Shown: piece by piece, positions 1 to 64,000 of the stretch
Layout of the letters: every line of letters begins with the position of its first letter
How positions within the stretch are numbered: position 1 is the first letter of the stretch
Notes under the pieces: model-generated
What the model was told of the DNA's origin: nothing
The model's database searches: none
Seen by the model: the letters and a program-made list of their open reading frames with translations, nothing else
Made by a program: the position numbers and the translations under genes
Virus record (IMG/VR): IMGVR_UViG_3300045999_011735
Span: 32,001 to 96,000 of that record
Length of the DNA stretch: 64,000 nucleotides
From: a virus
Strand: one strand, 5' to 3'

Positions 1-392
1 ACAAAGTAGTTAGCGCCAAGACCTACGTTTGCGTTTTTAACTGACGTTTCGTTATTGCCAGCTTTAGTAGTAGTGCTTGACAAACTTAATTGAGAGTAAA
101 CGTGAAATTTACTTCCAACACTTAATACGTAACATCTTCCAAAAGCACCAACACCATTTACTTTGGTGGTTGGGTTTTTACTAAATTCACCAGAAACACC
201 TACGGCAAATTTATCAGTTAAAAAATATCCAGCGGCTGGATTGAGAAGGTACTGTCCATCAGTACCAGTTGCTTTTAAGTAAGACACTGTTCCTTCAGCA
301 AATTTTTCTGCTTTTTTAAACTGTGCTTTTGTTGTAAACGACACTAGCATTAATGATAATGCGGTCACAACGAATTTTACTTGTTTTTTCAT
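1..392 (-). CDS. Outer-membrane beta-barrel protein, Bacteroidota type (partial, runs off window start)
   Basis: Hand-translated ORF from ATG at 392: MKKQVKFVVTALSLMLVSFTTKAQFKK... Signal peptide with KA|Q cleavage, then alternating amphipathic strands (NPAAGYFLTDKFAVGVSGEF, VGAFGRCY, VGLGANYF). Not in the ORF track. Confidence 0.75.
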   Translation of the reverse strand, partial: MKKQVKFVVTALSLMLVSFTTKAQFKKAEKFAEGTVSYLKATGTDGQYLLNPAAGYFLTDKFAVGVSGEFSKNPTTKVNGVGAFGRCYVLSVGSKFHVYSQLSLSSTTTKAGNNETSVKNANVGLGANYF

Positions 393-410
393 AATTGTTT
401 TTTTGGTTAA

Positions 411-443
411 AAAATAAAAAAGCAGAGACATAATGTCCCCGCT
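411..443 (-). terminator. Intrinsic terminator-like hairpin in the leader of the OMP gene
   Basis: Minus strand AGCGGGGACA-TTA-TGTCTCTGCT followed by TTTTTATTTT. Confidence 0.6.
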
Positions 444-519
444 AGCGCGTTATGCATACTTGTATTATAATATGTCTGTAGCAGTATTTTTGAAATTTTT
501 AGTTTCATGTATAAATATG

Positions 520-1302
520 TTAAGATAGCTTTACTGAGGTGGGCAATAGCTCAGTCATGGGTTTAGAGTCAGGGTTCTCTAGTTTATATATGTCGTATAT
601 TTTAAGAAACATTTCAAAATTACGATCAATATCACCTATTGTTTTTAATTGCCATCCTTTACCTTGAATTGCATCACCTTTACCTTCACCCCTAGTAGAT
701 GCTTTCAACCATAAAATACCTGTTTCCTCAATTGGTGTGTCATGTGTTTCATTCCATGCTTTAGCATAGGAAGCTAACTGTAAATCGTATGATGTATGGA
801 GTGAATTTGATGTTTTAACATCCAGTAACCACACTTTACCTTTTAATTTAACAATTAAGTCGGCTGTACCAGCATACTTATGGTTGTCTGAAAATAAGTG
901 GTATTCAGTAGCTATAAGCTCAGGTTTATGTGTATTCCAAAATTCAGAGAATTTAAGAATCATTTTCCAAACATCAAGTGAATAAATAGCACTTCCAAAT
1001 TCATCAATCCATTTAATTTCCTCTCCATTTAAAAATGCTTCTACTGCGTTATGTACTTGAGTACCTTCAGCAGCAGCTCTAGAGGCAATAATATCACTAT
1101 TATGTCCTACATCTTTAAGCCATGAGTGGAAGAATTGGTTTTTAGGAAAATAATTTAAAATAGAGGAAACAGAAGGGTAATACTCTTCGTTGCGTCTATA
1201 GAATCGTTGATCCAAAACATTAATTTGTTTATTATCCGCACTATATTCTACAATACGTTTAATTTTTGGATCCTTAATAATGTTTACATTTTTATCTATC
1301 AT
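520..1302 (-). CDS. PD-(D/E)XK exonuclease
   Basis: YPSVSSIL, GTQVH, YAGTADL, LLDVKTS and QLASYA motifs. Confidence 0.85.
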   Translation of the reverse strand: MIDKNVNIIKDPKIKRIVEYSADNKQINVLDQRFYRRNEEYYPSVSSILNYFPKNQFFHSWLKDVGHNSDIIASRAAAEGTQVHNAVEAFLNGEEIKWIDEFGSAIYSLDVWKMILKFSEFWNTHKPELIATEYHLFSDNHKYAGTADLIVKLKGKVWLLDVKTSNSLHTSYDLQLASYAKAWNETHDTPIEETGILWLKASTRGEGKGDAIQGKGWQLKTIGDIDRNFEMFLKIYDIYKLENPDSKPMTELLPTSVKLS

Positions 1303-2267
1303 ATTAATTCTAATTTTTTACTTACAAGAGTAGAAAAAGTTAGGGGCGGAGTGGCTTCGATGTTCTCAAGGAAACGTTCGAAGCCGATTTCGTTTGCATC
1401 TTTTCCACCTAGTTCTACTAAATAAACTTCTTTACCGTATGAAAGTAGTTTTTCACAATGCTTAATTGCTTCTTTTAAAGCATCATTGTCAAGTGCAATA
1501 TACACCTTTTGTACTTGGGAACCAACTATTTTTTTCATTAGTTGTTCTGAAATGTTTTTTCCAAATAACGGAATAACGTTGCGTTTAATTGTTAAAGCAT
1601 CAAATATACCTTCAACAAGAATAATAGGTGTATTCCAATTAATGTAATATTCCCAACCAATAATATTTCTATCTACTGCTGGGTTTTTATATTTTTGTGG
1701 ATCGTCTGAAAGATAGGTGCGTGTGGAATAAAAGTTTAAAATACCATTTTCATTATATGATGGTATGACAATGCGTTTTGAAAAATTACCTTCAGCACAA
1801 AATCCAATGTTATATTTAATTATATCGTTTTCAGTAATACCACGTTGCTTAAGAAATTTAATGGCATGACGTGCTTCAATTTGTGAAATTTTATCTAGGC
1901 TGGGTGTGTTAGAGAGGGGAATAAATTCTTTAGGGAGAGAAATTGTATAGGATTGTTGTTCTTGTTTTTTTCCGGGTTTGATAAGGGAATTTAATTCGGC
2001 TATACGATGTGAAGGTGCCTTAATTTTTTTAAATAATGAAGAAATAGATTTACCCTTTTCCTCACAAACCCAACAATGCCAAGGATTTTCCTTTTTTTCG
2101 TTTGTGTGAAGTTGAATTTCTAATTTAAACTTAGTATGATGGCAAAATGGGCACCTAAATGCCGCATTATTTCTTGCTGTTGAACGGCCTTTACCAAGTA
2201 CCGATTCTAACAACACCATTAACATTTTTTCCCTTATTCCCTCTTCATTCATAACATTTTTTTTCAA
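1299..2267 (-). CDS. DNA primase (CHC2-type Zn finger + TOPRIM)
   Basis: CPFCHH...WHCWVC zinc finger; RIVIP, KYKNP, LVEGIFDA, IALDND, KDANE motifs. Confidence 0.9.
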   Translation of the reverse strand: MKKNVMNEEGIREKMLMVLLESVLGKGRSTARNNAAFRCPFCHHTKFKLEIQLHTNEKKENPWHCWVCEEKGKSISSLFKKIKAPSHRIAELNSLIKPGKKQEQQSYTISLPKEFIPLSNTPSLDKISQIEARHAIKFLKQRGITENDIIKYNIGFCAEGNFSKRIVIPSYNENGILNFYSTRTYLSDDPQKYKNPAVDRNIIGWEYYINWNTPIILVEGIFDALTIKRNVIPLFGKNISEQLMKKIVGSQVQKVYIALDNDALKEAIKHCEKLLSYGKEVYLVELGGKDANEIGFERFLENIEATPPLTFSTLVSKKLELI

Positions 2268-2299
2268 AACCCCTGTAGGTTAAAGTTACGGGAAATTCT

Positions 2300-2728
2300 T
2301 TAGTCTACCAAATCTTTCTTGAAAAACTTTCCTAAGATATTATCATTATAGGAGAGACTAGGTGAAACAAGGCATTCAAACTTACATTGGTAATGCATTT
2401 CATAGTATGTAAGTTGTTTTTTAGTTTTACATGGTTTAAGTATCATACATTCAAAATGATCCTCACCTAATACTCTAACAGCTTCAAGTAATTCTTTAGA
2501 AGAACCCCAATATGTTTTCCAGTCACTTTCAACACGGACTATTTCGGTAGTAGGTTTACGTCCTGGTCCTATTTGTTCTGCTAGTTGTTTTTTGGTTAAT
2601 TTTTTCTTTTTATTAAACCAAAAATATTTTTTACCAATGTAAAATTTTCCGTCTGTTAGGTTTGTAATTTTATAAACAAAACCTAAGTAATCTTCAGGAT
2701 TTAATATATCCCAATAATTCCATTTCAT
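2300..2728 (-). CDS. GIY-YIG endonuclease (T4 EndoII-like)
   Basis: GFVYKITN...FYIGKK, ESDWKTYWGSS, YNDNILGKF. Confidence 0.8.
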   Translation of the reverse strand: MKWNYWDILNPEDYLGFVYKITNLTDGKFYIGKKYFWFNKKKKLTKKQLAEQIGPGRKPTTEIVRVESDWKTYWGSSKELLEAVRVLGEDHFECMILKPCKTKKQLTYYEMHYQCKFECLVSPSLSYNDNILGKFFKKDLVD

Positions 2729-2734
2729 AACATA

Positions 2735-3085
2735 TTATTTATCATATTTAACCACAAAAGTCATATCAGTATTTTGTGATAGAGGAATTGGTTGTGCCAA
2801 TTTAGCTACAGCCAATAAATCGTTTTGTTCATTATATAAACCAACTGTTGTAACATAAGGTTCAAAATAGGATGCAGTAACAAAATATTTTACTTCAGGA
2901 ATAGGAGAAGTTAATGATTGACTAAAAAATCCACTTCCACTAAATAAATTATCCTGTAATAAAGTAGGGTTGTATGACAGATTAAATTCATTATCCTTTA
3001 CATGACAAATTACGTTTTGCTCATATATAACCATTTCATTTTGAAATGATAGATTAAAACTTGGAGCTAAAGCAACTGAAGGCAT
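2735..3085 (-). CDS. Baseplate/tail structural protein, C-terminal-module paralog of 9777..10799
   Basis: VTTVGLYNEQNDLLAVAKL matches ITTVGLYNDQNELLAVAKL of the 340-aa ORF. Confidence 0.7.
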   Translation of the reverse strand: MPSVALAPSFNLSFQNEMVIYEQNVICHVKDNEFNLSYNPTLLQDNLFSGSGFFSQSLTSPIPEVKYFVTASYFEPYVTTVGLYNEQNDLLAVAKLAQPIPLSQNTDMTFVVKYDK

Positions 3086-3104
3086 AATTTAAATAATTTA
3101 TATT

Positions 3105-3845
3105 TTAAGAACATTGAGGAAAAGCATAAGCTGAAACCCAATTATAGTTTGAATCAAATTGCCACAACCCACCATTTATAAAAACATAAAGAGGGCCATC
3201 ATTACTTAATGGAAGATTTCCACCTGAGTCTGTATAGAGAGGACAAAAAACTCCAAAATTTCCAAGGTTACAAAGAGACCAAAGACTTTGAGGGTTATAA
3301 GCAGCATTGTTACATGCATCAAATGCTGTTGCTCCCCAACCACATCCTATAAATTCAGTAAAAACTAATGGTGGTGGTGATGAAGGAGTTATAGATGGTG
3401 TTCTAGTAATTGTTGGTGTTGGTGTCGGTGATTGAGAGGCACCTATAGTAGGTGATGGAGTAACAGAAAGTGTAACACTTGGAGTAACTGTTCTAGTTGG
3501 AGTAACTGTTGGTGTTAATGTTCTAGAAGGAGTTACAGTTGGAGTAACTGTGGCGCTAATACTGCGTGTTGGAGTAATTGAAGGAGTAATAGTAGGAGTT
3601 GGTGTAACTGAAAGTGATGGGGAAGGAAATGGTAATATTTCTTCATTTGCACAACCAAACGCTTCATTAGTAACTACAATAGATGATGAAGGAACACCAA
3701 GAGGAACATTTACAAGATATCCTGCCTCTAATTCAGGTCTAGTTACGTTAGAGGCATACAAGGTTTGTCCACTGCTACCTGAAAGATAGACATTAAATGG
3801 TCCTGGTGAATTTCCTTGATCATAATATATTACGTAAGTAGGCAT
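3105..3845 (-). CDS. Thr-Pro repeat virion/fibre protein with Cys-rich C-terminal domain
   Basis: Central TP[ST][IV]T repeats; C-terminal GCGWG...DAC...LYTD domain. Confidence 0.65.
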   Translation of the reverse strand: MPTYVIYYDQGNSPGPFNVYLSGSSGQTLYASNVTRPELEAGYLVNVPLGVPSSSIVVTNEAFGCANEEILPFPSPSLSVTPTPTITPSITPTRSISATVTPTVTPSRTLTPTVTPTRTVTPSVTLSVTPSPTIGASQSPTPTPTITRTPSITPSSPPPLVFTEFIGCGWGATAFDACNNAAYNPQSLWSLCNLGNFGVFCPLYTDSGGNLPLSNDGPLYVFINGGLWQFDSNYNWVSAYAFPQCS

Positions 3846-3899
3846 ATTGTTTTTATATCAATGTAATGAAAAATATTGATATCTCCACATAAATATATT

Positions 3900-6800
3900 T
3901 TAACATGGACCTATATCTAAATACACATAATAATCATAAGTACCTGATACAATAGTAATACTACAATAAGCAGATGCTGTAAATAAGTCACATTGTGAAT
4001 TACTACAACCACCAGTACCACTAACACCTGCTGCTACTTGTGCTCCACTGGCATTAGCAGCTAATTCTATAGTATCACCAACAGATACACCAAATGTTCC
4101 ACTATTAGTTACTGATTGAAATACTTCAATATTAGAATTTTTATAAATGGCCATATCTCCAGAAGTAGAATCTGTATTTGTAGTTTGCCAAATAACTTGA
4201 TAAACTGGTGTAGGAGTAATAGTTGGTGTTGGTGTTGGAGTAGCGGTTATACTAGGAGTAGGTGTTATTGATGGAGTAGCGGTTATTGATGGTGTAGGTG
4301 TTATACTTGGTGTTTGAGTTCTAGTTGGTGTAGGTGTAATAGTTGGTGTAGGTGTTACACTAGGACAAGCTCCTAATGATGTAACTATACCTCCAGTTCC
4401 AATATAACATTGACCACCAACTGAGAAATGTTTTAAAACTGTTGTTACTGTACAAGTAGCATTACTATATAATTGTTTACCTGCTGCTAGTACACCACAA
4501 GTATATACAGTTTGAGGAGAACTAGTTTGTGCACAAGCTTCAGCACAATCATTTCCCTCATAAACTACAGTTGCTGTACAATTACAAGGTGTAACAGTAG
4601 GAGTTGGTGTTAATGTTCTAGTAGGTGTAATACTAGAAGTTGGTGTAATTGTTCTAGTAGGAGTGATACTTGGAGTAGCAGTAATACTAGGTGTAGCTGT
4701 TCTAGTAGGGGTAATTGTAACAGTTGGTGTAATAGAAGCTGTTGGTGTAATACTAGGTGTTCTACTAAATGTTGGTGTTGGAGTAATAGATGGTGTTGAT
4801 GTTATTGATGGTGTTATAGTTCTAGTAGGAGTTACAGTAGGAGTAGCAGTAACAGACGGTGTAGGTGTTATACTAGGTGTAGCAGTTATACTAGGTGTAA
4901 TTGTTCGTGTTGGAGTAATACTAGGTGTAGCTGTTATAGATGGTGTAGCAGTTATACTAGGTGTAGCTGTAATTGATGGAGTTATTGTTCTAGTTGGTGT
5001 TATACTAGGAGTAGCTGTAATACTAGGTGTTGGAGTGATAGAAGGTGTTACAGTTACACTTGGTGTTACAGTTTGAGAAGGTGTAATTGTACTAGTAGGT
5101 GTAATTGATGGTGTTACTGTTACACTTGGAGTAACAGTTACAGATGGAGTTACAGTACTAGAAGGTGTAATTGTTCTAGTTGGTGTAATTGATGGAGTTA
5201 CAGTTACACTAGGTGTTATAGTAACAGTAGGAGTTACAGTTTGTGAAGGTGTAATTGTTGTAGTTGGAGTTATACTAGGTGTTATAGTAACAGATGGCGT
5301 TACTGTACTTGTAGGAGTAATACTAGGAGTAGCAGTTACTGTTACAGTTGGTGTTATACTAGGAGTAATTGTAACTGATGGTGTAATTGTACTTGTAGGA
5401 GTAATGCTCGGTGTTACAGTTATTGTAACTGATGGTGTAATAGAAGGTGTTATAGTAATACTAGGTGTAATAGTAGAAGTCGGAGTAATTGATGGAGTTA
5501 CTGTAACAGTAGGAGTAATTGATGATGTTGGGGTTATAGTAACTGTAGGGGTAATACTTGGAGTAACAGTCACACTAGGTGTAACTGTACTAGTTGGTGT
5601 TATACTTGGGGTTACAGTTACAGTTGGAGTAACCGTCACACTTGGAGTTACAGTTACAGATGGAGTAATAGTACTAGTTGGTGTAACACTTGGTGTTATA
5701 GTAACAGTTGGAGTTATACTAGATGTAGGTGTAATAGTTGGTGTTGGTGTTTCACTAGGTGTTACAGTTACACTTGGAGTAATAGTTTGAGAGGGAGTTA
5801 CAGTAATAGTTGGGGTTATAGAAGGTGTTACTGTTACTGTTGGTGTTACAGATGCTGTAGGTGTAACTGTTAAAGTAGGAGTTATACTTGGAGTCTCAGT
5901 TATACTAGGAGTTATTGTAACAGTAGGGGTTACAGTTACACTAGGAGTAACAGTAATGGTTGGAGTTGTAGATACAACAGGTGTTGCTGTTACACTAGGA
6001 GTGGGTGTTATAGTTGGAGTAATAGATGGAGTAACTGTTGATGTTGGTGTTTCACTAGGTGTTACAGTTACAGTTACAGTAGGAGTTACTGTTTCACTAG
6101 GAGTAACAGTCACTGTAGGTGTAATAGTAACACTAGGTGTTATTGAAGGGGTTTCTGTTATAGAAGGTGTAATAGTAACAGATGGGGTAACAGTCACACT
6201 TGGAGTAATAGTAGAAGTTGGAGTAATACTTGGAGTAACAGTTACACTAGGAGTTACAGTTTCCGAAGGAGTAATTGTTACACTAGGTGTTACAGTAAAA
6301 GTTGGTGTAACTGAAGGTGTTATAGTTACAGTAGGTGTAATAGTTTGAGTTGGAGTAACCGTCACACTTGGAGTAACAGTTACAGTTACAGACGGTGTTA
6401 CTGTTTCACTTGGAGTTACAGTAACAGTTGGTGTTACAGTTTCACTCGGAGTAACAGTCACACTTGGAGTTACTGTAGCTGTAGGAGTTACAGTAGGTGT
6501 AATTGTTTCAGAAGGAGTAATTGTAACAGTAGGAGTTATTGTTTGTGAAGGTGTAATTGTTGTTGTTGGTGTAATTGAAGGTGTGATTGTAACTGTAGGA
6601 GTTACAGTTTCACTTGGTGTAATTGTAACAGTAGGAGTAATATTAGGTGTTTCTGTTATAGAAGGTGTAATTGTTACAGTTGGTGTTACAGTAGGAGTAA
6701 TTGTCTCACTTGGAGTAATAGTAACTGTTGGTGTTACTGTTTGAGATGGAGTAATAGTAGTAGTAGGAGTAACACTAGGTGTTACAGTTTCACTAGGTGT

Positions 6801-8738
6801 TACAGTTACAGTAGCTGTAGGTGTTATAGAAGGTGTTACTGTTACAGACGGAGTAACAGTAGGAGTTACAGTCTCACTAGGTGTTATAGTAACTGAAGGA
6901 GTAATTGTTTGAGTTGGAGTGACAGTTGTACTTGGAGTTACAGTTACAGTAACACTTGGTGTTATAGTTGATGTAGGTGTTACAGTAGAAGTAGGAGTAA
7001 TAGTTGGTGTTTCAGTAATAGTAGGTGTAATAGTAACTGTTGGTGTTACTGTTTCACTCGGAGTTATCGTAACTGAAGGGGTAATTGTAGAAGTTGGCGT
7101 TACAGTTGGTGTAACTGTTTCACTTGGAGTAATCGTAACACTAGGAGTTATTGTTGGGGTTGTACTTGGAGTAGTAGTAACTGTAGGAGTTACAGTTACA
7201 GAAGCCTCTATAGTTGCTGATGGTGTAAAAGAAGGTGTTCTACTTACTGTATGGCTTGGTGTTACAGTGACAGTAGGAGTAACAGTTGGTGTTTCAGTTG
7301 GTGTAAGTGAAGGTGTTGATGTTATTGATGGAGTAACAGTTGCTGTAGGGGTTTCACTTGGTGTAACAGATACAGTAGGAGTAATAGTTTCACTTGGAGT
7401 GATTGTAACAGTAGGGGTTAATGTTGATGTTGGTGTTACTGTAGGAGTAATACTTTCACTCGGAGTTATTGTTACTGATGGAGTGATAGTTGTAGTAGGA
7501 GTAACAGATGGTGTTTCTGATGGTGTAACAGTAGGTGTTGGAGTTTCAGTTGCAGTAGGTGTAATCGTTGCAGTAGGTGTAATTGAAGGTGTTTCAGTTA
7601 TACTAGGAGTGATTGTAACTGTTGGTGTTACAGTTTCACTTGGAGTTATTGTAGGAGTAACAGTTATACTTGGGGTAATAGTAGATGTCGGTGTTATAGA
7701 TGGTGTTACAGTAACAGTAGGTGTTATAGTACTTGTAGGAGTAATACTAGGTGTTTCTGTAATGCTAGGTGTAATTGTTACAGTAGGTGTAATTGTTTCA
7801 CTCGGAGTGATAGTTGGTGTTGGTGTTAATGTTTGAGTTGGAGTTATAGTAGGGGTTACTGTTGCACTTGGTGTTACAGTTACTGTTGGAGTTATAGTTT
7901 GAGTTGGTGTTACAGTAGCAGTAGGTGTAATAGTAGGTGTTATAGTTTCACTCGGTGTGATTGTTACTGTTGGCGTTATAGTAACTGATGGTGTAACAGT
8001 TGCTGTTGGAGTTATTGTTGTTGCTACAGTACTTGTAGGAGTAACTGTAGGAGTAATAGTTTCACTTGGAGTTATAGTAACTGATGGTGTAATAGTTTGA
8101 GTTGGAGTAATACTTGGAGTAACAGTTACACTTGGAGTTACTGTTTGAGATGGTGTAACAGTTACACTTGGAGTTACAGTTTCACTAGGTGTAATTGTAA
8201 CTGTAGGAGTTATAGTTTCACTAGGAGTAATAGTTCTAGTTGGTGTAATAGTTGGTGTTGTACTAGGAGTTACAGTTACTGTTGGAGTTATAGTAGAGGT
8301 AACAGTAGCTGTAGGTGTTATAGACGGTGTTATTGTTTTAGTAGGAGTTATAGTAACCGATGGAGTAACAGTTGCGGTAGGAGTAATAGTTGAAGCTACA
8401 GTTGCTGTAGGAGTAACTGAAAGGGTTTTTGTTATGGTAGGAGTTATAGAAGGAGTTCTAGTGATACTTGGAGTAATACTAGGTGTTGCAGTTACTGTTA
8501 CAGTAGGTGTAGGTGTAAAAGTTGGAGGAGGAGTAAATAATATAAGTGTATTACTTTGAAAAAAAGGATCAACCGCTTGTATATAAGCAGCATATGTTGC
8601 TGAAGGAACAGGAGCATAAGAAGCAGATCCACTTGAGTTATTAGCATATATAATGACATCCTGCAAACCAGTTTCATAATACTGGTCTACATAAAGCACT
8701 GAAGCTGTAACATCAAATGAAGCTGAAGTGTATCCCAT
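3900..8738 (-). CDS. Giant mucin-like Thr-Pro repeat protein (1612 aa), probable virion appendage
   Basis: Uninterrupted 4.8-kb ORF; about 1300 aa of TP[ST][IV]T[IV] units; two Cys-containing terminal domains; inside the structural block; no signal peptide. Confidence 0.75.
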   Translation of the reverse strand: MGYTSASFDVTASVLYVDQYYETGLQDVIIYANNSSGSASYAPVPSATYAAYIQAVDPFFQSNTLILFTPPPTFTPTPTVTVTATPSITPSITRTPSITPTITKTLSVTPTATVASTITPTATVTPSVTITPTKTITPSITPTATVTSTITPTVTVTPSTTPTITPTRTITPSETITPTVTITPSETVTPSVTVTPSQTVTPSVTVTPSITPTQTITPSVTITPSETITPTVTPTSTVATTITPTATVTPSVTITPTVTITPSETITPTITPTATVTPTQTITPTVTVTPSATVTPTITPTQTLTPTPTITPSETITPTVTITPSITETPSITPTSTITPTVTVTPSITPTSTITPSITVTPTITPSETVTPTVTITPSITETPSITPTATITPTATETPTPTVTPSETPSVTPTTTITPSVTITPSESITPTVTPTSTLTPTVTITPSETITPTVSVTPSETPTATVTPSITSTPSLTPTETPTVTPTVTVTPSHTVSRTPSFTPSATIEASVTVTPTVTTTPSTTPTITPSVTITPSETVTPTVTPTSTITPSVTITPSETVTPTVTITPTITETPTITPTSTVTPTSTITPSVTVTVTPSTTVTPTQTITPSVTITPSETVTPTVTPSVTVTPSITPTATVTVTPSETVTPSVTPTTTITPSQTVTPTVTITPSETITPTVTPTVTITPSITETPNITPTVTITPSETVTPTVTITPSITPTTTITPSQTITPTVTITPSETITPTVTPTATVTPSVTVTPSETVTPTVTVTPSETVTPSVTVTVTPSVTVTPTQTITPTVTITPSVTPTFTVTPSVTITPSETVTPSVTVTPSITPTSTITPSVTVTPSVTITPSITETPSITPSVTITPTVTVTPSETVTPTVTVTVTPSETPTSTVTPSITPTITPTPSVTATPVVSTTPTITVTPSVTVTPTVTITPSITETPSITPTLTVTPTASVTPTVTVTPSITPTITVTPSQTITPSVTVTPSETPTPTITPTSSITPTVTITPSVTPTSTITPSVTVTPSVTVTPTVTVTPSITPTSTVTPSVTVTPSITPTVTITPTSSITPTVTVTPSITPTSTITPSITITPSITPSVTITVTPSITPTSTITPSVTITPSITPTVTVTATPSITPTSTVTPSVTITPSITPTTTITPSQTVTPTVTITPSVTVTPSITPTRTITPSSTVTPSVTVTPSVTVTPSITPTSTITPSQTVTPSVTVTPSITPTPSITATPSITPTRTITPSITATPSITATPSITATPSITPTRTITPSITATPSITPTPSVTATPTVTPTRTITPSITSTPSITPTPTFSRTPSITPTASITPTVTITPTRTATPSITATPSITPTRTITPTSSITPTRTLTPTPTVTPCNCTATVVYEGNDCAEACAQTSSPQTVYTCGVLAAGKQLYSNATCTVTTVLKHFSVGGQCYIGTGGIVTSLGACPSVTPTPTITPTPTRTQTPSITPTPSITATPSITPTPSITATPTPTPTITPTPVYQVIWQTTNTDSTSGDMAIYKNSNIEVFQSVTNSGTFGVSVGDTIELAANASGAQVAAGVSGTGGCSNSQCDLFTASAYCSITIVSGTYDYYVYLDIGPC
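4211..8530. repeat. Degenerate coding tandem repeat (Thr-Pro units)
   Basis: + strand recurring GG(T/A)GT(T/A)A(C/T)(A/T)GT-type 12-24 bp units with third positions varied; interrupted by a Cys domain at about 4365-4587. Confidence 0.9.
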
Positions 8739-8753
8739 TTTCTTTTTTCTTTT

Positions 8754-9755
8754 TTATGGTGCTAATTGAGTAAATTCTACAACCAATTCACCACTTCCAC
8801 TTACTAAAGGAGAAGCTAATATAATTAATGATGGTTCTCCTATAGACATTTCAAATTCACAATTTGGATCTAATACATTAACTCTTATCTTTCCTAAGTT
8901 ACTTGTTAATGGATTACAATATGATCCTGTAACTTGGAATGTATAGAAGGTTTCATAAACACCTACTCCAAGCCCACTAAAGGACATTGTTACTGTATTA
9001 TTAGAACCTGTGCTAAAGAATTGTATATCTCCTCCTGATAGTTGTATTGATTGATTTATAAGGATATTTCCATTTAAAACATCATTGGCTAATGGAGATA
9101 TTGAAATACTAACAGGGTTTCCATAATCACTTCTTGTAATAGTAACAACATCATCGTAAGCAATAGGAGTTAATGGGAATATTCCTTGATAATCTTGATT
9201 TGTAAGTACTACAATACCTTCTGGGTAGAAAATATTTCCTGAATGGGTTGTGTAATTATCATATATATTTCCTTTACCATCATCTGTAAGGTTATATGTA
9301 GATGAAGTCATTTGGAAACTGTATGGTAATATTCTTTCACCATAAATTTTAGGGGATATAGAAAGCACTTTAATAGATTCTCCAACACCAGTTGGAAAAT
9401 TGCTAATAAATGCTGGGTCGTTGTTGAAATCAAAATATGAGCGAGATGCTCTTAATCCTGTAGGATTTCCACTATAATAAATTGAGGAAGCAAGAGAAGC
9501 AGTTGATAGATATAAATTATCTCCGTATTCATGATAAAACATTTGGTTTATCATGTCATACATTAATCTATCATATTGTCCATTTGTAATAGGTTCTCCA
9601 CCTGGGTCGAAAGTACCTGTTATATAAGTACCATTGTATATGTCGACATAAGGATCATCTACTGGTAAAGGACAATAGTTAAAATTCCATTGCTTGTTAG
9701 CTATAACAGGTACTGTTATAACATCTGAAGACTTTAACTTTTTGAATGATCCCAT
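8754..9755 (-). CDS. Baseplate/tail structural protein (N-terminal-module paralog of 9777..10799) with Ig/cadherin-like extension
   Basis: YGERILPYSF...LTDDGKGN...GNIFYPEGIVVLT parallels YKEHIQPGSM...LTDDS...GYLFPDNDIIIL; PIAYDD...ISPLAND resembles an Ig-like repeat start. Confidence 0.6.
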   Translation of the reverse strand: MGSFKKLKSSDVITVPVIANKQWNFNYCPLPVDDPYVDIYNGTYITGTFDPGGEPITNGQYDRLMYDMINQMFYHEYGDNLYLSTASLASSIYYSGNPTGLRASRSYFDFNNDPAFISNFPTGVGESIKVLSISPKIYGERILPYSFQMTSSTYNLTDDGKGNIYDNYTTHSGNIFYPEGIVVLTNQDYQGIFPLTPIAYDDVVTITRSDYGNPVSISISPLANDVLNGNILINQSIQLSGGDIQFFSTGSNNTVTMSFSGLGVGVYETFYTFQVTGSYCNPLTSNLGKIRVNVLDPNCEFEMSIGEPSLIILASPLVSGSGELVVEFTQLAP

Positions 9756-9776
9756 TTAATAACATTATTATCTAGA

Positions 9777-10799
9777 TTAGTAGTCTAATTTAACTTTAAT
9801 TAAGGCTTCCTTAGTAAAATCTTTAACTAATGGTCTACTTAATTTAGCAACCGCTAATAATTCATTTTGGTCGTTATATAAACCAACTGTTGTAATGAAT
9901 GTTTGTGGATTGTTAATTAACGTGGTGTAAATTAAATTACCATTACTATCTATGATTGAAGGGTTTGTTGTATAATTAAAGTCTTGGTTTTTAACTCTTG
10001 TAAAGAAATAATGTGATGATACATCTTCAGCTGATTGTAGAGCAAAATAAGCACTAGATGACATTGCTGTATAAAATTGAAACTGAATGTTACTATCAGT
10101 TCCAGGAGCAGCTACAGCTGGATTAAAGTTGATACCACCATTTGCTTGAGACTTAGATAATGCTGTTGGATTTAAAATGATAATATCATTATCTGGGAAC
10201 AAATATCCATAAATAGAAGCTGAAGCAGCAGCTGTATATTGTGTGCCACCACTACCACTAATTAAATTATAATATAATAAACCATTAGTTGTATAGTTAG
10301 TAGTAGAAGTAATTTGACTATCATCAGTTAAAGATATTTCGTAAGTAGTATTCTTTAATTTTAATGTCATAGAACCAGGTTGGATATGTTCCTTATATCT
10401 ATTTCTAGCTACGTTAATAACATATATACCATTTGGATTATCATTACCAAATTCAAAACTTCCACTTTCTGTCCCCAATAACAATGTTCTATATTGGCCA
10501 TAAACTACCCTAGTAGGTGTTATAGCAGAACCATCTGGTAAATTTGTAGTTACTGATGGGCTTATGTAATTGGAACCACTTCCGTATTTGTTGCCGTATT
10601 GTACGGCCATTTGTATAGAGGAAGAAGTAGAAGTTAAAGCACCTGGGTATTCACTATATACATTTAAATAGAATGAACTGGTGATTACACTAGAAGTAAA
10701 GAAAGTAGATAATACATTAGTATCACCACTCCACATTGGACGTACTACTGTTTCCGTACTTACTACTGAATCTTCTGGGTTATATCTTACGAATGACAT
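9777..10799 (-). CDS. Baseplate/tail structural protein
   Basis: S/T/N-rich beta protein; FNYTTNPS and TTVGLYN...LLAVAKL; structural context. Confidence 0.7.
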   Translation of the reverse strand: MSFVRYNPEDSVVSTETVVRPMWSGDTNVLSTFFTSSVITSSFYLNVYSEYPGALTSTSSSIQMAVQYGNKYGSGSNYISPSVTTNLPDGSAITPTRVVYGQYRTLLLGTESGSFEFGNDNPNGIYVINVARNRYKEHIQPGSMTLKLKNTTYEISLTDDSQITSTTNYTTNGLLYYNLISGSGGTQYTAAASASIYGYLFPDNDIIILNPTALSKSQANGGINFNPAVAAPGTDSNIQFQFYTAMSSSAYFALQSAEDVSSHYFFTRVKNQDFNYTTNPSIIDSNGNLIYTTLINNPQTFITTVGLYNDQNELLAVAKLSRPLVKDFTKEALIKVKLDY

Positions 10800-10810
10800 A
10801 TATTAATTTA

Positions 10811-11473
10811 TTAAGAATTTGTTTTTGTTATAGTTAACGGAATAGTAATTCTAGCACCACTATCTCTACCTAATACTGTAATTGTAGTTGATATTTGAGT
10901 TAAACTAGAACCAAACAATGTATTAATTGTAGTACCAGTTAATGTGAATGAAGTACCAATTAAAGTTTGGCTTACAGATGAACCAAGTGTTTGAGTAACA
11001 CCAGTTGCTGTAACTTCAGCACCTGCAACACCAGTTGAAGAGAATGTAGATAAGAATCTAACATCAGCTACTGTTATGGCATATCCATTGGCTTCAAAAG
11101 TACTTGTAGCACCTAAGTAGTTCAATGTTTGTGGAGTAATTGTAATTGTTGAACCTTGTCTTAAATTAATTGCATTGTATCCTACACTAATTACTGGTAA
11201 CTTAGCAGTACCTCTTGGTAATGTTACTAGCTTAAAGATCATGATTTGTGTATCATCTGGGAAAGCTTCAATTAAAGGCATTGCCTCAATAGCTTGACCA
11301 TAAAATGCAGACCCTGATGGATGTTGAGGGTTATACAAAGTATAGTCAACTTCATCGTCTGCTAATGAAAACTGTGTGATTTGGAACGACCCGTCGTTGC
11401 GAGCCATTAATTCCCTACCTTTAGCTGTTAAAACTGCATCAATTGTTACAGTATTGTTATTTAAAATAGCCAT
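10811..11473 (-). CDS. Virion structural protein (tail-collar-like N-terminus)
   Basis: DAVLTAKGRELMA...ITQFSLADDEVDY, resembling the LT..G...+A tail-fibre/collar start. Confidence 0.65.
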   Translation of the reverse strand: MAILNNNTVTIDAVLTAKGRELMARNDGSFQITQFSLADDEVDYTLYNPQHPSGSAFYGQAIEAMPLIEAFPDDTQIMIFKLVTLPRGTAKLPVISVGYNAINLRQGSTITITPQTLNYLGATSTFEANGYAITVADVRFLSTFSSTGVAGAEVTATGVTQTLGSSVSQTLIGTSFTLTGTTINTLFGSSLTQISTTITVLGRDSGARITIPLTITKTNS

Positions 11474-11521
11474 TCTTTTAATGTATTTTGATTATAAATA
11501 TTTAATTCTTGTGGATCTAGA

Positions 11522-14500
11522 TTATGTAGTTACACCAACTCCAACGTCTACTAACTGTTGATTTACGTTTCTATTTATGGTATCTATGTTAGCCATTACT
11601 GCTGGGCTAATGTTTTGTGGAATTATATAGCCATATGATGTTTTTCCTTCTGGTTTTGGAAAATCAAGTATTACACTTGTTTCATCTATAATGCGTTTTA
11701 TAAATAAAATTTTATAATATTGACTACATAAATTTCCAAAATAACCATCTATATCTTCATAAGTAACAAAGTATATAAATGATGTATTATTAGGACCAGC
11801 TACTGTAACTACACTTTTAACAGTATATTCTAGAATAGGACCGTTTGCGTTTGTGATTTGTATTACTATCTTATCGTTTGGTTCTAAAGAGAATGGATAG
11901 AAAATATCACCATAATCTTCATACAAACTACCATAAGAAGCAGATACTTGAGAATCTAAAGGATTAAAGAATAAAGAAGGTCCATAAAAATTAGATAAAT
12001 TATTATTTAAGTAAAAAGCATTTTGTGTTTGGTCTACACATACTTCTATATTATTAGCAATTAAATTTCCATTTGTAGGAACCACTTTAATGGATCCATA
12101 AGGATTTAAATAAGCCTGAGAAACACCACCAGAATCAATAAAAAATCTAAATTCCACTTTATCCCCAGGATTTACAGACCCCGTTGTATTTATATCTATT
12201 GATCTTCTAAATAAAAATGATTGATTTGCATTTCCCGTTACTGGAATAGAATCTATATTAGTATAATATGTTATGTTAAAAATATTACCCATAGTAGGAA
12301 TAGTAGGTAACTCTACCCAAATTATTCCTAAATAAACAAACTGATCATCTCCAAAACTTGGTACATATATCCTACCAGTTACGTCATATGCTCTAAATGT
12401 TTTATCACCTCCTGTAATAGAAATAGTATTTACAACTTGTCCAAAAACATTCACTTGACGTATGTCATATCCGTTAAGTAAAATAATATCAAAGACATCT
12501 TGGCTTGGAGTAAATGAATATTGATTATATCCATTTGGTAAATTTTCTAAAACAGCATTATAATATCCACCTTGATAAGCAACCGTTTGTTTATTTTGAT
12601 CTAAAAGAGTATAAGTACCTGTTGAACTACTTAACCACAATTCCATACTAGCTGTAAAAGTATTAGCAGGATTTATTATAGAAGCGGTTGTTTGGATATT
12701 AAAATCATAAGTAAATTGATAAATACCTTCAGCTGGTATTTGATAATATGAAGATGTTGAGTTAAAAGAAGTGCCACCAGGACCAGAACCTGTAAAGAAG
12801 TATCCTCCAAAACTAGTATTTGATCCTGTTATATTAAATAAATTCCACACTTCTTGCATATTAACAGTACCAGCAGCAGAATAACTTGATGACACATAAG
12901 GGGAACCAAGTTGCCCCACAGGCACTAAACTTCCTGAAGAAGCAAAAACAGTAAAGTAACGGTTAACTATGTTTGAAGAACTACCTACTACAGAATTAAA
13001 CACAGCAGATGCTGTCCAGTTTGCTGGGGCTGATTCTGAACCATAGGCATAAAATATTGGGAAATAACTATACCCACTTTCTGCTATAAGTTTATTTCCG
13101 TTAGTTTGAATTTGATTTCCAAATTTCTTAGGATCAAATAACGATACATTTAAAAAGTCTCCTGTTTCAAATGTATTTTGAACTTCCTCCCAGTTTCTAT
13201 TACGTAAGTTTAATTCTGTTAAACTACCACTTTCATTTACAAGGTATTTTAAAGTAGCATTAGTTTTATAGGGTAAATAACGGTTTTCTACCACTTCAGT
13301 AAATAAACCTAATTTTTTAACATTATAATTAATTACTGGGGATTGGCCATATGAGTTATCTCCCACAGACCATGTATTAAATTGTCTTCCATATAATTGA
13401 ACACCACTATATCTAGGACGTGTATATGCTGTTAAACTTAAATATGAATCTTGTAATTCAACAGATCCACTAATTGAATATGAGGTAAAGTTTCTTCCTA
13501 AAGCATCTGTAGATAAAATAGGTATTAATTTTTTTCTATACTCTGATGTTAAACTTACGTCAACATTATTTTGTAATACGTTAAAGTCAGAATTTAAAAA
13601 GAAGTTTTCTGGTCTAGGTGAATCATAATTTAATACGAAATCCGTATTTCCACTTATAAATCCTGGAGGAATATATCCAATAGTATTGTCTACTAAAAAT
13701 GGATTTCTATTATTTTCCTGAAAAACTAAATAAGTATCAAGAGAAGAACCAGGTATATTACCATTATAATAATCTGCTTTGTCTCCTGCTAAATAATAAT
13801 AGTACGGATCATAAACAGGTTCTAATGAAGCACTTTCTGGTGTAGCGGAAAATTCATTTGTTCTAAAGAATAAAGGTTGGTATTGAGCAACTTTAGGCCT
13901 TTCAAGTACAGGGGATTTAATAGAAACACCTGTCCAAGTATTACCTCTAGCAGGTGTAAAATCTTTGACCATTTTAAATAATGAATTGTCAAAGAATTGT
14001 ATTAATCTTATAAACCCACCATAATCAAATGGTTCATTAAATGTTTGTCCAAACCAGTATTCACGTTCATATGATAATGAAGGATATGTATTTAATTGTA
14101 AATCTCTTGGGTCTCCAATATAATCATCTAATATCCAATTAGGATTAATAGCAACAATTGAAGCTGATACGGCGGCATCAATTTGTGTTTCTGGTGAAAA
14201 CGAAACATCAATAAAATGTAAATCTTGGCTTTTAACAGCTCTAGATGATGTAGGTGATGTTTCTAATCGTTTGATTGGAGATAATACACTACCTGTAATG
14301 ATATTTGAACCAATATTAATTTTATCTGTAGTATATCCTTTTAATTCTTGAGAATCAGTCATTCCACCATATTCCTTAATAGGAAGAATAGAACCTGTAA
14401 TGCCAAATAATGTAATTAATCCTTCTAAACCACCATGTGCTCCTTTAGCTTTAAATAAATAAGGAAGATTATGGTATAAACGTTTGTAAGAATCTAATGT

Positions 14501-16117
14501 TAAATCTTTTCTTGGAACGTTGTTTAAGAAACTACTTGATGGTGAATAATCACCATTAAAGTCAACACTACCACTATATCCACCCACTTGGTAATCCAAC
14601 ACAGTTTGATCACCTTGCGAGTTATATAATTTCATTCCAAATGATTGTAACCAATCATATACTAAATCTTGAGAAATACCTCTATTAAGATTATTGTTAT
14701 TATCCCAAAGGTCTGTTAATTTATCAATATAGATCCAAACATTATCAAAATATTGACCTATCATATTGACAAATGTCAAATATGGGAGATAATTAGAAGG
14801 ATCGTCTGTAATATAAGACGGAATTGATCCTAATAAAATATCTTTATTATTAATATCATAAGCAACTGCTACTTCAGAAGCACTAAAAAACCAATTCTGT
14901 GCTGTTGATGATGCTGATGGGTATAATGTGTATGGTTGTGTAGAATTAGTTTTAGGATAAGGAGCAATATTGTATTCAAAGAATGATCCTGTTTCTAAAG
15001 TATATTCTACAATAGAAGATGTTAATGAACTTGAAGTATAATATAAGTAATACTCAAACCCATCAAACTTAGAAATTATTTCATTTATACTTGAACTAGC
15101 TCTAGTTACGGAAGAAACTAATGATGGATTACTAGCTGTTAAAGGAGAATTATTGTTAATTTCTGCTTGATAAGAGGTAATTTCACCTATTTTATACATG
15201 AAATTATACACCCTATTTTCAGCAGAACTGTAATGTATAAAGTCGTTTAAAACACTAAAATCTATATTAATATTAGTATTCTGGTTGTTAATTACATTTA
15301 AAACAACTTGATAATAAGATCCTGTAAGTGAAGAAACAAGTTGATTGTAATTATTATAAGGTGTAGGAACTACATTTTTTAATTCTAAATCAATATCAAA
15401 GTTAGGTCCTTTTAATCTAGGTTGAGGTGGAGGAGTAATTAATTTGTCTAAATTAAGATCAAATATATAAGGATTAACTATTTCCTCTACAACCCAAAAT
15501 GTATCTTTTAAAGCAATATTGTTAGGAAGTGGATTAGCTAATTTAAATAATATACTAGCATTTCCATCACTATCAACATCACTTACTGCATTAACGGCTA
15601 TTGATTGGTTATTACTTCCAAAGTTTAATATTACATAGTAATAGTAAGGAACAGTAGCTTGTCTTTGAGTAAAACTTGAAACTATTGAAAGTAATTGATC
15701 ATTCGTTAAGATGGTCGAATTTACTCTTACTTCAGTTCTATCGGTAGAAATCTGCTGGATAAATAGCTGGTTACTAAAAGGTTCACCTGATATTTTTCTA
15801 AAGAAATTATATCTAGTGGTTACTTCACCTGATTCATATCCTAAATTTCTAATATCTTGAATAGGGTCTATTTCAAGAACAGGAAGTAAACTTTGAGAAT
15901 ACCCAACATTAGAAGGTAACTTATATGATTGATAATTATAGTTTGTATTTAATACACTACCTCCAAGATCAAAAACATAAAACTCAATATAATCGTTAGA
16001 AGCACCAAACGTTTCTTGTTGTACACTAGGAAGTAATAATCTTTCATCCTGTAGTGGATAACGATTAATTATGTCTGTATTAAGAACTTCGCCTACTATA
16101 GTAATATTAGATGCCAT
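11522..16117 (-). CDS. Large baseplate wedge-like structural protein (1531 aa)
   Basis: MIGQYFD and YKRLYHNLPYLFKAKG...LITLFG...IKEYGG (wedge/tail protein I-like motif). Confidence 0.65.
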   Translation of the reverse strand: MASNITIVGEVLNTDIINRYPLQDERLLLPSVQQETFGASNDYIEFYVFDLGGSVLNTNYNYQSYKLPSNVGYSQSLLPVLEIDPIQDIRNLGYESGEVTTRYNFFRKISGEPFSNQLFIQQISTDRTEVRVNSTILTNDQLLSIVSSFTQRQATVPYYYYVILNFGSNNQSIAVNAVSDVDSDGNASILFKLANPLPNNIALKDTFWVVEEIVNPYIFDLNLDKLITPPPQPRLKGPNFDIDLELKNVVPTPYNNYNQLVSSLTGSYYQVVLNVINNQNTNINIDFSVLNDFIHYSSAENRVYNFMYKIGEITSYQAEINNNSPLTASNPSLVSSVTRASSSINEIISKFDGFEYYLYYTSSSLTSSIVEYTLETGSFFEYNIAPYPKTNSTQPYTLYPSASSTAQNWFFSASEVAVAYDINNKDILLGSIPSYITDDPSNYLPYLTFVNMIGQYFDNVWIYIDKLTDLWDNNNNLNRGISQDLVYDWLQSFGMKLYNSQGDQTVLDYQVGGYSGSVDFNGDYSPSSSFLNNVPRKDLTLDSYKRLYHNLPYLFKAKGAHGGLEGLITLFGITGSILPIKEYGGMTDSQELKGYTTDKINIGSNIITGSVLSPIKRLETSPTSSRAVKSQDLHFIDVSFSPETQIDAAVSASIVAINPNWILDDYIGDPRDLQLNTYPSLSYEREYWFGQTFNEPFDYGGFIRLIQFFDNSLFKMVKDFTPARGNTWTGVSIKSPVLERPKVAQYQPLFFRTNEFSATPESASLEPVYDPYYYYLAGDKADYYNGNIPGSSLDTYLVFQENNRNPFLVDNTIGYIPPGFISGNTDFVLNYDSPRPENFFLNSDFNVLQNNVDVSLTSEYRKKLIPILSTDALGRNFTSYSISGSVELQDSYLSLTAYTRPRYSGVQLYGRQFNTWSVGDNSYGQSPVINYNVKKLGLFTEVVENRYLPYKTNATLKYLVNESGSLTELNLRNRNWEEVQNTFETGDFLNVSLFDPKKFGNQIQTNGNKLIAESGYSYFPIFYAYGSESAPANWTASAVFNSVVGSSSNIVNRYFTVFASSGSLVPVGQLGSPYVSSSYSAAGTVNMQEVWNLFNITGSNTSFGGYFFTGSGPGGTSFNSTSSYYQIPAEGIYQFTYDFNIQTTASIINPANTFTASMELWLSSSTGTYTLLDQNKQTVAYQGGYYNAVLENLPNGYNQYSFTPSQDVFDIILLNGYDIRQVNVFGQVVNTISITGGDKTFRAYDVTGRIYVPSFGDDQFVYLGIIWVELPTIPTMGNIFNITYYTNIDSIPVTGNANQSFLFRRSIDINTTGSVNPGDKVEFRFFIDSGGVSQAYLNPYGSIKVVPTNGNLIANNIEVCVDQTQNAFYLNNNLSNFYGPSLFFNPLDSQVSASYGSLYEDYGDIFYPFSLEPNDKIVIQITNANGPILEYTVKSVVTVAGPNNTSFIYFVTYEDIDGYFGNLCSQYYKILFIKRIIDETSVILDFPKPEGKTSYGYIIPQNISPAVMANIDTINRNVNQQLVDVGVGVTT

Positions 16118-16460
16118 TATTTGCTAGTTGTTGTGTTAAATTTGCATTTTGGGTTTCTGCGTCTAATAATTGTTGTCTTAAATCAGTTATTTCTTGTAGT
16201 AAAGCTTGAACATCAACATCCTCAGCAAAAGTAACACCTAAATATTCTGCTTCTCTGTTTAATATATAAGTGTGTGAATTGATTTCTCCTTCTCTAGGTA
16301 TCTCAAAAAATAACTCATCATATAAAGCAAAAAATTCATCTATTGTTATTTCAGGAACCGTTGGTTCTGTAACACCTAATTCTCTAAATTGTGTGTCTAT
16401 AACTTTAGAGAATCTATTCTTGTCGTATATTGCACGTCTAACAGGAATATTTTCTGCCAT
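16107..16460 (-). CDS. Hypothetical structural-block protein with coiled-coil C-terminus
   Basis: Overlaps both neighbours; EIPREGEINSH motif. Confidence 0.6.
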   Translation of the reverse strand: MAENIPVRRAIYDKNRFSKVIDTQFRELGVTEPTVPEITIDEFFALYDELFFEIPREGEINSHTYILNREAEYLGVTFAEDVDVQALLQEITDLRQQLLDAETQNANLTQQLANNGI

Positions 16461-17548
16461 TATTTATTTATTTTAAATGTATATTGATTATCAAATACCA
16501 TTGTAGATCCATTAGAAAAAGTAGATTTAATTAATATCTTATAAAGTCTTTCAGGTTGAAGACCATTCATATATAAATTAAAATAGTTTCCGTTTGGATC
16601 ACAACTTACTTTAGTGTAGTTAACATCATAGTCTATAACATAATCTCCTGTATCTACGTCTTGAAGAGCATAATAAGAGGCAGATGGTAAAGCACTATTT
16701 AAAGTATAAACAGATACTGTTGTAAATTGTCTTGCAGGGTATATAGGTCTAGCGTTTACTCTAAACTGATATTTGGTATCTCTATCATATTGGCCTATAT
16801 TATTCCCTACAGTAACTGTGGTATTATTATTAGATAATACAGCTAAAGAACCAGTATTGTATACACTATCATTCCACCTAATTTCAAGTTGTGGAGGATA
16901 AATAGTATGGGTATCTTTAGAAAAGAATTTTAATGAATAAGATGATGAAGGATTAAATTCATATCCTGATTCCATTCTAACTAGGAAACCATCATTTTTA
17001 ACATTTAGATTATTAAAATTACCTACAATATCAGTAACTTCAATATCTGTATCTTTTGTACTATTAATAGCAAAAGATTGAGAATCTTCAAACAATGTGT
17101 ACCATGTTGCTCCTCCAGGGCTATCGTTTTGAAACGATGCCGTAGTATCAGCAGCAAAACTAGAAGTACGCCAATTATTAGTACTATTTCTTTGTTTCCA
17201 TGTACAATCTGTTGTTACCGATGGATCATATAAAAATCTACCTGTACCTACTTCCCAAGATTGAGAAACAGGATTAACAAATAATGTGTAATTATCTGGC
17301 AATTCAGTACCATCAGCAACGAATAATTTTAAAAATGCTTTGTAGTTCCCGGGACCACCAGCTTTAACAATAGTTTCTTGAATTTCTGAAAGAGGGAATT
17401 GAACTAGAATTCGTGATACCTGCGCATCGTTATTAGAAGATGATGGTTCATTTTGAATTTCTAATATTTGATCAAGCCCCGTATTCATTAGGGGATATGC
17501 GGAGTAAATAGTAGTGTCCTTTTCAGGATATATTTTATAGATGGCCAT
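16460..17548 (-). CDS. Virion structural protein (DNRLRE/carbohydrate-binding-like N-terminus)
   Basis: KDTTIYS...SRILVQF...SWEVGTG...PPQLEIRW. Confidence 0.55.
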   Translation of the reverse strand: MAIYKIYPEKDTTIYSAYPLMNTGLDQILEIQNEPSSSNNDAQVSRILVQFPLSEIQETIVKAGGPGNYKAFLKLFVADGTELPDNYTLFVNPVSQSWEVGTGRFLYDPSVTTDCTWKQRNSTNNWRTSSFAADTTASFQNDSPGGATWYTLFEDSQSFAINSTKDTDIEVTDIVGNFNNLNVKNDGFLVRMESGYEFNPSSSYSLKFFSKDTHTIYPPQLEIRWNDSVYNTGSLAVLSNNNTTVTVGNNIGQYDRDTKYQFRVNARPIYPARQFTTVSVYTLNSALPSASYYALQDVDTGDYVIDYDVNYTKVSCDPNGNYFNLYMNGLQPERLYKILIKSTFSNGSTMVFDNQYTFKINK

Positions 17549-17580
17549 CTATTAATTTATTTACAATAAATATAGAATTA

Positions 17581-19395
17581 TTAGAAAGTTACAACTCTAC
17601 CTTGGATATCCAAGTCAGGGAATCTAACCTCAAATATAGATGGATCTAACGAAGGATACAAAATATCATTTCTAATAGCACCCTGTACGTCATAACTGTA
17701 TGGAGAATAATTACCTCCTGAAAGATTTGTAAAGCTAAACTTTACAACTGACTGTACACCTTTAATTTGTAATAAAAGACCAGCAACATCTGATATAATA
17801 ACTGGCTGGTTAATTTGCCATTTATCTATATCAAAGTAGTCTTGTAGTGCTAAAATACAATCAGATAATATTTGTTGGTTACTTAACCCTGGAATAACTG
17901 TTATATCAAAGTTAATACCTATATTAATGTAAAAGGCATCTTTGATAGTAATAGCATCTGTAACCATTCTAAATGGTTGTAAGTATTCCTTTAAATTAGT
18001 TTTAAGATCAAGTGTAGCGTTTTCTAATTGTTTATTATCATTATAAGCTAAAATATACATTGATAAAGCAAGCGGGTTATTATCAATTAATGGGTCATTA
18101 CCTGCTTGAACCGATAAAGCGGATGCTTGTTCTACGTATACTTTAGCAATAGTACCAAATTGGGATGGCATACTTAAAGCACGAGTCATATAATCGTCTT
18201 TAGTTACTGATCTCAATTGGGCTGAAAATGCATTTAATGTATTCAAACGAATTTCTTCTACTGTATCTCCTCCTCTACCACCACTTGAAGGTATTGGATT
18301 AGTACAAACTAATGTAGTTAAAGAAGTATTTGTATTAGCAGGGTTTGTAGCTGTTATACCTGCTGTTGATAATATTTGTATAATATCTCCTGCTGGTAAA
18401 TTAGACTCAACACCTCCTCCTACTGTGTATTGAACATATAAACTAATATTAGCAGGTACAGTACCATACTGTTTAGTATAGAACACAGCAGCCTGATTGT
18501 AATTATTTACTAGGTCAGATGTATCTGCTGGTGGTATTAATCCAAGTTGAATTGTATTTGGGTTTGGAATAATAACATCATCAGGATCATTTACATACAT
18601 TCCTGAACCAAACTGTAATTCTACAATATCGTCTGTTTTAATTCTTGTAACATAACGATTTGGTGTTTGTAATAAACTTAATAAATAAGGAACTTTATCA
18701 ATATTAGCTCCCGTATTAACAGTTTTATTAATGATATTAGATTGAGCTAAATAAGGTACTTCATACCATACACTACTATCACTTCCTGTTACTTGTAATA
18801 CCTGTAAAAAGTTAGGTTCATTTAATTCAACTGAAGTGAACTTAACAGGTGCTCCAAAAGTAAAATTTGTACTTTTAATTTCAGCAGAAATTGCTCTTGT
18901 AGATTTTTTAAATAGATAATTACTTGCATTAAACAAACTAATTTCTACAGATCCAGTATCATTAAAATCTACTCTATCAACTGTTAAAAATTTAATACCT
19001 GTAGATACAGAAGCAAGTTGTGTATTTTCTGGGATTGTTAATGCATAGCTTAAATCAGGTTGACCTGCTACAATAGGTACTCTTTGGTAAAAGTCAATTG
19101 TAGTAACAGCAGCATAAGATGTTTTAGGGCGGTATCCTAATGAATAGGCCATGTTTAACAAATTCTGTTTTTCAACAGCCGTTAAAACAAAGTTTTCTTG
19201 AATTTGGGTATCAGTATAAAACGATAATACATCACCAACATAAGCAGCCATTTCAATAAACATCGTACCAGGGGATGCTTCTGAAAAGTCTGTATAAGTG
19301 TTTGGGAAATAATTTTTTGCAAACTCAATAAGGGAAGCCTTAAATTGAGTAAAATTCTTATTTAAATATGATATGTTTTTATTATTGTTTGCCAT
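17581..19395 (-). CDS. Baseplate wedge protein (T4 gp6 / baseplate J-like)
   Basis: YTDFSEASPGTMFIEMAAYVGDVLSFY, LGYRP, GGRGGDTVEEIR, QLRSVTKDDY. Confidence 0.9.
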   Translation of the reverse strand: MANNNKNISYLNKNFTQFKASLIEFAKNYFPNTYTDFSEASPGTMFIEMAAYVGDVLSFYTDTQIQENFVLTAVEKQNLLNMAYSLGYRPKTSYAAVTTIDFYQRVPIVAGQPDLSYALTIPENTQLASVSTGIKFLTVDRVDFNDTGSVEISLFNASNYLFKKSTRAISAEIKSTNFTFGAPVKFTSVELNEPNFLQVLQVTGSDSSVWYEVPYLAQSNIINKTVNTGANIDKVPYLLSLLQTPNRYVTRIKTDDIVELQFGSGMYVNDPDDVIIPNPNTIQLGLIPPADTSDLVNNYNQAAVFYTKQYGTVPANISLYVQYTVGGGVESNLPAGDIIQILSTAGITATNPANTNTSLTTLVCTNPIPSSGGRGGDTVEEIRLNTLNAFSAQLRSVTKDDYMTRALSMPSQFGTIAKVYVEQASALSVQAGNDPLIDNNPLALSMYILAYNDNKQLENATLDLKTNLKEYLQPFRMVTDAITIKDAFYINIGINFDITVIPGLSNQQILSDCILALQDYFDIDKWQINQPVIISDVAGLLLQIKGVQSVVKFSFTNLSGGNYSPYSYDVQGAIRNDILYPSLDPSIFEVRFPDLDIQGRVVTF

Positions 19396-19811
19396 TACTC
19401 AAAATTAACTGTTACTGTGTCTGTTTGTCCTGAAATTAGAATTTGATATATTATTTTAATAACTAAAGAATTACTAACATTATTTGGTTCTTGTGTAAAT
19501 TCTATATTATTAATTGATATTTCAGGAATATACACTTGAACACTGTCTCTAATACTATCTTCAATATCGCTAAAAGAGGCTTCAGTCATTGGGTTAAATA
19601 ACTGAGATCTTAAAGTTGTTCCAAAATTAGGATTGTCAATCCTTTCACCTTGGGAGGTTAATATTAGATTAATTAAATTATATTTCAATTGGTCTTTAGT
19701 TGAAAAAGTACTATAAAATACACCAGGAGCGTTAAACGGAAGTCTAACGCCTATTGCTGTGTTTCGCTGTAGATCTCTAGGATCAACTCTAGTACTTCTT
19801 ACGTAAGCCAT
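19395..19811 (-). CDS. Baseplate protein gp25-like
   Basis: NLINLILTSQGER...PNFGTTLRSQLF. Confidence 0.9.
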   Translation of the reverse strand: MAYVRSTRVDPRDLQRNTAIGVRLPFNAPGVFYSTFSTKDQLKYNLINLILTSQGERIDNPNFGTTLRSQLFNPMTEASFSDIEDSIRDSVQVYIPEISINNIEFTQEPNNVSNSLVIKIIYQILISGQTDTVTVNFE

Positions 19812-20137
19812 TATTGAACATTTCTAAAATTACTAACTTCACCTGGATTTTGTCTCATTTCTGCAGCAACTTGAGCCAGCATGTTTTGGTAAACATTTTG
19901 TTTTTGAGCTGGTGTAGTTGGTTTGGCTTGTGGCGCTCCTTGCATTCCCATTTGATCCATCAAACTTTGACGGAAAGCAGCAGGGTTAACATTTTTAGTA
20001 GTTAAATTAACTGTAGGCCATTCCTCAGTAGCAGCTAATGATTCCTGGATTTTTTGTTTGCCGATATTGGCTAGTTCTTCTTTCAAAACTTCCCTAACGG
20101 CTTCTTTAATTAGATTTTTTAAGTCTTGTGTTTTCAT
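19811..20137 (-). CDS. Hypothetical protein (LKNLIKEAVREVL N-terminus)
   Basis: Start preceded by ATATTTAT motif; N-terminal helix of a type common in large-phage head proteins. Confidence 0.6.
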   Translation of the reverse strand: MKTQDLKNLIKEAVREVLKEELANIGKQKIQESLAATEEWPTVNLTTKNVNPAAFRQSLMDQMGMQGAPQAKPTTPAQKQNVYQNMLAQVAAEMRQNPGEVSNFRNVQ

Positions 20138-20148
20138 ATCAATAAATA

Positions 20149-21456
20149 TTAAGCTTCGAGATTTCGTTCGTCGATTTGGAGTTTTAAATCTTCAATTAAA
20201 ACATCAGAATTTAATGTAAATGATGGTTGTGTACGTAATACGATAAATCCACTTCTATCTAAAGCAACAGCATATCTACGTTTATTTCCATCTACTACAA
20301 ATTTAGGATCATTTTCTTCATATATTGCAAAAGTAAATCCTTTATATGAAACATTAGGTACTGCACCTAATTGACCACCACCTTCTAACTGTGCTACTAA
20401 TGCATTAATTTCATTTGGTGATAAGTCATTGTCAATTGCTTTATCAATAATATCGCTAATTGGTAATAATCTTGATTTTTGGTATTGTACTTCAATTACT
20501 AATCCATTTAATGCTTCTCTAGTAATTCCTAACATTACTGTTATAGAATCTAATGTCATTATAGCATCTGTTATTTTTTTAACAGTACCCGGAGTTGCTG
20601 GGGTAGGGATTAATAATAGTATTCTAACAACTATAGAAATAATTCTTAATATTCTTTCTAAAGTTCTAATTGTATTTCTAATTTTAGTAATTTGACGTTC
20701 AGCTTTATTTAATTCAACTAAAGCAGCATTTCGTACTACCCTTGCTCTTAATACATCCTGTTTAGTTTGAATATTTAAAATTTGTTCGTTTACTCTATCA
20801 ACTAAATCAGTTAATTGCTGTACTATTTTAGCTAATCGCTGAACTTCTCTATTCAATAATTTAGATATGATAAATAGAGCTGCGGCTTTAGCTAATGATC
20901 TAATTGCTGAACTATTTTTCTTTGCAATTGCTCTAGCATCATTTATTTTAATTTTTTTAACATCTTGTTTAACAATAGTATCACTTTTCCTTTCAGATGC
21001 TTCTACTGTTTGTTTTAATTCTCTTTTCCTAAATATATTTCCTACTCTTCTTGTAAGATCATCTACTTTAGTTTGAACAGCTTCTAAAAATTTAGTAAGT
21101 TGTTGAACTTCTTTTTCTGCTTTTTTCTTTTTTTCCTCTGCAACTTTTAACTTTTTATCGGCTTCATTTGATAAATTTTGTCTTATTTGTTCTGAATTTG
21201 CTCCTGGTTGGTTAGCTTGTTGGTTGAATGTTGCTGGGTCTGGAGCAAGAGTAGCAGCAGCAGCTAAAGCAGCATCAGCAGATAATTGTTTGTTACTTAA
21301 AGTACCAGCATATGATTTAGCTTGTATAGCAGCTGCTTTAGCTTGTTCATATAGTGCTTTAGCATTTTCATACCTACGTCTTCCCTCTTCGTATAGTTTA
21401 CGATTTTCCTCTATCTCTTTTTGAGTATTTTCTATCCTTTCATCAATAGTAGCCAT
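20149..21456 (-). CDS. Long coiled-coil protein, structural block
   Basis: Heptad-rich with hydrophobic helical hairpin; ATG overlaps the upstream stop. Confidence 0.6.
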   Translation of the reverse strand: MATIDERIENTQKEIEENRKLYEEGRRRYENAKALYEQAKAAAIQAKSYAGTLSNKQLSADAALAAAATLAPDPATFNQQANQPGANSEQIRQNLSNEADKKLKVAEEKKKKAEKEVQQLTKFLEAVQTKVDDLTRRVGNIFRKRELKQTVEASERKSDTIVKQDVKKIKINDARAIAKKNSSAIRSLAKAAALFIISKLLNREVQRLAKIVQQLTDLVDRVNEQILNIQTKQDVLRARVVRNAALVELNKAERQITKIRNTIRTLERILRIISIVVRILLLIPTPATPGTVKKITDAIMTLDSITVMLGITREALNGLVIEVQYQKSRLLPISDIIDKAIDNDLSPNEINALVAQLEGGGQLGAVPNVSYKGFTFAIYEENDPKFVVDGNKRRYAVALDRSGFIVLRTQPSFTLNSDVLIEDLKLQIDERNLEA

Positions 21457-22664
21457 TATAAGGTCTTTACAGTTTTAGAAAGTAAATTATCTTTATTTAA
21501 CTTTTTAGTATTATTACTAAGATATGTTTGTAATTTTTCGGCAGCTAAAGCTATATCCATAATAGTTATACCTTCAGGAGTAGCCTTAGCATCAATTATA
21601 TCAGTGCTAAAATCACTTAATGCCTTATATAATCCAGATAAAAGTTGTCTTAAATTATTTCCTAAAACAACAGGTTGAAGTTTATTAAATGAAGTATCTA
21701 TTGATGGTCCTAAAGCAATAATATTATCTTGTATAGTTATTCCTGTTTTATCACTTTGCATATAAACAGGACCTTGAGAATATAATTCAACACCTGTTCT
21801 ACCAAATACTAATACTTCATCTGATTTAGAAGAAATAATAGTTCTATCAGCATTTATAATTGCTTGAGGATTTGAATAGGAAGATATACCAATAGGTTCA
21901 GTAATATTACTTAAACGTACGTTACCTATATTTAAAGGAACAATTTGTTGAGATGTTAAGTAAAATGAAGATCCATCTTGGTTAATATTTTCAACGTATA
22001 AATCAGAACCTGAAGGTTTAAATCCATGTTCATTTGAAAGAATAAGAATAGGATTACTATTTAATTCTCCTGGGTTGGTAGACCATGGTGTTAAATCTTT
22101 ATCTCCTGATCTATTTGTACTTCCAAAACGAAGTGAATTTCCAAATCGACCTTCTAAAACATAGTCACCTTCAAATGTTTGTACTCCTCTAAAATCAGAA
22201 TTTTGTGTAAATGAATTATATAATAAATCTTTATTTTCATTAATAAATAATCCGTTAAATTGAGGGCTATTCCATGCATTAATTACACTTAAGTAATAAG
22301 TTTCTTCTGTTTTATTTGTAATAGGAGAAGGTGCTGATGGTAAATCCATCAACAATACTATTTCACCTGGTAATGGGAAATACTTTTGGTTTGGATATAA
22401 AGGTAAAGCAGTAGGTAACGTAGCAAGAGTAGCATCATTCAACTGATCCAAAGGAATTTCAGTTGATTCATCATATATTTGATACAATATAGTTCCTACA
22501 CCAGCCCAACCACCATTAGCATCCCATACTTTTTCAGGGACACTAGTTGGGCCTAATATAACAGCATAAACCTTTCCTGTCTTAAATTGAAAAGGAGGCA
22601 AAAAGTTATTATTACCAATAGAGGTAGTAATAAACGATAGACCTTCTCTTATTCTAGTACTCAT
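21456..22664 (-). CDS. Baseplate hub/spike (gp5/gpV-like) protein
   Basis: PLPGEIVLL, EGDYVLEGRFGNSLRFGST, IINADR, PVVLG. Confidence 0.6.
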   Translation of the reverse strand: MSTRIREGLSFITTSIGNNNFLPPFQFKTGKVYAVILGPTSVPEKVWDANGGWAGVGTILYQIYDESTEIPLDQLNDATLATLPTALPLYPNQKYFPLPGEIVLLMDLPSAPSPITNKTEETYYLSVINAWNSPQFNGLFINENKDLLYNSFTQNSDFRGVQTFEGDYVLEGRFGNSLRFGSTNRSGDKDLTPWSTNPGELNSNPILILSNEHGFKPSGSDLYVENINQDGSSFYLTSQQIVPLNIGNVRLSNITEPIGISSYSNPQAIINADRTIISSKSDEVLVFGRTGVELYSQGPVYMQSDKTGITIQDNIIALGPSIDTSFNKLQPVVLGNNLRQLLSGLYKALSDFSTDIIDAKATPEGITIMDIALAAEKLQTYLSNNTKKLNKDNLLSKTVKTL

Positions 22665-22665
22665 A

Positions 22666-23019
22666 TTAGTTATTTGTAGGTCCGCTAATGTTGTCTCCTA
22701 CTTCTTTTACAGCAGAAAACAATTGTTCTTTTTCAGCCTCACTTAAAATATAACTAGCAGCTTCATCACTATTACTAGATAATGCACGCTGAACAATACC
22801 TGCTAATTTAACAAGTTGTTCATCATTTTTAACACTAATATTAAGGTGCTCAGCAATTAAAGGAACAATCATAAGAGCCGATTGAGCGTCACTGACCAAT
22901 GGTTTAAGAGTCTCAATTAGGTCTCTAATTTGCTTTTCTTTATCCTTAGAATTGGTATATATGTCCTTGAGTAAATCAGAAAACTTTTTACTGCCCCACA
23001 TTACTTGATCAAAATTCAT
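22666..23019 (-). CDS. Conserved hypothetical protein
   Basis: VPLIAEHL...VKNDEQLVKLA; preceded by ATATTTAT. Confidence 0.6.
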   Translation of the reverse strand: MNFDQVMWGSKKFSDLLKDIYTNSKDKEKQIRDLIETLKPLVSDAQSALMIVPLIAEHLNISVKNDEQLVKLAGIVQRALSSNSDEAASYILSEAEKEQLFSAVKEVGDNISGPTNN

Positions 23020-23058
23020 TGTCTAATTTTTGACTATAAATATAGAAGCAGTAAAAGT

Positions 23059-23862
23059 TTATATATTTACATACCCCTGTTCGTAATATGAATTATATAA
23101 TTGAACATAAACAACCTTTAACTTTTTAATTATTTTAGTGATTTGGGGTGTTTCAACATCAACCATCTCACGTATATAAATGTAAAGGGCTTTTTTATTG
23201 AATATGTCTAATGATTCACATTTACGAAATAGCTCCATTATAGCATCAGCTGTTTTAGCATCATTTTCTTTAGGGAATAATTTATTAAGATTTTTATCTA
23301 TATACTTAATATACAATCCCATGAACTCTGTAAGGCTATAGTCTTGGCTATAATGCTCATTTAGTGTTTCTTCTTTAATTTTTTTATCATCATCTACTTC
23401 GGCCAAGTCACCTTTGTCTTGTAGTTTTTGATAATTTTTCTTATTTTTAAGGATAAGGTAACGCTTTGCAATAGTACCAAAATATGAATAAGCTTTACCT
23501 TTATGTGGTTTATAAAGCTTAAGTTTTTCAAGTAAAAATGCAATTACTTCCTGCTGCATATCTTCTACGGATTCACCATCCATATAATAAAACTTAAACG
23601 TATGAATAATATTTTGGGTTAATTTAAAAAACCCATACTCAATACGTTCGCGATACACAGTATTTCTAAACTCCTGGTCATCTGAGGCTACATATTCCAC
23701 AATAGCGTTTTGAGTATCCTCAGTAAAATAAGTATTAGATGTTTTAGGTTTACGTTTGCGTACTTTTCCAGATTTAGTATACTCGACAGTTACTAAATTA
23801 TCTTCTACTAGAAGACTATTGGTTTGGTTGTTGTCCACGCTTTTTATTAATGTTAAAGTCAT
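23059..23862 (-). CDS. Phage sigma-like factor (T4 gp55-like); start uncertain
   Basis: YFTEDTQNAI, EDMQQEVIAFL, KAYSYFGTIAKRYL resemble sigma region 2 / gp55 AYFTQI. Confidence 0.6.
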   Translation of the reverse strand: MTLTLIKSVDNNQTNSLLVEDNLVTVEYTKSGKVRKRKPKTSNTYFTEDTQNAIVEYVASDDQEFRNTVYRERIEYGFFKLTQNIIHTFKFYYMDGESVEDMQQEVIAFLLEKLKLYKPHKGKAYSYFGTIAKRYLILKNKKNYQKLQDKGDLAEVDDDKKIKEETLNEHYSQDYSLTEFMGLYIKYIDKNLNKLFPKENDAKTADAIMELFRKCESLDIFNKKALYIYIREMVDVETPQITKIIKKLKVVYVQLYNSYYEQGYVNI

Positions 23863-24124
23863 TTAATTCGCTTTGTAATGTTTTTACACTCTCAAAGAAC
23901 CAACCAATTTCATCATCAGAATGAAACGTACCTTTAGCATCTATATCTTCCAAACGTCTATTAGTATTATTTACAGCATTAGAAAAAAGGGCAATATATT
24001 GATCTTGTGAATCAACAATTTTTTCCAACTTTTCTACTTTTTTAAATAAATTATAAGACACATATCCCGAAATAGAAGCCAAAGCCGATAAAATAATAAT
24101 TGTTATAATCATAATTAGTTCCAT
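23816..24124 (-). CDS. Single-pass membrane coiled-coil protein
   Basis: N-terminal hydrophobic helix, coiled coil, GTFHSDDEIGWFF. Confidence 0.55.
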   Translation of the reverse strand: MELIMIITIIILSALASISGYVSYNLFKKVEKLEKIVDSQDQYIALFSNAVNNTNRRLEDIDAKGTFHSDDEIGWFFESVKTLQSELNDFNINKKRGQQPNQ

Positions 24125-24321
24125 TCATCGTTTTCAATAGAAATATTATCCTGCAACTGTTGAAGTAACGTTTTAATCATTTCTAATCTAGCATTAACTT
24201 GTTGAAGTGAACCTCCACGATTCAAATCAATTTCTAATGCACGTAATTGATGTTCAAGTTTTTCGATTTTTGAAAGTGCTTGTTGTTTATATTTCATAAA
24301 ATATTTTTTAAGTATTATCAC
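24115..24321 (-). CDS. Small hypothetical coiled-coil protein
   Basis: Coding-strand ORF. Confidence 0.5.
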   Translation of the reverse strand: MIILKKYFMKYKQQALSKIEKLEHQLRALEIDLNRGGSLQQVNARLEMIKTLLQQLQDNISIENDEWN

Positions 24322-24461
24322 AATATACGACCTTTATTTTCAATAACCAAGTTTTCAACGCCCTATTTTTAGAGCGATTTTACCCTTACTCCTCAATAAA
24401 TACGTATATACACGCATTTTAACAAGAAAGATAGCCTAAAAGGTTTTTACACACTTTAGAC

Positions 24462-24728
24462 TTAACGACGAGACGCCTCAACCATTTGTTTGAGGTTAAT
24501 TTTCTTAATTGGATACGAAAAAGTCTTCTTATCAATCAACTTATCAAGCAATTGTATCTCAATTGGATTATCAGTTATAAAGATACATTTATCATCAGCA
24601 CCATCACCAGGAATATCAATAAAATTTTGAGTATTAAGCTTAGTACCAGGTTTAACCTGACCAAGAAAATCATTCATTTTGTTAGTGAAGGCTGCTTTAT
24701 CGCGATCGCGCATTAAATATTCTGCCAT
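24462..24728 (-). CDS. Hypothetical protein
   Basis: ATG preceded by ATATTTAT motif at 24755-24762. Confidence 0.55.
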   Translation of the reverse strand: MAEYLMRDRDKAAFTNKMNDFLGQVKPGTKLNTQNFIDIPGDGADDKCIFITDNPIEIQLLDKLIDKKTFSYPIKKINLKQMVEASRR

Positions 24729-24773
24729 GATATAATTTTGAGTATATACTGGATATAAATATATGAAAGGACT

Positions 24774-24965
24774 TTAGGTACCGTGCTTTTTGGATTTGCG
24801 CTTATGTTTATCCAATTCAAACTTATAATAACGAATATTATTACCCTTAGCAGAGAAAAATTCCTTAATTTCCGGCTTACCATAATTAGTCTCAATATTC
24901 ATAACCAACTCGGGACTAATAGTATGGATATAATCAACAGTAAATTGAGAATAAATAAGAATCAT
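24774..24965 (-). CDS. Hypothetical protein
   Basis: Abuts the upstream ORF. Confidence 0.45.
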   Translation of the reverse strand: MILIYSQFTVDYIHTISPELVMNIETNYGKPEIKEFFSAKGNNIRYYKFELDKHKRKSKKHGT

Positions 24966-25436
24966 CTAAATACCAGCATTGTTTTCACCAATAATACGAA
25001 TAATAACATCCTCAGCCATCTTGGGAGTAACGGCAAACCCCTCCTTATTAACGTGATACTCCCACAATTGTGTATGGACCATACCCTCAATATGCGATGG
25101 GGCCTTACAAGCAAATGAATTAATAATATACCACGGGGTAATAACACCCGTACCACCATTAATTTCTTTTAAACGCGATTGGGGTGTACGATCCGTATAT
25201 CCAATTTTTAATATACCTGGTTGTCCTTTATTTTCCAACACGTATATATAACCTTCATTAAATGATAATTGGGCATCAAAACTGTGTCGCTTAATCCAAT
25301 AATGAACAAGTTCAAATTCTGGATCATGTGGATCTGGTGTAAGTGTATAGGCATTGGCATATACAACGGATTCACCTTCATTTTTAGGGTAATACTCGCG
25401 TTTAGCCTCCTCCATTGTGATAAGCTTTATCATCAT
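24966..25436 (-). CDS. T5orf172/MUG113-type GIY-YIG domain protein
   Basis: GYIYVLEN...LKIGYTDRTPQSRLKEI...TGV...IEGMVH. Confidence 0.8.
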   Translation of the reverse strand: MMIKLITMEEAKREYYPKNEGESVVYANAYTLTPDPHDPEFELVHYWIKRHSFDAQLSFNEGYIYVLENKGQPGILKIGYTDRTPQSRLKEINGGTGVITPWYIINSFACKAPSHIEGMVHTQLWEYHVNKEGFAVTPKMAEDVIIRIIGENNAGI

Positions 25437-25651
25437 AAGATAATACCTTTAACTACTACGTGCGTAGATGGGTTTAAAACAAATTTAGCATCTTCATGTG
25501 GACCATAATACCAAGCTTCATTTACATTCAAGGCAATTTCTTTTTCCTCACCTATAACAACATCACAATATCCACCTTCGTATCCATTAGTGAATACATG
25601 TAAATCGGGATCTAGCTGTTGTAATTGTTGGATTAATTCTTTAATGGTCAT
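25433..25651 (-). CDS. Small phage protein (MTIKELIQQLQ..D...GYEGG type)
   Basis: Recognisable small phage ORF pattern; overlaps neighbours. Confidence 0.6.
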   Translation of the reverse strand: MTIKELIQQLQQLDPDLHVFTNGYEGGYCDVVIGEEKEIALNVNEAWYYGPHEDAKFVLNPSTHVVVKGIIL

Positions 25652-25863
25652 TTTCTAAATTTAGAGATGAAAAAATCAAAACAAAATAACCAATCAAACA
25701 TGATTGCTCGTGGAATACTAGAAACATACAAATCAAATGTAAGTGGTTGTTCAAAAACCTCTGCCTTAATAGATGCATAACGAAATGCTCCTAATGTTGA
25801 GGCAATTAAAACATAAACTAAAAGTACTAATTTTAATGTTTCCATGATTTTTAATTTAGACAT
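25648..25863 (-). CDS. Small membrane protein
   Basis: Hydrophobic helices; promoter at 25865-25890. Confidence 0.5.
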   Translation of the reverse strand: MSKLKIMETLKLVLLVYVLIASTLGAFRYASIKAEVFEQPLTFDLYVSSIPRAIMFDWLFCFDFFISKFRK

Positions 25864-25889
25864 TAATTTACGTATATACGCTTGGTTTC

Positions 25890-26154
25890 CAAAAAAAGAT
25901 TGTCAAAAGAAAGGTTTCACCCCCTATAGATATTTGGCGAAAGGGGTATAATGGATTTTGTGGAGCCAAAATCTAGCAATATTTTGTTGGATATTTGTAT
26001 ATATGCGCGCCTTGGGTAAAGATCGTAGTTTATCTGTGAGTACGGGGCAGGCCGCGACATATATGCGGCCCGTCGATGGACCGCTATTGCCGTGGGGTCA
26101 TAACGATAGCGGAGCGCTATCGCCCCGCTATCGAGTATCCTTATTTTCTTTTTT
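25890..26154. other. GC-rich non-coding multi-hairpin element
   Basis: GGCCGC/GCGGCC (26050-26070), CGATAGCGG/CCGCTATCG (26104-26133), GATTTTG/CAAAATC; no credible ORF. Confidence 0.55.
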
Positions 26155-26436
26155 TTATACCATTAACGGATTTGCCGCTACGATATTGTCAATTAACTTA
26201 TAATCACTATGACCATTATATAATTGATCATCAATTTGTATTGCAATGCCTAAGTTATTCTGTATACAATCATCTAATACAGTCAGTACTGATAACATAT
26301 CATAATTACTTAAGTCCATTTCAACATAATATATGTTATTAACTGCATCATCAATTTCAATATTAAATCCTAGTTTCTGATATTCAGATAATACTTTGTA
26401 ATTGGCATCTACAAATGCAAACATTAACTTTTTCAT
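26155..26436 (-). CDS. Hypothetical early protein
   Basis: AAAAGTTATG start; own promoter at about 26474-26498. Confidence 0.55.
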   Translation of the reverse strand: MKKLMFAFVDANYKVLSEYQKLGFNIEIDDAVNNIYYVEMDLSNYDMLSVLTVLDDCIQNNLGIAIQIDDQLYNGHSDYKLIDNIVAANPLMV

Positions 26437-26497
26437 AACTTTTAATTTTAATTATTTAATCATTTTAACATGTTAAATATAATAAATTTAGTTATGT

Positions 26498-26626
26498 TTA
26501 TTGAGGAACTCTTGTGATTAATTTGCTTCTACCTTTACACCCATATCCGTTTGTAGCACAGCTGGTTAATCCAGATAATAGAGCTAACATTACAATTATT
26601 AACAGTATTACTTGATGTGGCTTCAT
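26498..26626 (-). CDS. Small lipoprotein (42 aa)
   Basis: MKPHQVILLIIVMLALLSGLTS-C-ATNGYGCKG: signal peptide II with lipobox; below the ORF-track cutoff. Confidence 0.6.
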   Translation of the reverse strand: MKPHQVILLIIVMLALLSGLTSCATNGYGCKGRSKLITRVPQ

Positions 26627-26627
26627 C

Positions 26628-26828
26628 TTATTTAATTTTATAAATTAATCGTTTAAGGTCATTTACTTCTTCCTTTTGTTCCTCTATAATCACGAAACAT
26701 AGGAACACGACTGCCATTAGTAAGGTGATGAACATGAATGTTAGATCTAAATTGGTTTTAGCTGTAAACATTAAATACAATGCTAACACCCCTAATACTA
26801 CACTGATAATACCATTTACTATTTTCAT
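26628..26828 (-). CDS. Small two-TM membrane protein
   Basis: Two hydrophobic helices; own promoter. Confidence 0.55.
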   Translation of the reverse strand: MKIVNGIISVVLGVLALYLMFTAKTNLDLTFMFITLLMAVVFLCFVIIEEQKEEVNDLKRLIYKIK

Positions 26829-26886
26829 ACTTATTAATTTTATAAATTAAATATAAGGAGGGGAATTGTGTTCCCCTCCTATTCCG

Positions 26887-27132
26887 TTATATTCCAAATT
26901 TAGCTCTTGTTTCAACGTATTCATTATACAATCCACCTCGTTGATATATTACACCCAAGGCACTTAATAGCACTTTTGAAGTGCATTTATGACTTATCCC
27001 CATAAAATCACATACTTGTCTTTTGACATTAACGTAATTGGGGGCAAGGTGTTGTTTGTGTTTAATGTGCATTATAGTATCTAACAATAATGCTTTCACT
27101 TGCAGGCGATTGAATGTTACTGTTTGTTCCAT
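26887..27132 (-). CDS. Hypothetical early protein
   Basis: Own promoter at 27152-27176. Confidence 0.55.
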   Translation of the reverse strand: MEQTVTFNRLQVKALLLDTIMHIKHKQHLAPNYVNVKRQVCDFMGISHKCTSKVLLSALGVIYQRGGLYNEYVETRAKFGI

Positions 27133-27182
27133 ACGTTTTAATTTTATAAATTAAATATAACACAGTTTGTTGGGTTAACAAA

Positions 27183-27205
27183 TGGACCCCCTAGAAAGGG
27201 GGTCC
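27183..27205 (-). terminator. Hairpin GGACCCCC/GGGGGTCC
   Basis: Perfect 8-bp inverted repeat just after a stop codon. Confidence 0.6.
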
Positions 27206-27209
27206 GTAA

Positions 27210-27419
27210 TTAAAAATTAAAAGTATGAACAGTCTTTATTTGGCCATGATTCCAGTCTTCCATTATTTGATTTGCTCGATCAATTCCGTCTCTACTTCTA
27301 CACATTCTAGACACGTTCAATTGTTTCATCCATTCCTGGAATTTAGGGTCCAGTTGTGTTTGTAGTCGTTCTTGTTCAAGCCGTTCCCATTGTTCAATGG
27401 TAATGTCTTTTATGTTCAT
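27210..27419 (-). CDS. Hypothetical early protein (start corrected to MNIKDIT)
   Basis: AAAAGTTATG at 27419 with promoter at 27436-27460. Confidence 0.55.
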   Translation of the reverse strand: MNIKDITIEQWERLEQERLQTQLDPKFQEWMKQLNVSRMCRSRDGIDRANQIMEDWNHGQIKTVHTFNF

Positions 27420-27453
27420 AACTTTTAATTTAAATAAAGATATGAAGAGGGGT

Positions 27454-27768
27454 TTAGTTCCCCTCTTCGTCCAAATAATTTCCAAGTACACCTTCAACCA
27501 CACGTTTAATTTTATTGTCATCAAACTCAATACTTGTTAACTCCACCTCACGATAATTCATTTCCAACTCATAATCACTAAGTACATCTGTACCCCAACT
27601 ACTAAATTCGTTTTGGAGTGCCTCCACAACGTCATCAATAATCTCTTTAGTGATACCTCCACCATTCAACTCATTTACCCATTTAATTACTTCACTTACT
27701 GGTACGTAAGCAATCTTTACTAATTCATCTGATGATTGGAGCTTGTCCAATAATTGTTGTTTTGTCAT
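27454..27768 (-). CDS. Hypothetical acidic early protein
   Basis: AAGGTTATG start, own promoter. Confidence 0.55.
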   Translation of the reverse strand: MTKQQLLDKLQSSDELVKIAYVPVSEVIKWVNELNGGGITKEIIDDVVEALQNEFSSWGTDVLSDYELEMNYREVELTSIEFDDNKIKRVVEGVLGNYLDEEGN

Positions 27769-27833
27769 AACCTTGATTTTTAATTTTTAATTAATCAAAT
27801 TAACAAGTTAAATATACACAAAAAAATTGTGTT

Positions 27834-28019
27834 TCAAAATGTTTCCCTAATTAATACTTCCACTCTAGCTTGTGTGTACTTTGCTTTTACATTTTCATAC
27901 ATCTCCATTGCTTCAATTAGTTGTGTTCTTACTGTACCTGATTGAAACTCATTATCAACCTTAATGTAATAGGTAACATCACCTATTGTATTAAATTCTT
28001 TAACTAATTCAATTGTCAT
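27834..28019 (-). CDS. Hypothetical early protein
   Basis: AAAAGTTATG start, own promoter. Confidence 0.55.
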   Translation of the reverse strand: MTIELVKEFNTIGDVTYYIKVDNEFQSGTVRTQLIEAMEMYENVKAKYTQARVEVLIRETF

Positions 28020-28083
28020 AACTTTTAATTTTATAAAATAAAGATATGTAAAATAATTATGTTTACAAGCTGAAAATTTGTTT

Positions 28084-28111
28084 GGAAACCAAATAATCTT
28101 TTTTACATTTA
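28084..28111 (+). promoter_or_regulatory. Plus-strand copy of the phage promoter (AACC-N13-TACATTTA)
   Basis: GGAAACC aaataatcttttt TACATTTA; the only clear plus-strand copy I found. Confidence 0.6.
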
Positions 28112-28206
28112 CATTGTCATTTGGACGGGCGCCCTATGAAATGGGTGGAGGGATCAGAGGTAGGCTGCCTAAGACGTCTTCCACTATCCCCAAAATAAAA
28201 TTGGTC

Positions 28207-28234
28207 TAAAATTACGAATAAGAATTTGGTTTCC
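28207..28234 (-). promoter_or_regulatory. Minus-strand phage promoter (AACC-N13-TAATTTTA) facing the plus-strand copy
   Basis: Same consensus and 13-nt spacer. Confidence 0.6.
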
Positions 28235-28256
28235 CAAATCATACCAGGACAACAAA

Positions 28257-28290
28257 AGACCCAGTTCATTAATTAAAACGAACCGGGTCT
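28257..28290. terminator. Hairpin downstream of the AT-hook gene
   Basis: AGACCCAGTTC...GAACCGGGTCT; TTTG follows on the minus strand. Confidence 0.55.
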
Positions 28291-28317
28291 AGTTGATAAC
28301 CCCTAAATTACCAACAA

Positions 28318-28569
28318 TTAAGCCACTTCTGTTGTGGCTTGTTTCTTTGGGCGTCCACGCTTCACAACTTCACCATTTGCAATTCGTTCTGCAAACGCTG
28401 CGAGACGTTGCTGGCGTGCACTGTTTTCATTTGGTTTACGTCCACGTTGAACACTTAATCCTTGCTCTGCCAATGCGGCACGAGTTGCAAGTTTCAACTG
28501 ACGAGCGCTGTTAGGATTTACCTTACGTCCACGCTGTTTTGTTTCGGTTGTCTGAATTGTTGTTTCCAT
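28318..28569 (-). CDS. Small basic AT-hook-like (RGR) repeat DNA-binding protein
   Basis: QRGRKVNPNSARQ, QRGRKPNENSARQ, KRGRPKK; own promoter and terminator. Confidence 0.65.
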   Translation of the reverse strand: METTIQTTETKQRGRKVNPNSARQLKLATRAALAEQGLSVQRGRKPNENSARQQRLAAFAERIANGEVVKRGRPKKQATTEVA

Positions 28570-28994
28570 AACCTTGATTTTTGTTTTTTTTATTTATTTA
28601 ATCAAATTAACAAACTAAATATACTATGTTTTTATTTGGTTTCAAAATTTTCCTTAACAAAAAAACATATTTCTGGATATACAAAAACATTTGAAATGAT
28701 TTGTTGATGTCGCGCTGAATTCATGCATACAAACACAACACCATTACCCACATTACTCTGTTTCATTCCACATATTATCAAATATCCATACATAAAAAAA
28801 TACCGATATGTTTATGTTTTGATATACTTATATGCTATCTTCCATATTTGGAACGTTTAACATATAACATAAATCTATGTTAATTTGTTGAGTTTCCCGC
28901 GTAAACTTCAATTACCTCTTGTCAATCACGCCTATGGTCACATAAAAAGAAGGCGCGGTAACTACGTTATATTCAACCATAATGTTATACCAGT

Positions 28995-29098
28995 ATGTTC
29001 CCACGTAGGGACGTTACCCGTTTCTATCGTTCCCCCGTTTCACCGTCCGACGTTTACCCACATTACGTTTATCCACATTACGGTTCCCACGTAACGTT
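28995..29098 (+). repeat. 14-15 bp iteron-like repeats containing DnaA-box-like nonamers
   Basis: TTACCCACA 29054, TTATCCACA 29069, GTTCCCACG 29083 and 28997. Confidence 0.5.
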
Positions 29099-29153
29099 AT
29101 ATTCTTTCCTGCTTTAATTGCATTAACAAAAAAACGCAACAGAAAAAAATTCA

Positions 29154-31403
29154 TTACTCGTCGTTTTTATTATCCAAAAATTCATCGGTACTCTCCGCCA
29201 CACGATATTTCATGTTCATATTATGTCTGAGTTCATCTTCTTCTAATATACGTTCCTTATTTGCTTCCCACCATTCCCTATAGCTTGGTGATGTTAACAT
29301 GCTTCGCTCATGTTGTTCATTATCCCATTGCTTTGCGTTTGGGTCCGTTTCATTGCTATAAACTGCCATATACTATGTTTAATTTATTCATCAATATCAT
29401 TTCCGTCCATATCAAAATCCTCATACGTTTCACATACCTCTCTCAATTCTTGCCCTAGTTCCGATTTGACATCTATTGTTCCTTCATTATCACTTGTGAT
29501 GAACCAAAAATCTACTATTTCATCCTCTTGACATTGCACATAAAAAACATCGTCTGGTCCTTCAATAGTCCAATGAATTGTTCTGTAAATTACCTTGTCG
29601 GTTACTTGATAATCCATAACTTTTATTTTAATTATTTAATACGTTAAATATAAGAAAAAAACTTGGTCACTCAAAATATCCATTTTGTTGATGCCATACT
29701 CCGTTTATTTGTATCTCAATTGTGTAATCGCCGTTGTATTTTCTATTTTCGGGATGTGTTAACCATACCTTAACACCTTGTTCCCAAATTTTTAATTCAT
29801 CCCCGTCCCACGCTTGCTCAATGGTTTCTAGTTGTTGCAAATCGCGTTTGCTGTAACTAATTGTATTCATAACTAATTTATTTAATTACCTTAAACATAC
29901 ACACAAAAAACTTGGTTTACAAATGATTACCCGTAAGCATATTTTGCTTAGTTGTAACCATTAGTGGTGTTTCCCTTGTTCCATACACCCAATGATATAA
30001 CAAATCATTTACCAATTCTGCATAAAATTCTGGATCTGCCTTGATATCTTCAAGCGTTGATTCAAATGCATTTTCAATTTGCTTTGACCTGTCTACATAG
30101 TTAATATCAAGGTAAGGATTGTACCTTTTGTCTGGTGCAAATAGTGGTGTTGTTGTCATAACCTATTTATTTAATTACCTTAAAATACTTCTTTACATCA
30201 TTATATTCCCACCAACCATCATTACATTCACCTTTCCACTCACCTTCAATACAAATAAAATCCCCATCTTCATCTTTTTCCCACACATCACCTACAACCA
30301 ACAAATGAGAAAAAGAACTCTGAAATTCCTTCTCATCTATCATTCCTATACCACTCAAATCCTCGGACACATAGTAAGCGTTTTTTACTACTTTGATTTT
30401 CATATGTTTTAATTTTATGAATTAAATATACAAACAAAAATTATGTTTCCAAGCGTATATACGTATGTTTGTATTGATGTGTTGTACTGCAAAAGCTCTG
30501 CTATTTTTTATTTAACAGAGCCGTAAACCATCAAGTTTTCAATAACACACATATACGACCCTTCTCTATTAAAACCATGTGCCTCGTACCATAACAACAA
30601 ATCTTCAATTGATTCACATTCGTTTATTTCATCTTTCATTCCGTTGATATACGGAACAGGGTCATTACCTTCATCGCTATGAAAATCGTTGAGCCATTCT
30701 GCTTCACTTTTGATAACGATTTGTTTCAAATCATTTAGTGTTATAGCCATAACCTTGATTTAATTACATATAAATTTGTTCTGCTATGTATTCGGCTAAG
30801 TCATCATCATAAATCAATTCGTCCTTGTCGTTAAACAATTCCCAATCGATGATTTTACCTCTATCATCTAGATACTCCTTGTATGTGTATCTGTTTTCTT
30901 CTACTATTACTTCGTAAATAGTAGTTGTTGTTGTTAGTTGTGATAGTATTTGCATAACCTTTTATTTAGTTAAATGTATAAACAAAAACTGCGTTACCCA
31001 ATTTTGAAATCGGTGTATTGTTCTGCTAGTTCGATTACTTCACCTTCATCTAGTACCATTACACCACCTTCGTCATATAACCCCCAAATGCCATTGTTTA
31101 CAAATATCCATTTGTCTTCATGTTGTTGAAATTCTGCTCCGTATTTTTTTAATGCTTTCAAAGCACCATTTAAAATCATATTCATAACTTTTATTTTATT
31201 GTAACGTTATAGTTTGTATCCATCATTTTAAAATGTACAACAAATTCCTTTGGACTAAAAATTAATTCCCAACCACTACACCAACCCCACTCTCCTTCAA
31301 CATACACTGATCCTTCTTCTGTTTTGATGAGTTTAACTGCATCACCTTGCATAGCAACAACATTTTCATTGTCTGCTATTCCTTTAATACATTCAAATTT
31401 CAT
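29154..31403 (-). CDS. Run of nine short acidic hypothetical early ORFs (29154-29369, 29384-29617, 29667-29870, 29917-30159, 30167-30403, 30508-30750, 30764-30955, 30994-31185, 31191-31403)
   Basis: Tightly packed 63-80 aa minus-strand ORFs; most start with (A/G)GTTATG and about every second one has the conserved promoter. Confidence 0.6.
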
Positions 31404-31453
31404 AACTTATTTATTTAGTTAAATGTAAAAATAAAAGCTAGGTTTTCCTAGCT

Positions 31454-31861
31454 TCATTCTGGATGTAATTCGTATAGATTTATTGTTTCCTTGGTATTTA
31501 TTTTGTAACACTCCCAATAATCACCATCAAACACATACAAATAATCTACATTGTCATCTTTAAGTAAATCATTAAAATATGCGGTTCGTTTACTTGTATC
31601 TGATTCACCTCTGTCTCGTCCATAGGCTAAACACCATTTTTCGTTGTGTGTAGTTCTATCGTTAAAATCTTGTTTTTCACCGATTTCTTCTGATAAAATA
31701 CTCAAACTACCTAAGTCAAGTAATTGCCTTACTTTGTTAATGTTTTGGTAGTGTTCAGCTAAAATTTTTCCGTTGTGCTGTGGATAACCATCATAGTGAC
31801 AATAAATGTAATCAATGGTTCCATCTGTGTTTCTAACACCAATGTGTGATCTTGTTGCCAT
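31454..31861 (-). CDS. Conserved phage protein (TRS.IG...YCHYDGYP family)
   Basis: MATRSHIG, YIYCHYDGYP, LGSLSIL, AYGRDRGE, DYLYVF. Confidence 0.7.
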   Translation of the reverse strand: MATRSHIGVRNTDGTIDYIYCHYDGYPQHNGKILAEHYQNINKVRQLLDLGSLSILSEEIGEKQDFNDRTTHNEKWCLAYGRDRGESDTSKRTAYFNDLLKDDNVDYLYVFDGDYWECYKINTKETINLYELHPE

Positions 31862-31877
31862 AACCTTTATTTTTTAG

Positions 31878-31975
31878 TAGTCAGGACAGGATTCGAACCT
31901 GTAAATCTTTTCCTTGTGTACTCTAACAATTAAGAGTGTATAAGGTTTTTACGTCTAACATTCCGCCACCTGACT
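31878..31975 (-). ncRNA. tRNA-like RNA lacking a canonical anticodon arm
   Basis: Acceptor AGTCAGG/CCTGACT+A, D arm GCG..CGT, T arm ACAGG-TTCGAAT-CCTGT; 48-nt atypical middle; own promoter at 31990-32015. Confidence 0.75.
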
Positions 31976-32021
31976 ATCTTTTATTTATTTAAATATACAA
32001 ACAAAAATTTGGTTTATCTAA

Positions 32022-32291
32022 TTAATTATCTTCTACATCACCCCAAGAATTGATATAAAACCTATATCCTGCTTCTTCAAGTGCTTTACTAATTTCTCTC
32101 GCAATGTGCCAACGTGGCTCTGTATCATGTACTTCAGGATGTTTTGCTTCTACCTTATCAAGACCCTCATTATAGATCTTTTCAATATCTTCTTTAGTTA
32201 ATCGAGTCTTACCCAAGATCTTTTTCTTGACTGACTTGACCATTGATTCGCAGGCTCGATCACCTGCTGGTGTAAACATTTCGTATGGCAT
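32022..32291 (-). CDS. Hypothetical early protein
   Basis: AAGGTTATG start, own promoter. Confidence 0.55.
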   Translation of the reverse strand: MPYEMFTPAGDRACESMVKSVKKKILGKTRLTKEDIEKIYNEGLDKVEAKHPEVHDTEPRWHIAREISKALEEAGYRFYINSWGDVEDN

Positions 32292-32321
32292 AACCTTTTT
32301 ATTTAATTAAAGATAAAAACT

Positions 32322-32798
32322 TTATTTGGTTTCTTCAAACTTAAACGCATTACGAATAGGACGTCTAAAACCATTATTCCTAATTTTAAAATTACCATTA
32401 TCATAAATAACCCCATCCTTAATAGTTAAAGCGTGTCCCCTTACTAATATAAAATAAGTACCTTTGTTGTGTTTCTGAGAAAATGTTCCTACTGTATATT
32501 GAACTTTCTTGTGGGTATAATCAGGGTTATACAAATCATTAGAAGAAATAGATATAAAATGTTTATTATTTATTTTTACCTCTGCATTTGAAAGGATTGA
32601 TAGTTTAATAGCAGTTAGTGATGTTCCCTCTCGATCAGGTCGTTTTAGATTTTCTTTAACCCATTTGTGTGCTGTTGGATAATCTGTGTCTGCGGCAATA
32701 GCCATTGCTCTAACAACACAATCATTGTTTTCCCATTCAAATCCTGTTTTATCTAAAACAGATGTTGAACTAATTACTTCTGGTTTGTTATTATTCAT
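32322..32798 (-). CDS. Papain/C39-like fold hypothetical protein
   Basis: NDCVVRAMAIA ... GHALTIKDGVIYD (Cys-His-Asp pattern). Confidence 0.5.
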   Translation of the reverse strand: MNNNKPEVISSTSVLDKTGFEWENNDCVVRAMAIAADTDYPTAHKWVKENLKRPDREGTSLTAIKLSILSNAEVKINNKHFISISSNDLYNPDYTHKKVQYTVGTFSQKHNKGTYFILVRGHALTIKDGVIYDNGNFKIRNNGFRRPIRNAFKFEETK

Positions 32799-32852
32799 AA
32801 CCTTTTTTATTTGTATAAATGTACAAACAAAAATTTAGTTTCTAAAAACTAA

Positions 32853-33089
32853 TCACTTCACAATTTCACTATATTTCTTCCAATTAACGGCTCCATATGA
32901 AGCATCTTCAATAGGCATAGCTAACATACATTCATTATCAAATTTACCTATTGCTATAAAACCAAACCCTTCACAAATAAGTGGTATGTAATAGTCATTT
33001 TCCAATAGTTCAAATTCCAAAAGTATATCAAAATCACCTTCAAACCCCATATCATGGAGTTCACAATACTGCTTACTAAAATCAGCCAT
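32853..33089 (-). CDS. Hypothetical protein
   Basis: MADFSKQYC...ICEGFG. Confidence 0.55.
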   Translation of the reverse strand: MADFSKQYCELHDMGFEGDFDILLEFELLENDYYIPLICEGFGFIAIGKFDNECMLAMPIEDASYGAVNWKKYSEIVK

Positions 33090-33100
33090 GTTATGTTATT

Positions 33101-33451
33101 TTATTCATTAACAAACTCTACAGTTGCAGAAATATAATACTGTCCTCCTTGTTTCCCTATAAACCCTGGAGAACAAGGGCAAGTACAACCACATTTTTGT
33201 CTCCAACCCCATTCTTCATTTTTTACTGCTTCATAAACATTAGGAAATTCTTCCTTTAGTTTTTCAATAACAACAGGGATTACTTCTGTTTTCCAAACCT
33301 TAGATGGGCGATCATGTCTGTTAAATAAATTGTCTAGGACAGTTTCATTTTCAGGCCAAATATAAAGTTTGTTTGATCCTTTATACGGTTCGTTTTTTCT
33401 GGTGTGGTACGGTTCGTACTCGGCTTTTAAGCCTTTAATTGTAAATTTCAT
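33101..33451 (-). CDS. Hypothetical protein with GCxCPCSPGF motif
   Basis: WRQKCGCTCPCSPGF; own promoter. Confidence 0.6.
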   Translation of the reverse strand: MKFTIKGLKAEYEPYHTRKNEPYKGSNKLYIWPENETVLDNLFNRHDRPSKVWKTEVIPVVIEKLKEEFPNVYEAVKNEEWGWRQKCGCTCPCSPGFIGKQGGQYYISATVEFVNE

Positions 33452-33489
33452 AACCTTTTATTTATATGAATGTAAGAACAAAAATTGGG

Positions 33490-33852
33490 TTAACAACAGT
33501 CACCCCAATCTTGTCTAATCCTAAAACCTAAAATTGTCGATAGTATTATATCTTCCTGTTCAAATAAAGCATTTCCAGGAGCATCATCATCAGCAATTGT
33601 TAGTATTTCAGATATACTAACAGCCTTATTTACTTTCTCGATTTGTTTTTCACTTATGTTTTCTGATGTTCGAATCATATCAGCAAACATTTCAACATCA
33701 GCTAAGCAATCATTATTGGCTGCGTTTTTAATTTCATTCATCATGTCTGTACAAAAATCATAACTTGATCTTTTAATTAGATCAATTACTTGCCTTTTAG
33801 CAACATTTAAATTATACTTTTTTTCAAGTACTTGGGGTTTTTTCTTTGCCAT
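33490..33852 (-). CDS. Hypothetical early protein
   Basis: AAGGTTATG start, own promoter. Confidence 0.55.
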   Translation of the reverse strand: MAKKKPQVLEKKYNLNVAKRQVIDLIKRSSYDFCTDMMNEIKNAANNDCLADVEMFADMIRTSENISEKQIEKVNKAVSISEILTIADDDAPGNALFEQEDIILSTILGFRIRQDWGDCC

Positions 33853-33898
33853 AACCTTTATTTTTATTTAGATAAATGTATGAAAGAAAATTTAGTTT

Positions 33899-34810
33899 CT
33901 AAATTACCACTTGTGTTTGTATAGCGCTGTTGTCTAATAATCCCTTACTAACAACATAATCATGGTCAAACTTTACTTTACCAAAATCTTCCCAAAACAC
34001 ATTCATGATGCGGTGGTCAACTGTAAATGGTCCTACTTCAAATTGATTTATTCCAATCATATGATAAATTGGTCCAAGTAAAAATTCATCATTAATTACT
34101 CTAGAACCTTCATATAATCCTATTTGCTTTGTTTCGTATAAATGAACAACCATTTCATTCCAAATAGTAAACAACTTCATCATTTGTTCTTCACTTTCAA
34201 ATATAAACAAACGAGCTGCGGCATCAGGAGTAAATACAATTTCATCTGTTGTTTCATAATTATACTTTTCCTTTAATATATTCCAAGTCAGTTCTAATTG
34301 TGGGCAATGATTTTTAGTTGTACCATAAATTGCTACTGCATTGTATAGTTTGTTTTTGTAACTAAACATATGATTGAATGTTTTGCCTAACACATCCATT
34401 TCAACCATTCGTTTAAAACTAAAACAAGAATCAACACACATCATAGCAACATTTGTAATACCTAAACGTTGTGCTTGAATTAAATTAAAACGATACACAG
34501 AAAAAGAAAACTTACTACCTGCACCTAAATTCTGTGTGATGTAGTTATAATGTTCTTCTGCTGTCATTCCTGTATAGAATTTTTCATATGGTTCTATCTC
34601 AGGATATTCACTATAAAAATCTTGTAGTTCATTAACTATTAAGTTTTTACGTGTGCATTGATTAAAGTATTCTTTGTTGTCTGTTAGAACAAGATAATAG
34701 ATGTTTTCATCATCTATACAATTATACTCTAGTTGGTACAAAGTTATTTCACGAAATGTTTCTCCACCACAAATGTAACCAATAGCTACTTTCTCATTTA
34801 ATTGACTCAT
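33899..34810 (-). CDS. Putative GT-A-like glycosyltransferase
   Basis: YLVLTD, CVDS (degenerate DxD), NDE...LG pattern; weak. Confidence 0.35.
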   Translation of the reverse strand: MSQLNEKVAIGYICGGETFREITLYQLEYNCIDDENIYYLVLTDNKEYFNQCTRKNLIVNELQDFYSEYPEIEPYEKFYTGMTAEEHYNYITQNLGAGSKFSFSVYRFNLIQAQRLGITNVAMMCVDSCFSFKRMVEMDVLGKTFNHMFSYKNKLYNAVAIYGTTKNHCPQLELTWNILKEKYNYETTDEIVFTPDAAARLFIFESEEQMMKLFTIWNEMVVHLYETKQIGLYEGSRVINDEFLLGPIYHMIGINQFEVGPFTVDHRIMNVFWEDFGKVKFDHDYVVSKGLLDNSAIQTQVVI

Positions 34811-35183
34811 TGCTATCTTCTTCGTTTAATCGTTTTAATTCGTCTTTACCTTCTTCGCTCAATCCATAAAGTATTTCTCCAGTATCACTTATACTTATCT
34901 CTAGTAATCCTTTATCACTTAAATCTTCTAACGCTTTGTCAACCATCATTTCTACTCCTAAACGATAAGCTTCATCCATTTCTTCATCACTCAACATAAA
35001 TGTTTCTTCTTTACCTATGATATAGTCTTGGTATTTTTCAACACACTTTTTCCTTATTTCAATACACCAGTATTCTACTATTAATGTATCTATTTCATTA
35101 GTATCTTTAATTTCAAGTAAGCCTTGAATTAAAATATCTGCGTAGTCATCCCCGCTTTGTATATTGTAACCATCTAAACTCAT
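34794..35183 (-). CDS. Acidic hypothetical protein with winged-helix-like C-terminus
   Basis: LEDLSDKGLLEISI...YGLSEEGK. Confidence 0.5.
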   Translation of the reverse strand: MSLDGYNIQSGDDYADILIQGLLEIKDTNEIDTLIVEYWCIEIRKKCVEKYQDYIIGKEETFMLSDEEMDEAYRLGVEMMVDKALEDLSDKGLLEISISDTGEILYGLSEEGKDELKRLNEEDSNESIK

Positions 35184-35302
35184 TGTAACTGTTTCTTATA
35201 CATATGTTAATTCAAATGTATATAATTAATTGTTGCAAATACATTTTCCGTATCAATAGGAATGTATGCTGTGTGTTCATTTACTCTAAACATATTGTAA
35301 GT

Positions 35303-36773
35303 TTATGATTCTGGATTTGGTTTCTCGTTTGGGGCTGGTTTGTTATTTCCAACACCTAATCCTTCATATTTGAGGAGAGCATTTGCAACGTATAATTGCA
35401 CTTTGTGAAGATATTTCATCTGCTCAATTTCACTAATCATTTTAAGACGATCTGATTCTTTAATTTTGCTTTCTTGAAGATAGTCAAGACATATCTTCTT
35501 TGCTTCGTCTAAAGTTTTTGCTTCGAAAACTTGTGTTGCAATTTGGTCGAGTGTTGATACTAGGGGTTTCATAACTTTTTAATTTAACCTCAATTTACAT
35601 TCTTAATTGGGTTTCTCCAAATCTACTCTTCATACTTACTATCTAAATCAACAATATGGTTACTCCACCACTGTCTAAACTTGTTTGATTTAGGTTTATC
35701 TTCTAAGATACCTGATATGTACATTATAGAAATTATTACTCCAATAGAAAGAGCAAATAATATAATAAGTAATTTTAATATAAACATAAATTGATTATTT
35801 TCTTTTTAGAAATAAATTAGCAATAAGTCCTATAACAACATATCCTATTTGTGTTACTAAATAACCCATATAGTATGTACTTGTATTACGTGGACCAATA
35901 ATGTGATAAATTCCTATTATGTAAATAAGAAAAAATAGTATTTGAAATAAAAGTAAAAACTTTACTCTACCTTCAAAGCGATAATCGTCTTTTGTATCCC
36001 AAAATAGTTTGACTATACCTGCAGTAGCAAAAACATAGAATAGGATAAATCCTAAACTTGATAACAATGATTTTAAATCTTTATAGTCCATAACCTTTTA
36101 TTTTGAATATACAACCTTTTTTATGGTTTCAAATCTTCTTTTTCTACTTCTATAGACATATCAGTATCATCAATTATACCTTTCTCGTGTAATTTTTTAG
36201 CCATAACAAAACTAGTTACAGTATGTACAAACTGGTTGCTTCTGAGTTGGATTAATTCTTTTTCTACTTTGTTTAGCTTATACATGCAAATAAGAAAACC
36301 AAAAGTACTAACAACGTTATATGCTGTTTGTAAGTCAAATTGTAGAGTCATTGTCATTGTTTTTTAGAAATGAAGGTTTTGTCCATTCTACTTGATCAAT
36401 AGTTGTATCTGGTTCTACTTCAATCCAAGCAGGAACAATATATTTCTTTTGGTCAGTTGGGCTAATAAAGAATGTGGGTGGCAAAACACCTTCGTACTTA
36501 TATTTTTTCATAACCATTTGTTTTGAATCAGTATTCATCATCATATTCCCCTTCATCATAGAAGTTATTCAAATCCTTCAATGATAAAATACCTTCACCC
36601 TCACTAATCAAATTGTAAATAATACCTTCATCTTCATTTTCCATAGAATAATCAATCAATGAATCTATGTCGTTTACTCCTAATTCTTCATATGCTTCAT
36701 CTAAGATATTTAACCACATATCATCATTACTCAATTGATCATGTAATTCTAATAGTTGATCATAAATGTTCAT
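35303..36773 (-). CDS. Five or more short hypothetical ORFs, some membrane (35303-35572, 35795-36091, 36121-36357, 36335-36559, 36528-36773)
   Basis: Packed minus-strand ORFs; 35795-36091 has three hydrophobic helices. Confidence 0.5.
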
Positions 36774-36809
36774 TGTTATCTTAATTTTAAATAAATATAC
36801 TAAACTAAT

Positions 36810-37262
36810 TTATTCCCCAAATACCCAACTACATTCTGCAAAAGCTTTATTTGTATTTTGTTTAGCAAAATCTTCGGCTTGAATTTCATAGGGGTTCTTC
36901 CAATAACCAAATTTTTCTGTATAGTAAAAATATAACTTCATATTTTGAGTATAATGACAATACTCATGTAATAATGAAGCTGTTAATGATTTTATTGTTT
37001 TGTTTCGTTTTAAATGTATTGTTATTAAATTATCTTCTTTAACCCAATCAGCCATATTATCATAATTCTTAGTATTGCGTCTTAAAACATAAACACCTGG
37101 TTTGCGTTTTGGTGCTTTATACCTGTATATTTTGAATTTGATTTTTTTATGATAAGGGGTATGATACTCCTTATGTAATAGGTTAAGTACTTCTTTAATA
37201 TAAGCCAATAATACTTTTCGAGATAAGTTTCGAGTACGAGTATATAGGGATATATTGCTCAT
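36810..37262 (-). CDS. Zinc metallopeptidase-like protein (HExxH)
   Basis: LLHEYCHYTQ...YWKNPYEIQAEDFA. Confidence 0.7.
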   Translation of the reverse strand: MSNISLYTRTRNLSRKVLLAYIKEVLNLLHKEYHTPYHKKIKFKIYRYKAPKRKPGVYVLRRNTKNYDNMADWVKEDNLITIHLKRNKTIKSLTASLLHEYCHYTQNMKLYFYYTEKFGYWKNPYEIQAEDFAKQNTNKAFAECSWVFGE

Positions 37263-37491
37263 AGAAGAGGGGGATTTCGTATCTAAATATACGACTGAAA
37301 TCTCACCCTTCCAAAAATGTAAAAGAACTTTTTAAATCGTTATGTTCTAGTTCTGTTCTGTTTTTAGCTCGTTATATTCCTCTTCATCATGTTGCTGTTT
37401 CAACCATTCTTCATAACGATAATCAGCATCAATTGTATCAGGCCATAAATCAGCATATCTATCTGTTATCAATTCTTTAATTTTACTCATA

Positions 37492-37716
37492 TTATTCTCC
37501 AATTGTAACGTCAAAACGAATGTGAGCTAATACTAATTTTTCTTTACCTAATTCAAAGACTTTGATTTGCTCAATCTCGTCTCCTTCCAGTTCCTCGATA
37601 TCAATATATTCTTGAATTGCTTCGATAACTTGCTCGCGAGTTCCTGTTGCAATAAATTCATTTTGATAATCATCAAAAGCGATGTAATTGGGTGGGAGTG
37701 TTTTTTTCTTTGACAT
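37492..37716 (-). CDS. Hypothetical early protein
   Basis: AAAGTTATG start, hairpin-embedded promoter. Confidence 0.55.
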   Translation of the reverse strand: MSKKKTLPPNYIAFDDYQNEFIATGTREQVIEAIQEYIDIEELEGDEIEQIKVFELGKEKLVLAHIRFDVTIGE

Positions 37717-37791
37717 AACTTTTATTTTTTGTTTACAATAAATTTAAAAATGGGAGCTTGGTTTCCCAAGCTCCCGGTAACAACACAACTA

Positions 37792-38583
37792 TTAACTGGC
37801 AAATCCTTCAGCCAACTGCCATAACTCACCATTGAATTGCATGTCAGCTGTAAAATTCTTAAGTGCTCTTACTTTACGTGTTTTCTTCCCATTATTGTAA
37901 CTAAGACCACCATTAACTAATTTTTCCTGAATACGATTAAATACTGTCCATAAATTGGATCCTTTATCTTGATCACGTTCAGCAGCTACTAGTTCTACTA
38001 GTTCAACTGATGTTTTCTTTCCTTTCCAACGCAGTGCAACTGCTTTAGTTGCAAATTCTTCTATTTGTGCTTCAGATAGTTCTGTACTTCTGAATGTATT
38101 AATTTTTTGAACCAATTTAGGTAATGTGTCAATCATATTGCGAACTTGCTCACGCAATGCCTCAAATGTATATCCCATGTGACGAATAGATACATTACTA
38201 AATTCAGAATCAGCAATTACAAGTCCATTTGAACAAACTAAACGATACAATCCAACTCTCAAATGAAATGCATTTTTTCCATCATGACTATTAGTCAATA
38301 GCAATTCAGGAAATACATCATCACCATCATTTCCTTTAATCATAATGTTTTGATTTTGGAAACGAATAATGTGTTTTTGGTAACCTTTACCCTTACGTGC
38401 TCTAACTTCTTGAGCACTCACTGGTGTCCAACCTAATTCAATCATGTCTTCAATTACTTGAGACGTTGGAATGTGAGTGTAGTTGTTTGATACATTAGGT
38501 GCTGATGCAAGTGTAAATGCACTTGAACACACATCTTGGATGTCTTGCAAACTCATTGGTTCGCGTTTGTTTGTAATTGTCAT
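37792..38583 (-). CDS. DUF932/DUF945 family protein
   Basis: YTHIPT, KHIIRF, LLLTNSHDG, GLYRLVCSNGL, LWTVFNRIQEKL. Confidence 0.85.
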   Translation of the reverse strand: MTITNKREPMSLQDIQDVCSSAFTLASAPNVSNNYTHIPTSQVIEDMIELGWTPVSAQEVRARKGKGYQKHIIRFQNQNIMIKGNDGDDVFPELLLTNSHDGKNAFHLRVGLYRLVCSNGLVIADSEFSNVSIRHMGYTFEALREQVRNMIDTLPKLVQKINTFRSTELSEAQIEEFATKAVALRWKGKKTSVELVELVAAERDQDKGSNLWTVFNRIQEKLVNGGLSYNNGKKTRKVRALKNFTADMQFNGELWQLAEGFAS

Positions 38584-38607
38584 AACCTTTTTATTTTAAA
38601 TGTACAA

Positions 38608-39306
38608 TTAAATAAACGGGTTTCCAAGTTTTTTCCATTCATAATACTTTTCTATTGATGTTGGTCCTTGATCTCCATCTATATTATCGTATCTATCTAA
38701 TAAATAATAATCATTCATCCCACATCCCGAATAACATTCATTTTCATCTATGAAATGTATATTTTCTTCTCCTATTCTTTTCTTTAAAGGTAAATATACT
38801 TGATCATGGAAGTGACCTTTGTTGGTTGGATTAGTGGGGTCTAGAAATGATTCTTTAAAGGTGCTTAACATATGTTTAGGAAACACATACAAATTATCAC
38901 AGGTAAAACCTCTTCCATCGTAAAAGTGGTTTTTTTCTCTAAATAAAAAGTTAAATTTGTTGTAGTCTATATTTAAAGAAGATAATGAATTAAAAAATAT
39001 AATATCAAATCTAGTAATTATCACTAAGTCCAAATCTTCATTTTCCATTACATTTACTAAATATATTAATTTATTTAATATACGAAATTCAGTATGTATA
39101 AAAGGAACAAGTTTAGTATCTACATATTTCTTAGGATTGTAAAAATCAAGCAGTTCTTGAGTTATATCTTCTGTTGATAAGTAGAGATTAACTTCATGAC
39201 CTGACCAACAGTTAATTACTTTATTTTTTATTTCATCTTTAGTTCGTCTCCAATCTCTATTTCTAAAACCAGATGATAATCCTACTAGTCCAATTCCTAT
39301 TTTCAT
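38608..39306 (-). CDS. Putative glycosyltransferase-like protein
   Basis: MKIGIGLVG..R, DLVIITRFDI, CDNLYVFP. Confidence 0.45.
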   Translation of the reverse strand: MKIGIGLVGLSSGFRNRDWRRTKDEIKNKVINCWSGHEVNLYLSTEDITQELLDFYNPKKYVDTKLVPFIHTEFRILNKLIYLVNVMENEDLDLVIITRFDIIFFNSLSSLNIDYNKFNFLFREKNHFYDGRGFTCDNLYVFPKHMLSTFKESFLDPTNPTNKGHFHDQVYLPLKKRIGEENIHFIDENECYSGCGMNDYYLLDRYDNIDGDQGPTSIEKYYEWKKLGNPFI

Positions 39307-39309
39307 CTA

Positions 39310-39507
39310 TTATTTGTTCTTATTTTCCCTAATTATCCTAAGTGCTTTATTTAAATATAAAATAGCATCCATATGTTCCTCTAAAGCATGTTGTAAATAA
39401 TCTTCTAAATCTAGATCAGTACGATCTAAATCTACACCATATTTTTCTTTACCTTTTGTTGCTCTGTACTCGAATTTTTCAATTATTTCTTTTACTATAC
39501 TATCCAT
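39310..39507 (-). CDS. Conserved small phage protein (G..KYG..LDR...HA.EE.MD)
   Basis: Motif resembling all-alpha NTP-PPase-related phage proteins. Confidence 0.55.
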   Translation of the reverse strand: MDSIVKEIIEKFEYRATKGKEKYGVDLDRTDLDLEDYLQHALEEHMDAILYLNKALRIIRENKNK

Positions 39508-39579
39508 AGGTTTAATTTATATAAAGGTAAGAAAAGGAGTTTGGTTATCCAAACTCCATTTTCTACTTGCATGGGTGGG

Positions 39580-40856
39580 TCAATATTTTACAAACTTACT
39601 AAATGCCATTTTTTCACCTTCTGTTCTAGGTTTTGATTCAATTCTTACATTTACCTGTGGTTTACGTCCCCTTGGTTTTGATTGTTTTTCTTCAGGTTCT
39701 TCCCATCTCCAATTAGCTACTTTTTTACGAAATGCTACTCTAGCTCTCTCTAAACTACCATTGTCCTTAGGATAAACAGGCATCATATAAATTCAATTAA
39801 TAGTTCACCATGATACATTCTTTGTAAAGCATCTAATTTACACATGTGATCAAATGGTTTGGCTTCATTTATGTTGAGTGACCATTGAGGTACACCACCA
39901 TACTTTAAACCAGTAAAAAATCCATATTCACTAAATATAACAAATTCTTTTGAGACTCCCTTTTTACTTTTCATTGCTCTGGTACTAATCTGTTTAATTC
40001 TTCTTTTAGTGAATCTATAGTGTAACCACTATGAAACTTAGTGCTAGGATCCAATCTTTTAATTTGTTCTGCTAAGTCCTCTTTATGTCCTTCCCTGTAG
40101 AACTTATCTTCAATGGCATCAGCTAGATCATTCATTTGCTCGCTACCCCAAACTGATATTCTTAGATCATACCATTCCCATTTGGTTTTATAGTCTACGA
40201 GTGTGTAGCCTTTAGTTATTTTTCTTTTAAGATTACTTAAAGATCTATTCCTTACTCTTACTATAGAGTTATCATCACCAAATAGATGTAGAAAACGTAA
40301 TACAAATCTAGGACACCACCAAGGTCTTGCTTTGTAGTCCATAAATATAACAAGTGGTTCCATTGCTTTAAATATTGAATCATTTTCTTTCCAAGGTACT
40401 GAACCTAGATATCCATACTTCTCGTGGAAAGTTTTAGGAAAGAATACAGCTCTAACGTCATCCCAATTAACGTCTCTAGTATGAATCATTCCTTTTTTTC
40501 TACCTTTCCAAAAGGGAAGACTCTTTAGAAAATCGATTGTCCTCTCTTTGAAAGGCTTTGGTGTATAGAATTTACTCTTTTTCAAAGTCACTAAATTTAA
40601 GTCCCCACATTAACGAACACATTGCTGCTTCTCGTTTTGCTATTTTAGAGAACATTTTACAATCTTTTTTAAAATATTCTATCATCCATTTTTGCCATTC
40701 ATCATTTTGAGCTACAGTCATTGTCCATTCCTGATACCAAGCATCTTTACGTCCTACTACTTGCTCATAAGTAACGTCATGTCCTGCGATTTCAAACATT
40801 TTATTAATTATTGTTTGCACTATTTCTTCCTTTGATGGTCTTTTTTTTCGTGCCAT
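39580..40856 (-). CDS. Four hypothetical ORFs (39580-39786, 39783-39974, 39971-40591, 40572-40856)
   Basis: Overlapping start/stop codons. Confidence 0.55.
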
Positions 40857-40857
40857 A

Positions 40858-41595
40858 TTATCTTACTTTACCTGTTGTAATAACATTATCATTAATGATA
40901 AGATATTCTCCACTGGTTTCCAAAGTATCTATAAAGAAATATTTTAATCCGTTTGTTTTGCCATGAATATCTATTTGGTTTTGTGCTGTATGTCCTGCTA
41001 TTTGAATTATTTCTTTGCGTAATGTATTTCTATTAGCTGATTTTAGTGAGCGGGGTCTAATCCAGATTGGTGATTGTTCTTCATTATCACCATATGGATC
41101 TAAATAACTTATATTAGTGGCACTTCCAAAACTAAATGTTAATGGTTTATATTTAAATAATTCATTTAAATCATCAACTATAGTTTCTGTTTTCCATCCA
41201 TTAGTTCCAAATACACTATCCATAAATTTACTACTAACACCAGCATGGCTAAATAGAAAATCATCAAATTGATATGCCATTTGTAAATGTTCTCTATTAG
41301 CATCTAATACAGGACGAATTTGATAACTAAACATTGCTTGATAACCAGATGTGCCTGTATCACCTACTTCAGGGAAATAATGATGATCGTGATTACCAAT
41401 CAACATTATAACTTCCTTACCACTTGTTTTTTTATACTCAATGATATCAAGGAAATTATTTAATTGTTCTTCTCCCTTAATGTTAAATGAATCGAAATAG
41501 TCACCAATGAATATAACCCTATCAGGATTATCTTGATGTACTGCTAATTTCCAGTTAGAGCGGCCATGTGTATCACCTAACACTATTGTTTTCAT
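40858..41595 (-). CDS. Metallophosphoesterase (calcineurin-like)
   Basis: GDTHG, GDYFD, GNHD, SHAG, GHT. Confidence 0.9.
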   Translation of the reverse strand: MKTIVLGDTHGRSNWKLAVHQDNPDRVIFIGDYFDSFNIKGEEQLNNFLDIIEYKKTSGKEVIMLIGNHDHHYFPEVGDTGTSGYQAMFSYQIRPVLDANREHLQMAYQFDDFLFSHAGVSSKFMDSVFGTNGWKTETIVDDLNELFKYKPLTFSFGSATNISYLDPYGDNEEQSPIWIRPRSLKSANRNTLRKEIIQIAGHTAQNQIDIHGKTNGLKYFFIDTLETSGEYLIINDNVITTGKVR

Positions 41596-41623
41596 AACCT
41601 TAATTTAATTAATTAGTTTGAGT

Positions 41624-41860
41624 TTACCAAACTTTCCACCAAGGCTTTTTAGGTGGTGGTGGAGGTGTTTGCTTTGGATCTGTTACTTTAAGAACACGGT
41701 CCAAGAATAAGGAAGCGTTTTTATGTATTATGTGTTTATTCTGTTCATTTAAACCAGATATGTTTATATTGATTTGAACAGGAACTTGAACCTTAGATGC
41801 TTCAAACGTAGTTTGAATTATAAAGTATTCTTTACCATTTCGTGTAACAAAGTGCATCAT
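41624..41860 (-). CDS. Hypothetical protein ending KKPWWKVW
   Basis: Preceded by ATATTTAT; amphipathic C-terminal membrane motif. Confidence 0.5.
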   Translation of the reverse strand: MMHFVTRNGKEYFIIQTTFEASKVQVPVQININISGLNEQNKHIIHKNASLFLDRVLKVTDPKQTPPPPPKKPWWKVW

Positions 41861-41880
41861 ATTAATAAATATAACACTTT

Positions 41881-42531
41881 TTACAGGTTGAATGCTTCAA
41901 TTGTTTCTTTAAATGGATTACCTTCTATTTGCTTAACTAAATCGAGCATATCTTGAGCTAGTTGTCTTACTTCAACTTGAGCATGCTCGCTATTTCTTAA
42001 TTGTTGGAAATGATAAAACGAACGCCAGTTAAACATTACATCCATTGTAATTTGACTATTGAATGTTTTAAAGAAGCGAGCTGATTCCTTAGCACGTTTA
42101 CGGCCTAATACTGGTGTTAGATCTTCTAAACACTTGTGGTATAATTGATTGCCATACCTAGTATATTCATCTAATATATCAGCCCAATTTTTTCTTTGTA
42201 GATGTTCCATACTGCAAGGAATATCAGGCCAATCATTAGGAATATAGTATTTATCTTCTTTCAATTCCTTATAACGAGCGCTCTCACCATTAACTGAAAC
42301 ACCAATACGATGTTTAATTAAATGGATATGAGTTGCTTGATCCACTGTTACTAGAAAATGTAATGATGATTTTTCAAATGGTGTATGATGTCCTTCACTT
42401 GCTAACATTTTAAGTAGCTTACCTACCCTAGCTTTCTTCTCATCAGTAATATCTCTAGATGTTGATGTCCAAGCTGATTGGGCATGTATTAGATCTGAAC
42501 CGTAATGTCCTAATAATTCTACTTTATTCAT
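41881..42531 (-). CDS. thyX: FAD-dependent thymidylate synthase
   Basis: GHHTPFE, KHR..S.NGESARY, ESARF, NWRS..HF..LR...HAQ.EVR. Confidence 0.92.
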   Translation of the reverse strand: MNKVELLGHYGSDLIHAQSAWTSTSRDITDEKKARVGKLLKMLASEGHHTPFEKSSLHFLVTVDQATHIHLIKHRIGVSVNGESARYKELKEDKYYIPNDWPDIPCSMEHLQRKNWADILDEYTRYGNQLYHKCLEDLTPVLGRKRAKESARFFKTFNSQITMDVMFNWRSFYHFQQLRNSEHAQVEVRQLAQDMLDLVKQIEGNPFKETIEAFNL

Positions 42532-43180
42532 CTATAACAAATTTTTCATGGTGATCAGAAGGTAATATACTTGCTTTAATTGGTCTAGTTTCAAGTAATG
42601 ATATTACTTCTTTTAATTCATATGGTTTTAAATTATTTCCATCTATTCCAACATCCATTGCTCTACCAGGCATTAATTTTTTGTTACCTCGTAAGTGAAC
42701 ATGTCCAAATAAATGGAAACGACCTTTATTCATATCATGCCAACTACAAATGGGATAATGTGATAACACAAAATCATATTCTAAATCATCACTGTTATCA
42801 TCAATTACTCTTAATACTTTATATTGTTCTACATCTACAAACAATGATCTAATATCATCTTTATTTCGTTCAATATGATGATCATGATTACCTAAAATTA
42901 GGTAAATGTTTTGACATGTTAATCTATGTTTAAATTCACTAATAGATTCAAACCCACCAAATGACCAATCACCCAAATGAATTAATATATCGTCTTGTCC
43001 TACTGTATTGTTAATGTTGTTAATAATAGTATCATTCATCTTAGCTAATGTAGAAAAGTCCCTAGTGTGACCATCAGCATGAGTCCAACTTGTAACTCCA
43101 CGACAGATATTCTTATGATTATAGTGAGTATCTGATGTGAAGAATAATTTTTGGTGAGGTTTTAAATTAATAATCCACAT
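42524..43180 (-). CDS. Metallophosphoesterase (phage type)
   Basis: FTSDTHYNH, HLGD, GNHD, LSHYP, HLFGHVH, DVGID. Confidence 0.9.
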   Translation of the reverse strand: MWIINLKPHQKLFFTSDTHYNHKNICRGVTSWTHADGHTRDFSTLAKMNDTIINNINNTVGQDDILIHLGDWSFGGFESISEFKHRLTCQNIYLILGNHDHHIERNKDDIRSLFVDVEQYKVLRVIDDNSDDLEYDFVLSHYPICSWHDMNKGRFHLFGHVHLRGNKKLMPGRAMDVGIDGNNLKPYELKEVISLLETRPIKASILPSDHHEKFVIDE

Positions 43181-43323
43181 AAGTTAAAATATATCATTGT
43201 GATCTTTTTCATCCCAATTTAACCAGTCTTCACCTTTATAGTCAGGGTGATTTTTATGCATGTTGTCAATTCCTTCCACCCATGCCCAAGATAGAAATAT
43301 CAATCCACCTATAAAGCCAAGTA

Positions 43324-43686
43324 TTAGTCCCACCATCCTTCAATATGTTTATCAAGTAATTTAAATAATAATTGACGTGCTTTTTTCTGTTTATTATAAG
43401 CAGTATCTATTTTTTCTTTAGTTAATTCATTTTCATTGATTAATATTTCCATATAAGCTTCATTCTGCACCTTTTCAATCAACCTAACACACAACATGAT
43501 TCTATCTGCATCATAATTAGAATTAACATGGTAACCATACTTACGAGTATGTTCGGCAGTAAATATAAGTTTATGTTTTAATATTTCAAAAATGTGATAA
43601 TAATCCCATTGTTCGTCCTTCCAAATAATAGGCAACCAACGAAATAGATTTTTAGTTCGTCTTATGATTCGCTTTATGCGCCACAT
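43324..43686 (-). CDS. Conserved phage hypothetical protein
   Basis: WLPIIWKDEQWD...IEGWWD. Confidence 0.6.
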   Translation of the reverse strand: MWRIKRIIRRTKNLFRWLPIIWKDEQWDYYHIFEILKHKLIFTAEHTRKYGYHVNSNYDADRIMLCVRLIEKVQNEAYMEILINENELTKEKIDTAYNKQKKARQLLFKLLDKHIEGWWD

Positions 43687-43981
43687 TTTTTAACTTTCTT
43701 TTTAAAAGTAAGCTGTATATTTTTTCTTTGTAATTGGTTACTTTAGTCATAGCTACCCATTTACCAACTACACTTCCAGCTATGTATACTATAATTACTG
43801 ACCAATTACCTTTAAATAAACTATCAATAGCAAAGTAAACTGAACCTAAAGACACTAAATTAATCCAAATTGAATTGATCATTAGTTCTTTTACTTTGTG
43901 TTCATAGGTATACTTTATTTCTAAAGTTTTGAACACGTTAAATAGGACTTGAAAAATAAATACTAATAGATAGATCTTCAT
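43652..43981 (-). CDS. Membrane protein (3 TM)
   Basis: Hydrophobic helices; own promoter at 43985-44012. Confidence 0.55.
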   Translation of the reverse strand: MKIYLLVFIFQVLFNVFKTLEIKYTYEHKVKELMINSIWINLVSLGSVYFAIDSLFKGNWSVIIVYIAGSVVGKWVAMTKVTNYKEKIYSLLLKRKLKNVAHKANHKTN

Positions 43982-44008
43982 ATAGTGAAGATACTAAAGG
44001 TTTTCGGG

Positions 44009-44959
44009 TTATCCAAGAGGATCTGTAAAGAATCTATAGAATGATTTTAATTCACTGTTAGATTCAAGTAATCCAGGCCATACACTAGATTCTTCTTGAT
44101 AGAATGTATTAAATGTCCAATCTTTAAACCATTCAGGATGTTTAACATGGATATAACCCATTAATTCTTGTTCTGTACAGGCATAATTATGCTCAGGTAG
44201 ATCAAGGATTCTATTTGCTAATTCTGTAAAAGCATCTATATAATTTTTTAAATATGGTGTTTTACCTCCGAACATAGCACCAACAGGGAATTTGTTTGAT
44301 CTTACTATGTCATCATAAACATCTTCTCCTATCTTTTCTGAAAGTAATCTATAATCATTGTCCATTGTATCTTGTCTACACATACAGAGTATTTTATCCC
44401 TAACAAATGTATTAATTTTTTCCATTGTTTGAGGATTAAATGCTTTGTCAAAAACAAAGAATTTATATTCCTGTTCACGATCATGATTAAATCTAGTTTC
44501 AAATCCTTCTTCATCTTTATATTTACATAAAACATAAGGAAGCAAAGAACCAGTAGACAAACCAGCATCTATCCAATAAACATACTTAGTTTCATCATAT
44601 TCTAAATTTAGAAAATGCCATTTTAACCAATATATTGCAATTGGTAAAGTATAAAATGGATGAAACTCGTTATTGTATAGTTCTGGGTTATTTATTCTAT
44701 TTCTATAAATTCTATCATGGAATGGGCTTGTTGTTAAATCAAATAACTTAATTGTTAAGTTGGTTAAGTTATGTTTTTCTTTGATAGATAATAAATAATC
44801 AAATCCTTTATCACCAGCATCTGTATAACAAACAACTTCAGCACCTAAACCACAAATTGATGTGATTGAATAGGCATACCATTCAAATCTATTTAATTTA
44901 CCCCAAAATGGAGGACCAGCATGTGCAGCGAAAAATGTTGTAACTAATTTAGTAGGCAT
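44009..44959 (-). CDS. HtrL/YibB-like putative glycosyltransferase (start corrected to MPTKLVT)
   Basis: KLVT, YVYWIDAGL, GAMFGG, TEQELM; the longer ORF would overlap a tRNA-like gene. Confidence 0.55.
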   Translation of the reverse strand: MPTKLVTTFFAAHAGPPFWGKLNRFEWYAYSITSICGLGAEVVCYTDAGDKGFDYLLSIKEKHNLTNLTIKLFDLTTSPFHDRIYRNRINNPELYNNEFHPFYTLPIAIYWLKWHFLNLEYDETKYVYWIDAGLSTGSLLPYVLCKYKDEEGFETRFNHDREQEYKFFVFDKAFNPQTMEKINTFVRDKILCMCRQDTMDNDYRLLSEKIGEDVYDDIVRSNKFPVGAMFGGKTPYLKNYIDAFTELANRILDLPEHNYACTEQELMGYIHVKHPEWFKDWTFNTFYQEESSVWPGLLESNSELKSFYRFFTDPLG

Positions 44960-44980
44960 TATAACGTTTATAATAAATAT

Positions 44981-45093
44981 TGGTTGCGGAGAGAGGACTT
45001 GAACCTCCACGCTGCTCAAAGCAGCAGACGCTTGTTTCGCGCCTCATGTCTACCATCGGTAGTCGTACGCCTACTCGCTTTCACCACTCCGCA
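44981..45093 (-). tRNA. Aberrant type II (Leu-like) tRNA with D-loop hairpin insertion and non-canonical anticodon loop
   Basis: TGCGGAG/CTCCGCA+A+CCA, T arm GGAGG-TTCAAGT-CCTCT, variable arm GCTGC/GCAGC, loop GAAACAA without U33. Confidence 0.7.
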
Positions 45094-45107
45094 CATTTAA
45101 TCATAAG

Positions 45108-45193
45108 TACCTGAGGCCGGAGTCGAACCGGCACGGGCATTTCTGCCCAAGAGATTTTAAGTCTCTCTTGTCTACCTATTTCAACACTCAGGT
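45108..45193 (-). tRNA. tRNA-Leu(TAA)
   Basis: AGAGA-CTTAAAA-TCTCT anticodon arm, long variable arm, TTCGACT. Confidence 0.95.
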
Positions 45194-45235
45194 ATAAGTT
45201 AAAGGTAAGAACTTTAACTTTGGTTTCCACTTTTG

Positions 45236-45307
45236 TAGTCCCGACAAGAATCGAACTTGTATTCTCTGCTTAGAAGGCAGATGTTCTATCCGTTGAACTA
45301 CAGGACC
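45236..45307 (-). tRNA. tRNA-Arg(TCT)
   Basis: TCTGC-CTTCTAA-GCAGA; full cloverleaf. Confidence 0.95.
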
Positions 45308-45327
45308 TTATTTCCGAAGCTCCATAG

Positions 45328-45401
45328 TTGACCCTACAGGAATTGAACCTGTGACCTACTGATTATGAGTCAGTTGCTCTAACCAATTGAGCTAAGGGTC
45401 A
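45328..45401 (-). tRNA. tRNA-CAT (Ile2-like; Met possible)
   Basis: ACTGA-CTCATAA-TCAGT; full cloverleaf. Confidence 0.9.
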
Positions 45402-45406
45402 ATTTG

Positions 45407-45477
45407 ATGTTCCTCTAGGATTCGAACCTAGACTAAGTGGACCAAAACCACTTGTGCTACCGTTACACCAAAGAACA
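45407..45477 (-). tRNA. tRNA-Gln(TTG)
   Basis: AGTGG-TTTTGGT-CCACT; full cloverleaf. Confidence 0.95.
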
Positions 45478-45480
45478 TTT

Positions 45481-45557
45481 TGAGGAAAGCAGTAGATGGG
45501 TGCGTGGACAACTGCTTTTATGATTAGCTTTACTAACCTAAGTCCTAATCAACCTCA
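45481..45557 (-). ncRNA. Putative 77-nt three-way-junction RNA within the tRNA array
   Basis: TGAGG/CCTCA, TGATTAG/CTAATCA, AAAGCAGT/ACTGCTTT. Confidence 0.55.
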
Positions 45558-45592
45558 GTGGCGTCAATGCTTGTTTTAGCACCGTCTTCAGG

Positions 45593-45664
45593 TACTCTGT
45601 AGGGGATTCGAACCCCTATTACCTCCGTGAAAGGGAGGTGAACTAACCCTTATTCGAACAGAGC
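45593..45664 (-). tRNA. tRNA-Glu(TTC)
   Basis: CCTCC-CTTTCAC-GGAGG; full cloverleaf. Confidence 0.95.
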
Positions 45665-45669
45665 ATCTG

Positions 45670-45743
45670 TCGGGGAAGCAGGATTCGAACCTACGACCTC
45701 TTGGTCCCAAACCAAGCATACTACCGGACTGTACTATTCCCCG
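45670..45743 (-). tRNA. tRNA-Pro(TGG)
   Basis: CGGGGAA acceptor, CTTGG-TTTGGGA-CCAAG. Confidence 0.95.
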
Positions 45744-45781
45744 ATTCATGAATTAAAGATACAAATTTTATTTTAGGTTTC

Positions 45782-45813
45782 AAAAAAAAAGCCTTGACTT
45801 TTCAGCCAAGGCT
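45782..45813 (-). terminator. Intrinsic terminator after the lipoprotein gene
   Basis: AGCCTTGG-N8-TCAAGGCT followed by T8. Confidence 0.85.
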
Positions 45814-45835
45814 CTTTAGTGCTTTGATCTGTAGA

Positions 45836-46009
45836 TTATTTTACTCCAACAGCAGGTGTAGAAGCAGTAGTATCAACAGCTACAGCTGTAGTATCTACGG
45901 TTACAGAATCAACTTTGGTTGAATCAACAGTTGTAGCAGTTCCTTCACTTGAATTGTTACAAGCAGCGAACATAATAACAGCTGCGATTGCAATCATTGT
46001 TTTTTTCAT
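45836..46009 (-). CDS. Small Bacteroidota-type lipoprotein (57 aa)
   Basis: MKKTMIAIAAVIMFAA-C-NNS...DSTKVDSVTVDTTAVAVDTT; own promoter and terminator; not in the ORF track. Confidence 0.8.
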   Translation of the reverse strand: MKKTMIAIAAVIMFAACNNSSEGTATTVDSTKVDSVTVDTTAVAVDTTASTPAVGVK

Positions 46010-46086
46010 CTTTTTTCGTTTTTGTTAAAAAATTTAAGCGACCATAAATATATGGTTACTTATTTGGGTTTCCAAATTTAATTTAG

Positions 46087-46470
46087 TGGAGGAGACGGGA
46101 ATCGAACCCGTGTATCCATAAGGAACAATAACACCAGCGTATCACATGCTTAGATCTGCAAGCTGATCAGTAATTGGGGACGCTAGTTTTGGTTAGCGTG
46201 CCTACCACCACCTAATTTTATGAAACTAGGAAAACTAGAGCTATAATACTGAGACTATAGCGGGGTTGCTGTTCTGTTGCAAGGCTATCAGCTGCCCCTT
46301 GCGGATTAGGCTGCTACAGCGTAATCGGCACCTACGAACGCCATTAAGTCGTCGAAGGTCATTGTTGACATTTCGTCATTTATTGGTTGAAAATTTGTTT
46401 AAAGACGACATATCCAAACGTCTGCATGTAGTGGTACCTTCACATTACGGAGCAATACCTGGACTCCCCC
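46087..46470 (-). ncRNA. ssrA: tmRNA; tag (A)DEMSTMTFDDLMAFVGADYAVAA* at 46377-46306
   Basis: GGGGGAG/CTCCTCC acceptor with G3-U wobble and A discriminator, T arm ACGGG-TTCGATT-CCCGT, ATAAAT-GAC resume site, YAVAA-stop. Confidence 0.92.
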
Positions 46471-46498
46471 ATATTTTAAAGAACTAATAATAAATATA

Positions 46499-46891
46499 CT
46501 AAAGATTCTTTATGGTTCCAATTAAATTATCTACTGCTTCTTTCTTTCGTTTACGAGTAGTTTTTTTAGGAAGACCATTTATAATTTTTTCTTTTGCCTT
46601 AACTAATTCGGCACATAACTCATATTCTTCAAGTTCAATAAGAAGATCTAAATTTTTTTCTAGATTTTCTAAAAAATTAGTTTCTTCAACATTCAAACAA
46701 ACTATTTCCTTCGACTTAGGAATTATAATTTCAGCAAATACTGTTTTTGATTTTCCAAATTTAATACAGTGTATAATAGCTTCAACTATTTTTACAGCAA
46801 ATTCATATCTATAATCTTCAAATACTGTTTTAGGAGCATTTGTTCTTATAGATAAAGGTTCAAAAATGGTAATATTTGCTTTAGTTGCCAT
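46499..46891 (-). CDS. Hypothetical protein with UVR-like E.YE.CA motif
   Basis: LEEYELCAELVKAKE. Confidence 0.55.
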   Translation of the reverse strand: MATKANITIFEPLSIRTNAPKTVFEDYRYEFAVKIVEAIIHCIKFGKSKTVFAEIIIPKSKEIVCLNVEETNFLENLEKNLDLLIELEEYELCAELVKAKEKIINGLPKKTTRKRKKEAVDNLIGTIKNL

Positions 46892-47057
46892 TATTTTCTT
46901 CTGTTGTTTTTACTTCTGGCATAGGGATAGGAGGTGGTGGATGTAACATTGCTTCATATCCTATTATGCAGTTTTCACAACATACAGTACCATTTGAGGC
47001 TGTTCGTCTTTGACAACCACAAGATAATTGGCTACCACAATTTGGGCATACTCTCAT
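46881..47057 (-). CDS. Cys-rich micro-protein (58 aa)
   Basis: MRVCPNCGSQLSCGCQRRTASNGTVCCENC...; ATATTTAT upstream; not in the ORF track. Confidence 0.65.
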   Translation of the reverse strand: MRVCPNCGSQLSCGCQRRTASNGTVCCENCIIGYEAMLHPPPPIPMPEVKTTEENNGN

Positions 47058-47084
47058 ACTGTTTTATTTGAATATAAATATTGA

Positions 47085-47279
47085 TTAATCTTCAATACTA
47101 TTGCGTAATTGTTGTTTGTATATTGCCTTTAATTTTTTACCTCGTTTTTCAACAGAAGGTTTAGTATACTCTTGTCTACTACGTAATTCTTTTACAATAC
47201 CAAGTTTATTGTGCTTGTTTTTATATTGTTTTAATGCTTGATCTATTGACTTAAAATCTTTAGTATTTACTATAATCAT
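47085..47279 (-). CDS. rpsU: Ribosomal protein bS21 (Bacteroidota type)
   Basis: SIDQALKQYK.K....GIVKELRSRQEYTKPSVEKR....KAIY. Confidence 0.88.
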   Translation of the reverse strand: MIIVNTKDFKSIDQALKQYKNKHNKLGIVKELRSRQEYTKPSVEKRGKKLKAIYKQQLRNSIED

Positions 47280-47461
47280 AGTCCTTTTTGTTTTTTCTTT
47301 AATTTAACCCAAGCAAGTTGTTCTGCTAATGAAGCACCTCGTTGATTTAAATCACTCCATTCTTCTTCACCTAATGGAGTGCGTTTTTTTCTTTTTTTTA
47401 GACTTTTATCTGCTTTTCTACTAAATTTGTCTTGTGCTTCGTCTTTAGTTTGAATAGGCAT
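47276..47461 (-). CDS. Small basic hypothetical protein
   Basis: Lys/Arg-rich; coupled to bS21. Confidence 0.5.
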   Translation of the reverse strand: MPIQTKDEAQDKFSRKADKSLKKRKKRTPLGEEEWSDLNQRGASLAEQLAWVKLKKKQKGL

Positions 47462-47466
47462 ATTAG

Positions 47467-47676
47467 TTAGTTTATTACATCTACAATTGGTGAAGTAATA
47501 GCTGCCTTAATTTCAAAGTTACGTTCGCTTCTTTCAACTAAATACTTAGTCATTTTAGCTTCAGCTTCAGTAACTGATACAGCATCAATAAGGTAATCTA
47601 CTTTTTGTCTTTTAATTTTACCTTTTTCATCTTCAAGTTGAAATTCAACTTTAACTGTGTAATACTTGTTTTCCAT
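47467..47676 (-). CDS. DUF4494-like protein (start corrected to MENKYY)
   Basis: YYTVKV...GKIKRQKVDYLIDAVSVTEAEAK. Confidence 0.75.
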   Translation of the reverse strand: MENKYYTVKVEFQLEDEKGKIKRQKVDYLIDAVSVTEAEAKMTKYLVERSERNFEIKAAITSPIVDVIN

Positions 47677-47707
47677 AATCTTGATTTTGTTTTTGTGTTT
47701 ATAAATA

Positions 47708-48361
47708 TTATTTTGTATAAGCAATAAATTCAGATCCAGGTTCATCATCATCGTCATCTTCATCCCATAATCCAAGTGATTTCATATTTTCAATTTGTTC
47801 TGGTGATAGTTCCCACTCGTGAGGTGTTGCTTTTACTTCTGTATTGTCTTCAATATGTCTAACTTGATTTGGAGTTAATGGATCAGCAACGTATAAGAAA
47901 TAACAATTGTAGCATGTTAATTCTAGATTATCAAGTAAATAGTTATTTTTATTTCCATCTTTAAAATTCAATAATAATGGTATTTTATAGTCAGTTACTC
48001 TGCGTTCATTAAATCCACATTTACAGCATTCTTCTTTTAAATACCCTTCAGTTATTATTCTTGATTTTATTTTTTCAGGTGTAAATGATTCCCACCCAGT
48101 ACCAGTTTCAACTATGATTTTAACATTTGGTTCTTTGCGTTTATTAGGTAAAAATTTGGGAATACCCTTACCGCTTTGATTTTTATGTATTTCGAATAAT
48201 GAAGGTGAATCTATATCTCCATCATTTACTTTATATTGTTTAGCCCAAGGTTTATAATGCTGGTATGATACTCCTAAATAGCGAGCAGCAGCACGATTTG
48301 ATTTTGTAAATCGCATTGCACGCAATATATCTTCTTTACTTAATGGTTTAGGAGCAGGCAT
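47708..48361 (-). CDS. HTH + degenerate HNH Zn-finger protein
   Basis: SNRAAARYLGVSY HTH; CCKCG...LLLNFKDG...NLELTCYNCY. Confidence 0.7.
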   Translation of the reverse strand: MPAPKPLSKEDILRAMRFTKSNRAAARYLGVSYQHYKPWAKQYKVNDGDIDSPSLFEIHKNQSGKGIPKFLPNKRKEPNVKIIVETGTGWESFTPEKIKSRIITEGYLKEECCKCGFNERRVTDYKIPLLLNFKDGNKNNYLLDNLELTCYNCYFLYVADPLTPNQVRHIEDNTEVKATPHEWELSPEQIENMKSLGLWDEDDDDDEPGSEFIAYTK

Positions 48362-48762
48362 TACTTTTTAACTTGTTTTATTAATTCCCATAAATCCTCA
48401 ATTCGCTCTAAAGGAATAGGATTATCATCTTCATCATATATTGGATTAATAGTTCCATCAGGATTAGTTCTTTCATAAACATAAAAGCTAACTAATTCAC
48501 CTGCTTCTTTTCCAAAATGCATAAAAATAAAACTATCAATTATTTGGAAAAACGGTTCATCATACTTAGTCATATCAAGCCCATAATCAATATGCATCAT
48601 AGGCCCTCTATTTACAATATGTGTTAATAAGGAAATAGTACTAATGAATATTTCTCGTTGAGTATCTTCGTTTGTCTTTTTACGACGTTTTAGAGTACTT
48701 TGAGCCCCTATTATTTGATTTATCTGCTCTTGAAGTTTTTCTATGTATTCTTTTTGATCCAT
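48361..48762 (-). CDS. Hypothetical protein
   Basis: Coupled ORF. Confidence 0.55.
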   Translation of the reverse strand: MDQKEYIEKLQEQINQIIGAQSTLKRRKKTNEDTQREIFISTISLLTHIVNRGPMMHIDYGLDMTKYDEPFFQIIDSFIFMHFGKEAGELVSFYVYERTNPDGTINPIYDEDDNPIPLERIEDLWELIKQVKK

Positions 48763-49069
48763 AACTATTTAATGATTCTATTAATTTTTGAATGTCAGCA
48801 CACATTTCGTATTGTTCTAAATCCATAAAATATGTTTGTGCTTTTTCTAATGATTGTTTCCAACCAGTACGATCAAGTGAAATATAATTCCCTGTAGAGT
48901 TTAATTCTATAATAGTTGCTTCAGATTTATTTGTTTTAGCTGCTGATTTTATTCCTTCAACAATACTATTATAAAGTATGTCTTTTATTTGTACATTTTC
49001 TTGAATTGCTGTAAAGTCAATTCCTTCTTGGACAGTAATATACAAATTAGGAATTTTTCTTTTAGACAT
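48680..49069 (-). CDS. Hypothetical protein with UVR-like E.YE.CA motif
   Basis: LEQYEMCADIQKLIE. Confidence 0.55.
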   Translation of the reverse strand: MSKRKIPNLYITVQEGIDFTAIQENVQIKDILYNSIVEGIKSAAKTNKSEATIIELNSTGNYISLDRTGWKQSLEKAQTYFMDLEQYEMCADIQKLIESLNSYGSKRIHRKTSRADKSNNRGSKYSKTS

Positions 49070-49080
49070 ATCCAGTAGTT

Positions 49081-49455
49081 TTATACTTGTTCTTTTTCAG
49101 CACCTCCAGTTTCCAATGCTGATTTGATAAGCATTTTGATATTATTTAGGCTAATTAAAAATCCAATAACATTTTCATAAGGTACATCTAAATCAACGTC
49201 AACACTTAACATATGAGGAGCTAAACCAGCATTTAACTTGGTTTTTAACTTTTGTGTTAATTCTTCTTTTTGACTTTGAGTATATCCTTTAGGTAATATA
49301 AATTGAACTTTAATACCCTTTTTAGTTGGGTTTGAATTAACGTCTAATTTTAAGCGAGGTGATGTAGATGTATCAACTTCAACATCTGCTGTTGCTTCTA
49401 CTTCTTCTGCTTCAAGATATAACTTTAACTCTTCTAATATGCTAATTGGTTTCAT
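49081..49455 (-). CDS. Hypothetical protein
   Basis: ATATTTAT upstream; DVNSNPTKKGIKVQF. Confidence 0.55.
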   Translation of the reverse strand: MKPISILEELKLYLEAEEVEATADVEVDTSTSPRLKLDVNSNPTKKGIKVQFILPKGYTQSQKEELTQKLKTKLNAGLAPHMLSVDVDLDVPYENVIGFLISLNNIKMLIKSALETGGAEKEQV

Positions 49456-49458
49456 GTA

Positions 49459-50391
49459 CTATTTTCGTATAAATATTAAATCTTGTTCAAATGATTCTAA
49501 TGATTCTACATTAACTTTAACATTTCCTAACTCAAACATACCGATTTCGTTATTTTCTGCAACAATATCATTCAGTTGTGTTAAAAATGTGTAATCTTGT
49601 TGAGTAAAGGTATTAACATCTATTTCAACAACCACATTTGCTTCTTCAAGAGGAGATGTAAAGAATAAGTCTAATGCTTTAGTTAGGTCAGGAGTAGCAT
49701 TACCTATAATAACATAAGCCTTTTTATATACCTTATTATATTTGGATATCCTAAAACCCCACTTTTTAATAAAGGCTAAGTTAGACATCATTTCGATTTC
49801 TTGATAGTTATCTGATCTTGATGTTTTGCTCACAAAGTGATATACCATAGCTGCATTTGCTACTTTACATTCAAACCCAGCTAATTTATATCTTAAATGC
49901 ACATCATCATCTTCACAGAATTTTTTAAAGGTATATCCATCTATGTCAAGATAATCTTCTTTATAAACGGCAAAGAATAGTTGTGAACCACCATCAATCA
50001 AAACATCATCTACAGTATATTGAAAGAATTTGTTTTTATCGTAATTTTCAATTCCACGACCACAATCAAATATAGATTTGCCTGGATATTCGTCTGTGTA
50101 AATTGGTGGTTCTACTCGATGATAAACTAATACCATTTTGCGTTTAATATGCTTTAAAATAGTTTCCACAAATCCAGGATGTGGCACCATATCATTATGC
50201 ATCAATACTACTACTTCACCTTTTGCTTTAGCTACAGCATTGTTAAAATTAATTCCTAAAGTCACATCATCATTTACTTCAACTACAATTTCAACTTCAT
50301 TTTCATCAGGATATAACTCTCTGATTTGTTGAACCGCAAAGTCAGTATAATGTTGATTAGATGTGGTTGCTGGTATTATTAGTGATATCAT
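49459..50391 (-). CDS. Glycosyltransferase family 2
   Basis: ISLIIPA, NNAVAKAKGE, HNDM, EDDD, VYHFVS. Confidence 0.85.
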   Translation of the reverse strand: MISLIIPATTSNQHYTDFAVQQIRELYPDENEVEIVVEVNDDVTLGINFNNAVAKAKGEVVVLMHNDMVPHPGFVETILKHIKRKMVLVYHRVEPPIYTDEYPGKSIFDCGRGIENYDKNKFFQYTVDDVLIDGGSQLFFAVYKEDYLDIDGYTFKKFCEDDDVHLRYKLAGFECKVANAAMVYHFVSKTSRSDNYQEIEMMSNLAFIKKWGFRISKYNKVYKKAYVIIGNATPDLTKALDLFFTSPLEEANVVVEIDVNTFTQQDYTFLTQLNDIVAENNEIGMFELGNVKVNVESLESFEQDLIFIRK

Positions 50392-51250
50392 ATATCATTC
50401 TGTTTTTAATTGATGGTATTGGTTTTACAAAATCATTATTATCAAATTGTGGCATTGCTCCCCATTTATTTAAAAATTTCTTTGCATTTTTATATTCATT
50501 AAGTCTTTGTCTTTCAGAAGATTGTCCATTGTTTTCTTCTAAACGATGTGAACCTCTACCTGCAAAATGCCAAATTACAGATTTAGTTGTTTGAACAAAT
50601 CCAAACCCTTCATTTTGCATTCTAATAAATAAGTCCATGTCTTCCCAAGATGTTGGAGCAAATAAGGCATCATTGCCTCCAATATAGTCCCAATCTTCTT
50701 TTCTAATTATAAACCCACCTGCACCTTCACATCTTCTTATTTGAATATCATTCAAGCTACTAAATTCTCTTGAAAATTCCAAAAATGCATTTTCATTAAA
50801 ATCATCATGATATGCCCCAATTGCATCTACAGGAAAGAATATATTACCTGGTTTTTGAGGTGGATTGTTAAATATGTTTGGTTGTATTCTCCAAGACGAT
50901 ATGGCATATTTACTGTCATATTTTCTTATTTCATTTAATAATACTAAATCAAACTCTTCAGCAACATAAAAGTCAGATTGTAAAAATATAATATATTCTG
51001 TTTTTACCTTACTAGCACAGAAGTTCATCCCACCACCTATTCCTCTAGCCGGTTCAAAATGTGGTTCAATATATATTTCTAGATTGTATTGATCTTTAAC
51101 TTCTTCAAGCCATTCGTTTGTTCCATCAGTACAGTTTTCTGCATGTATTATAAATGGAGCATCTTTAAAATAGGCATTTTGTCTTACTGATTTGATGCTC
51201 CATTTTAAATATTCTAGATTATTGTATGTTGAAATTGTAAATGTAATCAT
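50357..51250 (-). CDS. Glycosyltransferase family 2
   Basis: ISTYNN, ENCTDGT, QSD, IGGND, WEDMDL. Confidence 0.88.
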   Translation of the reverse strand: MITFTISTYNNLEYLKWSIKSVRQNAYFKDAPFIIHAENCTDGTNEWLEEVKDQYNLEIYIEPHFEPARGIGGGMNFCASKVKTEYIIFLQSDFYVAEEFDLVLLNEIRKYDSKYAISSWRIQPNIFNNPPQKPGNIFFPVDAIGAYHDDFNENAFLEFSREFSSLNDIQIRRCEGAGGFIIRKEDWDYIGGNDALFAPTSWEDMDLFIRMQNEGFGFVQTTKSVIWHFAGRGSHRLEENNGQSSERQRLNEYKNAKKFLNKWGAMPQFDNNDFVKPIPSIKNRMIYDITNNTSNHI

Positions 51251-51253
51251 TTA

Positions 51254-51952
51254 TTATTGTTTTTTAAAGGTGAAATACCAATTCCATGATCTTCTTAAAG
51301 ATTCATCCATTGTTGATTCGGACTCTATTCTAGGATAATCAGCAGTCATTAGAATTGATGGATAAACAGATACTGGATCCCAACCATGGGTATACATAAA
51401 GTAGATAAAATTATCATAATCAAATAATCCTCTATAAATCCAATCATGTCCCATTCTCCAATTAGGTACTGAAATAGAGAATAAAGTATGTTCTGGGGTG
51501 TGGGTATGTAGATTTCTGATTAAATTACCTGGATTGCTAACATGTTCTAGGAAATCATTTGCTACTATTACATCATATTTGTCTGTTAATGGTGTAACGT
51601 CAATTCCATCCATCATATTTTGAACTATGAATTTTCCTTTATATCCACGTTCATCAAATAATTGTTTAGCACCTATTTTATCTACAAACGTATAATTACA
51701 CCCTGTTTCATTAATAATTAACTGTCCTAAATATCCAGGACCAGATCCTAATTCTAACACATAACTATCTTTAGTTACATTAGTTTCATTTATTATTAAC
51801 TTTTTTTCGTATTCATATCTTTGCTTCCATATGTCTTCAGTATCTCTGAGTTGTCCTTCAGGTACAGTAGTCCATTCTAAATTTTGTTTTTCTTCAGTAT
51901 GCTGAGTTACATAGTGTGCTTTAAAATCAACATCGTTTGAGTGTCTAAACAT
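51254..51952 (-). CDS. Class I SAM-dependent methyltransferase
   Basis: VLELGSGPG, YDVIVANDFLEHV, SVPN. Confidence 0.88.
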   Translation of the reverse strand: MFRHSNDVDFKAHYVTQHTEEKQNLEWTTVPEGQLRDTEDIWKQRYEYEKKLIINETNVTKDSYVLELGSGPGYLGQLIINETGCNYTFVDKIGAKQLFDERGYKGKFIVQNMMDGIDVTPLTDKYDVIVANDFLEHVSNPGNLIRNLHTHTPEHTLFSISVPNWRMGHDWIYRGLFDYDNFIYFMYTHGWDPVSVYPSILMTADYPRIESESTMDESLRRSWNWYFTFKKQ

Positions 51953-51957
51953 GTTTT

Positions 51958-52689
51958 TTAAATTTTATAATTAAATGCTTTATTTCTTATTTCTGTAAAT
52001 TTATTAAATTTTCCTGTTTCAGTAAAATATTCAAACATATTTCTTTCAGCCATGCTGTTTGTGTCGGATAATTCGTCTGCAAATAGCTTTAGTGTTTGAC
52101 TAATTAAGTGAATAGTAGGTGTTTTATCACATACTCCCATTTTCCAATTATTTTCTTCACATATCATTGCTGATAGGCAATCTATACCCCATCCATAAAT
52201 TAATTTGGAAGGTATTGGATATAATTTTTCAGCTAATTCTCTTGAAAACATAGGTGCTTGGTAATCTATAAATGGTACTTCTCTAGTTGTACCTGTATTC
52301 CAAGGTCTCATTGTTTTCCATATTGTTTGATCCCCTGTATGTGGTTCTAAAATGCAAGGTGAAATTAATTTAAAATCGCCTTTAAACATTTCTTCACGTA
52401 ATGTTCTAATATAGTTAGCTCCATGTAATAATACATCGTTATTTAAAATAATAACAGAATCATATTGTGGTGATTCTAAGAATAAATCTAAAATAACACT
52501 TACACCACCTCCATAACGTACATTTTCTTCTAAAGCATGTGTTGTGTATTTACTAACTTTATCTTTATGTGAACCATTATCTATAACAGCAACGTCGTAT
52601 ATATCTTCTTCAAATGGTTTTAAAGTTTCATATAAACTATCTGTTAATTCAAATGTGTTGTATTGTAATATTGCTACTAGTGTTTTCAC
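51958..52689 (-). CDS. Glycosyltransferase family 2
   Basis: ILQYN, VIDNGS, LNNDV, YGWGID. Confidence 0.82.
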   Translation of the reverse strand: MKTLVAILQYNTFELTDSLYETLKPFEEDIYDVAVIDNGSHKDKVSKYTTHALEENVRYGGGVSVILDLFLESPQYDSVIILNNDVLLHGANYIRTLREEMFKGDFKLISPCILEPHTGDQTIWKTMRPWNTGTTREVPFIDYQAPMFSRELAEKLYPIPSKLIYGWGIDCLSAMICEENNWKMGVCDKTPTIHLISQTLKLFADELSDTNSMAERNMFEYFTETGKFNKFTEIRNKAFNYKI

Positions 52690-53267
52690 TATATACGTTT
52701 TAAAATAGTTAAACCATTATTGTTTGTATATGTTTCGTGAACATTCCATTCTTTATGTTCTTCTAAGAATTCATTTATGGCAGGTATTAGTCCTTTCTTT
52801 TCAGACCCGTTATACCACCCAAATTTATCATAGCTGTTTAATTCATCTTGATTTCCAAACAATACAGTATCGTGTAAAATAATATATTTTTTTACTTTTG
52901 AAGCATGTAGTGTTAATTCAGCACTTAGTTGTTTATATGAGTGCCAAGTATCAATGAATAATAAGTCAGTTTCGTCAATTTCTATTTCTAAATTATTAGT
53001 TAACCAAAATTTATATTGACAATTTATGTCTCTAGCATATTGTTCAGCTAATTCAATACTAGCACCCCATTTTGATGGGTGTTGTATGTCAATAGAAAAC
53101 ATTTTTTTAGGCTTAGCAGCCAAGAAAGCATAAGTAGATACGATCCATCTTACACCCATTTCAGTTACATGTTCACATTCTTCAGCATACTTTTTTAATG
53201 TTGGAAGATGTTCATTAATATCTGATTCGGTTTTTACTAAGTATTTATATTTTTCTTCTAATGTCAT
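52689..53267 (-). CDS. SAM-dependent (sugar O-)methyltransferase, Methyltransf_24-like
   Basis: TEMGVRW, DLLFIDTWH, YIILHDT, NNNGL. Confidence 0.82.
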   Translation of the reverse strand: MTLEEKYKYLVKTESDINEHLPTLKKYAEECEHVTEMGVRWIVSTYAFLAAKPKKMFSIDIQHPSKWGASIELAEQYARDINCQYKFWLTNNLEIEIDETDLLFIDTWHSYKQLSAELTLHASKVKKYIILHDTVLFGNQDELNSYDKFGWYNGSEKKGLIPAINEFLEEHKEWNVHETYTNNNGLTILKRI

Positions 53268-53887
53268 GTATTAGTATATTTTCGACTTATATCTCTGAAG
53301 TTTTCTATAAACACATACCCAGGATTACTTAGTATAAGTGGTTCAGATATTGTATTATAACTACGTAATAATGTTTCGCCATATCCTTTTGTAAATCCAA
53401 TTATACCCCAAGCATAAGCATTATCTTCTTTTGTAAATATACGCTTAGGTTTTTCATAAAACACATTTTCACATATAATTCCCCAGTTTGAATGGTCTTC
53501 AACATTGAATAAAGCAAACACACAGTCATTACCTGCTTTCATACATTTGGAAATATCAGTGAACATGTTTTCAGGATATTCGAATCTAGTATCAGGTAGT
53601 ATCATTATGTTATATTCACCCCAATATTCTTTAGCACTTAGTAAAGATTCACCTGTAGATTCACCTCCACCAATTACATGTTCTATATTATTATCTTCTA
53701 GATATTTAATAAATTCTACTTTTTCTTTTCTAGTAATAATTACAGGTTCAATATTAAATCGTTTGCATATATTTAAAGACCACTCAATTGTTGGTTTTCC
53801 GTCTTCATCAGGTAATAATTCCTTAGCTTCATGAGGTTGCATTCTCATTCTTGTTCCATAACCAGCACAAGGTATTAATGCTTTCAT
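53264..53887 (-). CDS. Sugar-phosphate nucleotidyltransferase (RmlA-like)
   Basis: LIPCAGYGTRM...KELLP, LPD, EKP. Confidence 0.85.
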   Translation of the reverse strand: MKALIPCAGYGTRMRMQPHEAKELLPDEDGKPTIEWSLNICKRFNIEPVIITRKEKVEFIKYLEDNNIEHVIGGGESTGESLLSAKEYWGEYNIMILPDTRFEYPENMFTDISKCMKAGNDCVFALFNVEDHSNWGIICENVFYEKPKRIFTKEDNAYAWGIIGFTKGYGETLLRSYNTISEPLILSNPGYVFIENFRDISRKYTNT

Positions 53888-54594
53888 AAAATACTATTTA
53901 ATTTTTCTAAATTCATTGATATATTTCCTGGTACGTGATCTGGTTTTTGTGATGGTTGAGTTTCTGGTTTTGTTTGTTTTGCTAGATCAAGCATTGTTTT
54001 AATCTCAGTACCTACATTGTAAATACCTGTTGCTTTTTTATTTATTAATTTAACAATTAAATCTGCTATTATATCTACATAATCAAAGTTTCCTATTTGA
54101 TTATACCAGGCATATTTAAATTCAAACGGTCTAGATTTAAATGAACATCTACAAATTAAATGGTTGTTGTTAGTTAACGAAATATATTCATCAGCTAACA
54201 ATTTGTAGTATGTATACCAGTTGTTTGAAGGTACAGGCATATCCTCTTCAGTTGCATTGTTTACAGATCCAGCATAAACATAATCTGTTGAAATATGTAC
54301 TAACTTTATTTTATAAGCATTACACACATCAGAAAGTATACTAACCGCTTCATAGTTTACTTTATACATCGACTCTTTATCTGTTGAATATGTGTCTGTA
54401 TTTGCAATGCAATTTACTACTACATCATATTTTGATGTTACTATAGTACCGTGATGTATTTCTAATAGAGTATCAGTAATATCTTTATTATTAGTAAGAT
54501 CAAATCCATCTTTTTTTCTTGAAATATAATCCCATTTAGTTTGTTTTACTATTTCAGATCCTAACTTTCCATCTCCTAATACTAATACTTTCAT
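53884..54594 (-). CDS. NDP-4-keto-6-deoxysugar reductase (RmlD-like)
   Basis: VLVLGDGKLG, VNCIANTD, HISTDYVY, YTYYK. Confidence 0.85.
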   Translation of the reverse strand: MKVLVLGDGKLGSEIVKQTKWDYISRKKDGFDLTNNKDITDTLLEIHHGTIVTSKYDVVVNCIANTDTYSTDKESMYKVNYEAVSILSDVCNAYKIKLVHISTDYVYAGSVNNATEEDMPVPSNNWYTYYKLLADEYISLTNNNHLICRCSFKSRPFEFKYAWYNQIGNFDYVDIIADLIVKLINKKATGIYNVGTEIKTMLDLAKQTKPETQPSQKPDHVPGNISMNLEKLNSIL

Positions 54595-55874
54595 TTGAAT
54601 TTCTTTAAAACGTCTTCAATGTATCCAAATACAGGTTCACGATAATGAGGAGCAGCTCCAACAAAGAATACTTTATCAAGTACCTTATTTGCTTCAGGGT
54701 ATTTTTTATAATCATCTAAAAATTCAAATCCAGGATGCATTAATATATTTCCTGCGAAGTAATTTCTAGTTTGTATTTTATTATCTTCTAGATGTTGTAC
54801 TAATCTATGTTTTAATCCTTCTTCTTCACATATGATTGGAGTTCCAAACCAACATGGTTCTGCTTTATCTAATGTTTGAGGTACTCTTACATTTGGAATA
54901 TATTTTAAAAATATTGATTCAATTACATCTTTAGAAAGTCTTCTATTTTTTTCTATTTCTTCAAATTTATCTAATTGAGCTAATCCAATAGCACCTTGCA
55001 AATCTAATGGTTTTAAATTAAATCCCATATTTGCAAACACGTATTTGTGATCAATTATACCATCATAATTTTCAAGCCATTTATCAAATCTGTTTCCACA
55101 AGTACCACATGATAATAAATTAGCTGATCCTACACAATAGCAATCTCTACCCCACCATGAAAAACTTACAAATAATGATTTTAATTTGTCATCATTAGTA
55201 CAAACCATCCCACCTTCACCTGTTGAAATGTGGTGTGCTGGGTAGAATGAGTTTGAATGTGCTATATAATAATCTGTTAAGAGTAACCCTCCCCACTTGC
55301 TTCCTAAGCTGTCACAGTTGTCACCTATCAACTTGAGATCATACTTATTTGCTAATTCTACTAGCTTATCAAAGTCGGGAGGATTACCTAGTACAGGAGA
55401 AACAAATATACCTTTTGTTTTTGGTGTAATTTTTTCTTCAATTTTATTTACATCAAAGTTTAAAGTATCCCATTCAATATCTACAAATACAGGTTTTAAT
55501 CTATTTTGATAAATTACAGATACTGTTGTTGCAAATCCAACAGGCGACACGATTAATTCATCATCGTCTTGCCAATTGAATCGTTTTTTAAGAGCAGCAA
55601 TCAATACTAAGTTAGCAGATGAACCTGAGTTCACCATGTGAGCATGCTTTTGATTGAATTTCTTTGCAAATCTGCTCTCAAATTTATGTACTTTTTCTCC
55701 TGCTACAATCCACTTTCCATTTAAGAAAGCATCCATAGCAGCTACTATCTCATTACTATCCCAGTAAGGACCTGAATAATATACTGGTGTTTTGCCAGGT
55801 TCAAAATGGTCATTATAAATGTATTTTGGAACATGGTTTCCAGCTAATGCTTGTATGTTTGATAATTCTATCAT
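54591..55874 (-). CDS. rfbH: NDP-4-keto-6-deoxyglucose 3-dehydrase (RfbH/DdhC E1-like)
   Basis: VNSGSSANL, DNCDSLGS, SFYPAHHISTGEGG (His in place of the PLP Lys), WGRDCYC...CGTC Fe-S motif, DHKY. Confidence 0.85.
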   Translation of the reverse strand: MIELSNIQALAGNHVPKYIYNDHFEPGKTPVYYSGPYWDSNEIVAAMDAFLNGKWIVAGEKVHKFESRFAKKFNQKHAHMVNSGSSANLVLIAALKKRFNWQDDDELIVSPVGFATTVSVIYQNRLKPVFVDIEWDTLNFDVNKIEEKITPKTKGIFVSPVLGNPPDFDKLVELANKYDLKLIGDNCDSLGSKWGGLLLTDYYIAHSNSFYPAHHISTGEGGMVCTNDDKLKSLFVSFSWWGRDCYCVGSANLLSCGTCGNRFDKWLENYDGIIDHKYVFANMGFNLKPLDLQGAIGLAQLDKFEEIEKNRRLSKDVIESIFLKYIPNVRVPQTLDKAEPCWFGTPIICEEEGLKHRLVQHLEDNKIQTRNYFAGNILMHPGFEFLDDYKKYPEANKVLDKVFFVGAAPHYREPVFGYIEDVLKKFK

Positions 55875-56539
55875 TTATATATTTTTTCCCAATCAATTAC
55901 TGGTGCAAGCCATTCTACTTCACAATGTGTTGATAAACTAGGTATTGGAGCTAAAACGCTTCTTCCTTTATATGCTGATAAATGTTCAAATCGGCCTCTA
56001 TCACTTGGATTGCTAGTATGAATATCAAAGTCTTCATTAATTATTCTTTTAGATACTAATACACTACCTGTACTACTTGGAACTGTTTTCCAATGGTGTG
56101 TTTTAGTAGGAAGAATATATGAAGTTAATCCAGGATAGTGGTTTGGATTGTAAAAATCAGGATGATCATATAACGTTACATAATCAATATCTTCATAAGT
56201 ACTAAATAGTTCTTTTGCTTTAAAGGGCCATTCAGGTCTAAATGCATAGTCATTTTCAGCAAAGTATACTATATCGTCATCATTTAGATTTAAATTTTTA
56301 GCATAATTCCAAGTATAAAGATATGAAGCCCAATCAGATCCTCCCTTAAAAACCTCAGTACAATGTATTCTAGAATCATTAATTTGGCAATCACCATCAA
56401 ACATTAAGTGGAATTTAACAAAGTCTAATCCATCTATTGTTGATAATATATTATTTAAACTTTTTTCATATGAAAACCAGCTAGGTCTGTTTTTACCAAA
56501 CCCACTGTGATTAGTATGTCTATAAAGTATGTGTATCAT
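55871..56539 (-). CDS. Putative GT-A glycosyltransferase
   Basis: VYFAENDY, YVTLYDHPD, PIPSLSTH. Confidence 0.6.
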   Translation of the reverse strand: MIHILYRHTNHSGFGKNRPSWFSYEKSLNNILSTIDGLDFVKFHLMFDGDCQINDSRIHCTEVFKGGSDWASYLYTWNYAKNLNLNDDDIVYFAENDYAFRPEWPFKAKELFSTYEDIDYVTLYDHPDFYNPNHYPGLTSYILPTKTHHWKTVPSSTGSVLVSKRIINEDFDIHTSNPSDRGRFEHLSAYKGRSVLAPIPSLSTHCEVEWLAPVIDWEKIYK

Positions 56540-57123
56540 TTTATTCTTTTTGCAGGTACACCAACATATATACCCGATTCTATAAGATCTGTTACTACAG
56601 CCGCATTTGCTCCTATAGTAATAGATTCATTAATTATTAATTTTTCTCTTATAGAAGCATTGTTTCCCATATACACTTTATCTTGAATTTTAACATTACC
56701 TGATACTATAGAACCAGGCATTGCGCTAAAATAGTCTCTAATTATACAATCATGTCCAATATGAACTGCTCTGTTCAATATTGCATGATCTCCTATTTCT
56801 ATATTATATGTTAATACACAATTAGCTCCTATAAAAGAGCCTTGTCCTATATTAACATAAGATAATACTAATGCCGATGGGTGAATATATGAAAAATATT
56901 TTGTGTTTCCAGGGAGTTTATTAAACATTTCAGATCTATCTTGAGGTTTTGCTATTGCTATCATTACCTCATATTCTGTAGGGTCAAATTCAGATAATGG
57001 AAATATATAATCGTTGTTTTCTTTCCAGTATTTATCATCTACAAAGCACTTCATTGTAAAATCTCCAATGTGTGCTCTTACTTCTTGAGCGTGTCCTCCA
57101 GCGCCTATTAATGCTCTTTTCAT
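56536..57123 (-). CDS. Sugar acetyltransferase (NeuD/PglD-like hexapeptide)
   Basis: IGAGGHA, IHPSA, IGHD, GVPAK. Confidence 0.9.
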   Translation of the reverse strand: MKRALIGAGGHAQEVRAHIGDFTMKCFVDDKYWKENNDYIFPLSEFDPTEYEVMIAIAKPQDRSEMFNKLPGNTKYFSYIHPSALVLSYVNIGQGSFIGANCVLTYNIEIGDHAILNRAVHIGHDCIIRDYFSAMPGSIVSGNVKIQDKVYMGNNASIREKLIINESITIGANAAVVTDLIESGIYVGVPAKRIK

Positions 57124-57747
57124 TTAACTTTTATTTTGGTAGTACCAACAGTTATCATTATTAAAGACCTTTAAATTATTCTCATTAGCATAATCATGCA
57201 CTGCTCTACGTACAGTTTCCCATGTATAATCATCTCCGATTATATTTGCGTTTGGCCATAATTTATGAGTAATTTTAATATCATGTAAAACAGAATCATA
57301 ATCATGGTGCGCATCTATATAGACTAAATCAAAAGGAATATTCATTTTACCTAATATTTCTAAACCTTCTACTGTTTTAGCTCTAAGTGGGGTTAAATGG
57401 TGTTTATGATCCCACATATTAACTAAAAACGTTTCCCACAATACACTAATTTGAGGCCATAATTCTTTTACTTGTTCGATACCAAATTCTTCTTGGACAT
57501 AATCGTTCATATCTTTACTCCAATGATCTATACACACTATATGAGCATCTGGGGCGTTTTCTGCTATGAATTTTGTTGAACCTGCTCCTGTCCAACTTCC
57601 CATTTCTAGAATATATTTAGGTTTTAAATCTCTTATTACTGATTTTAGTATGTGGTGGTTTCCTATTCCAAACCAATTATGGCTATCTTTATTAATATTT
57701 GGTTTTTCACTAGGCCATTGAAACAGAGATTCTATTCGTTCTTTCAT
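57124..57747 (-). CDS. SAM-dependent methyltransferase, Methyltransf_24-like
   Basis: LEMGSWTG, CIDHW, DLVYIDAHHDY, GDDY. Confidence 0.85.
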   Translation of the reverse strand: MKERIESLFQWPSEKPNINKDSHNWFGIGNHHILKSVIRDLKPKYILEMGSWTGAGSTKFIAENAPDAHIVCIDHWSKDMNDYVQEEFGIEQVKELWPQISVLWETFLVNMWDHKHHLTPLRAKTVEGLEILGKMNIPFDLVYIDAHHDYDSVLHDIKITHKLWPNANIIGDDYTWETVRRAVHDYANENNLKVFNNDNCWYYQNKS

Positions 57748-58373
57748 TGTTTATAGATGTCAAATTTAGATAAATCTGGATATGGTAATTCTAAATCAGT
57801 ATTGTGCTTTTTGGTTCCATCTATATTATAGAATTGATTCATTAATAGTAATCCTCTAGCTGCTAACTCAGGCATCATATAGAAATTCCATCCTAGCATA
57901 TCAAAATTATCATCATGATATGAACATTCTCTTCTACCACTATATCTTGCTCTTTTAAACCAGTGATATGCTTCTAAACTGTCAGTTAAGATAGCTCCAC
58001 CTTTACTTAATTTAAAATGCTTATAAGGACCTGTAAATGAAACACACATATGAGTTCCTGGTTTGTACATGTCTGCTGTAAAGCATAAAGCACTGTCCCA
58101 AACATTAGTAGGTGCTAATTGATAAGCTCCTTTTAATGTTTTACCTTCTACAGGTGTAAATTTTACTTTAGCACCAGCATGAATAATTTCACAAGGTACA
58201 GATGGGTATGTACGAGCAGGGATTGTTACTTCTTTTCCTTTAACATTTTCAAACATTAAAGCCAAGAATAAAGCATTACTTTGGTTATCTACAGTTACTA
58301 CGTAAGGAGCACCTGTATAGTCAGCTAGTGCTTTTTCGAAATCTTCTGTTATTTTATAAATACCATTTGCCAT
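57744..58373 (-). CDS. Short DegT/DnrJ-family PLP aminotransferase
   Basis: FEKALADYTG, WDSA, SFTGPYKH...GGAILT, GWNFYM. Confidence 0.8.
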   Translation of the reverse strand: MANGIYKITEDFEKALADYTGAPYVVTVDNQSNALFLALMFENVKGKEVTIPARTYPSVPCEIIHAGAKVKFTPVEGKTLKGAYQLAPTNVWDSALCFTADMYKPGTHMCVSFTGPYKHFKLSKGGAILTDSLEAYHWFKRARYSGRRECSYHDDNFDMLGWNFYMMPELAARGLLLMNQFYNIDGTKKHNTDLELPYPDLSKFDIYKQ

Positions 58374-58376
58374 AAT

Positions 58377-59003
58377 CTATATTTTTTCGTAAAAAGCATT
58401 TTGTTTTTCTTGACGCTCAATTGTTTTAGAATGTACTAATTCATATCCTTTAGGTAAATTAGCTATTGTTTTCCAACCTGCAAGACGCTCGTGTACTTTG
58501 TTAATCCACGTTATTTCCTTTTTATTAGCGCATATACGTGTTTGGAAATCAGGATAATTAACCCACCCATTATCATCTACAAACCATCTCCATTTATCAA
58601 TGTGATCACGAGTTAATCCTTCGACAGTATTAATTCTAGGTACGGCGATTAGATCTACTAAATCTTTATTCATGTCTAATATACCATGAATATTTTCAGC
58701 TAATCCATCACTTAGATATTCATCTGCATCAATAAAGAATACCCAATCACGTGTACAGTGGTTTTTAACATTATTTTTAAATGATGCAAAGTCACCATTT
58801 AGTGAAGCGAATATTCTATGATATTCAAAAGATTGTCCAACATTATATTTGTTGGCTACTTTTTTAACCTCGTCTGTAGCAGTTGAATCTAATTGAACCA
58901 TTATTTCATCACCTGGTTTGATGATGGTTACTAGTTGATCTAGTAAACGCTCTAGTTCAACATGTTCATTCCATGCTGTAATTGCAAAACTAATTGTAGA
59001 CAT
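58377..59003 (-). CDS. Glycosyltransferase family 2
   Basis: ITAWNE, DFASFKN, IDADE, PDFQTR, VHE. Confidence 0.88.
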   Translation of the reverse strand: MSTISFAITAWNEHVELERLLDQLVTIIKPGDEIMVQLDSTATDEVKKVANKYNVGQSFEYHRIFASLNGDFASFKNNVKNHCTRDWVFFIDADEYLSDGLAENIHGILDMNKDLVDLIAVPRINTVEGLTRDHIDKWRWFVDDNGWVNYPDFQTRICANKKEITWINKVHERLAGWKTIANLPKGYELVHSKTIERQEKQNAFYEKI

Positions 59004-59006
59004 AAC

Positions 59007-59252
59007 TTAGTCATTTAATAACTCTTTTTTAGATTCATTAGATACTGAATTTGTATCTGTTGATACCCACTGTTTATATTTTTCAGCAGCACTTAGTAAG
59101 GTTTCATTTGGTTCATAGTCATAATAGATAACATCATCATTTACTTCTTTGATTTTTTCCTTTAACATGTCCCATTGAGCTGGGGTTATGTTATGATGAT
59201 GTGCTCCTTCCATGAATCCTTTAAACCAAATTACAAAGTCTCTACTTGTCAT
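59007..59252 (-). CDS. Hypothetical protein
   Basis: FVIWFKGF...QWDMLKEK. Confidence 0.55.
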   Translation of the reverse strand: MTSRDFVIWFKGFMEGAHHHNITPAQWDMLKEKIKEVNDDVIYYDYEPNETLLSAAEKYKQWVSTDTNSVSNESKKELLND

Positions 59253-59680
59253 AACGAATTTAATTTTAAAATAGCAGATGCAAATGATTCTCTTGGAAAA
59301 TGTTCCATTAAACTCATATCAATTCTATGAGTTTGATTTTTTGGAAAACGTGCTTTTTCCTCTTCTTTAATTGGTACTAATGGAGCAACTGTCCATTTCC
59401 AAGCATCTTTATTACTTCCATTTGGAAATAATATACCTTTTTCAGCTATATTGATTGTACTTGGATACCATACGAATCCATCTTTATCTACTATTTCTAA
59501 ATCTTTAATTAGTTCTGGGAGTGATTCTTTTGCATTTGTTACAAAGTCGCTGTCCTGTACCATGTGTGAAGTGCTTCCGTATCCACAATTAAAACACATC
59601 CATTGAATGAATTGTTCATGATGATACTCATAACACATTTCAGCGTCACAACATGGACACTTAATTAAATTGTCAGTCAT
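59249..59680 (-). CDS. Zn-ribbon hypothetical protein
   Basis: CPCC...CFNCGY. Confidence 0.6.
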   Translation of the reverse strand: MTDNLIKCPCCDAEMCYEYHHEQFIQWMCFNCGYGSTSHMVQDSDFVTNAKESLPELIKDLEIVDKDGFVWYPSTINIAEKGILFPNGSNKDAWKWTVAPLVPIKEEEKARFPKNQTHRIDMSLMEHFPRESFASAILKLNSL

Positions 59681-59703
59681 AATATAAAGGTATAAACTAT
59701 ATT

Positions 59704-59889
59704 TTAGAATCCAAACAACTTCTTAATTTTATCTAATAAAGATGTTTTTATTTCAACATCACGATTAGATACAAATGGAGTTGTTTCTGGAGCAAGAACT
59801 GGAAGTTCAACATTCTTTTTCTTTGATGTTGGTTTCTTTGCAGTTGTTGCTTTTTTAGTTGTTACCTTTTTTGTGGTTTTCTTTTCCAT
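59704..59889 (-). CDS. Small Lys/Thr-rich protein with amphipathic C-terminus
   Basis: KKTTKK repeats; LLDKIKKLFGF. Confidence 0.55.
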   Translation of the reverse strand: MEKKTTKKVTTKKATTAKKPTSKKKNVELPVLAPETTPFVSNRDVEIKTSLLDKIKKLFGF

Positions 59890-59917
59890 GATTGATTTGT
59901 TTGTATATAAATATAGA

Positions 59918-61219
59918 TTATTGTTCTATCTTTTTAAGTTTAGGCAACTTAAGTTCAACTTGTTTTGGAAATTCAGGAGTATACTTTTTAAGTAATTCGT
60001 CTAACACCTCAACCATTTTGTCAAATGAGAAATTTTGTTTATTTCTGTATGCGAGGCGTTTTGCTTTTTCTTGATATTCTTTATAGTTGGTAAATACATC
60101 CATTAAAGCATGTCCTGATTGGTTATCATCAGGTTTGAACCACATTGATTCAGCCAATATTGTATTAGCAACAGCCGCACTTGGGTGTACTTGATTTAAT
60201 GTACCTCCTACTAAGCCACAGAGTTCAGAATTTAAGAAATCTAAATGCCCACTCCATCCACTAGCAATAATTGGTTTTCCAATAACACTAAATTCAAGTA
60301 ACGGGCGTCCAAATCCTTCACCTTTAGTAAAGGACACCATTGCTTTTACTTTTGGGTGGTTGTATATGCAATTTACTTCATCATCACTCAAATCACCATG
60401 GATTAAGTAGATATTAGGTATATCTTTTGAATTTACTGTTTTTCTAATATCATCTATCTTCTTCAAAATATTGTCTCTATCTATAATTGAAGGAGCACCT
60501 TGTGATACTTTTAAAATTAGTCCTGGTTTGTTTTTCTTTCCTTTAAATACTTCAAGGAATGCTTTAATCATGTATCCAACATTCTTTCTATCTTCAGCAT
60601 AGTCACCTTGCAACCAGTGCCCTACAAATAAGTAACAGAATTCTTCTTTAATTGTATTTAAATCATCATAAATGTCAAAATCAACAATATCGTCCGATTT
60701 AAAATATTTATTTAAATCAGCACCTTCAAATAATATTTCAAGTGGTTTTTTTAATTCAATTACGTTTACTAATTGACCATTTGGTGCTTTCTGTTCAAAT
60801 TTACTACTTTGAAATACTTTTTTAGAATGATCAGATGATACTAAATTTAGAGTCATTCTATTACAACCTTCAATCCAACTAGGATCGCATGTTGTAGTTT
60901 CAATACCTGCTGTAACACCAATATTGAATTTACCTAATGGTTGAAATTCATTTGGTACTGTAATTTGGATCCATACTTCAGGTTGTTTAGGAACACTCAT
61001 TGTTAGTTTTCCAATGATTCTATTTTTCAAATCTTCTTCTTCAGCAATGTTTGTATCTAAAGCACCGAATGGTGTTTGTCCCCATCTTTGAGATAATATT
61101 TTAATATCCCATTCTTCACCTTTAATTTTGATAAGTGATTTTACAAAATCACGAGATCTAGCTCCGTATCCACTATACGTGTCAATAGGGCAACTTACTA
61201 TACAAAGTGGTTTACTCAT
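59918..61219 (-). CDS. Glycosyltransferase family 4 (GT-B)
   Basis: SGYG, DRKN, KGEGFGRPLLE...KPIIASGWSGHLDF. Confidence 0.9.
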   Translation of the reverse strand: MSKPLCIVSCPIDTYSGYGARSRDFVKSLIKIKGEEWDIKILSQRWGQTPFGALDTNIAEEEDLKNRIIGKLTMSVPKQPEVWIQITVPNEFQPLGKFNIGVTAGIETTTCDPSWIEGCNRMTLNLVSSDHSKKVFQSSKFEQKAPNGQLVNVIELKKPLEILFEGADLNKYFKSDDIVDFDIYDDLNTIKEEFCYLFVGHWLQGDYAEDRKNVGYMIKAFLEVFKGKKNKPGLILKVSQGAPSIIDRDNILKKIDDIRKTVNSKDIPNIYLIHGDLSDDEVNCIYNHPKVKAMVSFTKGEGFGRPLLEFSVIGKPIIASGWSGHLDFLNSELCGLVGGTLNQVHPSAAVANTILAESMWFKPDDNQSGHALMDVFTNYKEYQEKAKRLAYRNKQNFSFDKMVEVLDELLKKYTPEFPKQVELKLPKLKKIEQ

Positions 61220-62658
61220 AACGAAATTACAGTTTTATTTTGTTTTGCAGGTAATTCTTCAATTTTTATAAAATTATAACATTCTCTAGGCTCCCATTTT
61301 TCAAGAGTTTTATCAATATATTTGATAACATTTTTAGCCATATTTTTAGATGTCATCATTGCTTCATCTGATGTAACCCATTTACGAGCGGCTTCTCCTC
61401 TACGTTTACGTTCATCAGAACTTAATTCATATAGTGCTTTTATTTGAGCAGCTGCATCTCTAAAATCAGCTCTATCATCAAAGATATAAGGTGTTGGGAC
61501 TGAACCTACAAGAGATAAATTTGATGGAAATACTGGGAAGGCCCATTCACCACATTTTTTATATTTTCCAAAATGGTTTGATCCAAATTCTTCAGTGAAT
61601 TTAATCCATTCACCATTTTCATCTTCAAAGCGCATTTGGTCTTGCATACCACCAGTTACGTTGGCAATGATTGGTTTTCCACACATCATAGCTTCAGTTA
61701 AACTTAATCCCCATCCTTCATTCGATGAAATCAAAATACAAGCATCCATTGAATTGTATAGTAAATTCATTTGTTCAGGAACAAATCTATTTAATCCTGT
61801 AATTAATACATTTGGAGGATTTTTACCCCAAATCATTTCAATTACAGCAGGAATATCTGTTCCGTTTTCATCTACAGGGTGTGTATGAGCTATAAATGCT
61901 ACTTTATCTTTTTTATCTTCTGGAAGTTGGTCTACAAATAATTTCCAAGCTAATAGTACATCTGGGAATGATTTGCGTCTAATGTTTCTAGAGTTAAATC
62001 CTAAAACAAAGTCAAATTCTTTTTTTCCAAATATGTTCTTTTTAAACTCTTCAAGTTCTTTTCCTTTATCTGTTCCTTCCTGAATAGGGAAGAATACATC
62101 TTCATTTATACCATGAGGCACATATCCTATTACTTTGTCTTTGGCTTTATCACCTAACACAGCATGATTTAAGTTTTCAGTCTGTTTAGAAATAGCTAAT
62201 AAACCATCACATGATTCGTAATATGGTCTGTTGTAAAGTGGATAAGGCAATGAATCCCAAATGTTCAAATAAATAATTGGAACTTGAGAACGTATCTCTC
62301 TTTCATGCATCCACAACCAAATCCAATAACGTGGATCTGTAAACAACATGATTGCGTCTGGTTTTTCAACTTCAAGTAATGCTCTAATGGCTTCAATAGT
62401 TCCATATCCAGAACTAGGGTATAATGTTACTTGAGCATCTTCAATTCCATTAAATTTATTTGCATCTGCACTTAAATCTAATTTTTTACCTTCGTCTGGG
62501 TGTTTGATTGTACTACCTAAATTTATCCAATTGTAGTAATGGCAGGTACCTAAAATCATTTCCCTTGCCATAGTTGCAATACCAGAAGTTGTTCTGATAT
62601 CATCTGATAATAGTAAAATCTTTTTACGTTGTGCTTGTGGAATGTAACCTTCTTTCAT
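61216..62658 (-). CDS. Glycosyltransferase family 4 (GT-B)
   Basis: SG.A, VPHGI, RNIRRK, NEGWGLSLTEAMMCGKP. Confidence 0.9.
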   Translation of the reverse strand: MKEGYIPQAQRKKILLLSDDIRTTSGIATMAREMILGTCHYYNWINLGSTIKHPDEGKKLDLSADANKFNGIEDAQVTLYPSSGYGTIEAIRALLEVEKPDAIMLFTDPRYWIWLWMHEREIRSQVPIIYLNIWDSLPYPLYNRPYYESCDGLLAISKQTENLNHAVLGDKAKDKVIGYVPHGINEDVFFPIQEGTDKGKELEEFKKNIFGKKEFDFVLGFNSRNIRRKSFPDVLLAWKLFVDQLPEDKKDKVAFIAHTHPVDENGTDIPAVIEMIWGKNPPNVLITGLNRFVPEQMNLLYNSMDACILISSNEGWGLSLTEAMMCGKPIIANVTGGMQDQMRFEDENGEWIKFTEEFGSNHFGKYKKCGEWAFPVFPSNLSLVGSVPTPYIFDDRADFRDAAAQIKALYELSSDERKRRGEAARKWVTSDEAMMTSKNMAKNVIKYIDKTLEKWEPRECYNFIKIEELPAKQNKTVISL

Positions 62659-62675
62659 AATAATTTTTAAAAGTA

Positions 62676-62879
62676 TTAAAGACTACCACTCATTATTAAT
62701 TCAGTGTGGTTGTGTAATTGTTTGCGAAATTCTTCACTGCTCAAATACAAATGAATTGCTCTATTTGTTAACTTTTGTAAGTTAAATTTGTTTTTGATAC
62801 TTGCAACTTTAAATTCTTCAAACAAGTCTTGATGTACTTTTACACTCGTAAGTGTTAATTTTTCATTTTTGCTTGCCAT
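62676..62879 (-). CDS. Ribbon-helix-helix DNA-binding protein
   Basis: TSVKVHQDLFEEFK...NLQKLTNRAIHLYL. Confidence 0.7.
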   Translation of the reverse strand: MASKNEKLTLTSVKVHQDLFEEFKVASIKNKFNLQKLTNRAIHLYLSSEEFRKQLHNHTELIMSGSL

Positions 62880-62912
62880 AAACTATATATTTTGATATAA
62901 ATATATATTCCT

Positions 62913-63854
62913 TTAAAAAGAATTTAACTTGTTACAAAGAGAGGGATTGTTGTTAAATTGGCACCATTTACATAAAGGTCCTACTTGTTTTAGGTGTTCT
63001 TTAACTAATGGTTTTCCATCTTTATCAAAACAATCTTCTATAAATGTACGAAAGCCTTCTAATGTAGCCGAACGTTTTCTTGGGCCTGATGCAGGAGTGA
63101 ATGTTTGAATCCTAGGAATCGGATATTCACTGTTTTCCCATATTTTACGCTTCACAATGAAGAATTCAACTTCAATTTTATCTATATCCCAATTGAATAA
63201 TTTACTAAAGTATTCTTTATAAAGTAATATTTGTGATGTTTTAGTTTCGTTTCGTTTATCCTCGTCTCTCCATCCACGTTTTGAGGTTTTAATATCGTAA
63301 ATACAAATGGTGTCTGTATTTTCATTATATAGTATAAAATCGATAAAACCCCTAAATTTAACATTAGGATAATTTTCATGCGGAGTATATGCTAAAGGAA
63401 ATTCAATTCCTATAAGGTGAGTTTTACGAGATGAAAAATATTCTCCTCGTTTTTTAAGGAAAAATTCTATTATTTCTCTTCCATCCTCGAAGTATTCAGC
63501 CATTTCAGCTGCTGAGGAGAAGTGTGTTTTGTGATTTTGTTCGAATCCTGTTTTGTATTCTTCCCTAAATGTGTTTTCAAACAGGCCTATAATATCTTCC
63601 CTGTCAGCAGCTGCTCCACTTTGTTCATACATTACTTTAAGGTAATGCTGTAATGCTGTATGCATTGCTGTTCCAAATGTAAGTTCAATGCTTGGGGGGT
63701 TCTTATGTTTATCTACACTTTGAAGCTTCCACTTGTGTGGGCATTGCTTCCAAGTAGAATACTGTGAATATGAAACTATTTTTTCTTTACTCCAATCAAT
63801 CTCTGTTTCTTTATGCTCGAGTAGAGGCTTTAGATGCTTTGGTAGTTTTTTCAT
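62913..63854 (-). CDS. PD-(D/E)XK nuclease (RecB/Cas4-like exonuclease)
   Basis: SYSQ..W.QCP, FGTAMH, GFIDFI, YDIKTS, QILLY, CKWC...C. Confidence 0.85.
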   Translation of the reverse strand: MKKLPKHLKPLLEHKETEIDWSKEKIVSYSQYSTWKQCPHKWKLQSVDKHKNPPSIELTFGTAMHTALQHYLKVMYEQSGAAADREDIIGLFENTFREEYKTGFEQNHKTHFSSAAEMAEYFEDGREIIEFFLKKRGEYFSSRKTHLIGIEFPLAYTPHENYPNVKFRGFIDFILYNENTDTICIYDIKTSKRGWRDEDKRNETKTSQILLYKEYFSKLFNWDIDKIEVEFFIVKRKIWENSEYPIPRIQTFTPASGPRKRSATLEGFRTFIEDCFDKDGKPLVKEHLKQVGPLCKWCQFNNNPSLCNKLNSF

Positions 63855-64000
63855 CTTTCAATAACTTTTTTATTTCATCATCGTCTATTCCTCTGCTACT
63901 TAAGATGTTTTTTACTTCATCTTTATTTAATATATGGAGATATTCTTTTATCTCTCTAGTTGATATTTGGTAATGATTAGCTAAAGTATCTAATAATTCA
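63811..64000 (-). CDS. C-terminus of a gene, possibly clamp-loader small subunit (gp62-like); partial
   Basis: ...LANHYQISTREIKEYLHILNKDEVKNILSSRG...; open to the window end. Confidence 0.4.
   Translation of the reverse strand, partial: ELLDTLANHYQISTREIKEYLHILNKDEVKNILSSRGIDDDEIKKLLKDEKTTKASKASTRA

Follow-up and report, generated by a model that had tools for sequence, protein, structure and literature searches.

The GT60 enzymes of T. cruzi and Dictyostelium form GlcNAc-alpha-O-Thr on mucin-like proteins (PMC9472816, PMC8724618). In mycobacteriophages, virion proteins are modified by the phage's own glycosyltransferases, and it is the C-termini of capsid and tail tube subunits that carry the glycans (Freeman et al. 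2023, Cell Host Microbe, as cited in PMC12619734). Phage DNA glycosyltransferases are diverse, as are the glycans found on DNA (Pyle 2024, as cited in PMC12619734), and the glycosylated pyrimidines known so far all begin with a viral ThyA homologue (PMC13326640).

Here, we consider an uncultured, T4-like freshwater phage, which carries a sugar island together with a mucin-like fibre protein. Our preferred reading, to which we give about an even chance of being right, is that the phage has two separable cytoplasmic glycosylation systems, one in which GT60 enzymes serve the mucin-like fibre, and one in which the core island serves an acceptor that is probably also part of the virion.

The phage enzymes have PF11397, the DxH motif and, by prediction, Thr/Pro-rich mucin-like acceptors in common with the protist enzymes of CAZy family GT60 (T. 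cruzi TcOGNT1/2, Dictyostelium pp-alphaGlcNAcT and Skp1 Gnt1). Unlike these, they are soluble, have no membrane anchor, are encoded by a bacterial virus and sit in tandem, accompanied by a carbamoyltransferase, outside the analysed window; their activity, donor and linkage are predicted. With the mycobacteriophage case, as far as the citing account describes it, the proposed scheme shares a predicted cytoplasmic modification, without a lipid carrier, of virion proteins by enzymes of the same phage. It differs in having a 13-kb hypervariable island with NDP-sugar enzymes of its own and, in addition, a separate putative GT60 system, the predicted substrate of which is a giant repeat protein.

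The capsids or fibrils of giant viruses (chlorovirus, Mimivirus) are glycosylated by pathways of virus-encoded glycosyltransferases and sugar enzymes. The present phage, too, encodes soluble glycosyltransferases as well as putative enzymes that make deoxy and amino sugars and acetylate or methylate them, and B736L of chlorovirus NY-2A (3oy2) is the best solved-structure match of both its GT4 enzymes, at low similarity (E 2e-9 for GT4a, 4.5e-3 for GT4b); hosts and virion types differ. Wzx/Wzy-type O-antigen and capsule clusters, such as those for the 3,6-dideoxyhexoses of Yersinia and Salmonella, resemble the island in their E1-type 3-dehydrase with diagnostic His and Fe-S motif, in their GT2/GT4 enzymes and methyltransferases, and in the extreme variation of gene content from strain to strain. 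In contrast to them, the island lacks an initiating transferase, flippase, polymerase and chain-length regulator, resides on an apparently lytic phage and is anchored by a conserved GT4 pair.

Sequences and Annotation

The window, i.e., the whole stretch of DNA that was analysed (64,000 nucleotides), comprises bases 32001-96000 of a 114,996-bp IMG/VR virus record (G000, about 67% complete). All coordinates are those of the window, and all its genes are on the minus strand. The relatives G001 (174 kb), G011, G019 and phage immuto are complete, while G006 is 94% complete. Enzyme families between 49459 and 62658 were assigned by Pfam and NCBIfam profile search.

The Sugar Island

In the direction of transcription, the island and its borders contain:

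62897..62904, minus: ATATTTAT promoter-like motif (motif scan), heads the island
62676..62879, minus: 67-aa gene before GT4a, possibly of ribbon-helix-helix type, as judged by eye
61216..62658, minus: GT4a, core glycosyltransferase, 480 aa (PF00534, 47.7 bits)
59918..61219, minus: GT4b, core glycosyltransferase, 433 aa (PF00534, 22.8 bits, under the cut-off)
59907..59914, minus: second ATATTTAT motif (motif scan), inside the island
59249..59680, minus: Cys-rich protein, 143 aa, no family match, 27-86% identity in relatives
58377..59003, minus: GT2 glycosyltransferase (PF00535, E 1.1e-8)
57744..58373, minus: N-terminal piece of a DegT aminotransferase, 209 aa (PF01041 matches residues 7-80 only)
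57124..57747, minus: methyltransferase (profile match to Methyltransf_24)
56536..57123, minus: NeuD/PglD/PglB/VioB-family sugar N-acetyltransferase (TIGR03570, 163.4 bits against a cut-off of 160.8)
55871..56539, minus: 222-aa protein, no family match
54591..55874, minus: E1/RfbH-type NDP-4-keto-6-deoxyhexose 3-dehydrase (RfbH-like, E 8e-106; 3bcx, E 3.5e-71)
53884..54594, minus: short RmlD-like NAD(P)-dependent reductase (PF04321, E 1.3e-22, first half of the model only)
53264..53887, minus: sugar-phosphate nucleotidyltransferase, weak match (all scores under curated cut-offs)
52689..53267, minus: CmcI/rhamnosyl O-methyltransferase-like protein (PF04989, 26.6 bits)
51958..52689, minus: weak DUF707 match (PF05212, 24.6 bits), counted as a GT-A enzyme in the first-pass annotation
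51254..51952, minus: class I SAM methyltransferase (PF13489, E 2.2e-14)
50357..51250, minus: GT2 glycosyltransferase (PF00535, E 1.9e-11)
49459..50391, minus: GT2 glycosyltransferase (PF00535, E 3.7e-9)
49081..49455, minus: 124-aa conserved gene that borders the variable island on its downstream side (54-87% identity, 4/4 relatives)

The profiles bear out the inventory that the first-pass annotation had drawn up for this locus (GT4, GT2, methyltransferases, acetyltransferase, aminotransferase, RmlD- and RfbH-like enzymes); DUF707 we take to be a putative GT-A fold. Both GT4 enzymes are predicted to be catalytically intact, since the EX7E motif is kept (E314-x7-E322 in GT4a, E301-x7-E309 in GT4b). 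The 3-dehydrase has His at the position of the PLP-lysine (SFYPAHHI) and retains the Fe-S Cys motif (WGRDCYC..C), and the DegT-like protein has the same length of 209 aa in G001 (94% identity), G006 (84%) and immuto. Neither an E3 reductase nor a 4,6-dehydratase was recognised.

According to the proposed mechanism, the two GT4 enzymes stand behind a promoter of putatively late type and one small conserved gene, and are followed by a hypervariable cassette, which here combines three each of GT2 enzymes and methyltransferases with the E1-type 3-dehydrase, the N-acetyltransferase, a reductase and a nucleotidyltransferase. Jointly, the island enzymes may assemble an oligosaccharide that differs from strain to strain and contains deoxy, amino and methylated sugars, with no lipid carrier, flippase or polymerase of phage origin. 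That such sugars are the products had been suggested before, and the matches to the E1-type dehydrase and to NeuD/PglD acetyltransferases argue for it.

The motif ATATTTAT, which lies exactly where the first-pass annotation had placed it, is enriched more than any other intergenic 8-mer; the coding strand of the genome has 36 copies and the other strand one, and most lie 13-25 nt 5' of an ATG. Among the operons behind it are those of the baseplate, portal and fibre, so that the island shares its promoter type with structural operons, and in 21/22 related loci the motif is found at most 420 nt upstream of GT4a. Some non-structural genes (PhoH, the tRNA region) are also preceded by it, and late timing of the island is therefore conjectural.

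Conservation of the Island

The GT4 pair together with a sugar cassette is found in every relative examined (GT4b at 55-80% identity). In 4/4 whole relatives the pair is accompanied by the neighbouring nuclease, at 55-84% identity, and the 67-aa gene is kept as well (49-94%); in the cultured Flavobacterium phage immuto, the order of the GT4 and nuclease genes is identical. At least 596 IMG/VR contigs are matched by GT4a. When 22 loci with full flanks are compared, the GT4 pair is present in 100% of them, while the genes 4-12 kb downstream are common to only 15-18% of the loci; the 231 genes found downstream of the pair fall into 106 families. The island is, in other words, lineage-wide and consists of the core GT4 pair of a very large phage clade, followed by a hypervariable sugar cassette. 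It sits among replication genes, adjoining a PD-(D/E)XK nuclease and away from the structural genes, a position that speaks against the preferred reading.

The Acceptor of the Island

Earlier remarks on the solubility of the island enzymes and on the lack of a flippase, polymerase or lipid-carrier gene agree with what was found. No 19-residue window in the island proteins (49459-62658) reaches a Kyte-Doolittle value of 1.6, and no polytopic Wzx/Wzy/WecA-like ORF was seen in the 115 kb of G000 or in the complete 174-kb genome of G001. Ordinary O-antigen GT2/GT4 enzymes are normally soluble too, and for this reason the absence of transmembrane segments argues only weakly against an acceptor that is linked to lipid. 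Soluble GT2/GT4 enzymes could use undecaprenyl-linked intermediates and the flippase of the host.

Consider, then, the case where the island remodels surface glycans of the host (LPS, capsule or S-layer glycan) via such lipid-linked intermediates, for instance to block superinfection or to reduce the re-adsorption of progeny to debris. The gene content, with an E1 3,6-dideoxy pathway, GT2/GT4 enzymes and methyltransferases, is similar to that of O-antigen clusters and speaks for this explanation, as do the hypervariability, which is like that of O-antigen loci, and the soluble transferases. Against it speaks that neither G000 nor the complete G001 has an initiating phosphoglycosyltransferase in addition to lacking flippase and polymerase, and that the phage, T4-like and without any trace of lysogeny across the 115 kb of G000, appears to be lytic. 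Furthermore, the Microcystis phage Mel-JY01 has retained the GT4 pair (41% identity), and GT4a alone has a match, at about 31%, in the Rhodothermus phage RM378. The envelopes of the cyanobacterium and of Rhodothermus differ, which suggests an acceptor borne by the phage. We consider remodelling of the host surface unlikely, with a modest chance of being correct. By exclusion, the preferred acceptor of the island would belong to the phage itself, with virion proteins, one or several, as the most likely candidates.

The Thr-Pro Protein and the GT60 Operon

The Thr-Pro genes lie near the other end of the window:

11494..11501, minus: ATATTTAT motif (motif scan), heads the operon p220-p340-N333-Thr/Pro protein
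9777..10799, minus: p340, conserved fibre-module protein with a C-terminus that resembles C116
8754..9755, minus: N333, with first ~190 residues equal to the N-terminal portion of what is one ~310-aa gene where relatives have no Thr-Pro genes
3900..8738, minus: Thr/Pro-repeat (mucin-like) protein, 1,612 aa, with an N-domain of ~67 aa and two small Cys-containing C-terminal domains
3889..3896, minus: ATATTTAT motif (motif scan) before the second Thr-Pro gene
3105..3845, minus: second Thr/Pro-linker protein, 246 aa, N-domain conserved in G001, G002, G003 and G017
2735..3085, minus: C116, equal to the domain that forms the C-terminal end of this ~310-aa gene where relatives have no Thr-Pro genes

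The 1,612-aa protein has 256 TP dipeptides and the unit T-P-[ST]-x-T-[VI], and its repeat of ~1,320 residues, with neither a signal peptide nor a transmembrane segment found in the protein, corresponds to the about 1300 aa of Thr-Pro described previously for a signal-less protein. In G002 and G003, Thr-Pro repeats are fused straight onto the N333 domain, and in immuto the slot of these genes is taken up by genes with tail fibre and tail spike annotations. To judge from these comparisons, the slot is the site of the tail-fibre/spike receptor-binding cassette.

A six-gene operon that begins 7.9 kb past the end of the window (8-16 kb beyond it) includes two soluble homologues of GT60 polypeptide GlcNAc-transferases, with PF11397 matches well above the cut-off (E 7e-70 and 1e-53), along with a carbamoyltransferase and a fusion of a methyltransferase to an HtrL-like part. 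Among 27 phage GT60 homologues, the DxH motif does not vary. Scored by record, Thr-Pro genes and GT60 occur together in seven and are both missing in five, while one record (84% complete) has Thr-Pro genes only and none has GT60 only (Fisher p = 0.005, uncorrected for phylogeny and from a small sample that consists partly of close relatives). In G039, the fibre slot holds the genes for GT60a, GT60b, carbamoyltransferase and methyltransferase in between Thr-Pro genes.

The first-pass annotation had proposed that the island glycosylates the virion by way of the Thr-Pro protein. The features that it listed are present, but co-occurrence in relatives, a check that it had itself suggested, does not support the link between the island and this protein. 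In its strong form, where the 13-kb island would itself start and build the O-glycans of the Thr-Pro protein, the proposal can appeal to the common genome, the shared promoter class and the solubility of every island enzyme, and extension of GlcNAc primers by the island is plausible. However, the complete genomes of G011, G019 and immuto, as well as G006, have the island and no Thr-Pro ORF. Furthermore, a Thr-Pro ORF is found within 10 kb of 11/25 viral GT60 loci but of 0/30 GT4 loci, each of which spans at least 15 kb. The GT60 operon, not the island, tracks the Thr-Pro genes, and a dedicated role of the island is distinctly improbable. In the preferred scheme, Thr residues of the fibre protein would be primed with GlcNAc by the two GT60 transferases, and the island may lengthen these glycans, being neither required for them nor specific to them.

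A slim chance, slighter still, is left for the Thr-Pro repeat as an unglycosylated structural spacer, i.e., a rigid PPII or beta-solenoid stalk or a linker resembling the PT boxes of cellulases, with another target for GT60. Pro/Thr linkers without known glycosylation occur in many bacterial proteins. In the AF2 model, the repeat has short, regular strands, at an uninformative pLDDT of 47, and it might be a structured beta-solenoid instead of a disordered mucin. Moreover, while proteins like the 1,612-aa one otherwise belong to GT60-bearing relatives, G005 has them and GT60 was not detected in its 139 kb. Opposed to this are the tight match in presence and absence, the interleaving in G039 and the fact that known GT60 acceptors are Thr-rich mucin-like tracts (PMC9472816, PMC8724618). 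Very probably, to go by these predictions, the Thr-Pro protein is O-glycosylated in the cytoplasm.

DNA as an Unlikely Acceptor

That the island glycosylates hypermodified bases of phage DNA against restriction, for which its place among replication genes beside the nuclease, the diversity of phage DNA glycosyltransferases and of the glycans on DNA, and an arms race that would account for its hypervariability can be cited, deserves very little credence. As in T-even phages, where sugars are carried by 5hmC, 5hoC or 5hmU, soluble phage glycosyltransferases are encoded near replication genes; unlike there, neither G000 nor the complete genomes of G001 and G011, all of which bear the island, encode a homologue of the required ThyA-family hydroxylase or hydroxymethylase. 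The presence of ThyX points to dTMP synthesis by the ordinary route. The known systems that put mono- to trisaccharides on DNA also need fewer transferases and methyltransferases than the island encodes. In virion DNA of immuto, LC-UV-MS/MS detected only dA, dC, dT and the deazaguanine fdPreQ1 and no glycosylated base (bioRxiv 10.1101/2023.04.13.536721), so that sugars on DNA, an outcome that would have told against virion glycosylation, are not seen in this cultured relative. Because ThyA homologues are missing from relatives and immuto DNA has no glycosylated base, DNA is an unlikely acceptor.

A looser class of motif, TTTG..TA[TC]ATTTA[AT], lies upstream of small genes at 26-33 kb of the window.

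Distribution of the Thr-Pro genes, the GT60 operon and the sugar island

The 13-kb sugar island (window positions 49459-62658, minus strand) and the mucin-like Thr-Pro protein (3900-8738, minus strand) are not to be treated as one system. The first-pass annotation had proposed that the island O-glycosylates this protein, in which case the two should occur together in relatives. This is not what is found: the island is present in the related records G011 and G006 and in the cultured Flavobacterium phage vB_FspM_immuto (immuto), where Thr-Pro genes are absent, and none of 30 loci of GT4a, the glycosyltransferase gene at the head of the island, has a Thr-Pro open reading frame within 10 kb, compared with 11 of 25 viral loci of the glycosyltransferase family GT60. 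From these neighbourhoods and the co-occurrence table follows that it is a GT60 operon that tracks the Thr-Pro protein, and not the island.

The relatives compared whole were G001 (174 kb, terminal repeats), G011 (170 kb, terminal repeats), G006 (160 kb, 94% complete), G005 (139 kb, 84% complete) and immuto, together with the fibre slot, where the Thr-Pro genes lie, of twelve further records. Thr-Pro genes and GT60 operon are both found in the record under study (G000) and in G001, and neither is found in G011, G006, G019 (183 kb, complete), G020 or immuto. When the more distant GT60-bearing records G017, G036, G039, G037 and G035 are added, Fisher's test gives p = 0.005, with the relatedness of the records ignored.

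Records by presence of Thr-Pro genes and GT60
Both present: 7 records
Both absent: 5 records
Thr-Pro genes without GT60: 1 record (G005, incomplete)
GT60 without Thr-Pro genes: 0 records

A 300-residue repeat piece used as HMMER query found the repeats of G001 (E 1e-55) but missed the PTPT/TATA-type tracts of G005, and Thr-Pro reading frames were therefore identified with a composition detector. The G005 proteins (L122:9872-11707 and L120:3354-4580) are of another style, in which small four-Cys domains recur between PTPTPT and TATATA linkers. In the 139 kb of G005 examined, a GT60 gene was not found.

The GT60 operon and its presumed substrate

The six-gene operon lies outside the window at genome positions 103876-112492 (L008:8876-17492), just upstream of the DNA polymerase.

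Genes of the GT60 operon
L008:16209-17492: PF11397 (GT60) protein, E 7e-70
L008:14917-16209: PF11397 (GT60) protein, E 1e-53
Two proteins without family match
NodU/CmcH-type carbamoyltransferase
Methyltransferase/HtrL-like fusion, 802 aa

The two GT60 proteins score 236.6 and 183.1 bits against a PF11397 cut-off of 21, and hydrophobicity over 19 residues stays below 1.6 in all proteins of the operon. All 27 phage GT60 homologues keep D100-S-H102 and H237, and so does alignment A2; by analogy with the DxH-type metal-binding motif of GT27/GT60 GT-A enzymes, we take these D-S-H and His residues to be the catalytic ones. PF11397 is CAZy family GT60; in T. cruzi and Dictyostelium, polypeptide alpha-GlcNAc-transferases of this family initiate mucin-type O-glycans at Thr (PMC9472816, PMC8724618). 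The putative activity of the phage proteins would be that of a GlcNAc-transferase with UDP-GlcNAc as donor and polypeptide Thr or Hyp as acceptor. Full-text literature searches gave no paper connecting GT60 with phages.

That phage GT60 acts on Thr/Pro-rich mucin-like acceptors is supported by association. In G039 the gene order is N333-TP, TP, GT60a, TP, GT60b, carbamoyltransferase, methyltransferase fusion, C116 (N333 and C116 being the flanking slot genes and TP a Thr-Pro gene), so that the enzymes of the set are embedded among their presumed substrates. The earlier idea of cytoplasmic O-glycosylation of a mucin-like fibre is in this respect well supported by association, via the GT60 operon and not via the island. 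As to the first-pass reading as a whole, its observations stand and its interpretation survives in part, with glycosylation of the fibre assigned to GT60 and the island set apart as a separate system.

In bacteria, an alignment-based genome scan gave 138 GT60 matches, while a single-sequence scan gave 0. A Thr-Pro reading frame is near 10 of 61 bacterial GT60 loci, a purely descriptive figure. The cultured jumbo phage XacN1 of Xanthomonas (L329) has a GT60 homologue with 40% identity, directly followed by a carbamoyltransferase, an adjacency also seen in the G000 operon and in G039; a 3,313-aa reading frame with a Pro/Thr/Ser linker lies 9 kb from this GT60 (genes concerned: ORF334, ORF333 and ORF325). 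Xoo-sp13, another cultured Xanthomonas phage, likewise has GT60 and a carbamoyltransferase. In G000, a 545-aa protein starting MSDVKISQLPSA is encoded directly upstream of the GT60 operon (L008:17601-19238, genome 112601-114238), and its N-terminus appears tail-fibre-like by eye.

The Thr-Pro protein and the fibre slot

The protein has 1,612 residues and no signal peptide, which agrees with the first-pass description of a signal-less protein with about 1300 aa of Thr-Pro. The N-terminal domain has about 67 residues, and the repeat about 1,320, with the unit T-P-[ST]-x-T-[VI] and 256 TP dipeptides; two small C-terminal domains, which contain Cys, follow. The 1,328 residues from 68 to 1395 include 530 T, 157 S and 243 P, a mucin-like composition. 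The repeat DNA is degenerate and old, the copies matching at 62-87%. The general O-glycosylation sequon of Bacteroidota is D-[ST]-[AILVMT]; the Thr-Pro protein does not look like a target of this periplasmic pathway, since it lacks a signal peptide and its only two sequons lie in the C-terminal domain.

The conserved order of the slot is p220, p340, N333, [Thr-Pro genes], C116, an HNH-like gene and primase.

Genes of the slot
9777-10799: p340
8754-9755: N333
3900-8738, minus: Thr-Pro protein
2735-3085: C116
L104:2491-3423 (G011): single N+C slot gene
L115:6958-7902 (G006): single N+C slot gene

Relatives that lack Thr-Pro genes have a single reading frame of about 310-340 aa that unites an N333-like and a C116-like part; in relatives that have them, the C-domain is a reading frame of its own, of about 100-120 aa, separated from the N-part by one to four Thr-Pro genes. 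The slot has the behaviour of a cassette site. G002 and G003 carry a fusion of the repeat with the N333 domain. In G000, N333 ends with a TAA that is in frame with the ATG of the Thr-Pro gene, five codons away, in an A-rich stretch (8736-8756). In G001 the N-domain is cut from the repeat by a TAA, and the matching junction has three stops. Readthrough from N333 into the Thr-Pro protein was considered and dropped, because no suppressor tRNA was found and because of the three stops in G001; the junction is probably the split of a once-fused gene.

The Thr-Pro protein is called a virion fibre because the equivalent slot of immuto holds genes annotated as tail fibre and tail spike. For the slot protein of G011, in which the N and C parts are fused, an AlphaFold2 model from a 16-sequence alignment has a pLDDT of 49, too poor for a fold search, and the virion role of the slot therefore rests on synteny and on the immuto annotation. 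Residues 1-330 of the Thr-Pro protein, modelled from the single sequence, gave a pLDDT of 47, compatible with a disordered tract or a solenoid.

The island: a conserved head and a hypervariable cassette

The pair GT4a and GT4b, a PD-(D/E)XK nuclease and the small gene preceding them form a core set, whose members a protein-by-protein map finds, 55-94% identical, in every relative. In IMG/VR, at least 596 matches were counted for GT4a, as many as for the portal protein. The annotation of immuto shows the same order, nuclease, GT4, GT4 and then more sugar genes, and Microcystis phage Mel-JY01, on which full-text searches gave no paper, has the same run plus one extra gene that separates the nuclease from the first GT4; a Rhodothermus phage also has a GT4a match. 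The cassette behind the GT4 pair is different in every genome. When 22 loci with full flanks are surveyed, the GT4 pair is found in 100%, the upstream genes are common to 55-77%, and the genes 4-12 kb downstream are common to only 15-18%, the 231 genes falling into 106 families. The island stands as a glycan system of its own, hypervariable and found throughout the lineage, and its acceptor is probably on the virion.

Pfam and NCBIfam confirm the enzymes that the first-pass annotation had listed.

Enzymes of the island (49459-62658, minus strand; Pfam and NCBIfam)
61216-62658, minus: GT4a, GT4-like protein
59918-61219, minus: GT4b, GT4-like protein
57744-58373, minus: 209-aa protein, DegT aminotransferase match in its N-terminal part only
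56536-57123, minus: NeuD/PglD-family N-acetyltransferase, above curated cut-off
Three GT2 proteins and a weak DUF707 match
Three methyltransferases
Sugar-phosphate nucleotidyltransferase, weak match
RmlD-like reductase, short
RfbH-like protein

With the Glycos_transf_1 profile (cut-off 26.4), GT4a scores 47.7 bits and GT4b 22.8 bits, under the cut-off. The EX7E residues are E314/E322 in GT4a and E301/E309 in GT4b, each kept in at least 95% of 22 orthologues. Since neither protein is catalytically dead by this motif, an analogy with GtfA/GtfB, the SRRP-type protein O-GlcNAc transferase with a dead partner, was dropped; GtfA (4pqg) matches only at E 0.98. The best solved relative of both GT4 enzymes is the chlorovirus glycosyltransferase B736L.

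The RfbH-like protein matches Yersinia E1 (3bcx) at E 3.5e-71. When it is aligned to 3bcx and to the H220K mutant 3bb8, it has a His at the position of the PLP-lysine (SFYPAHHI) and an Fe-S Cys motif, WGRDCYC..C, from which follows that it is a 3-dehydrase and not an aminotransferase. With the equivalog NF011936 it reaches 354 bits, below the cut-off of 423, and no E3 reductase partner was recognised in the island.

In the 209-aa protein the DegT match covers the first 80 residues or so; it has 94% identity to its G001 counterpart and 84% to that of G006, a comparable short gene stands in immuto, and it looks like a conserved short protein and not a pseudogene. The NeuD/PglD-type acetyltransferase gene comes directly after it in G006 and immuto, and two genes later in G000 and G001. 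The GT4 operon is headed by a conserved 67-aa gene (62676-62879), ribbon-helix-helix-like by eye, and the second part of the island by a very Lys-rich protein of 61 aa (59704-59889) with a homologue in G001 only.

The acceptor of the island

By exclusion, virion proteins are the most likely acceptor. Another possible acceptor is a lipid-linked intermediate of the host, on which the enzymes would act in the infected cell. The glycosyltransferases of such pathways are normally soluble, and those of the island, as first proposed, appear to be so: no island protein has a Kyte-Doolittle 19-residue window of 1.6 or more. However, loci for Wzx/Wzy surface polysaccharides have an initiating phosphoglycosyltransferase, a flippase and a polymerase, which these phages do not bring themselves: neither the 115 kb of G000 nor the complete 174-kb G001 encodes a polytopic Wzx/Wzy/WecA-like protein, or any reading frame with more than three hydrophobic segments. 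Furthermore, the GT4 pair is kept in a cyanobacterium phage and GT4a in a Rhodothermus phage, and conservation across phages of such hosts speaks for an acceptor carried along by the phage itself.

DNA is an unlikely acceptor, for three reasons. All known glycosylated pyrimidines begin with a viral ThyA homologue (PMC13326640), and no PF00303 (ThyA) match exists in G000, which has ThyX, or in the complete genomes G001 and G011. PF00303 is present in G019, G006, G036 and immuto (a long ThyA-family gene), i.e., in some relatives only, while the island is in all, so that ThyA does not track the island. Finally, the nucleosides seen by LC-UV-MS/MS in immuto virion DNA were canonical dA, dC and dT, together with one novel nucleoside, fdPreQ1, in place of dG, and none was glycosylated (bioRxiv 10.1101/2023.04.13.536721). 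The type of thymidylate synthase varies inside the clade: G000 has ThyX (41881-42531), the relatives just named have the ThyA-family gene, and G001 and G011 have none. A DpdA/7-deazaguanine route in G000 was discarded, as the gene at 37792-38583 is DUF932 and not DpdA, and PF01702 was not found. A Tet/JBP search had no match in any sequence, its controls included, and so carries no information.

Promoter-like motifs

The top intergenic 8-mer is ATATTTAT, with 36 copies on the coding strand and 1 on the opposite strand, usually 13-25 nt upstream of an ATG. It is present at 62897-62904 and 59907-59914, where the first-pass annotation had placed it, and upstream of GT4a it is kept in 21 of 22 related loci. 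The baseplate, fibre, portal and head operons are all headed by it, and so is the six-gene GT60 operon. Since PhoH and some small genes are likewise headed by ATATTTAT, a late timing is what we infer and not what the motif itself tells. A second, looser promoter-like class, TTTG..TA[TC]ATTTA[AT], stands before many small genes at 26000-33000, with an A-rich leader and then GTTATG behind it; its last base and an additional TTTG upstream set it apart from the ATATTTAT class.

Discussion

Tentatively, and with more doubt than confidence, these results may be read together as follows: in an aquatic T4-like clade, a GT4-anchored, O-antigen-like hypervariable island would give each strain a virion "serotype", to which a subset of phages would add a fibre coat made by GT60 and carbamoylation. 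The clade so described would be very large, with hosts ranging from Flavobacteria to Microcystis, and its Thr/Pro fibres of 1,000-2,000 residues in the receptor-binding slot would be several hundred nanometres long if extended. Few cases of virion glycosylation have as yet been demonstrated in phages, and here two gene systems point to it. Members of the clade abound in lakes, and one of them, immuto, is cultured, with Flavobacterium sp. LMO8 as host, so that the question of virion glycosylation is directly testable.

Should the island decorate virions, variability of this O-antigen-like kind would mean that phages, like their hosts, diversify their surface glycan, which would bear on adsorption, sticking to mucus and particles, grazing and recognition by host defence. 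The GT60/Thr-Pro pairing, if true, would mean that bacterial viruses share the mucin-type O-glycosylation that is known in eukaryotes, and would offer soluble enzymes for the production of mucin-like glycoproteins in bacteria.

Genome and phage type

The 114,996-bp record is about 67% complete (CheckV) and has a G+C content of 32%; all genes of any size in the 64-kb window, bases 32001-96000 of this IMG/VR record, are on the minus strand. PHROGs and Pfam identify a T4-like myovirus by baseplate wedge proteins, portal, large terminase, major head protein, family-B DNA polymerase, clamp loader, GroEL-like chaperonin, primase and exonuclease. The closest named phage is immuto, with only about 67% nucleotide identity over the baseplate. 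Six tRNA genes (Leu-taa, Arg-tct, Met, Gln-ttg, Glu-ttc and Pro-tgg) lie at 45107-46470, together with a tmRNA gene whose tag is DEMSTMTFDDLMAFVGADYAVAA. A 461-aa FAD/NAD-binding oxidoreductase-like protein (L007:3668-5053, genome 21668-23053) is unusually conserved, with 73-77% identity in four of four relatives.

Follow-up and report, generated by a model that had tools for sequence, protein, structure and literature searches.

A three-residue motif concentrated in the outer tail proteins of a clade of aquatic myoviruses as a candidate sugar-attachment tag

We found that the outer tail proteins encoded in a 64,000-nucleotide window of a freshwater phage genome (positions 32,001 to 96,000 of IMG/VR record IMGVR_UViG_3300045999_011735; coordinates below are those of the window) carry a large excess of the tripeptide [ST]-[GAS]-S. 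Because this excess is shared by four examined relatives together with three sugar-transferase genes, we consider the motif a probable sugar-attachment tag. On circumstantial evidence from sequence comparison, we give about even chances that it is a sequon read and decorated by a soluble, cytoplasmic O-glycosylation system of the phage itself.

Expected motif counts were obtained from 1000 whole-protein shuffles of each protein. In the 1531-aa outer baseplate protein the program counted 30 sites against 5.5 expected (z 10.5), in close agreement with the approximately 29 sites and the rough expectation of about 5 that a sequence-only reading had arrived at by hand, and the example peptides listed in that reading are all present. 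The 340-, 362- and 116-aa proteins contained 9, 6 and 2 sites against 2.2, 1.2 and 0.26 expected, and the 333-aa protein showed a weaker excess (5 against 1.3). Pooled over these five proteins, 52 sites were found where 10.4 were expected, an excess of about fivefold, and the variant with Thr at the third position, [ST][GAS]T, occurred at expectation (8 versus 8.3). When every one of the 8000 tripeptides was scored without bias for over-representation in the same five proteins, TGS, TAS, SGS and SAS took ranks 1 to 4. When shuffling of the 1531-aa protein was restricted to windows of 10-50 aa, the mean was 6.4-9.1 and the maximum 19 in 2000 shuffles, far below the 30 sites observed, so that local composition does not explain the excess; the predicted enrichment over shuffled proteins thus holds under both shuffling schemes. 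Among ordered and permuted versions of the motif in this protein, [ST][GA]S was found 20 times (2.9 expected), [ST][GA]T 2 times (1.9 expected), S[GA]T once (1.2 expected) and [GA][ST][ST] 6 times (4.8 expected). The excess is order-specific and requires Ser at the third position, and the whole-protein, window and permuted-order controls together exclude an artefact of overall or local composition. Each motif position uses several codons in background proportions, so the signal lies at the protein level rather than in a DNA word, and a DNA-level cause is excluded. A hydrophobic residue stands at +3 after the motif in 60% of cases (background 36%), and P, V, F and I, though not D, are over-represented at position -1. 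An aromatic residue often follows the motif, as in TASY, SASF and TGSF.

Only outer tail proteins show the motif excess, which is absent from head proteins, the inner baseplate and enzymes (Table 1). Recurrence of the motif among the neighbours, as first proposed, was borne out for the 116-, 333-, 340- and 362-aa proteins but not for the 1612-, 246-, 220- and 402-aa proteins or the 604-aa gp6-like protein, which are unenriched, so that the span from 2735 to 22664 mixes tagged outer and untagged inner proteins. On the inner side, the tagged set ends at the gp6-like/gp25-like wedge. Within the 1531-aa protein all sites fall in residues 265-1392, the first 264 residues being untagged. Head-region ORFs contained 11 sites against 9.6 expected, with the large ORFs there, which presumably include the capsid, sheath and tube genes, at expectation; that capsid and sheath are untagged, unlike in glycosylated mycobacteriophages, counts against a sequon. 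Non-virion ORFs contained 7 sites against 14.9 expected, a depletion that is weak (p about 0.02) and that motif counts in Mel-JY01 and RM378 did not reproduce, which counts against a sequon as well. The primase, the exonuclease and the 480-aa GT4 (GT4-480) each had a count of 0, as had been noted by eye. The carriers also proved to be non-homologous, as claimed: BLASTP found no similarity among the 1531-, 362-, 333- and 340-aa proteins, and the only similarity among enriched proteins was that between the 116-aa protein and the C-terminus of the 340-aa protein. Searches of the outer and fibre proteins against PDB and Pfam gave essentially no matches. Four fibres encoded outside the 64-kb stretch carry the motif inside tandem structural repeats (VTGSLFGTASYA, ISGSVxV and a 9-residue FATNATSAS unit), a placement that again counts against a sequon, and these fibres show repeat similarity to one another. 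A tblastn search with a fibre protein matched only its C1q-like insert, the fibre repeats being hidden by the low-complexity filter.

Table 1. Motif-bearing and motif-poor tail genes and the glycosyltransferase genes of the window
Feature	Position	Strand	Remarks
116-aa protein, similar to C-terminus of 340-aa protein	2735..3085	-	2 sites
1612-aa protein, 36% Thr, TITPT repeats, unenriched	3900..8738	-	11 sites vs 14.8 expected
333-aa outer tail protein	8754..9755	-	5 sites
340-aa outer tail protein	9777..10799	-	9 sites
1531-aa outer baseplate protein, main motif carrier	11522..16117	-	30 sites
362-aa protein, directly downstream of gp6-like wedge gene	16460..17548	-	6 sites
gp6-like and gp25-like inner baseplate wedge, unenriched	17581..19811	-	PHROG matches
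Rest of glycan island	49459..58373	-	two further GT2, RfbH-like, DegT, PglD-like acetyltransferase, RmlD-like reductase, nucleotidyltransferase, four methyltransferases
208-aa GT2 (GT2-208), GT-A fold	58377..59003	-	Pfam GT2
Adjacent GT4 pair: 480-aa enzyme and 433-aa divergent partner (GT4-433)	59918..62658	-	Pfam

The excess is retained in all 120 listed homologues of the 1531-aa protein (of 686 metagenomic homologues), which together contain 3210 motifs against 752 expected and 459 T-variants against 520. Of the 30 sites, 13 are each retained in at least 90% of 111 homologues of this family; this positional conservation, with some of the sites predicted to lie inside helices or strands, counts against a sequon. 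In the N-terminal half, motif residues are conserved at 0.84, compared to 0.61 for other S/T/G/A residues, and in the same 111 homologues position 1 exchanges S and T freely, position 2 exchanges G, A and S, and the third position is Ser in 71% of cells and Thr in only 4%. A similar preference was seen in the 362-aa family (21 members; motif 142 versus 33.7 expected, T-variant 13 versus 33.3; third position Ser 83, Thr 3) and the 340-aa family (170 versus 49; Ser 122, Thr 9), and was weaker in the 333-aa family (81 versus 40.7; T-variant 57 versus 37.9). The gp6 family is unenriched (43 versus 35.5) and the gp25-like family has 0 motifs against 4.1 expected. Judged from these alignments, the third Ser is under purifying selection. 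That the motif has no function at all and is a side effect of abundant Ser and Gly or of the common ancestry of repeats is highly improbable: the tagged proteins are indeed rich in Ser and Thr and the fibres are similar in their repeats, but neither window shuffles nor permuted-order or T-variant controls reproduce the excess, the third Ser is selected, and families without homology to one another, as well as RM378, share the motif.

The motif might instead be an unmodified, clade-specific structural or assembly element of the fibrous, β-rich outer tail proteins, an explanation that we take seriously and yet consider unlikely. Its conceivable roles, each doubtful to the same degree, include packing or hydrogen bonding by Ser and small residues in trimer interfaces and docking of a fibre-assembly chaperone. 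The regular recurrence of the motif in fibre repeats and the fixed position of many sites fit such an element, the flanking hydrophobics would suit an amphipathic strand, and the strict choice of Ser over Thr could mean tight packing. On the other hand, unrelated residues are tolerated at homologous positions. At 27-33% identity, sites like GITGSIL are replaced by GIPSDIL, GIPKTLL or GIPKSAL, and immuto and Mel-JY01 keep a 2-3-fold excess at other positions despite losing the aligned sites, which argues that the fold does not need the motif. For residues 241-1430 of the 1531-aa protein, an AF2 model reached a mean pLDDT of 52.6 and is usable only for residues 285-460 and 1050-1350, and Foldseek with this low-confidence model returned nothing informative; in the modelled parts, the predicted site positions include loops and helix ends as well as helices and strands, a mixture that no single structural role would fit. 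A structural role also has to accommodate families, including those of RM378, that share the motif without detectable mutual similarity.

We compared nine phages, five motif-positive and four motif-negative (T4, BRock, PA5oct and LR756508). In immuto, Mel-JY01 and RM378, the last a distant phage whose tail proteins have no detectable similarity to the proteins of this one, unbiased tripeptide scans ranked SGS, TGS and TAS highest, and the same scans gave no comparable motif signal in the four negative phages. The baseplates and fibres of T4, BRock and PA5oct do without the motif, which speaks against a structural requirement and excludes a general property of myovirus baseplates and fibres. 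Adaptation to a host phylum is unlikely since the hosts of motif-bearing phages span Flavobacterium, Microcystis and Rhodothermus. LR756508 has kept homologous baseplate proteins in which the motif is gone, a further point against the structural explanation, and in this phage we found neither a homologue of GT4-433 nor a GT2 of any kind. All five motif-positive phages carry the GT module, made up of GT4, GT4' and the 208-aa GT2, and a GT2 is present in 0/4 motif-negative ones; among the nine, homologues of the 208-aa GT2 are limited to motif-positive phages, and the enzyme is present in all three relatives that are at least 90% complete. This co-occurrence is confounded by phylogeny, amounting to about two independent presences and one co-loss of a module that is a clade core gene, and that the correlation rests on so few independent evolutionary events counts against a sequon. 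A search for a clade relative with the motif but without the GTs found none among relatives recovered via gp6 and the 1531-aa protein, which are close kin and mostly fragments. The clade of aquatic myoviruses is very large, with thousands of GT-module homologues in metagenomes, and RM378 is among its distant kin.

Another function of the motif, either as a site of a different Ser modification (phosphorylation, acylation) or as an element contacting host polysaccharide, seems improbable to us. The strict third Ser with its frequent following aromatic residue would be in keeping with a kinase-type site or with a subsite that binds carbohydrate, and the motif is limited to host-facing proteins; however, no kinase or acyltransferase was seen to track it, conserved sites lie in the helical N-terminal half of the baseplate protein, far from any receptor-binding tip, and such a function would leave unexplained why the motif and the GT module occur in the same phages.

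The proposal that the motif is the acceptor sequon of a phage GT agrees with a selected, protein-level signal on non-homologous outer proteins that tracks GT genes, but it fits poorly with GT4-480, the enzyme originally named. An AF2 model of GT4-480 (pLDDT 85) matched generic retaining GT4 folds in Foldseek, with MshA, GlgM and sucrose-phosphate synthase at the top, and the substrates of these closest relatives of known structure are small molecules or glycans; the best PDB sequence match is B736L, a putative GT of chlorovirus NY-2A (E 2e-9). That its relatives are not protein-directed counts against a sequon, and the lack of any feature of a protein-directed GT favours the structural explanation, under which the glycan island would serve another target, be it the Thr/Pro mucin-like protein, DNA or the host surface, a combination we likewise hold to be rather unlikely. 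A thymidylate-synthase-like hydroxymethylase, which would hint at DNA glycosylation, was not found in this contig, which is only ~67% complete. GT4-480 and GT4-433 are 58% and 62% identical to their immuto counterparts, and in RM378 a GT4-480 homologue is followed by a 425-aa ORF without detectable similarity to the 433-aa partner.

As judged by remote homology, the best candidate for a protein-directed transferase is the 208-aa GT2. Its family profile matched the GT domain of GmaR over the full length (E 1.8e-9; residues 4-202 against 11-189, DxD aligned), then ThuS-like 7msk (8e-8) and SunS (7e-5), and D92/D94 of the DxD as well as H171/E172 are invariant in the family. The protein consists of the GT domain alone, without the C-terminal TPR-like substrate-binding region of GmaR, and its scores fall well short of all curated family cut-offs (32 bits against the 350-bit cut-off of the NCBIfam SunS family, over the N-terminal 100 residues only); both points count against a sequon. 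Within the glycan island we found no flippase, polymerase, priming transferase or export machinery.

Several known systems offer partial parallels. In Gram-positive bacteria, the GT4 pair GtfA/GtfB glycosylates serine-rich-repeat adhesins; the phage enzymes are likewise an adjacent GT4 pair with one divergent member, and the S-[A/V/T]-S-type repeats of the adhesins recall the SAS/TAS repeats of the fibres. A GtfA/GtfB-like pair is not supported, since the only Pfam match is Glycos_transf_1, with no DUF1975, and GtfA (4pqg) was matched at E 0.98 and is absent among the Foldseek matches listed. The general O-glycosylation sequon of Bacteroidota, D-[ST]-[AILVMT], does not fit, as Asp is not enriched before the motif, which is also found in phages that infect a cyanobacterium and Rhodothermus. 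Chloroviruses use virus-encoded cytoplasmic GTs and glycosylate their major capsid protein by N-linkage. The B736L match of GT4-480 (function unproven) and the prospect of methylated, unusual sugars made without host machinery are reminiscent of these viruses, and one fibre gave a sub-threshold match to 'Chlorovirus glycoprotein repeat', whereas [ST]-[GAS]-S is unrelated to chlorovirus N-glycosylation. GmaR is soluble and transfers GlcNAc directly to Listeria monocytogenes flagellin, without a lipid carrier (PMC9638930). GmaR and SunS/ThuS are the closest relatives of known structure to the 208-aa GT2, and these enzymes are known for direct protein or peptide glycosylation; the phage GT2 differs in being a bare GT-A domain of remote similarity. 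To our knowledge, GmaR has one substrate and no defined sequon. According to the passages of PMC12619734 and PMC12801897 that refer to Freeman et al. (2023, Cell Host Microbe), mycobacteriophages O-glycosylate their virions with phage-encoded GTs and carry the glycans on the C-termini of capsid and tail-tube subunits. The putative system described here is similar in its own soluble GTs, presumed own virion targets and cytoplasmic setting, and differs in its untagged capsid and sheath and in candidate sites that are internal tripeptides on outer baseplate and fibres.

If the motif is a glycosylation sequon, [ST]-[GAS]-S, usually with a following hydrophobic residue, would act as recognition and acceptor tag on the baseplate periphery and tail fibres. 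The GmaR/SunS-like 208-aa GT2 may add the first sugar to a Ser or Thr hydroxyl; position 1, where S and T exchange freely, could be the acceptor and the third Ser the recognition residue, or equally the reverse. Extension of the glycan might then fall to the GT4 pair, together with the variable genes for GT2 enzymes and methyltransferases, using amino, deoxy and methylated sugars that the island produces. That such a lipid-carrier-independent system operates clade-wide, with a three-residue sequon read by a minimal GmaR-like GT2 and the glycan extended by the GT4 pair, we propose tentatively, at somewhat under even chances. The coat could protect the fibres or tune adsorption.

The claim is directly testable since immuto, Mel-JY01 and RM378 are in culture. 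Should the motif turn out to be structural instead, it would be a new sequence signature of the tail proteins of one lineage and would help to annotate proteins that match no family. If the proposal is true, a defined bacterial or phage O-glycosylation sequon that is read by a soluble enzyme of 208 aa would make a portable tool, of a kind that is rare, for attaching sugars to proteins at chosen sites, and a sugar coat on the tail fibres would alter how host recognition, protease resistance and decay of these abundant freshwater phages are read.

The tripeptide [ST]-[GAS]-S is over-represented in five outer proteins of the virion. Shuffling of the 1531-aa protein gave an expectation of 5.5 sites, and 30 were observed (z 10.5), in good agreement with the roughly 29 sites counted, against about 5 expected, in the sequence-only reading, every quoted peptide of which is present. 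The excess extended to the proteins of 340 aa (9 sites observed, 2.2 expected by shuffling), 362 aa (6 and 1.2), 333 aa (5 and 1.3) and 116 aa (2 and 0.26), and pooling the five gave 52 sites against 10.4 expected, as compared with 10 against 16.6 in the 57 other ORFs with 100 aa or more, the 1612-aa protein left aside. The enrichment proposed for the span 2735-22664 held for these five proteins but not for the 1612-aa protein (11 against 14.8) or the 246-, 220-, 604- and 402-aa proteins. Non-virion ORFs showed a slight deficit of the motif (7 against 14.9, p about 0.02; 18 against 15.4 for the control variant [ST][GAS]T, hereafter the Thr variant), and head-region ORFs were at expectation (11 against 9.6). 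The 1612-aa protein consists of 36% Thr with TITPT/SITPT-type repeats, its gene coincides with a GC-skew spike of 0.47, and both this protein and its 246-aa neighbour match phrog_15511.

The viral contig is 115 kb long and estimated to be 67% complete; the window spans bases 32001-96000 of it, and the genes of the window lie on the minus strand throughout. Downstream of the gp6-like gene follow proteins of 362, 117, 1531, 220, 340, 333, 1612, 246 and 116 aa, none with a family assignment. The closest named relatives are Flavobacterium phage vB_FspM_immuto (immuto) and Microcystis phage Mel-JY01, and the baseplate module is syntenic in both. A 142-aa ORF lying between primase and tail genes has as its top match the PHROG 'NAD synthetase', a label also carried by an ORF at the equivalent position in immuto; the 142-aa ORF additionally matches several homing-endonuclease families, and the label looks doubtful.

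Features discussed in the text (window coordinates unless contig bases are stated)
Feature	Coordinates	Strand	Remark
142-aa ORF	2300-2728	-	
116-aa protein	2735-3085	-	enriched outer protein
1612-aa protein	3900-8738	-	
333-aa protein	8754-9755	-	enriched outer protein
340-aa protein	9777-10799	-	enriched outer protein
1531-aa protein	11522-16117	-	enriched outer protein
362-aa protein	16460-17548	-	enriched outer protein
gp6-like protein	17581-19395	-	PHROG match; myovirus baseplate
gp25-like protein	19395-19811	-	PHROG match; myovirus baseplate
402-aa protein	21456-22664	-	inner tail protein
13-kb glycosyltransferase (GT) island	49459-62658	-	two GT4, three GT2, RfbH-like, DegT, PglD-like acetyltransferase, RmlD-like reductase, nucleotidyltransferase, four methyltransferases
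DegT-family ORF	57744-58373	-	209 aa
GT2-208	58377-59003	-	208-aa GT2
GT4-480 and GT4-433	59918-62658	-	adjacent GT4 pair
Four fibre genes	contig bases 548-2395, 2952-4001, 4053-5951, 112601-114238		outside the window; densest motif load

The signal depends on residue order. When shuffles of the 1531-aa protein were confined to windows of 10-50 residues, the expectation rose to only 6.4-9.1 sites and the shuffle maximum was 19. In the same protein [ST][GA]S occurred 20 times against 2.9 expected, whereas the related patterns [ST][GA]T (2 against 1.9), S[GA]T (1 against 1.2) and [GA][ST][ST] (6 against 4.8) did not depart far from expectation. With the outer proteins pooled and all 8000 tripeptides ranked without bias, TGS, TAS, SGS and SAS came out as the four most over-represented. 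Codon usage in the motif is the same as in the background, which places the signal at the protein level.

There are 686 metagenomic homologues of the 1531-aa protein. The excess is kept in all 120 of the homologues listed among them (3210 sites in sum against 752 expected; Thr variant, 459 against 520), and 13 of the 30 sites persist in at least 90% of 111 aligned homologues, with conservation in the N-terminal half of 0.84 for motif residues versus 0.61 for other S/T/G/A. Across this alignment S and T swap freely at the first position and G, A and S at the second, while the third is Ser in 71% of cells and Thr in only 4%. The same exchange rules recur in families gathered from 21 viral-contig loci, whose counts are all non-independent because the sequences are mutually related: the 362-aa family (142 against 33.7 expected; Thr variant, 13 against 33.3; third position Ser 83, Thr 3), the 340-aa family (170 against 49; Ser 122, Thr 9) and, more weakly, the 333-aa family (81 against 40.7; Ser 34, Thr 8). 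The family of the 402-aa protein, 12 homologues that are likewise non-independent, is depleted (2 sites against 14.5), an apparent avoidance of the motif, and four small inner baseplate families together hold 0 sites against about 12 expected. We conclude that selection acts on the motif, and we regard an origin without function as very improbable. A different modification of the serine, or a function in host-glycan binding, is possible but unlikely.

The positional conservation of the sites would also fit the main rival explanation, a lineage-specific motif that serves structure or assembly and is not modified, as would the hydrophobic flanks of the sites: the following residue is hydrophobic in 60% of cases versus 36% in the background. 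Pro is enriched immediately before the motif. The sites are, however, replaceable. At 27-33% identity conserved sites give way to unrelated residues, GITGSIL being replaced by GIPSDIL (immuto), GIPKTLL (Mel-JY01) or GIPKSAL (LR756508, a 484-kb uncultured phage), so the fold does not need the motif, and the homologues in immuto (10 against 4.5) and Mel-JY01 (18 against 5.6) carry sites at other positions in 2-3-fold excess. Structural context argues in the same direction. Among the 17 sites scored in the two parts of the 1531-aa AlphaFold2 model that are confident, about 12 lie in loops or at helix or strand ends, 3 inside strands and 2 inside helices, as counted manually along the secondary-structure string, and no single structural role fits this mixture.

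The motif is denser still in four fibre proteins encoded elsewhere on the contig (39 against 10.4, 14 against 3.9, 29 against 7.5 and 23 against 6.6), with the Thr variant at or under expectation in each. Here it sits in tandem repeats, among them VTGSLFGTASYA, ISGSVxV and a FATNATSAS unit of 9 residues, a placement that again speaks for a structural motif. In the 615-aa fibre a C1q/TNF-like domain that is shared with small freshwater phages is inserted at about residues 108-269. The 632-aa fibre contains a short collagen-like stretch, and the 349-aa fibre a sub-threshold match to 'Chlorovirus glycoprotein repeat'.

We then compared motif excess in outer tail proteins with GT content across phages. 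Excess, GT4-480 and GT2-208 occur together in this phage, immuto, Mel-JY01 and RM378, as does GT4-433 except in RM378, where it was not detected. SGS, TGS and TAS ranked at or near the top of unbiased scans in the latter three phages. Six tail-module ORFs of RM378 hold 30 sites against 8.3 (Thr variant, 7 against 7.4) in the same context as here (e.g. LKTGSVNY, FTGSIVNN), and its motif ORFs have no detectable similarity to proteins of this phage. Such recurrence in families without detectable mutual similarity counts against a structural motif, as does the lack of any such signal or comparable motif in T4 (gp5-12, wac, gp34-37), Streptomyces phage BRock, Pseudomonas phage PA5oct and LR756508. 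The first three have neither GT4-480 nor any GT2, and T4 and BRock also lack GT4-433. LR756508 is an informative negative: it is about as distant from this phage as Mel-JY01 (gp6 homologue 36% identical, 1531-aa homologue 27%), has a GT4-480 homologue at 30% identity, no GT4-433 and no GT2 at all, and its 1531-aa homologue contains 6 motifs against 2.4 expected and 5 Thr variants against 1.5. On balance we regard an unmodified structural or assembly motif as possible but rather unlikely. Only a few independent events underlie the correlation between motif and GTs, and common ancestry confounds it.

The GT island is syntenic in immuto, and genes for a flippase, a polymerase or a priming transferase went undetected in the island of this phage. 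Other GT2 genes vary among the phages compared, and GT2-208 is carried by each of the three relatives with a completeness of 90% or more; its homologues in the phage database are confined to immuto, Mel-JY01, RM378 and two faecal fragments. The GT4-480 model (pLDDT 85) resembles generic retaining GT4 enzymes, e.g. MshA, GlgM, sucrose-phosphate synthase and chlorovirus B736L, and it does not resemble GtfA. GT4-480 and GT2-208 homologues adjoin in RM378, where at positions 8212-15269 a DNA-polymerase-like gene and ribonucleotide reductase are interspersed among the GT4-480 homologue, its 425-aa neighbour and two GT2-208-like ORFs; in the window the GT4 pair comes after a PD-(D/E)XK nuclease. This early or replication-gene context would be compatible with a DNA-directed role for the GT4 pair. 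The DegT-family ORF covers only positions 24-98 of a 360-position model and adjoins a full-length, 427-aa RfbH-like enzyme; the ORF could represent an aminotransferase that has been truncated or split.

Among the GT matches, that of GT2-208 to GmaR is the most suggestive. The top match of its family profile is the GmaR GT domain (E 1.8e-9, full length, DxD aligned), followed by a ThuS-like enzyme (8e-8) and then TarS and SunS. In GmaR the transfer of GlcNAc to flagellin is carried out by an N-terminal domain of roughly 180 residues (PMC9638930). Because the phage protein, in contrast to GmaR, has no substrate-binding extension and scores far under curated family cut-offs, we take this as resemblance, not membership. 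Mycobacteriophage virion glycosylation, as described in papers that cite it, is the sole published precedent found. The most economical account, to which we give about even credence, is that the tripeptide is a putative tag that would be read by a soluble phage enzyme, the best candidate process being O-glycosylation, directed by the motif, of the tail's exposed periphery.

Follow-up and report, generated by a model that had tools for sequence, protein, structure and literature searches.

tRNA look-alikes are already known in several forms, including tmRNA, the Y RNAs, viral 3' tRNA-like ends and rnaC of phage T4. In the laboratory, the engineered tRNA scaffold of Ponchon and Dardel keeps the acceptor, D and T arms of human tRNA-Lys3 or E. 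coli tRNA-Met and carries a hairpin for the anticodon stem-loop, and in E. coli such RNAs undergo processing and remain stable (PMC3753655). Among natural RNAs, tmRNA (RF00023) combines a tRNA-like acceptor and T-arm domain with other RNA in place of the anticodon arm and is processed by RNase P, but has a G3:U70 pair (alanine identity), pseudoknots and a tag reading frame. The YrlA-type Y RNAs bound by Ro60/Rsr are non-coding and contain a tRNA-like module, but this part is internal and the ends of the RNA make the Ro-binding stem (RF02553; PMC4201824). Plant mitochondrial t-elements are organellar and tRNA-like, lie beside ORFs and are reported to be cut by tRNA-processing enzymes into mRNA ends; they are not described as a family of constant frame and variable insert, and their sequences are unrelated to those considered here (PMC1920247). 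Within its tRNA cluster, phage T4 encodes two small stable RNAs of unknown function that are made together with the tRNAs (AF158101, 70908-71171), the 139-nt rnaC ('species 1') and the 119-nt rnaD ('species 2'). The former has a T arm, CCGGGUUCGAAUCCCGG, at its end and is closed by an acceptor-like helix.

This study focused on a gene for a tRNA-shaped RNA in a T4-like phage from lake water, and the window analysed is a stretch of 64,000 nt (positions 32,001 to 96,000 of IMG/VR record IMGVR_UViG_3300045999_011735). The phage record comprises 115 kb (67% complete by CheckV) with ~31% G+C, and includes baseplate-wedge genes, six tRNAs and a tmRNA. The element is 98 nt long and lies on the minus strand at 31878-31975 (reading from 31975 to 31878), as identified by its fold, the Rfam tRNA model and a model of its family. 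Like the engineered scaffold it keeps the acceptor, D and T arms and has a hairpin where the anticodon stem-loop would be, but it is natural, has a tRNA-Leu-type frame and belongs to a family with hundreds of inserts in uncultured phages, for which processing is predicted. With class II tRNA-Leu (RF00005) it shares the 7-bp acceptor, U8, a 3-bp D stem, the AAU.GGUAGAC loop, the T arm GGUUCGAAUCC and A73, but not the 5-bp anticodon stem, the 7-nt U33 loop or a separate variable arm. Among natural RNAs, the T4 pair and tmRNA come closest to it. Neither T4 RNA is related to it in sequence. A Leu-type D arm is lacking in rnaC, which reaches 17.5 bits with the tRNA-Sec model and is not matched by the tRNA model; moreover, rnaC and rnaD are single genes, whereas the present family consists of a constant frame with a swappable middle. 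Assignment to tmRNA was rejected, position 3:70 being U:A and the 48-nt insert having no reading frame. The sole tmRNA match in the window is at 46084-46470 (minus strand; Rfam, 65.2 bits), a phage tmRNA at the head of the tRNA array, with an ARAGORN-predicted tag ending ...GADYAVAA. A YrlA-type RNA was also rejected, as the ends of the element pair as an acceptor stem and no YrlA match was found there at E values up to 10; no TROVE/Ro60 gene was matched in the 115-kb record (67% complete).

Anatomy and genomic setting of the element

In the MFE fold, the two acceptor strands (31969-31975 and 31879-31885) form seven base pairs, all Watson-Crick (AGUCAGG/CCUGACU), and the 5' strand is followed by U8. 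The D arm (31951-31966) has a 3-bp stem and the loop GAAUGUUAGA, the T arm (31886-31902) a 5-bp stem (ACAGG/CCUGU) and the loop UUCGAAU, and the discriminator A73 (31878) is unpaired. In place of the anticodon and variable arms there is an A-rich insert of 48 nt (31903-31950), made up of AAAAA, a 34-nt hairpin and AAAAGAUUU. The hairpin (31912-31945; CCUU-AUAC-ACUCU-UAAUUGUU-AGAGU-ACAC-AAGG) pairs CCUU with AAGG and ACUCU with AGAGU across a 4x4 internal loop, and its 8-nt apical loop, UAAUUGUU, has no U33. The sequence-only reading had placed the gene correctly, in coordinates and strand, and its description of a perfect acceptor stem, T arm and Leu-like D region, with an interrupted hairpin and A-rich linkers replacing the anticodon and variable arms over 48 nt, agrees with this fold. 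Folding energy is unremarkable for the whole element (z = -1.65), and for the insert alone z is -2.1 against 300 dinucleotide shuffles. The D arm, AAUGUUAGAC, has a layout identical to that of the phage's own tRNA-Leu(UAA) at 45107-45193 (UG-3 bp-AAU.GGUAGAC; class II tRNA-Leu type) and holds A14 and A15, with a U at the position of U48, but one of the two elbow Gs (G18/G19) is missing. The same D-loop variant, AATGTTAGACGT, recurs in the family, in five or more further distinct members whose inserts are unrelated.

The Rfam tRNA model (RF00005) scores the element at 36.3 bits (gathering score 29) and skips the anticodon arm as a 24-nt insertion. Of the features of a decoding tRNA, it has the acceptor stem and the D and T arms and lacks the 5-bp anticodon stem, the 7-nt loop with U33 and the anticodon. 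ARAGORN at default settings calls no tRNA at the element.

Upstream of the element by 13 nt is an early promoter-like 19-mer, TTTTTGTTTGTATATTTAA (31989-32007, minus strand), within which TATATTTA (31990-31997) differs at a single base from TAnnTTTG, the -7 box of Bacteroidota sigma-A. Exact copies of the 19-mer occur at 31989-32007 and 30422-30440, and with up to two mismatches there are six minus-strand matches between 27.8 and 32.8 kb; the two strands together have seven, where 0.54 would be expected. The other minus-strand copies (one exact, four near) precede small early ORFs, and the earlier suggestion that the element has its own early promoter is supported as a prediction. In Flavobacterium, the sigma-A -7 box occupies -12 to -5 relative to the transcription start (PMC9723704), and the usual spacing would put the start of the element's transcript ~9-10 nt before its first base. 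An 18-nt leader-like sequence, TTTAAATAAATAAAAGAT (31976-31993), ends at base -1 and represents a second copy of the usual pre-ATG leader; with a weight matrix built from 56 ORF leaders of the window's early region it scores 6.7, within the top 0.14% of positions, and the true leader at the downstream ATG scores 9.0. Early ORFs between 23000 and 45000 on the minus strand share a strong pre-ATG leader consensus, TAA.TAAATAAAAGGTT-ATG, with no Shine-Dalgarno sequence, which fits Bacteroidota-style translation initiation.

After the element comes a 16-nt spacer, CTAAAAAATAAAGGTT (31862-31877, minus strand), consisting of C74 and then the A-rich translation leader of an early ORF of 135 aa (31454-31861, minus strand). 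The ORF belongs to phrog_1987 (E 8e-32), of unknown function, and has no match in Pfam; at its end, a pattern scan found a terminator-like hairpin and T run (31434-31455, minus strand). The order of parts is thus promoter, leader, tRNA-shaped RNA, leader, ORF and terminator, with the element in the place usually taken by a start codon. It had previously been described as standing alone, 13 kb from the tRNA array. The distance is right, with the array beginning at 45107, but there is no terminator between the element and the ORF 16 nt downstream, and for this reason it is probably the 5' portion of that ORF's early transcript, the two being probably co-transcribed. The insert hairpin was also considered as a plus-strand terminator. 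This was set aside, since all ORFs of at least 100 aa between 28 and 36 kb are on the minus strand and the plus-strand T run is merely the complement of the A-rich linker.

The tRNA array itself contains other unusual sequences. At 44981-45092 (minus strand), 15 nt downstream of tRNA-Leu(UAA), there is a second tRNA-shaped RNA without a usable anticodon, with the acceptor GCGGAG/CUCCGC, the T arm GGAGGUUCAAGUCCUCU, A73 and an encoded CCA, a frame unlike that of the AGTCAGG family. Its D region is expanded, and of its two hairpins one has a GAAACAA loop lacking U33; the MFE is -42 kcal/mol (z = -1.84), and neither ARAGORN nor the Rfam tRNA model called it; its T arm and 3' acceptor strand recur in tRNA-Met(CAT)-like genes of two relatives, L349 and L350. 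Between tRNA-Glu and tRNA-Gln there is a 113-nt spacer (45478-45590, minus strand) that contains no ORF and matches nothing in Rfam; it possibly encodes a further small RNA.

Close relatives differ at this locus. An identical element is present in L320, a metagenome relative with 93% identity in the downstream protein, while in L321 (89%), L324, L327 and all more distant relatives the promoter motif is followed by the leader and the ATG with nothing between, and so the element is gained or lost between close relatives. With the closest element-free relative of the ORF at 89% identity, it is dispensable for that gene. None of these relatives carries a normal tRNA at the locus, which the sequence-only reading had raised as a reason to abandon its proposal. 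The element lies in a ~700-nt tract nearly identical to L320, and the two phages are mosaics: over 31249-33369, segments with 0-5 differences per 100 nt alternate with others at 20-40 per 100 nt (32500-32700, 31200-31500), a pattern that fits cassette-wise recombination among early genes. Selection on the insert was not accepted from the identical L320 copy, as this sits within the near-identical mosaic tract.

A widespread family with a constant frame

The element's ends are those of a large family with the frame AGTCAGG-TG-GCGGAAT(T)GGTAGACGC ... T(A/G)CAGGTTCGAATCCTGT-CCTGACT-A, followed by C. Its 5' half (AGTCAGG-TG-GCGGAAT..GGTAGACGC) has an exact 16-mer in common with the family, and its 3' half (T-ACAGGTTCGAATCCTGT-CCTGACT-A) an exact 24-mer, after which come C and TAAAAA, with no CA. 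IMG/VR was scanned for exact patterns of the 3' half (the 21-mer GGTTCGAATCCTGTCCTGACT), the 5' half (the 16-mer AGTCAGGTGGCGGAAT) and the D arm plus T arm only, and each of the three occurs on at least 120 contigs. Altogether there are at least ~400 distinct elements on at least ~290 contigs; among the matches listed, a contig has up to seven copies, and element length varies continuously from 64 to 196 nt (median 104). In the window's phage, the element is the single gene with this frame: a covariance model (R1) built from 44 family members, with the window copy left out, scores it at 80.1 bits (E = 1e-16), and since the runner-up in the 115-kb record, a tRNA-Arg, reaches only 22.2 bits, there is one copy in this genome.

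The inserts are ~20 to 150 nt long, in a continuous range, and have no common anticodon arm. Similarity clustering of ~620 extracted elements (canonical tRNAs included) gave 483 clusters, 406 of them singletons, and most family inserts have no detectable relative among the extracted elements. The comparison of relatives that the sequence-only reading had proposed, using the constant ends as probes, thus yields at least ~400 members with mostly unrelated inserts. Given a constant frame around hundreds of unrelated inserts, the element is, as judged from sequence comparison, a tRNA mimic and not a decoding tRNA or the product of an isolated decay event, much as had been proposed. ARAGORN calls tRNAs at 31 of 152 family elements, mostly with implausible anticodons. 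A more specific proposal, that the RNA is a decoy for anti-phage tRNA nucleases, does not stand up as stated: decoy function against anticodon nucleases of the PrrC, RloC or PARIS type is unlikely because the element has no anticodon loop, and most family inserts do not resemble one.

In the canonical tRNAs of the carrier phages, the anticodon arm is fixed and the acceptor stem varies, and in the family elements the reverse is seen. The enzymes that process tRNAs recognise shape and not sequence, and processing therefore does not account for the base-for-base constancy of the family's acceptor and T arms, which could reflect spread at the DNA level. Many members are located inside tRNA arrays. 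In four (L152, L156, L192 and L202), an extra ~50-90 nt lies inside the 3' acceptor strand, as CCTGTC[...]GACTAC. Three of these insertions include a GAAA-capped hairpin, and a nested element, mobile or self-cleaving, may be involved. Other RNAs noted were a match to freshwater-1 RNA (RF02979; 70.1 bits, gathering score 72) inside an array of tRNAs and tRNA frames (L016:4124-4186, plus strand), and a group I intron that abuts a phage tmRNA (L009:7609-8193, minus strand).

An ORF starts within 30 nt downstream in 28% of family members, compared to 12% of canonical tRNAs at the same loci and 8% of random positions. The spacing has a mode of 15 nt (21 cases, with nine at 16 nt), and the leaders follow the consensus C(T/A)AAAA.TAAA..TT. 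These ORFs are mostly unrelated, with one recurrent family of 215 aa that has no annotation (phrog_29822; no match in Pfam). In seventeen other members TAnnTTTG occupies precisely -12 to -5, counted from base 1; about 11 of these members form one related group, so that few independent lineages are represented. A perfect Bacteroidota -7 box, TATATTTG, is found at -12 to -5 in L072, L083, L103, L112, L114, L151 and others, and in this group the conserved 215-aa ORF is exactly 30 nt downstream, though the inserts differ.

Cultured phages gave no match to the locus by blastn, and with the element as query only the generic T arms of ordinary tRNAs were matched, no record covering 80% or more. Among 185,579 species genomes, the 3' 21-mer is found in 18 contigs, all from MAGs and none from an isolate, and about half of these are binned as Bacteroidota (Chitinophagia, Sediminibacterium, Flavobacterium, Saprospirales). 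Such rarity, confined to MAG contigs, rules out a copy of a host tRNA or attachment site. Together, the Bacteroidota labels and the -7 box indicate that the hosts of the family are probably freshwater Bacteroidota. No description of the frame was found in the literature searched, Rfam 15 has no model for it and gives only weak tRNA matches, and a 2023 catalogue of phage RNA candidates contains nothing resembling the family (PMC10690425). We found no described natural family that combines a constant tRNA body with hundreds of unrelated inserts.

The inserts themselves offer few clues. For the window's insert, neither blastn against the ~620 extracted elements nor a stem-anchored pattern in IMG/VR found any relative except the identical L320 copy, and its hairpin is without covariation support because there is no independent relative. 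Family inserts as a whole are slightly more structured than control DNA (median folding z -0.46 vs -0.02, p = 3e-6), a modest excess. An antisense role towards the phage's own genome was rejected, the longest complement to the insert being 11 nt where shuffled inserts typically reach 12-13 nt, as was mimicry of a translation leader, since the leader weight matrix does not single out the insert. In a search run without a positive control, no RegA-family match (the repressor-decoy idea) was found in the record, and when the inserts of 12 multi-copy loci were compared with known RNA families, only weak tRNA matches to the frame were returned.

Maturation and competing explanations

The bases flanking the family elements are those expected of working tRNAs. 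At -1, T is present in 78-80% of members and in 67% of 541 canonical tRNAs of the same loci; the corresponding values are 71% and 62% for A at -2, 74% and 64% for A at -4, and 97% and 90% for C74, with the following CA unencoded in both. Position 73 is A in 89% of the family and G in 8%. The element itself, with A-4, A-2, T-1, C74 and no encoded CA, has the pattern of the canonical tRNAs in the same phages. Bacterial RNase P prefers leaders with U at -1 and A at -4. Since the flanks are alike, the enzymes that mature the tRNAs of these phages should also mature the family RNAs. No gene for a CCA-adding enzyme was detected in the 115-kb record (67% complete). A sub-family of ten members has a conserved insert, and in 9 of its 28 predicted pairs both bases have changed with pairing retained; these pairs lie in the D and T stems, the stem at the insert base and an inner insert hairpin, and other family members have alternative acceptor and T stems that are fully compensated. 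There is evidence here of selection at the RNA level, suggesting that the family works as RNA.

We consider it probable, on balance, that the element is transcribed early, excised by RNase P and the 3' tRNA pathway, and persists as a stable, non-decoding RNA that displays a hairpin. Early transcription would start at its own promoter, with the element first in a short transcript shared with the 135-aa ORF. The host's RNase P would make the cut at base 1, and its 3'-end pathway for tRNAs would cleave after A73/C74 and add CCA, leaving a stable RNA of ~100 nt with the upper half and elbow of a tRNA and a 34-nt irregular hairpin, unable to read codons. The same cuts would give the downstream mRNA a short A-rich leader. 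The hairpin would be the working part, binding a host or phage factor as a decoy or aptamer on a tRNA body. We infer the transcription, processing and stability of the element; that the hairpin is the functional part, probably through protein binding, is much less certain, and is suggested by covariation in other inserts and the modest excess of structure. The RNA could be charged with leucine, but this reading does not depend on it. Among the options listed in the sequence-only reading, an RNase P-processed stable carrier for a variable payload seems the best, considering the copies that share the frame, the tRNA-like flanks and the covariation in the sub-family.

Several other explanations can be weighed against this one. 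The frame alone could matter as a cis-acting processing signal, with cuts by RNase P and RNase Z setting the 5' leader or lifetime of the mRNA, the insert being filler and the released RNA having no job. This is how plant mitochondrial t-elements are reported to act (PMC1920247), and the position of the element between promoter and ORF, 16 nt before the ATG, the excess of close downstream ORFs (28% vs 12% and 8%) with their sharp 15-nt mode, and the look of a don't-care region in hypervariable, weakly structured inserts of any length all point the same way. We nevertheless regard it as unlikely, because 72% of members have no close downstream ORF and many are within tRNA arrays, relatives of the ORF have the same promoter-leader arrangement without the element, the downstream ORFs are mutually unrelated, and a sub-family shows compensatory changes in its insert stems. 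It is quite improbable that the RNA is a charged, non-decoding look-alike of tRNA-Leu that sequesters LeuRS or EF-Tu or acts as a non-ribosomal amino-acid donor, with the insert tuning stability or partner. E. coli LeuRS reads A73 together with D-arm and tertiary features and ignores the anticodon, and the class II tRNA-Leu D arm of the element, its A14, A15 and U at the U48 position, and A73 in 89% of the family agree with such a role. The placement of G18/G19 also matters to E. coli LeuRS, and the window copy is short of one of them; G73 occurs in 8% of members, no transferase or synthetase gene was seen adjoining the elements, and hundreds of different inserts would be left unexplained.

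The family might also be a passenger at the DNA level, a tRNA-Leu-derived module that spreads as a mobile pseudogene by recombination at promoter and leader or at its own constant ends. Near relatives differ in its presence (L320 has it; L321, L324, L327 and others do not), two copies of the leader motif bracket it as if it filled a cassette slot, and its ends are base-for-base identical in unrelated phages whereas the acceptor stems of canonical phage tRNAs vary. Even so, a mere passenger appears very unlikely, given the compensatory changes seen in stems of the T, D and acceptor arms and of the inserts, and the retention of an RNase P-type leader and C74 as in working tRNAs; furthermore, no homing endonuclease or transposase was found among eight neighbouring ORFs tested near arrays, two of which are DUF932. 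Lastly, a decoding tRNA whose extra bases are spliced out or read as an oversized anticodon loop is scarcely credible. ARAGORN does offer a tRNA-Lys(CTT) with a 9-nt intron when introns are allowed, and a 4-base anticodon at a relaxed threshold. However, the anticodon stem of the intron-type model consists of five A:U or G:U pairs and clashes with a far more stable hairpin, and the insert lengths across the family, with no shared anticodon arm, are against it. We know of no bacterial mechanism for 9-nt tRNA introns. No RtcB, Rnl1 or other T4-type RNA ligase was found in the 115-kb record (67% complete), and an Rfam scan of the 64-kb window had no group I intron match. Splicing of the insert to restore a normal anticodon, the outcome that the earlier reading had said would count against a mimic, has no credible form.

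Implications for phage biology and annotation

Tools that search for tRNAs miss the genes of this family or give them nonsense anticodons, which distorts the tRNA counts of phage metagenomes and, with them, inferences about codon usage and suppressors. If the family RNAs are processed and stable, as preferred here, then phages long ago reached the 'tRNA scaffold' trick of the laboratory, and the inserts would form an as yet unexploited collection of small functional RNAs from nature. Going further, and only tentatively, the fixed tRNA-Leu body might be an expression and stability platform by which phages of freshwater Bacteroidota maintain a cassette-mobile, fast-turning-over repertoire of aptamer or decoy RNAs. 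Such a platform would hijack RNase P, 3' trimming and CCA addition, and its inserts would be aimed at factors of the host or of rival phages, a possibility that we regard as doubtful. If true, it would be the RNA counterpart of the hypervariable protein cassettes among early genes, and the copy in the window would be an early 'RNA effector'. Should this reading of a natural scaffold carrying a library of RNA effectors hold, the family would be categorically new rather than another tRNA mimic.
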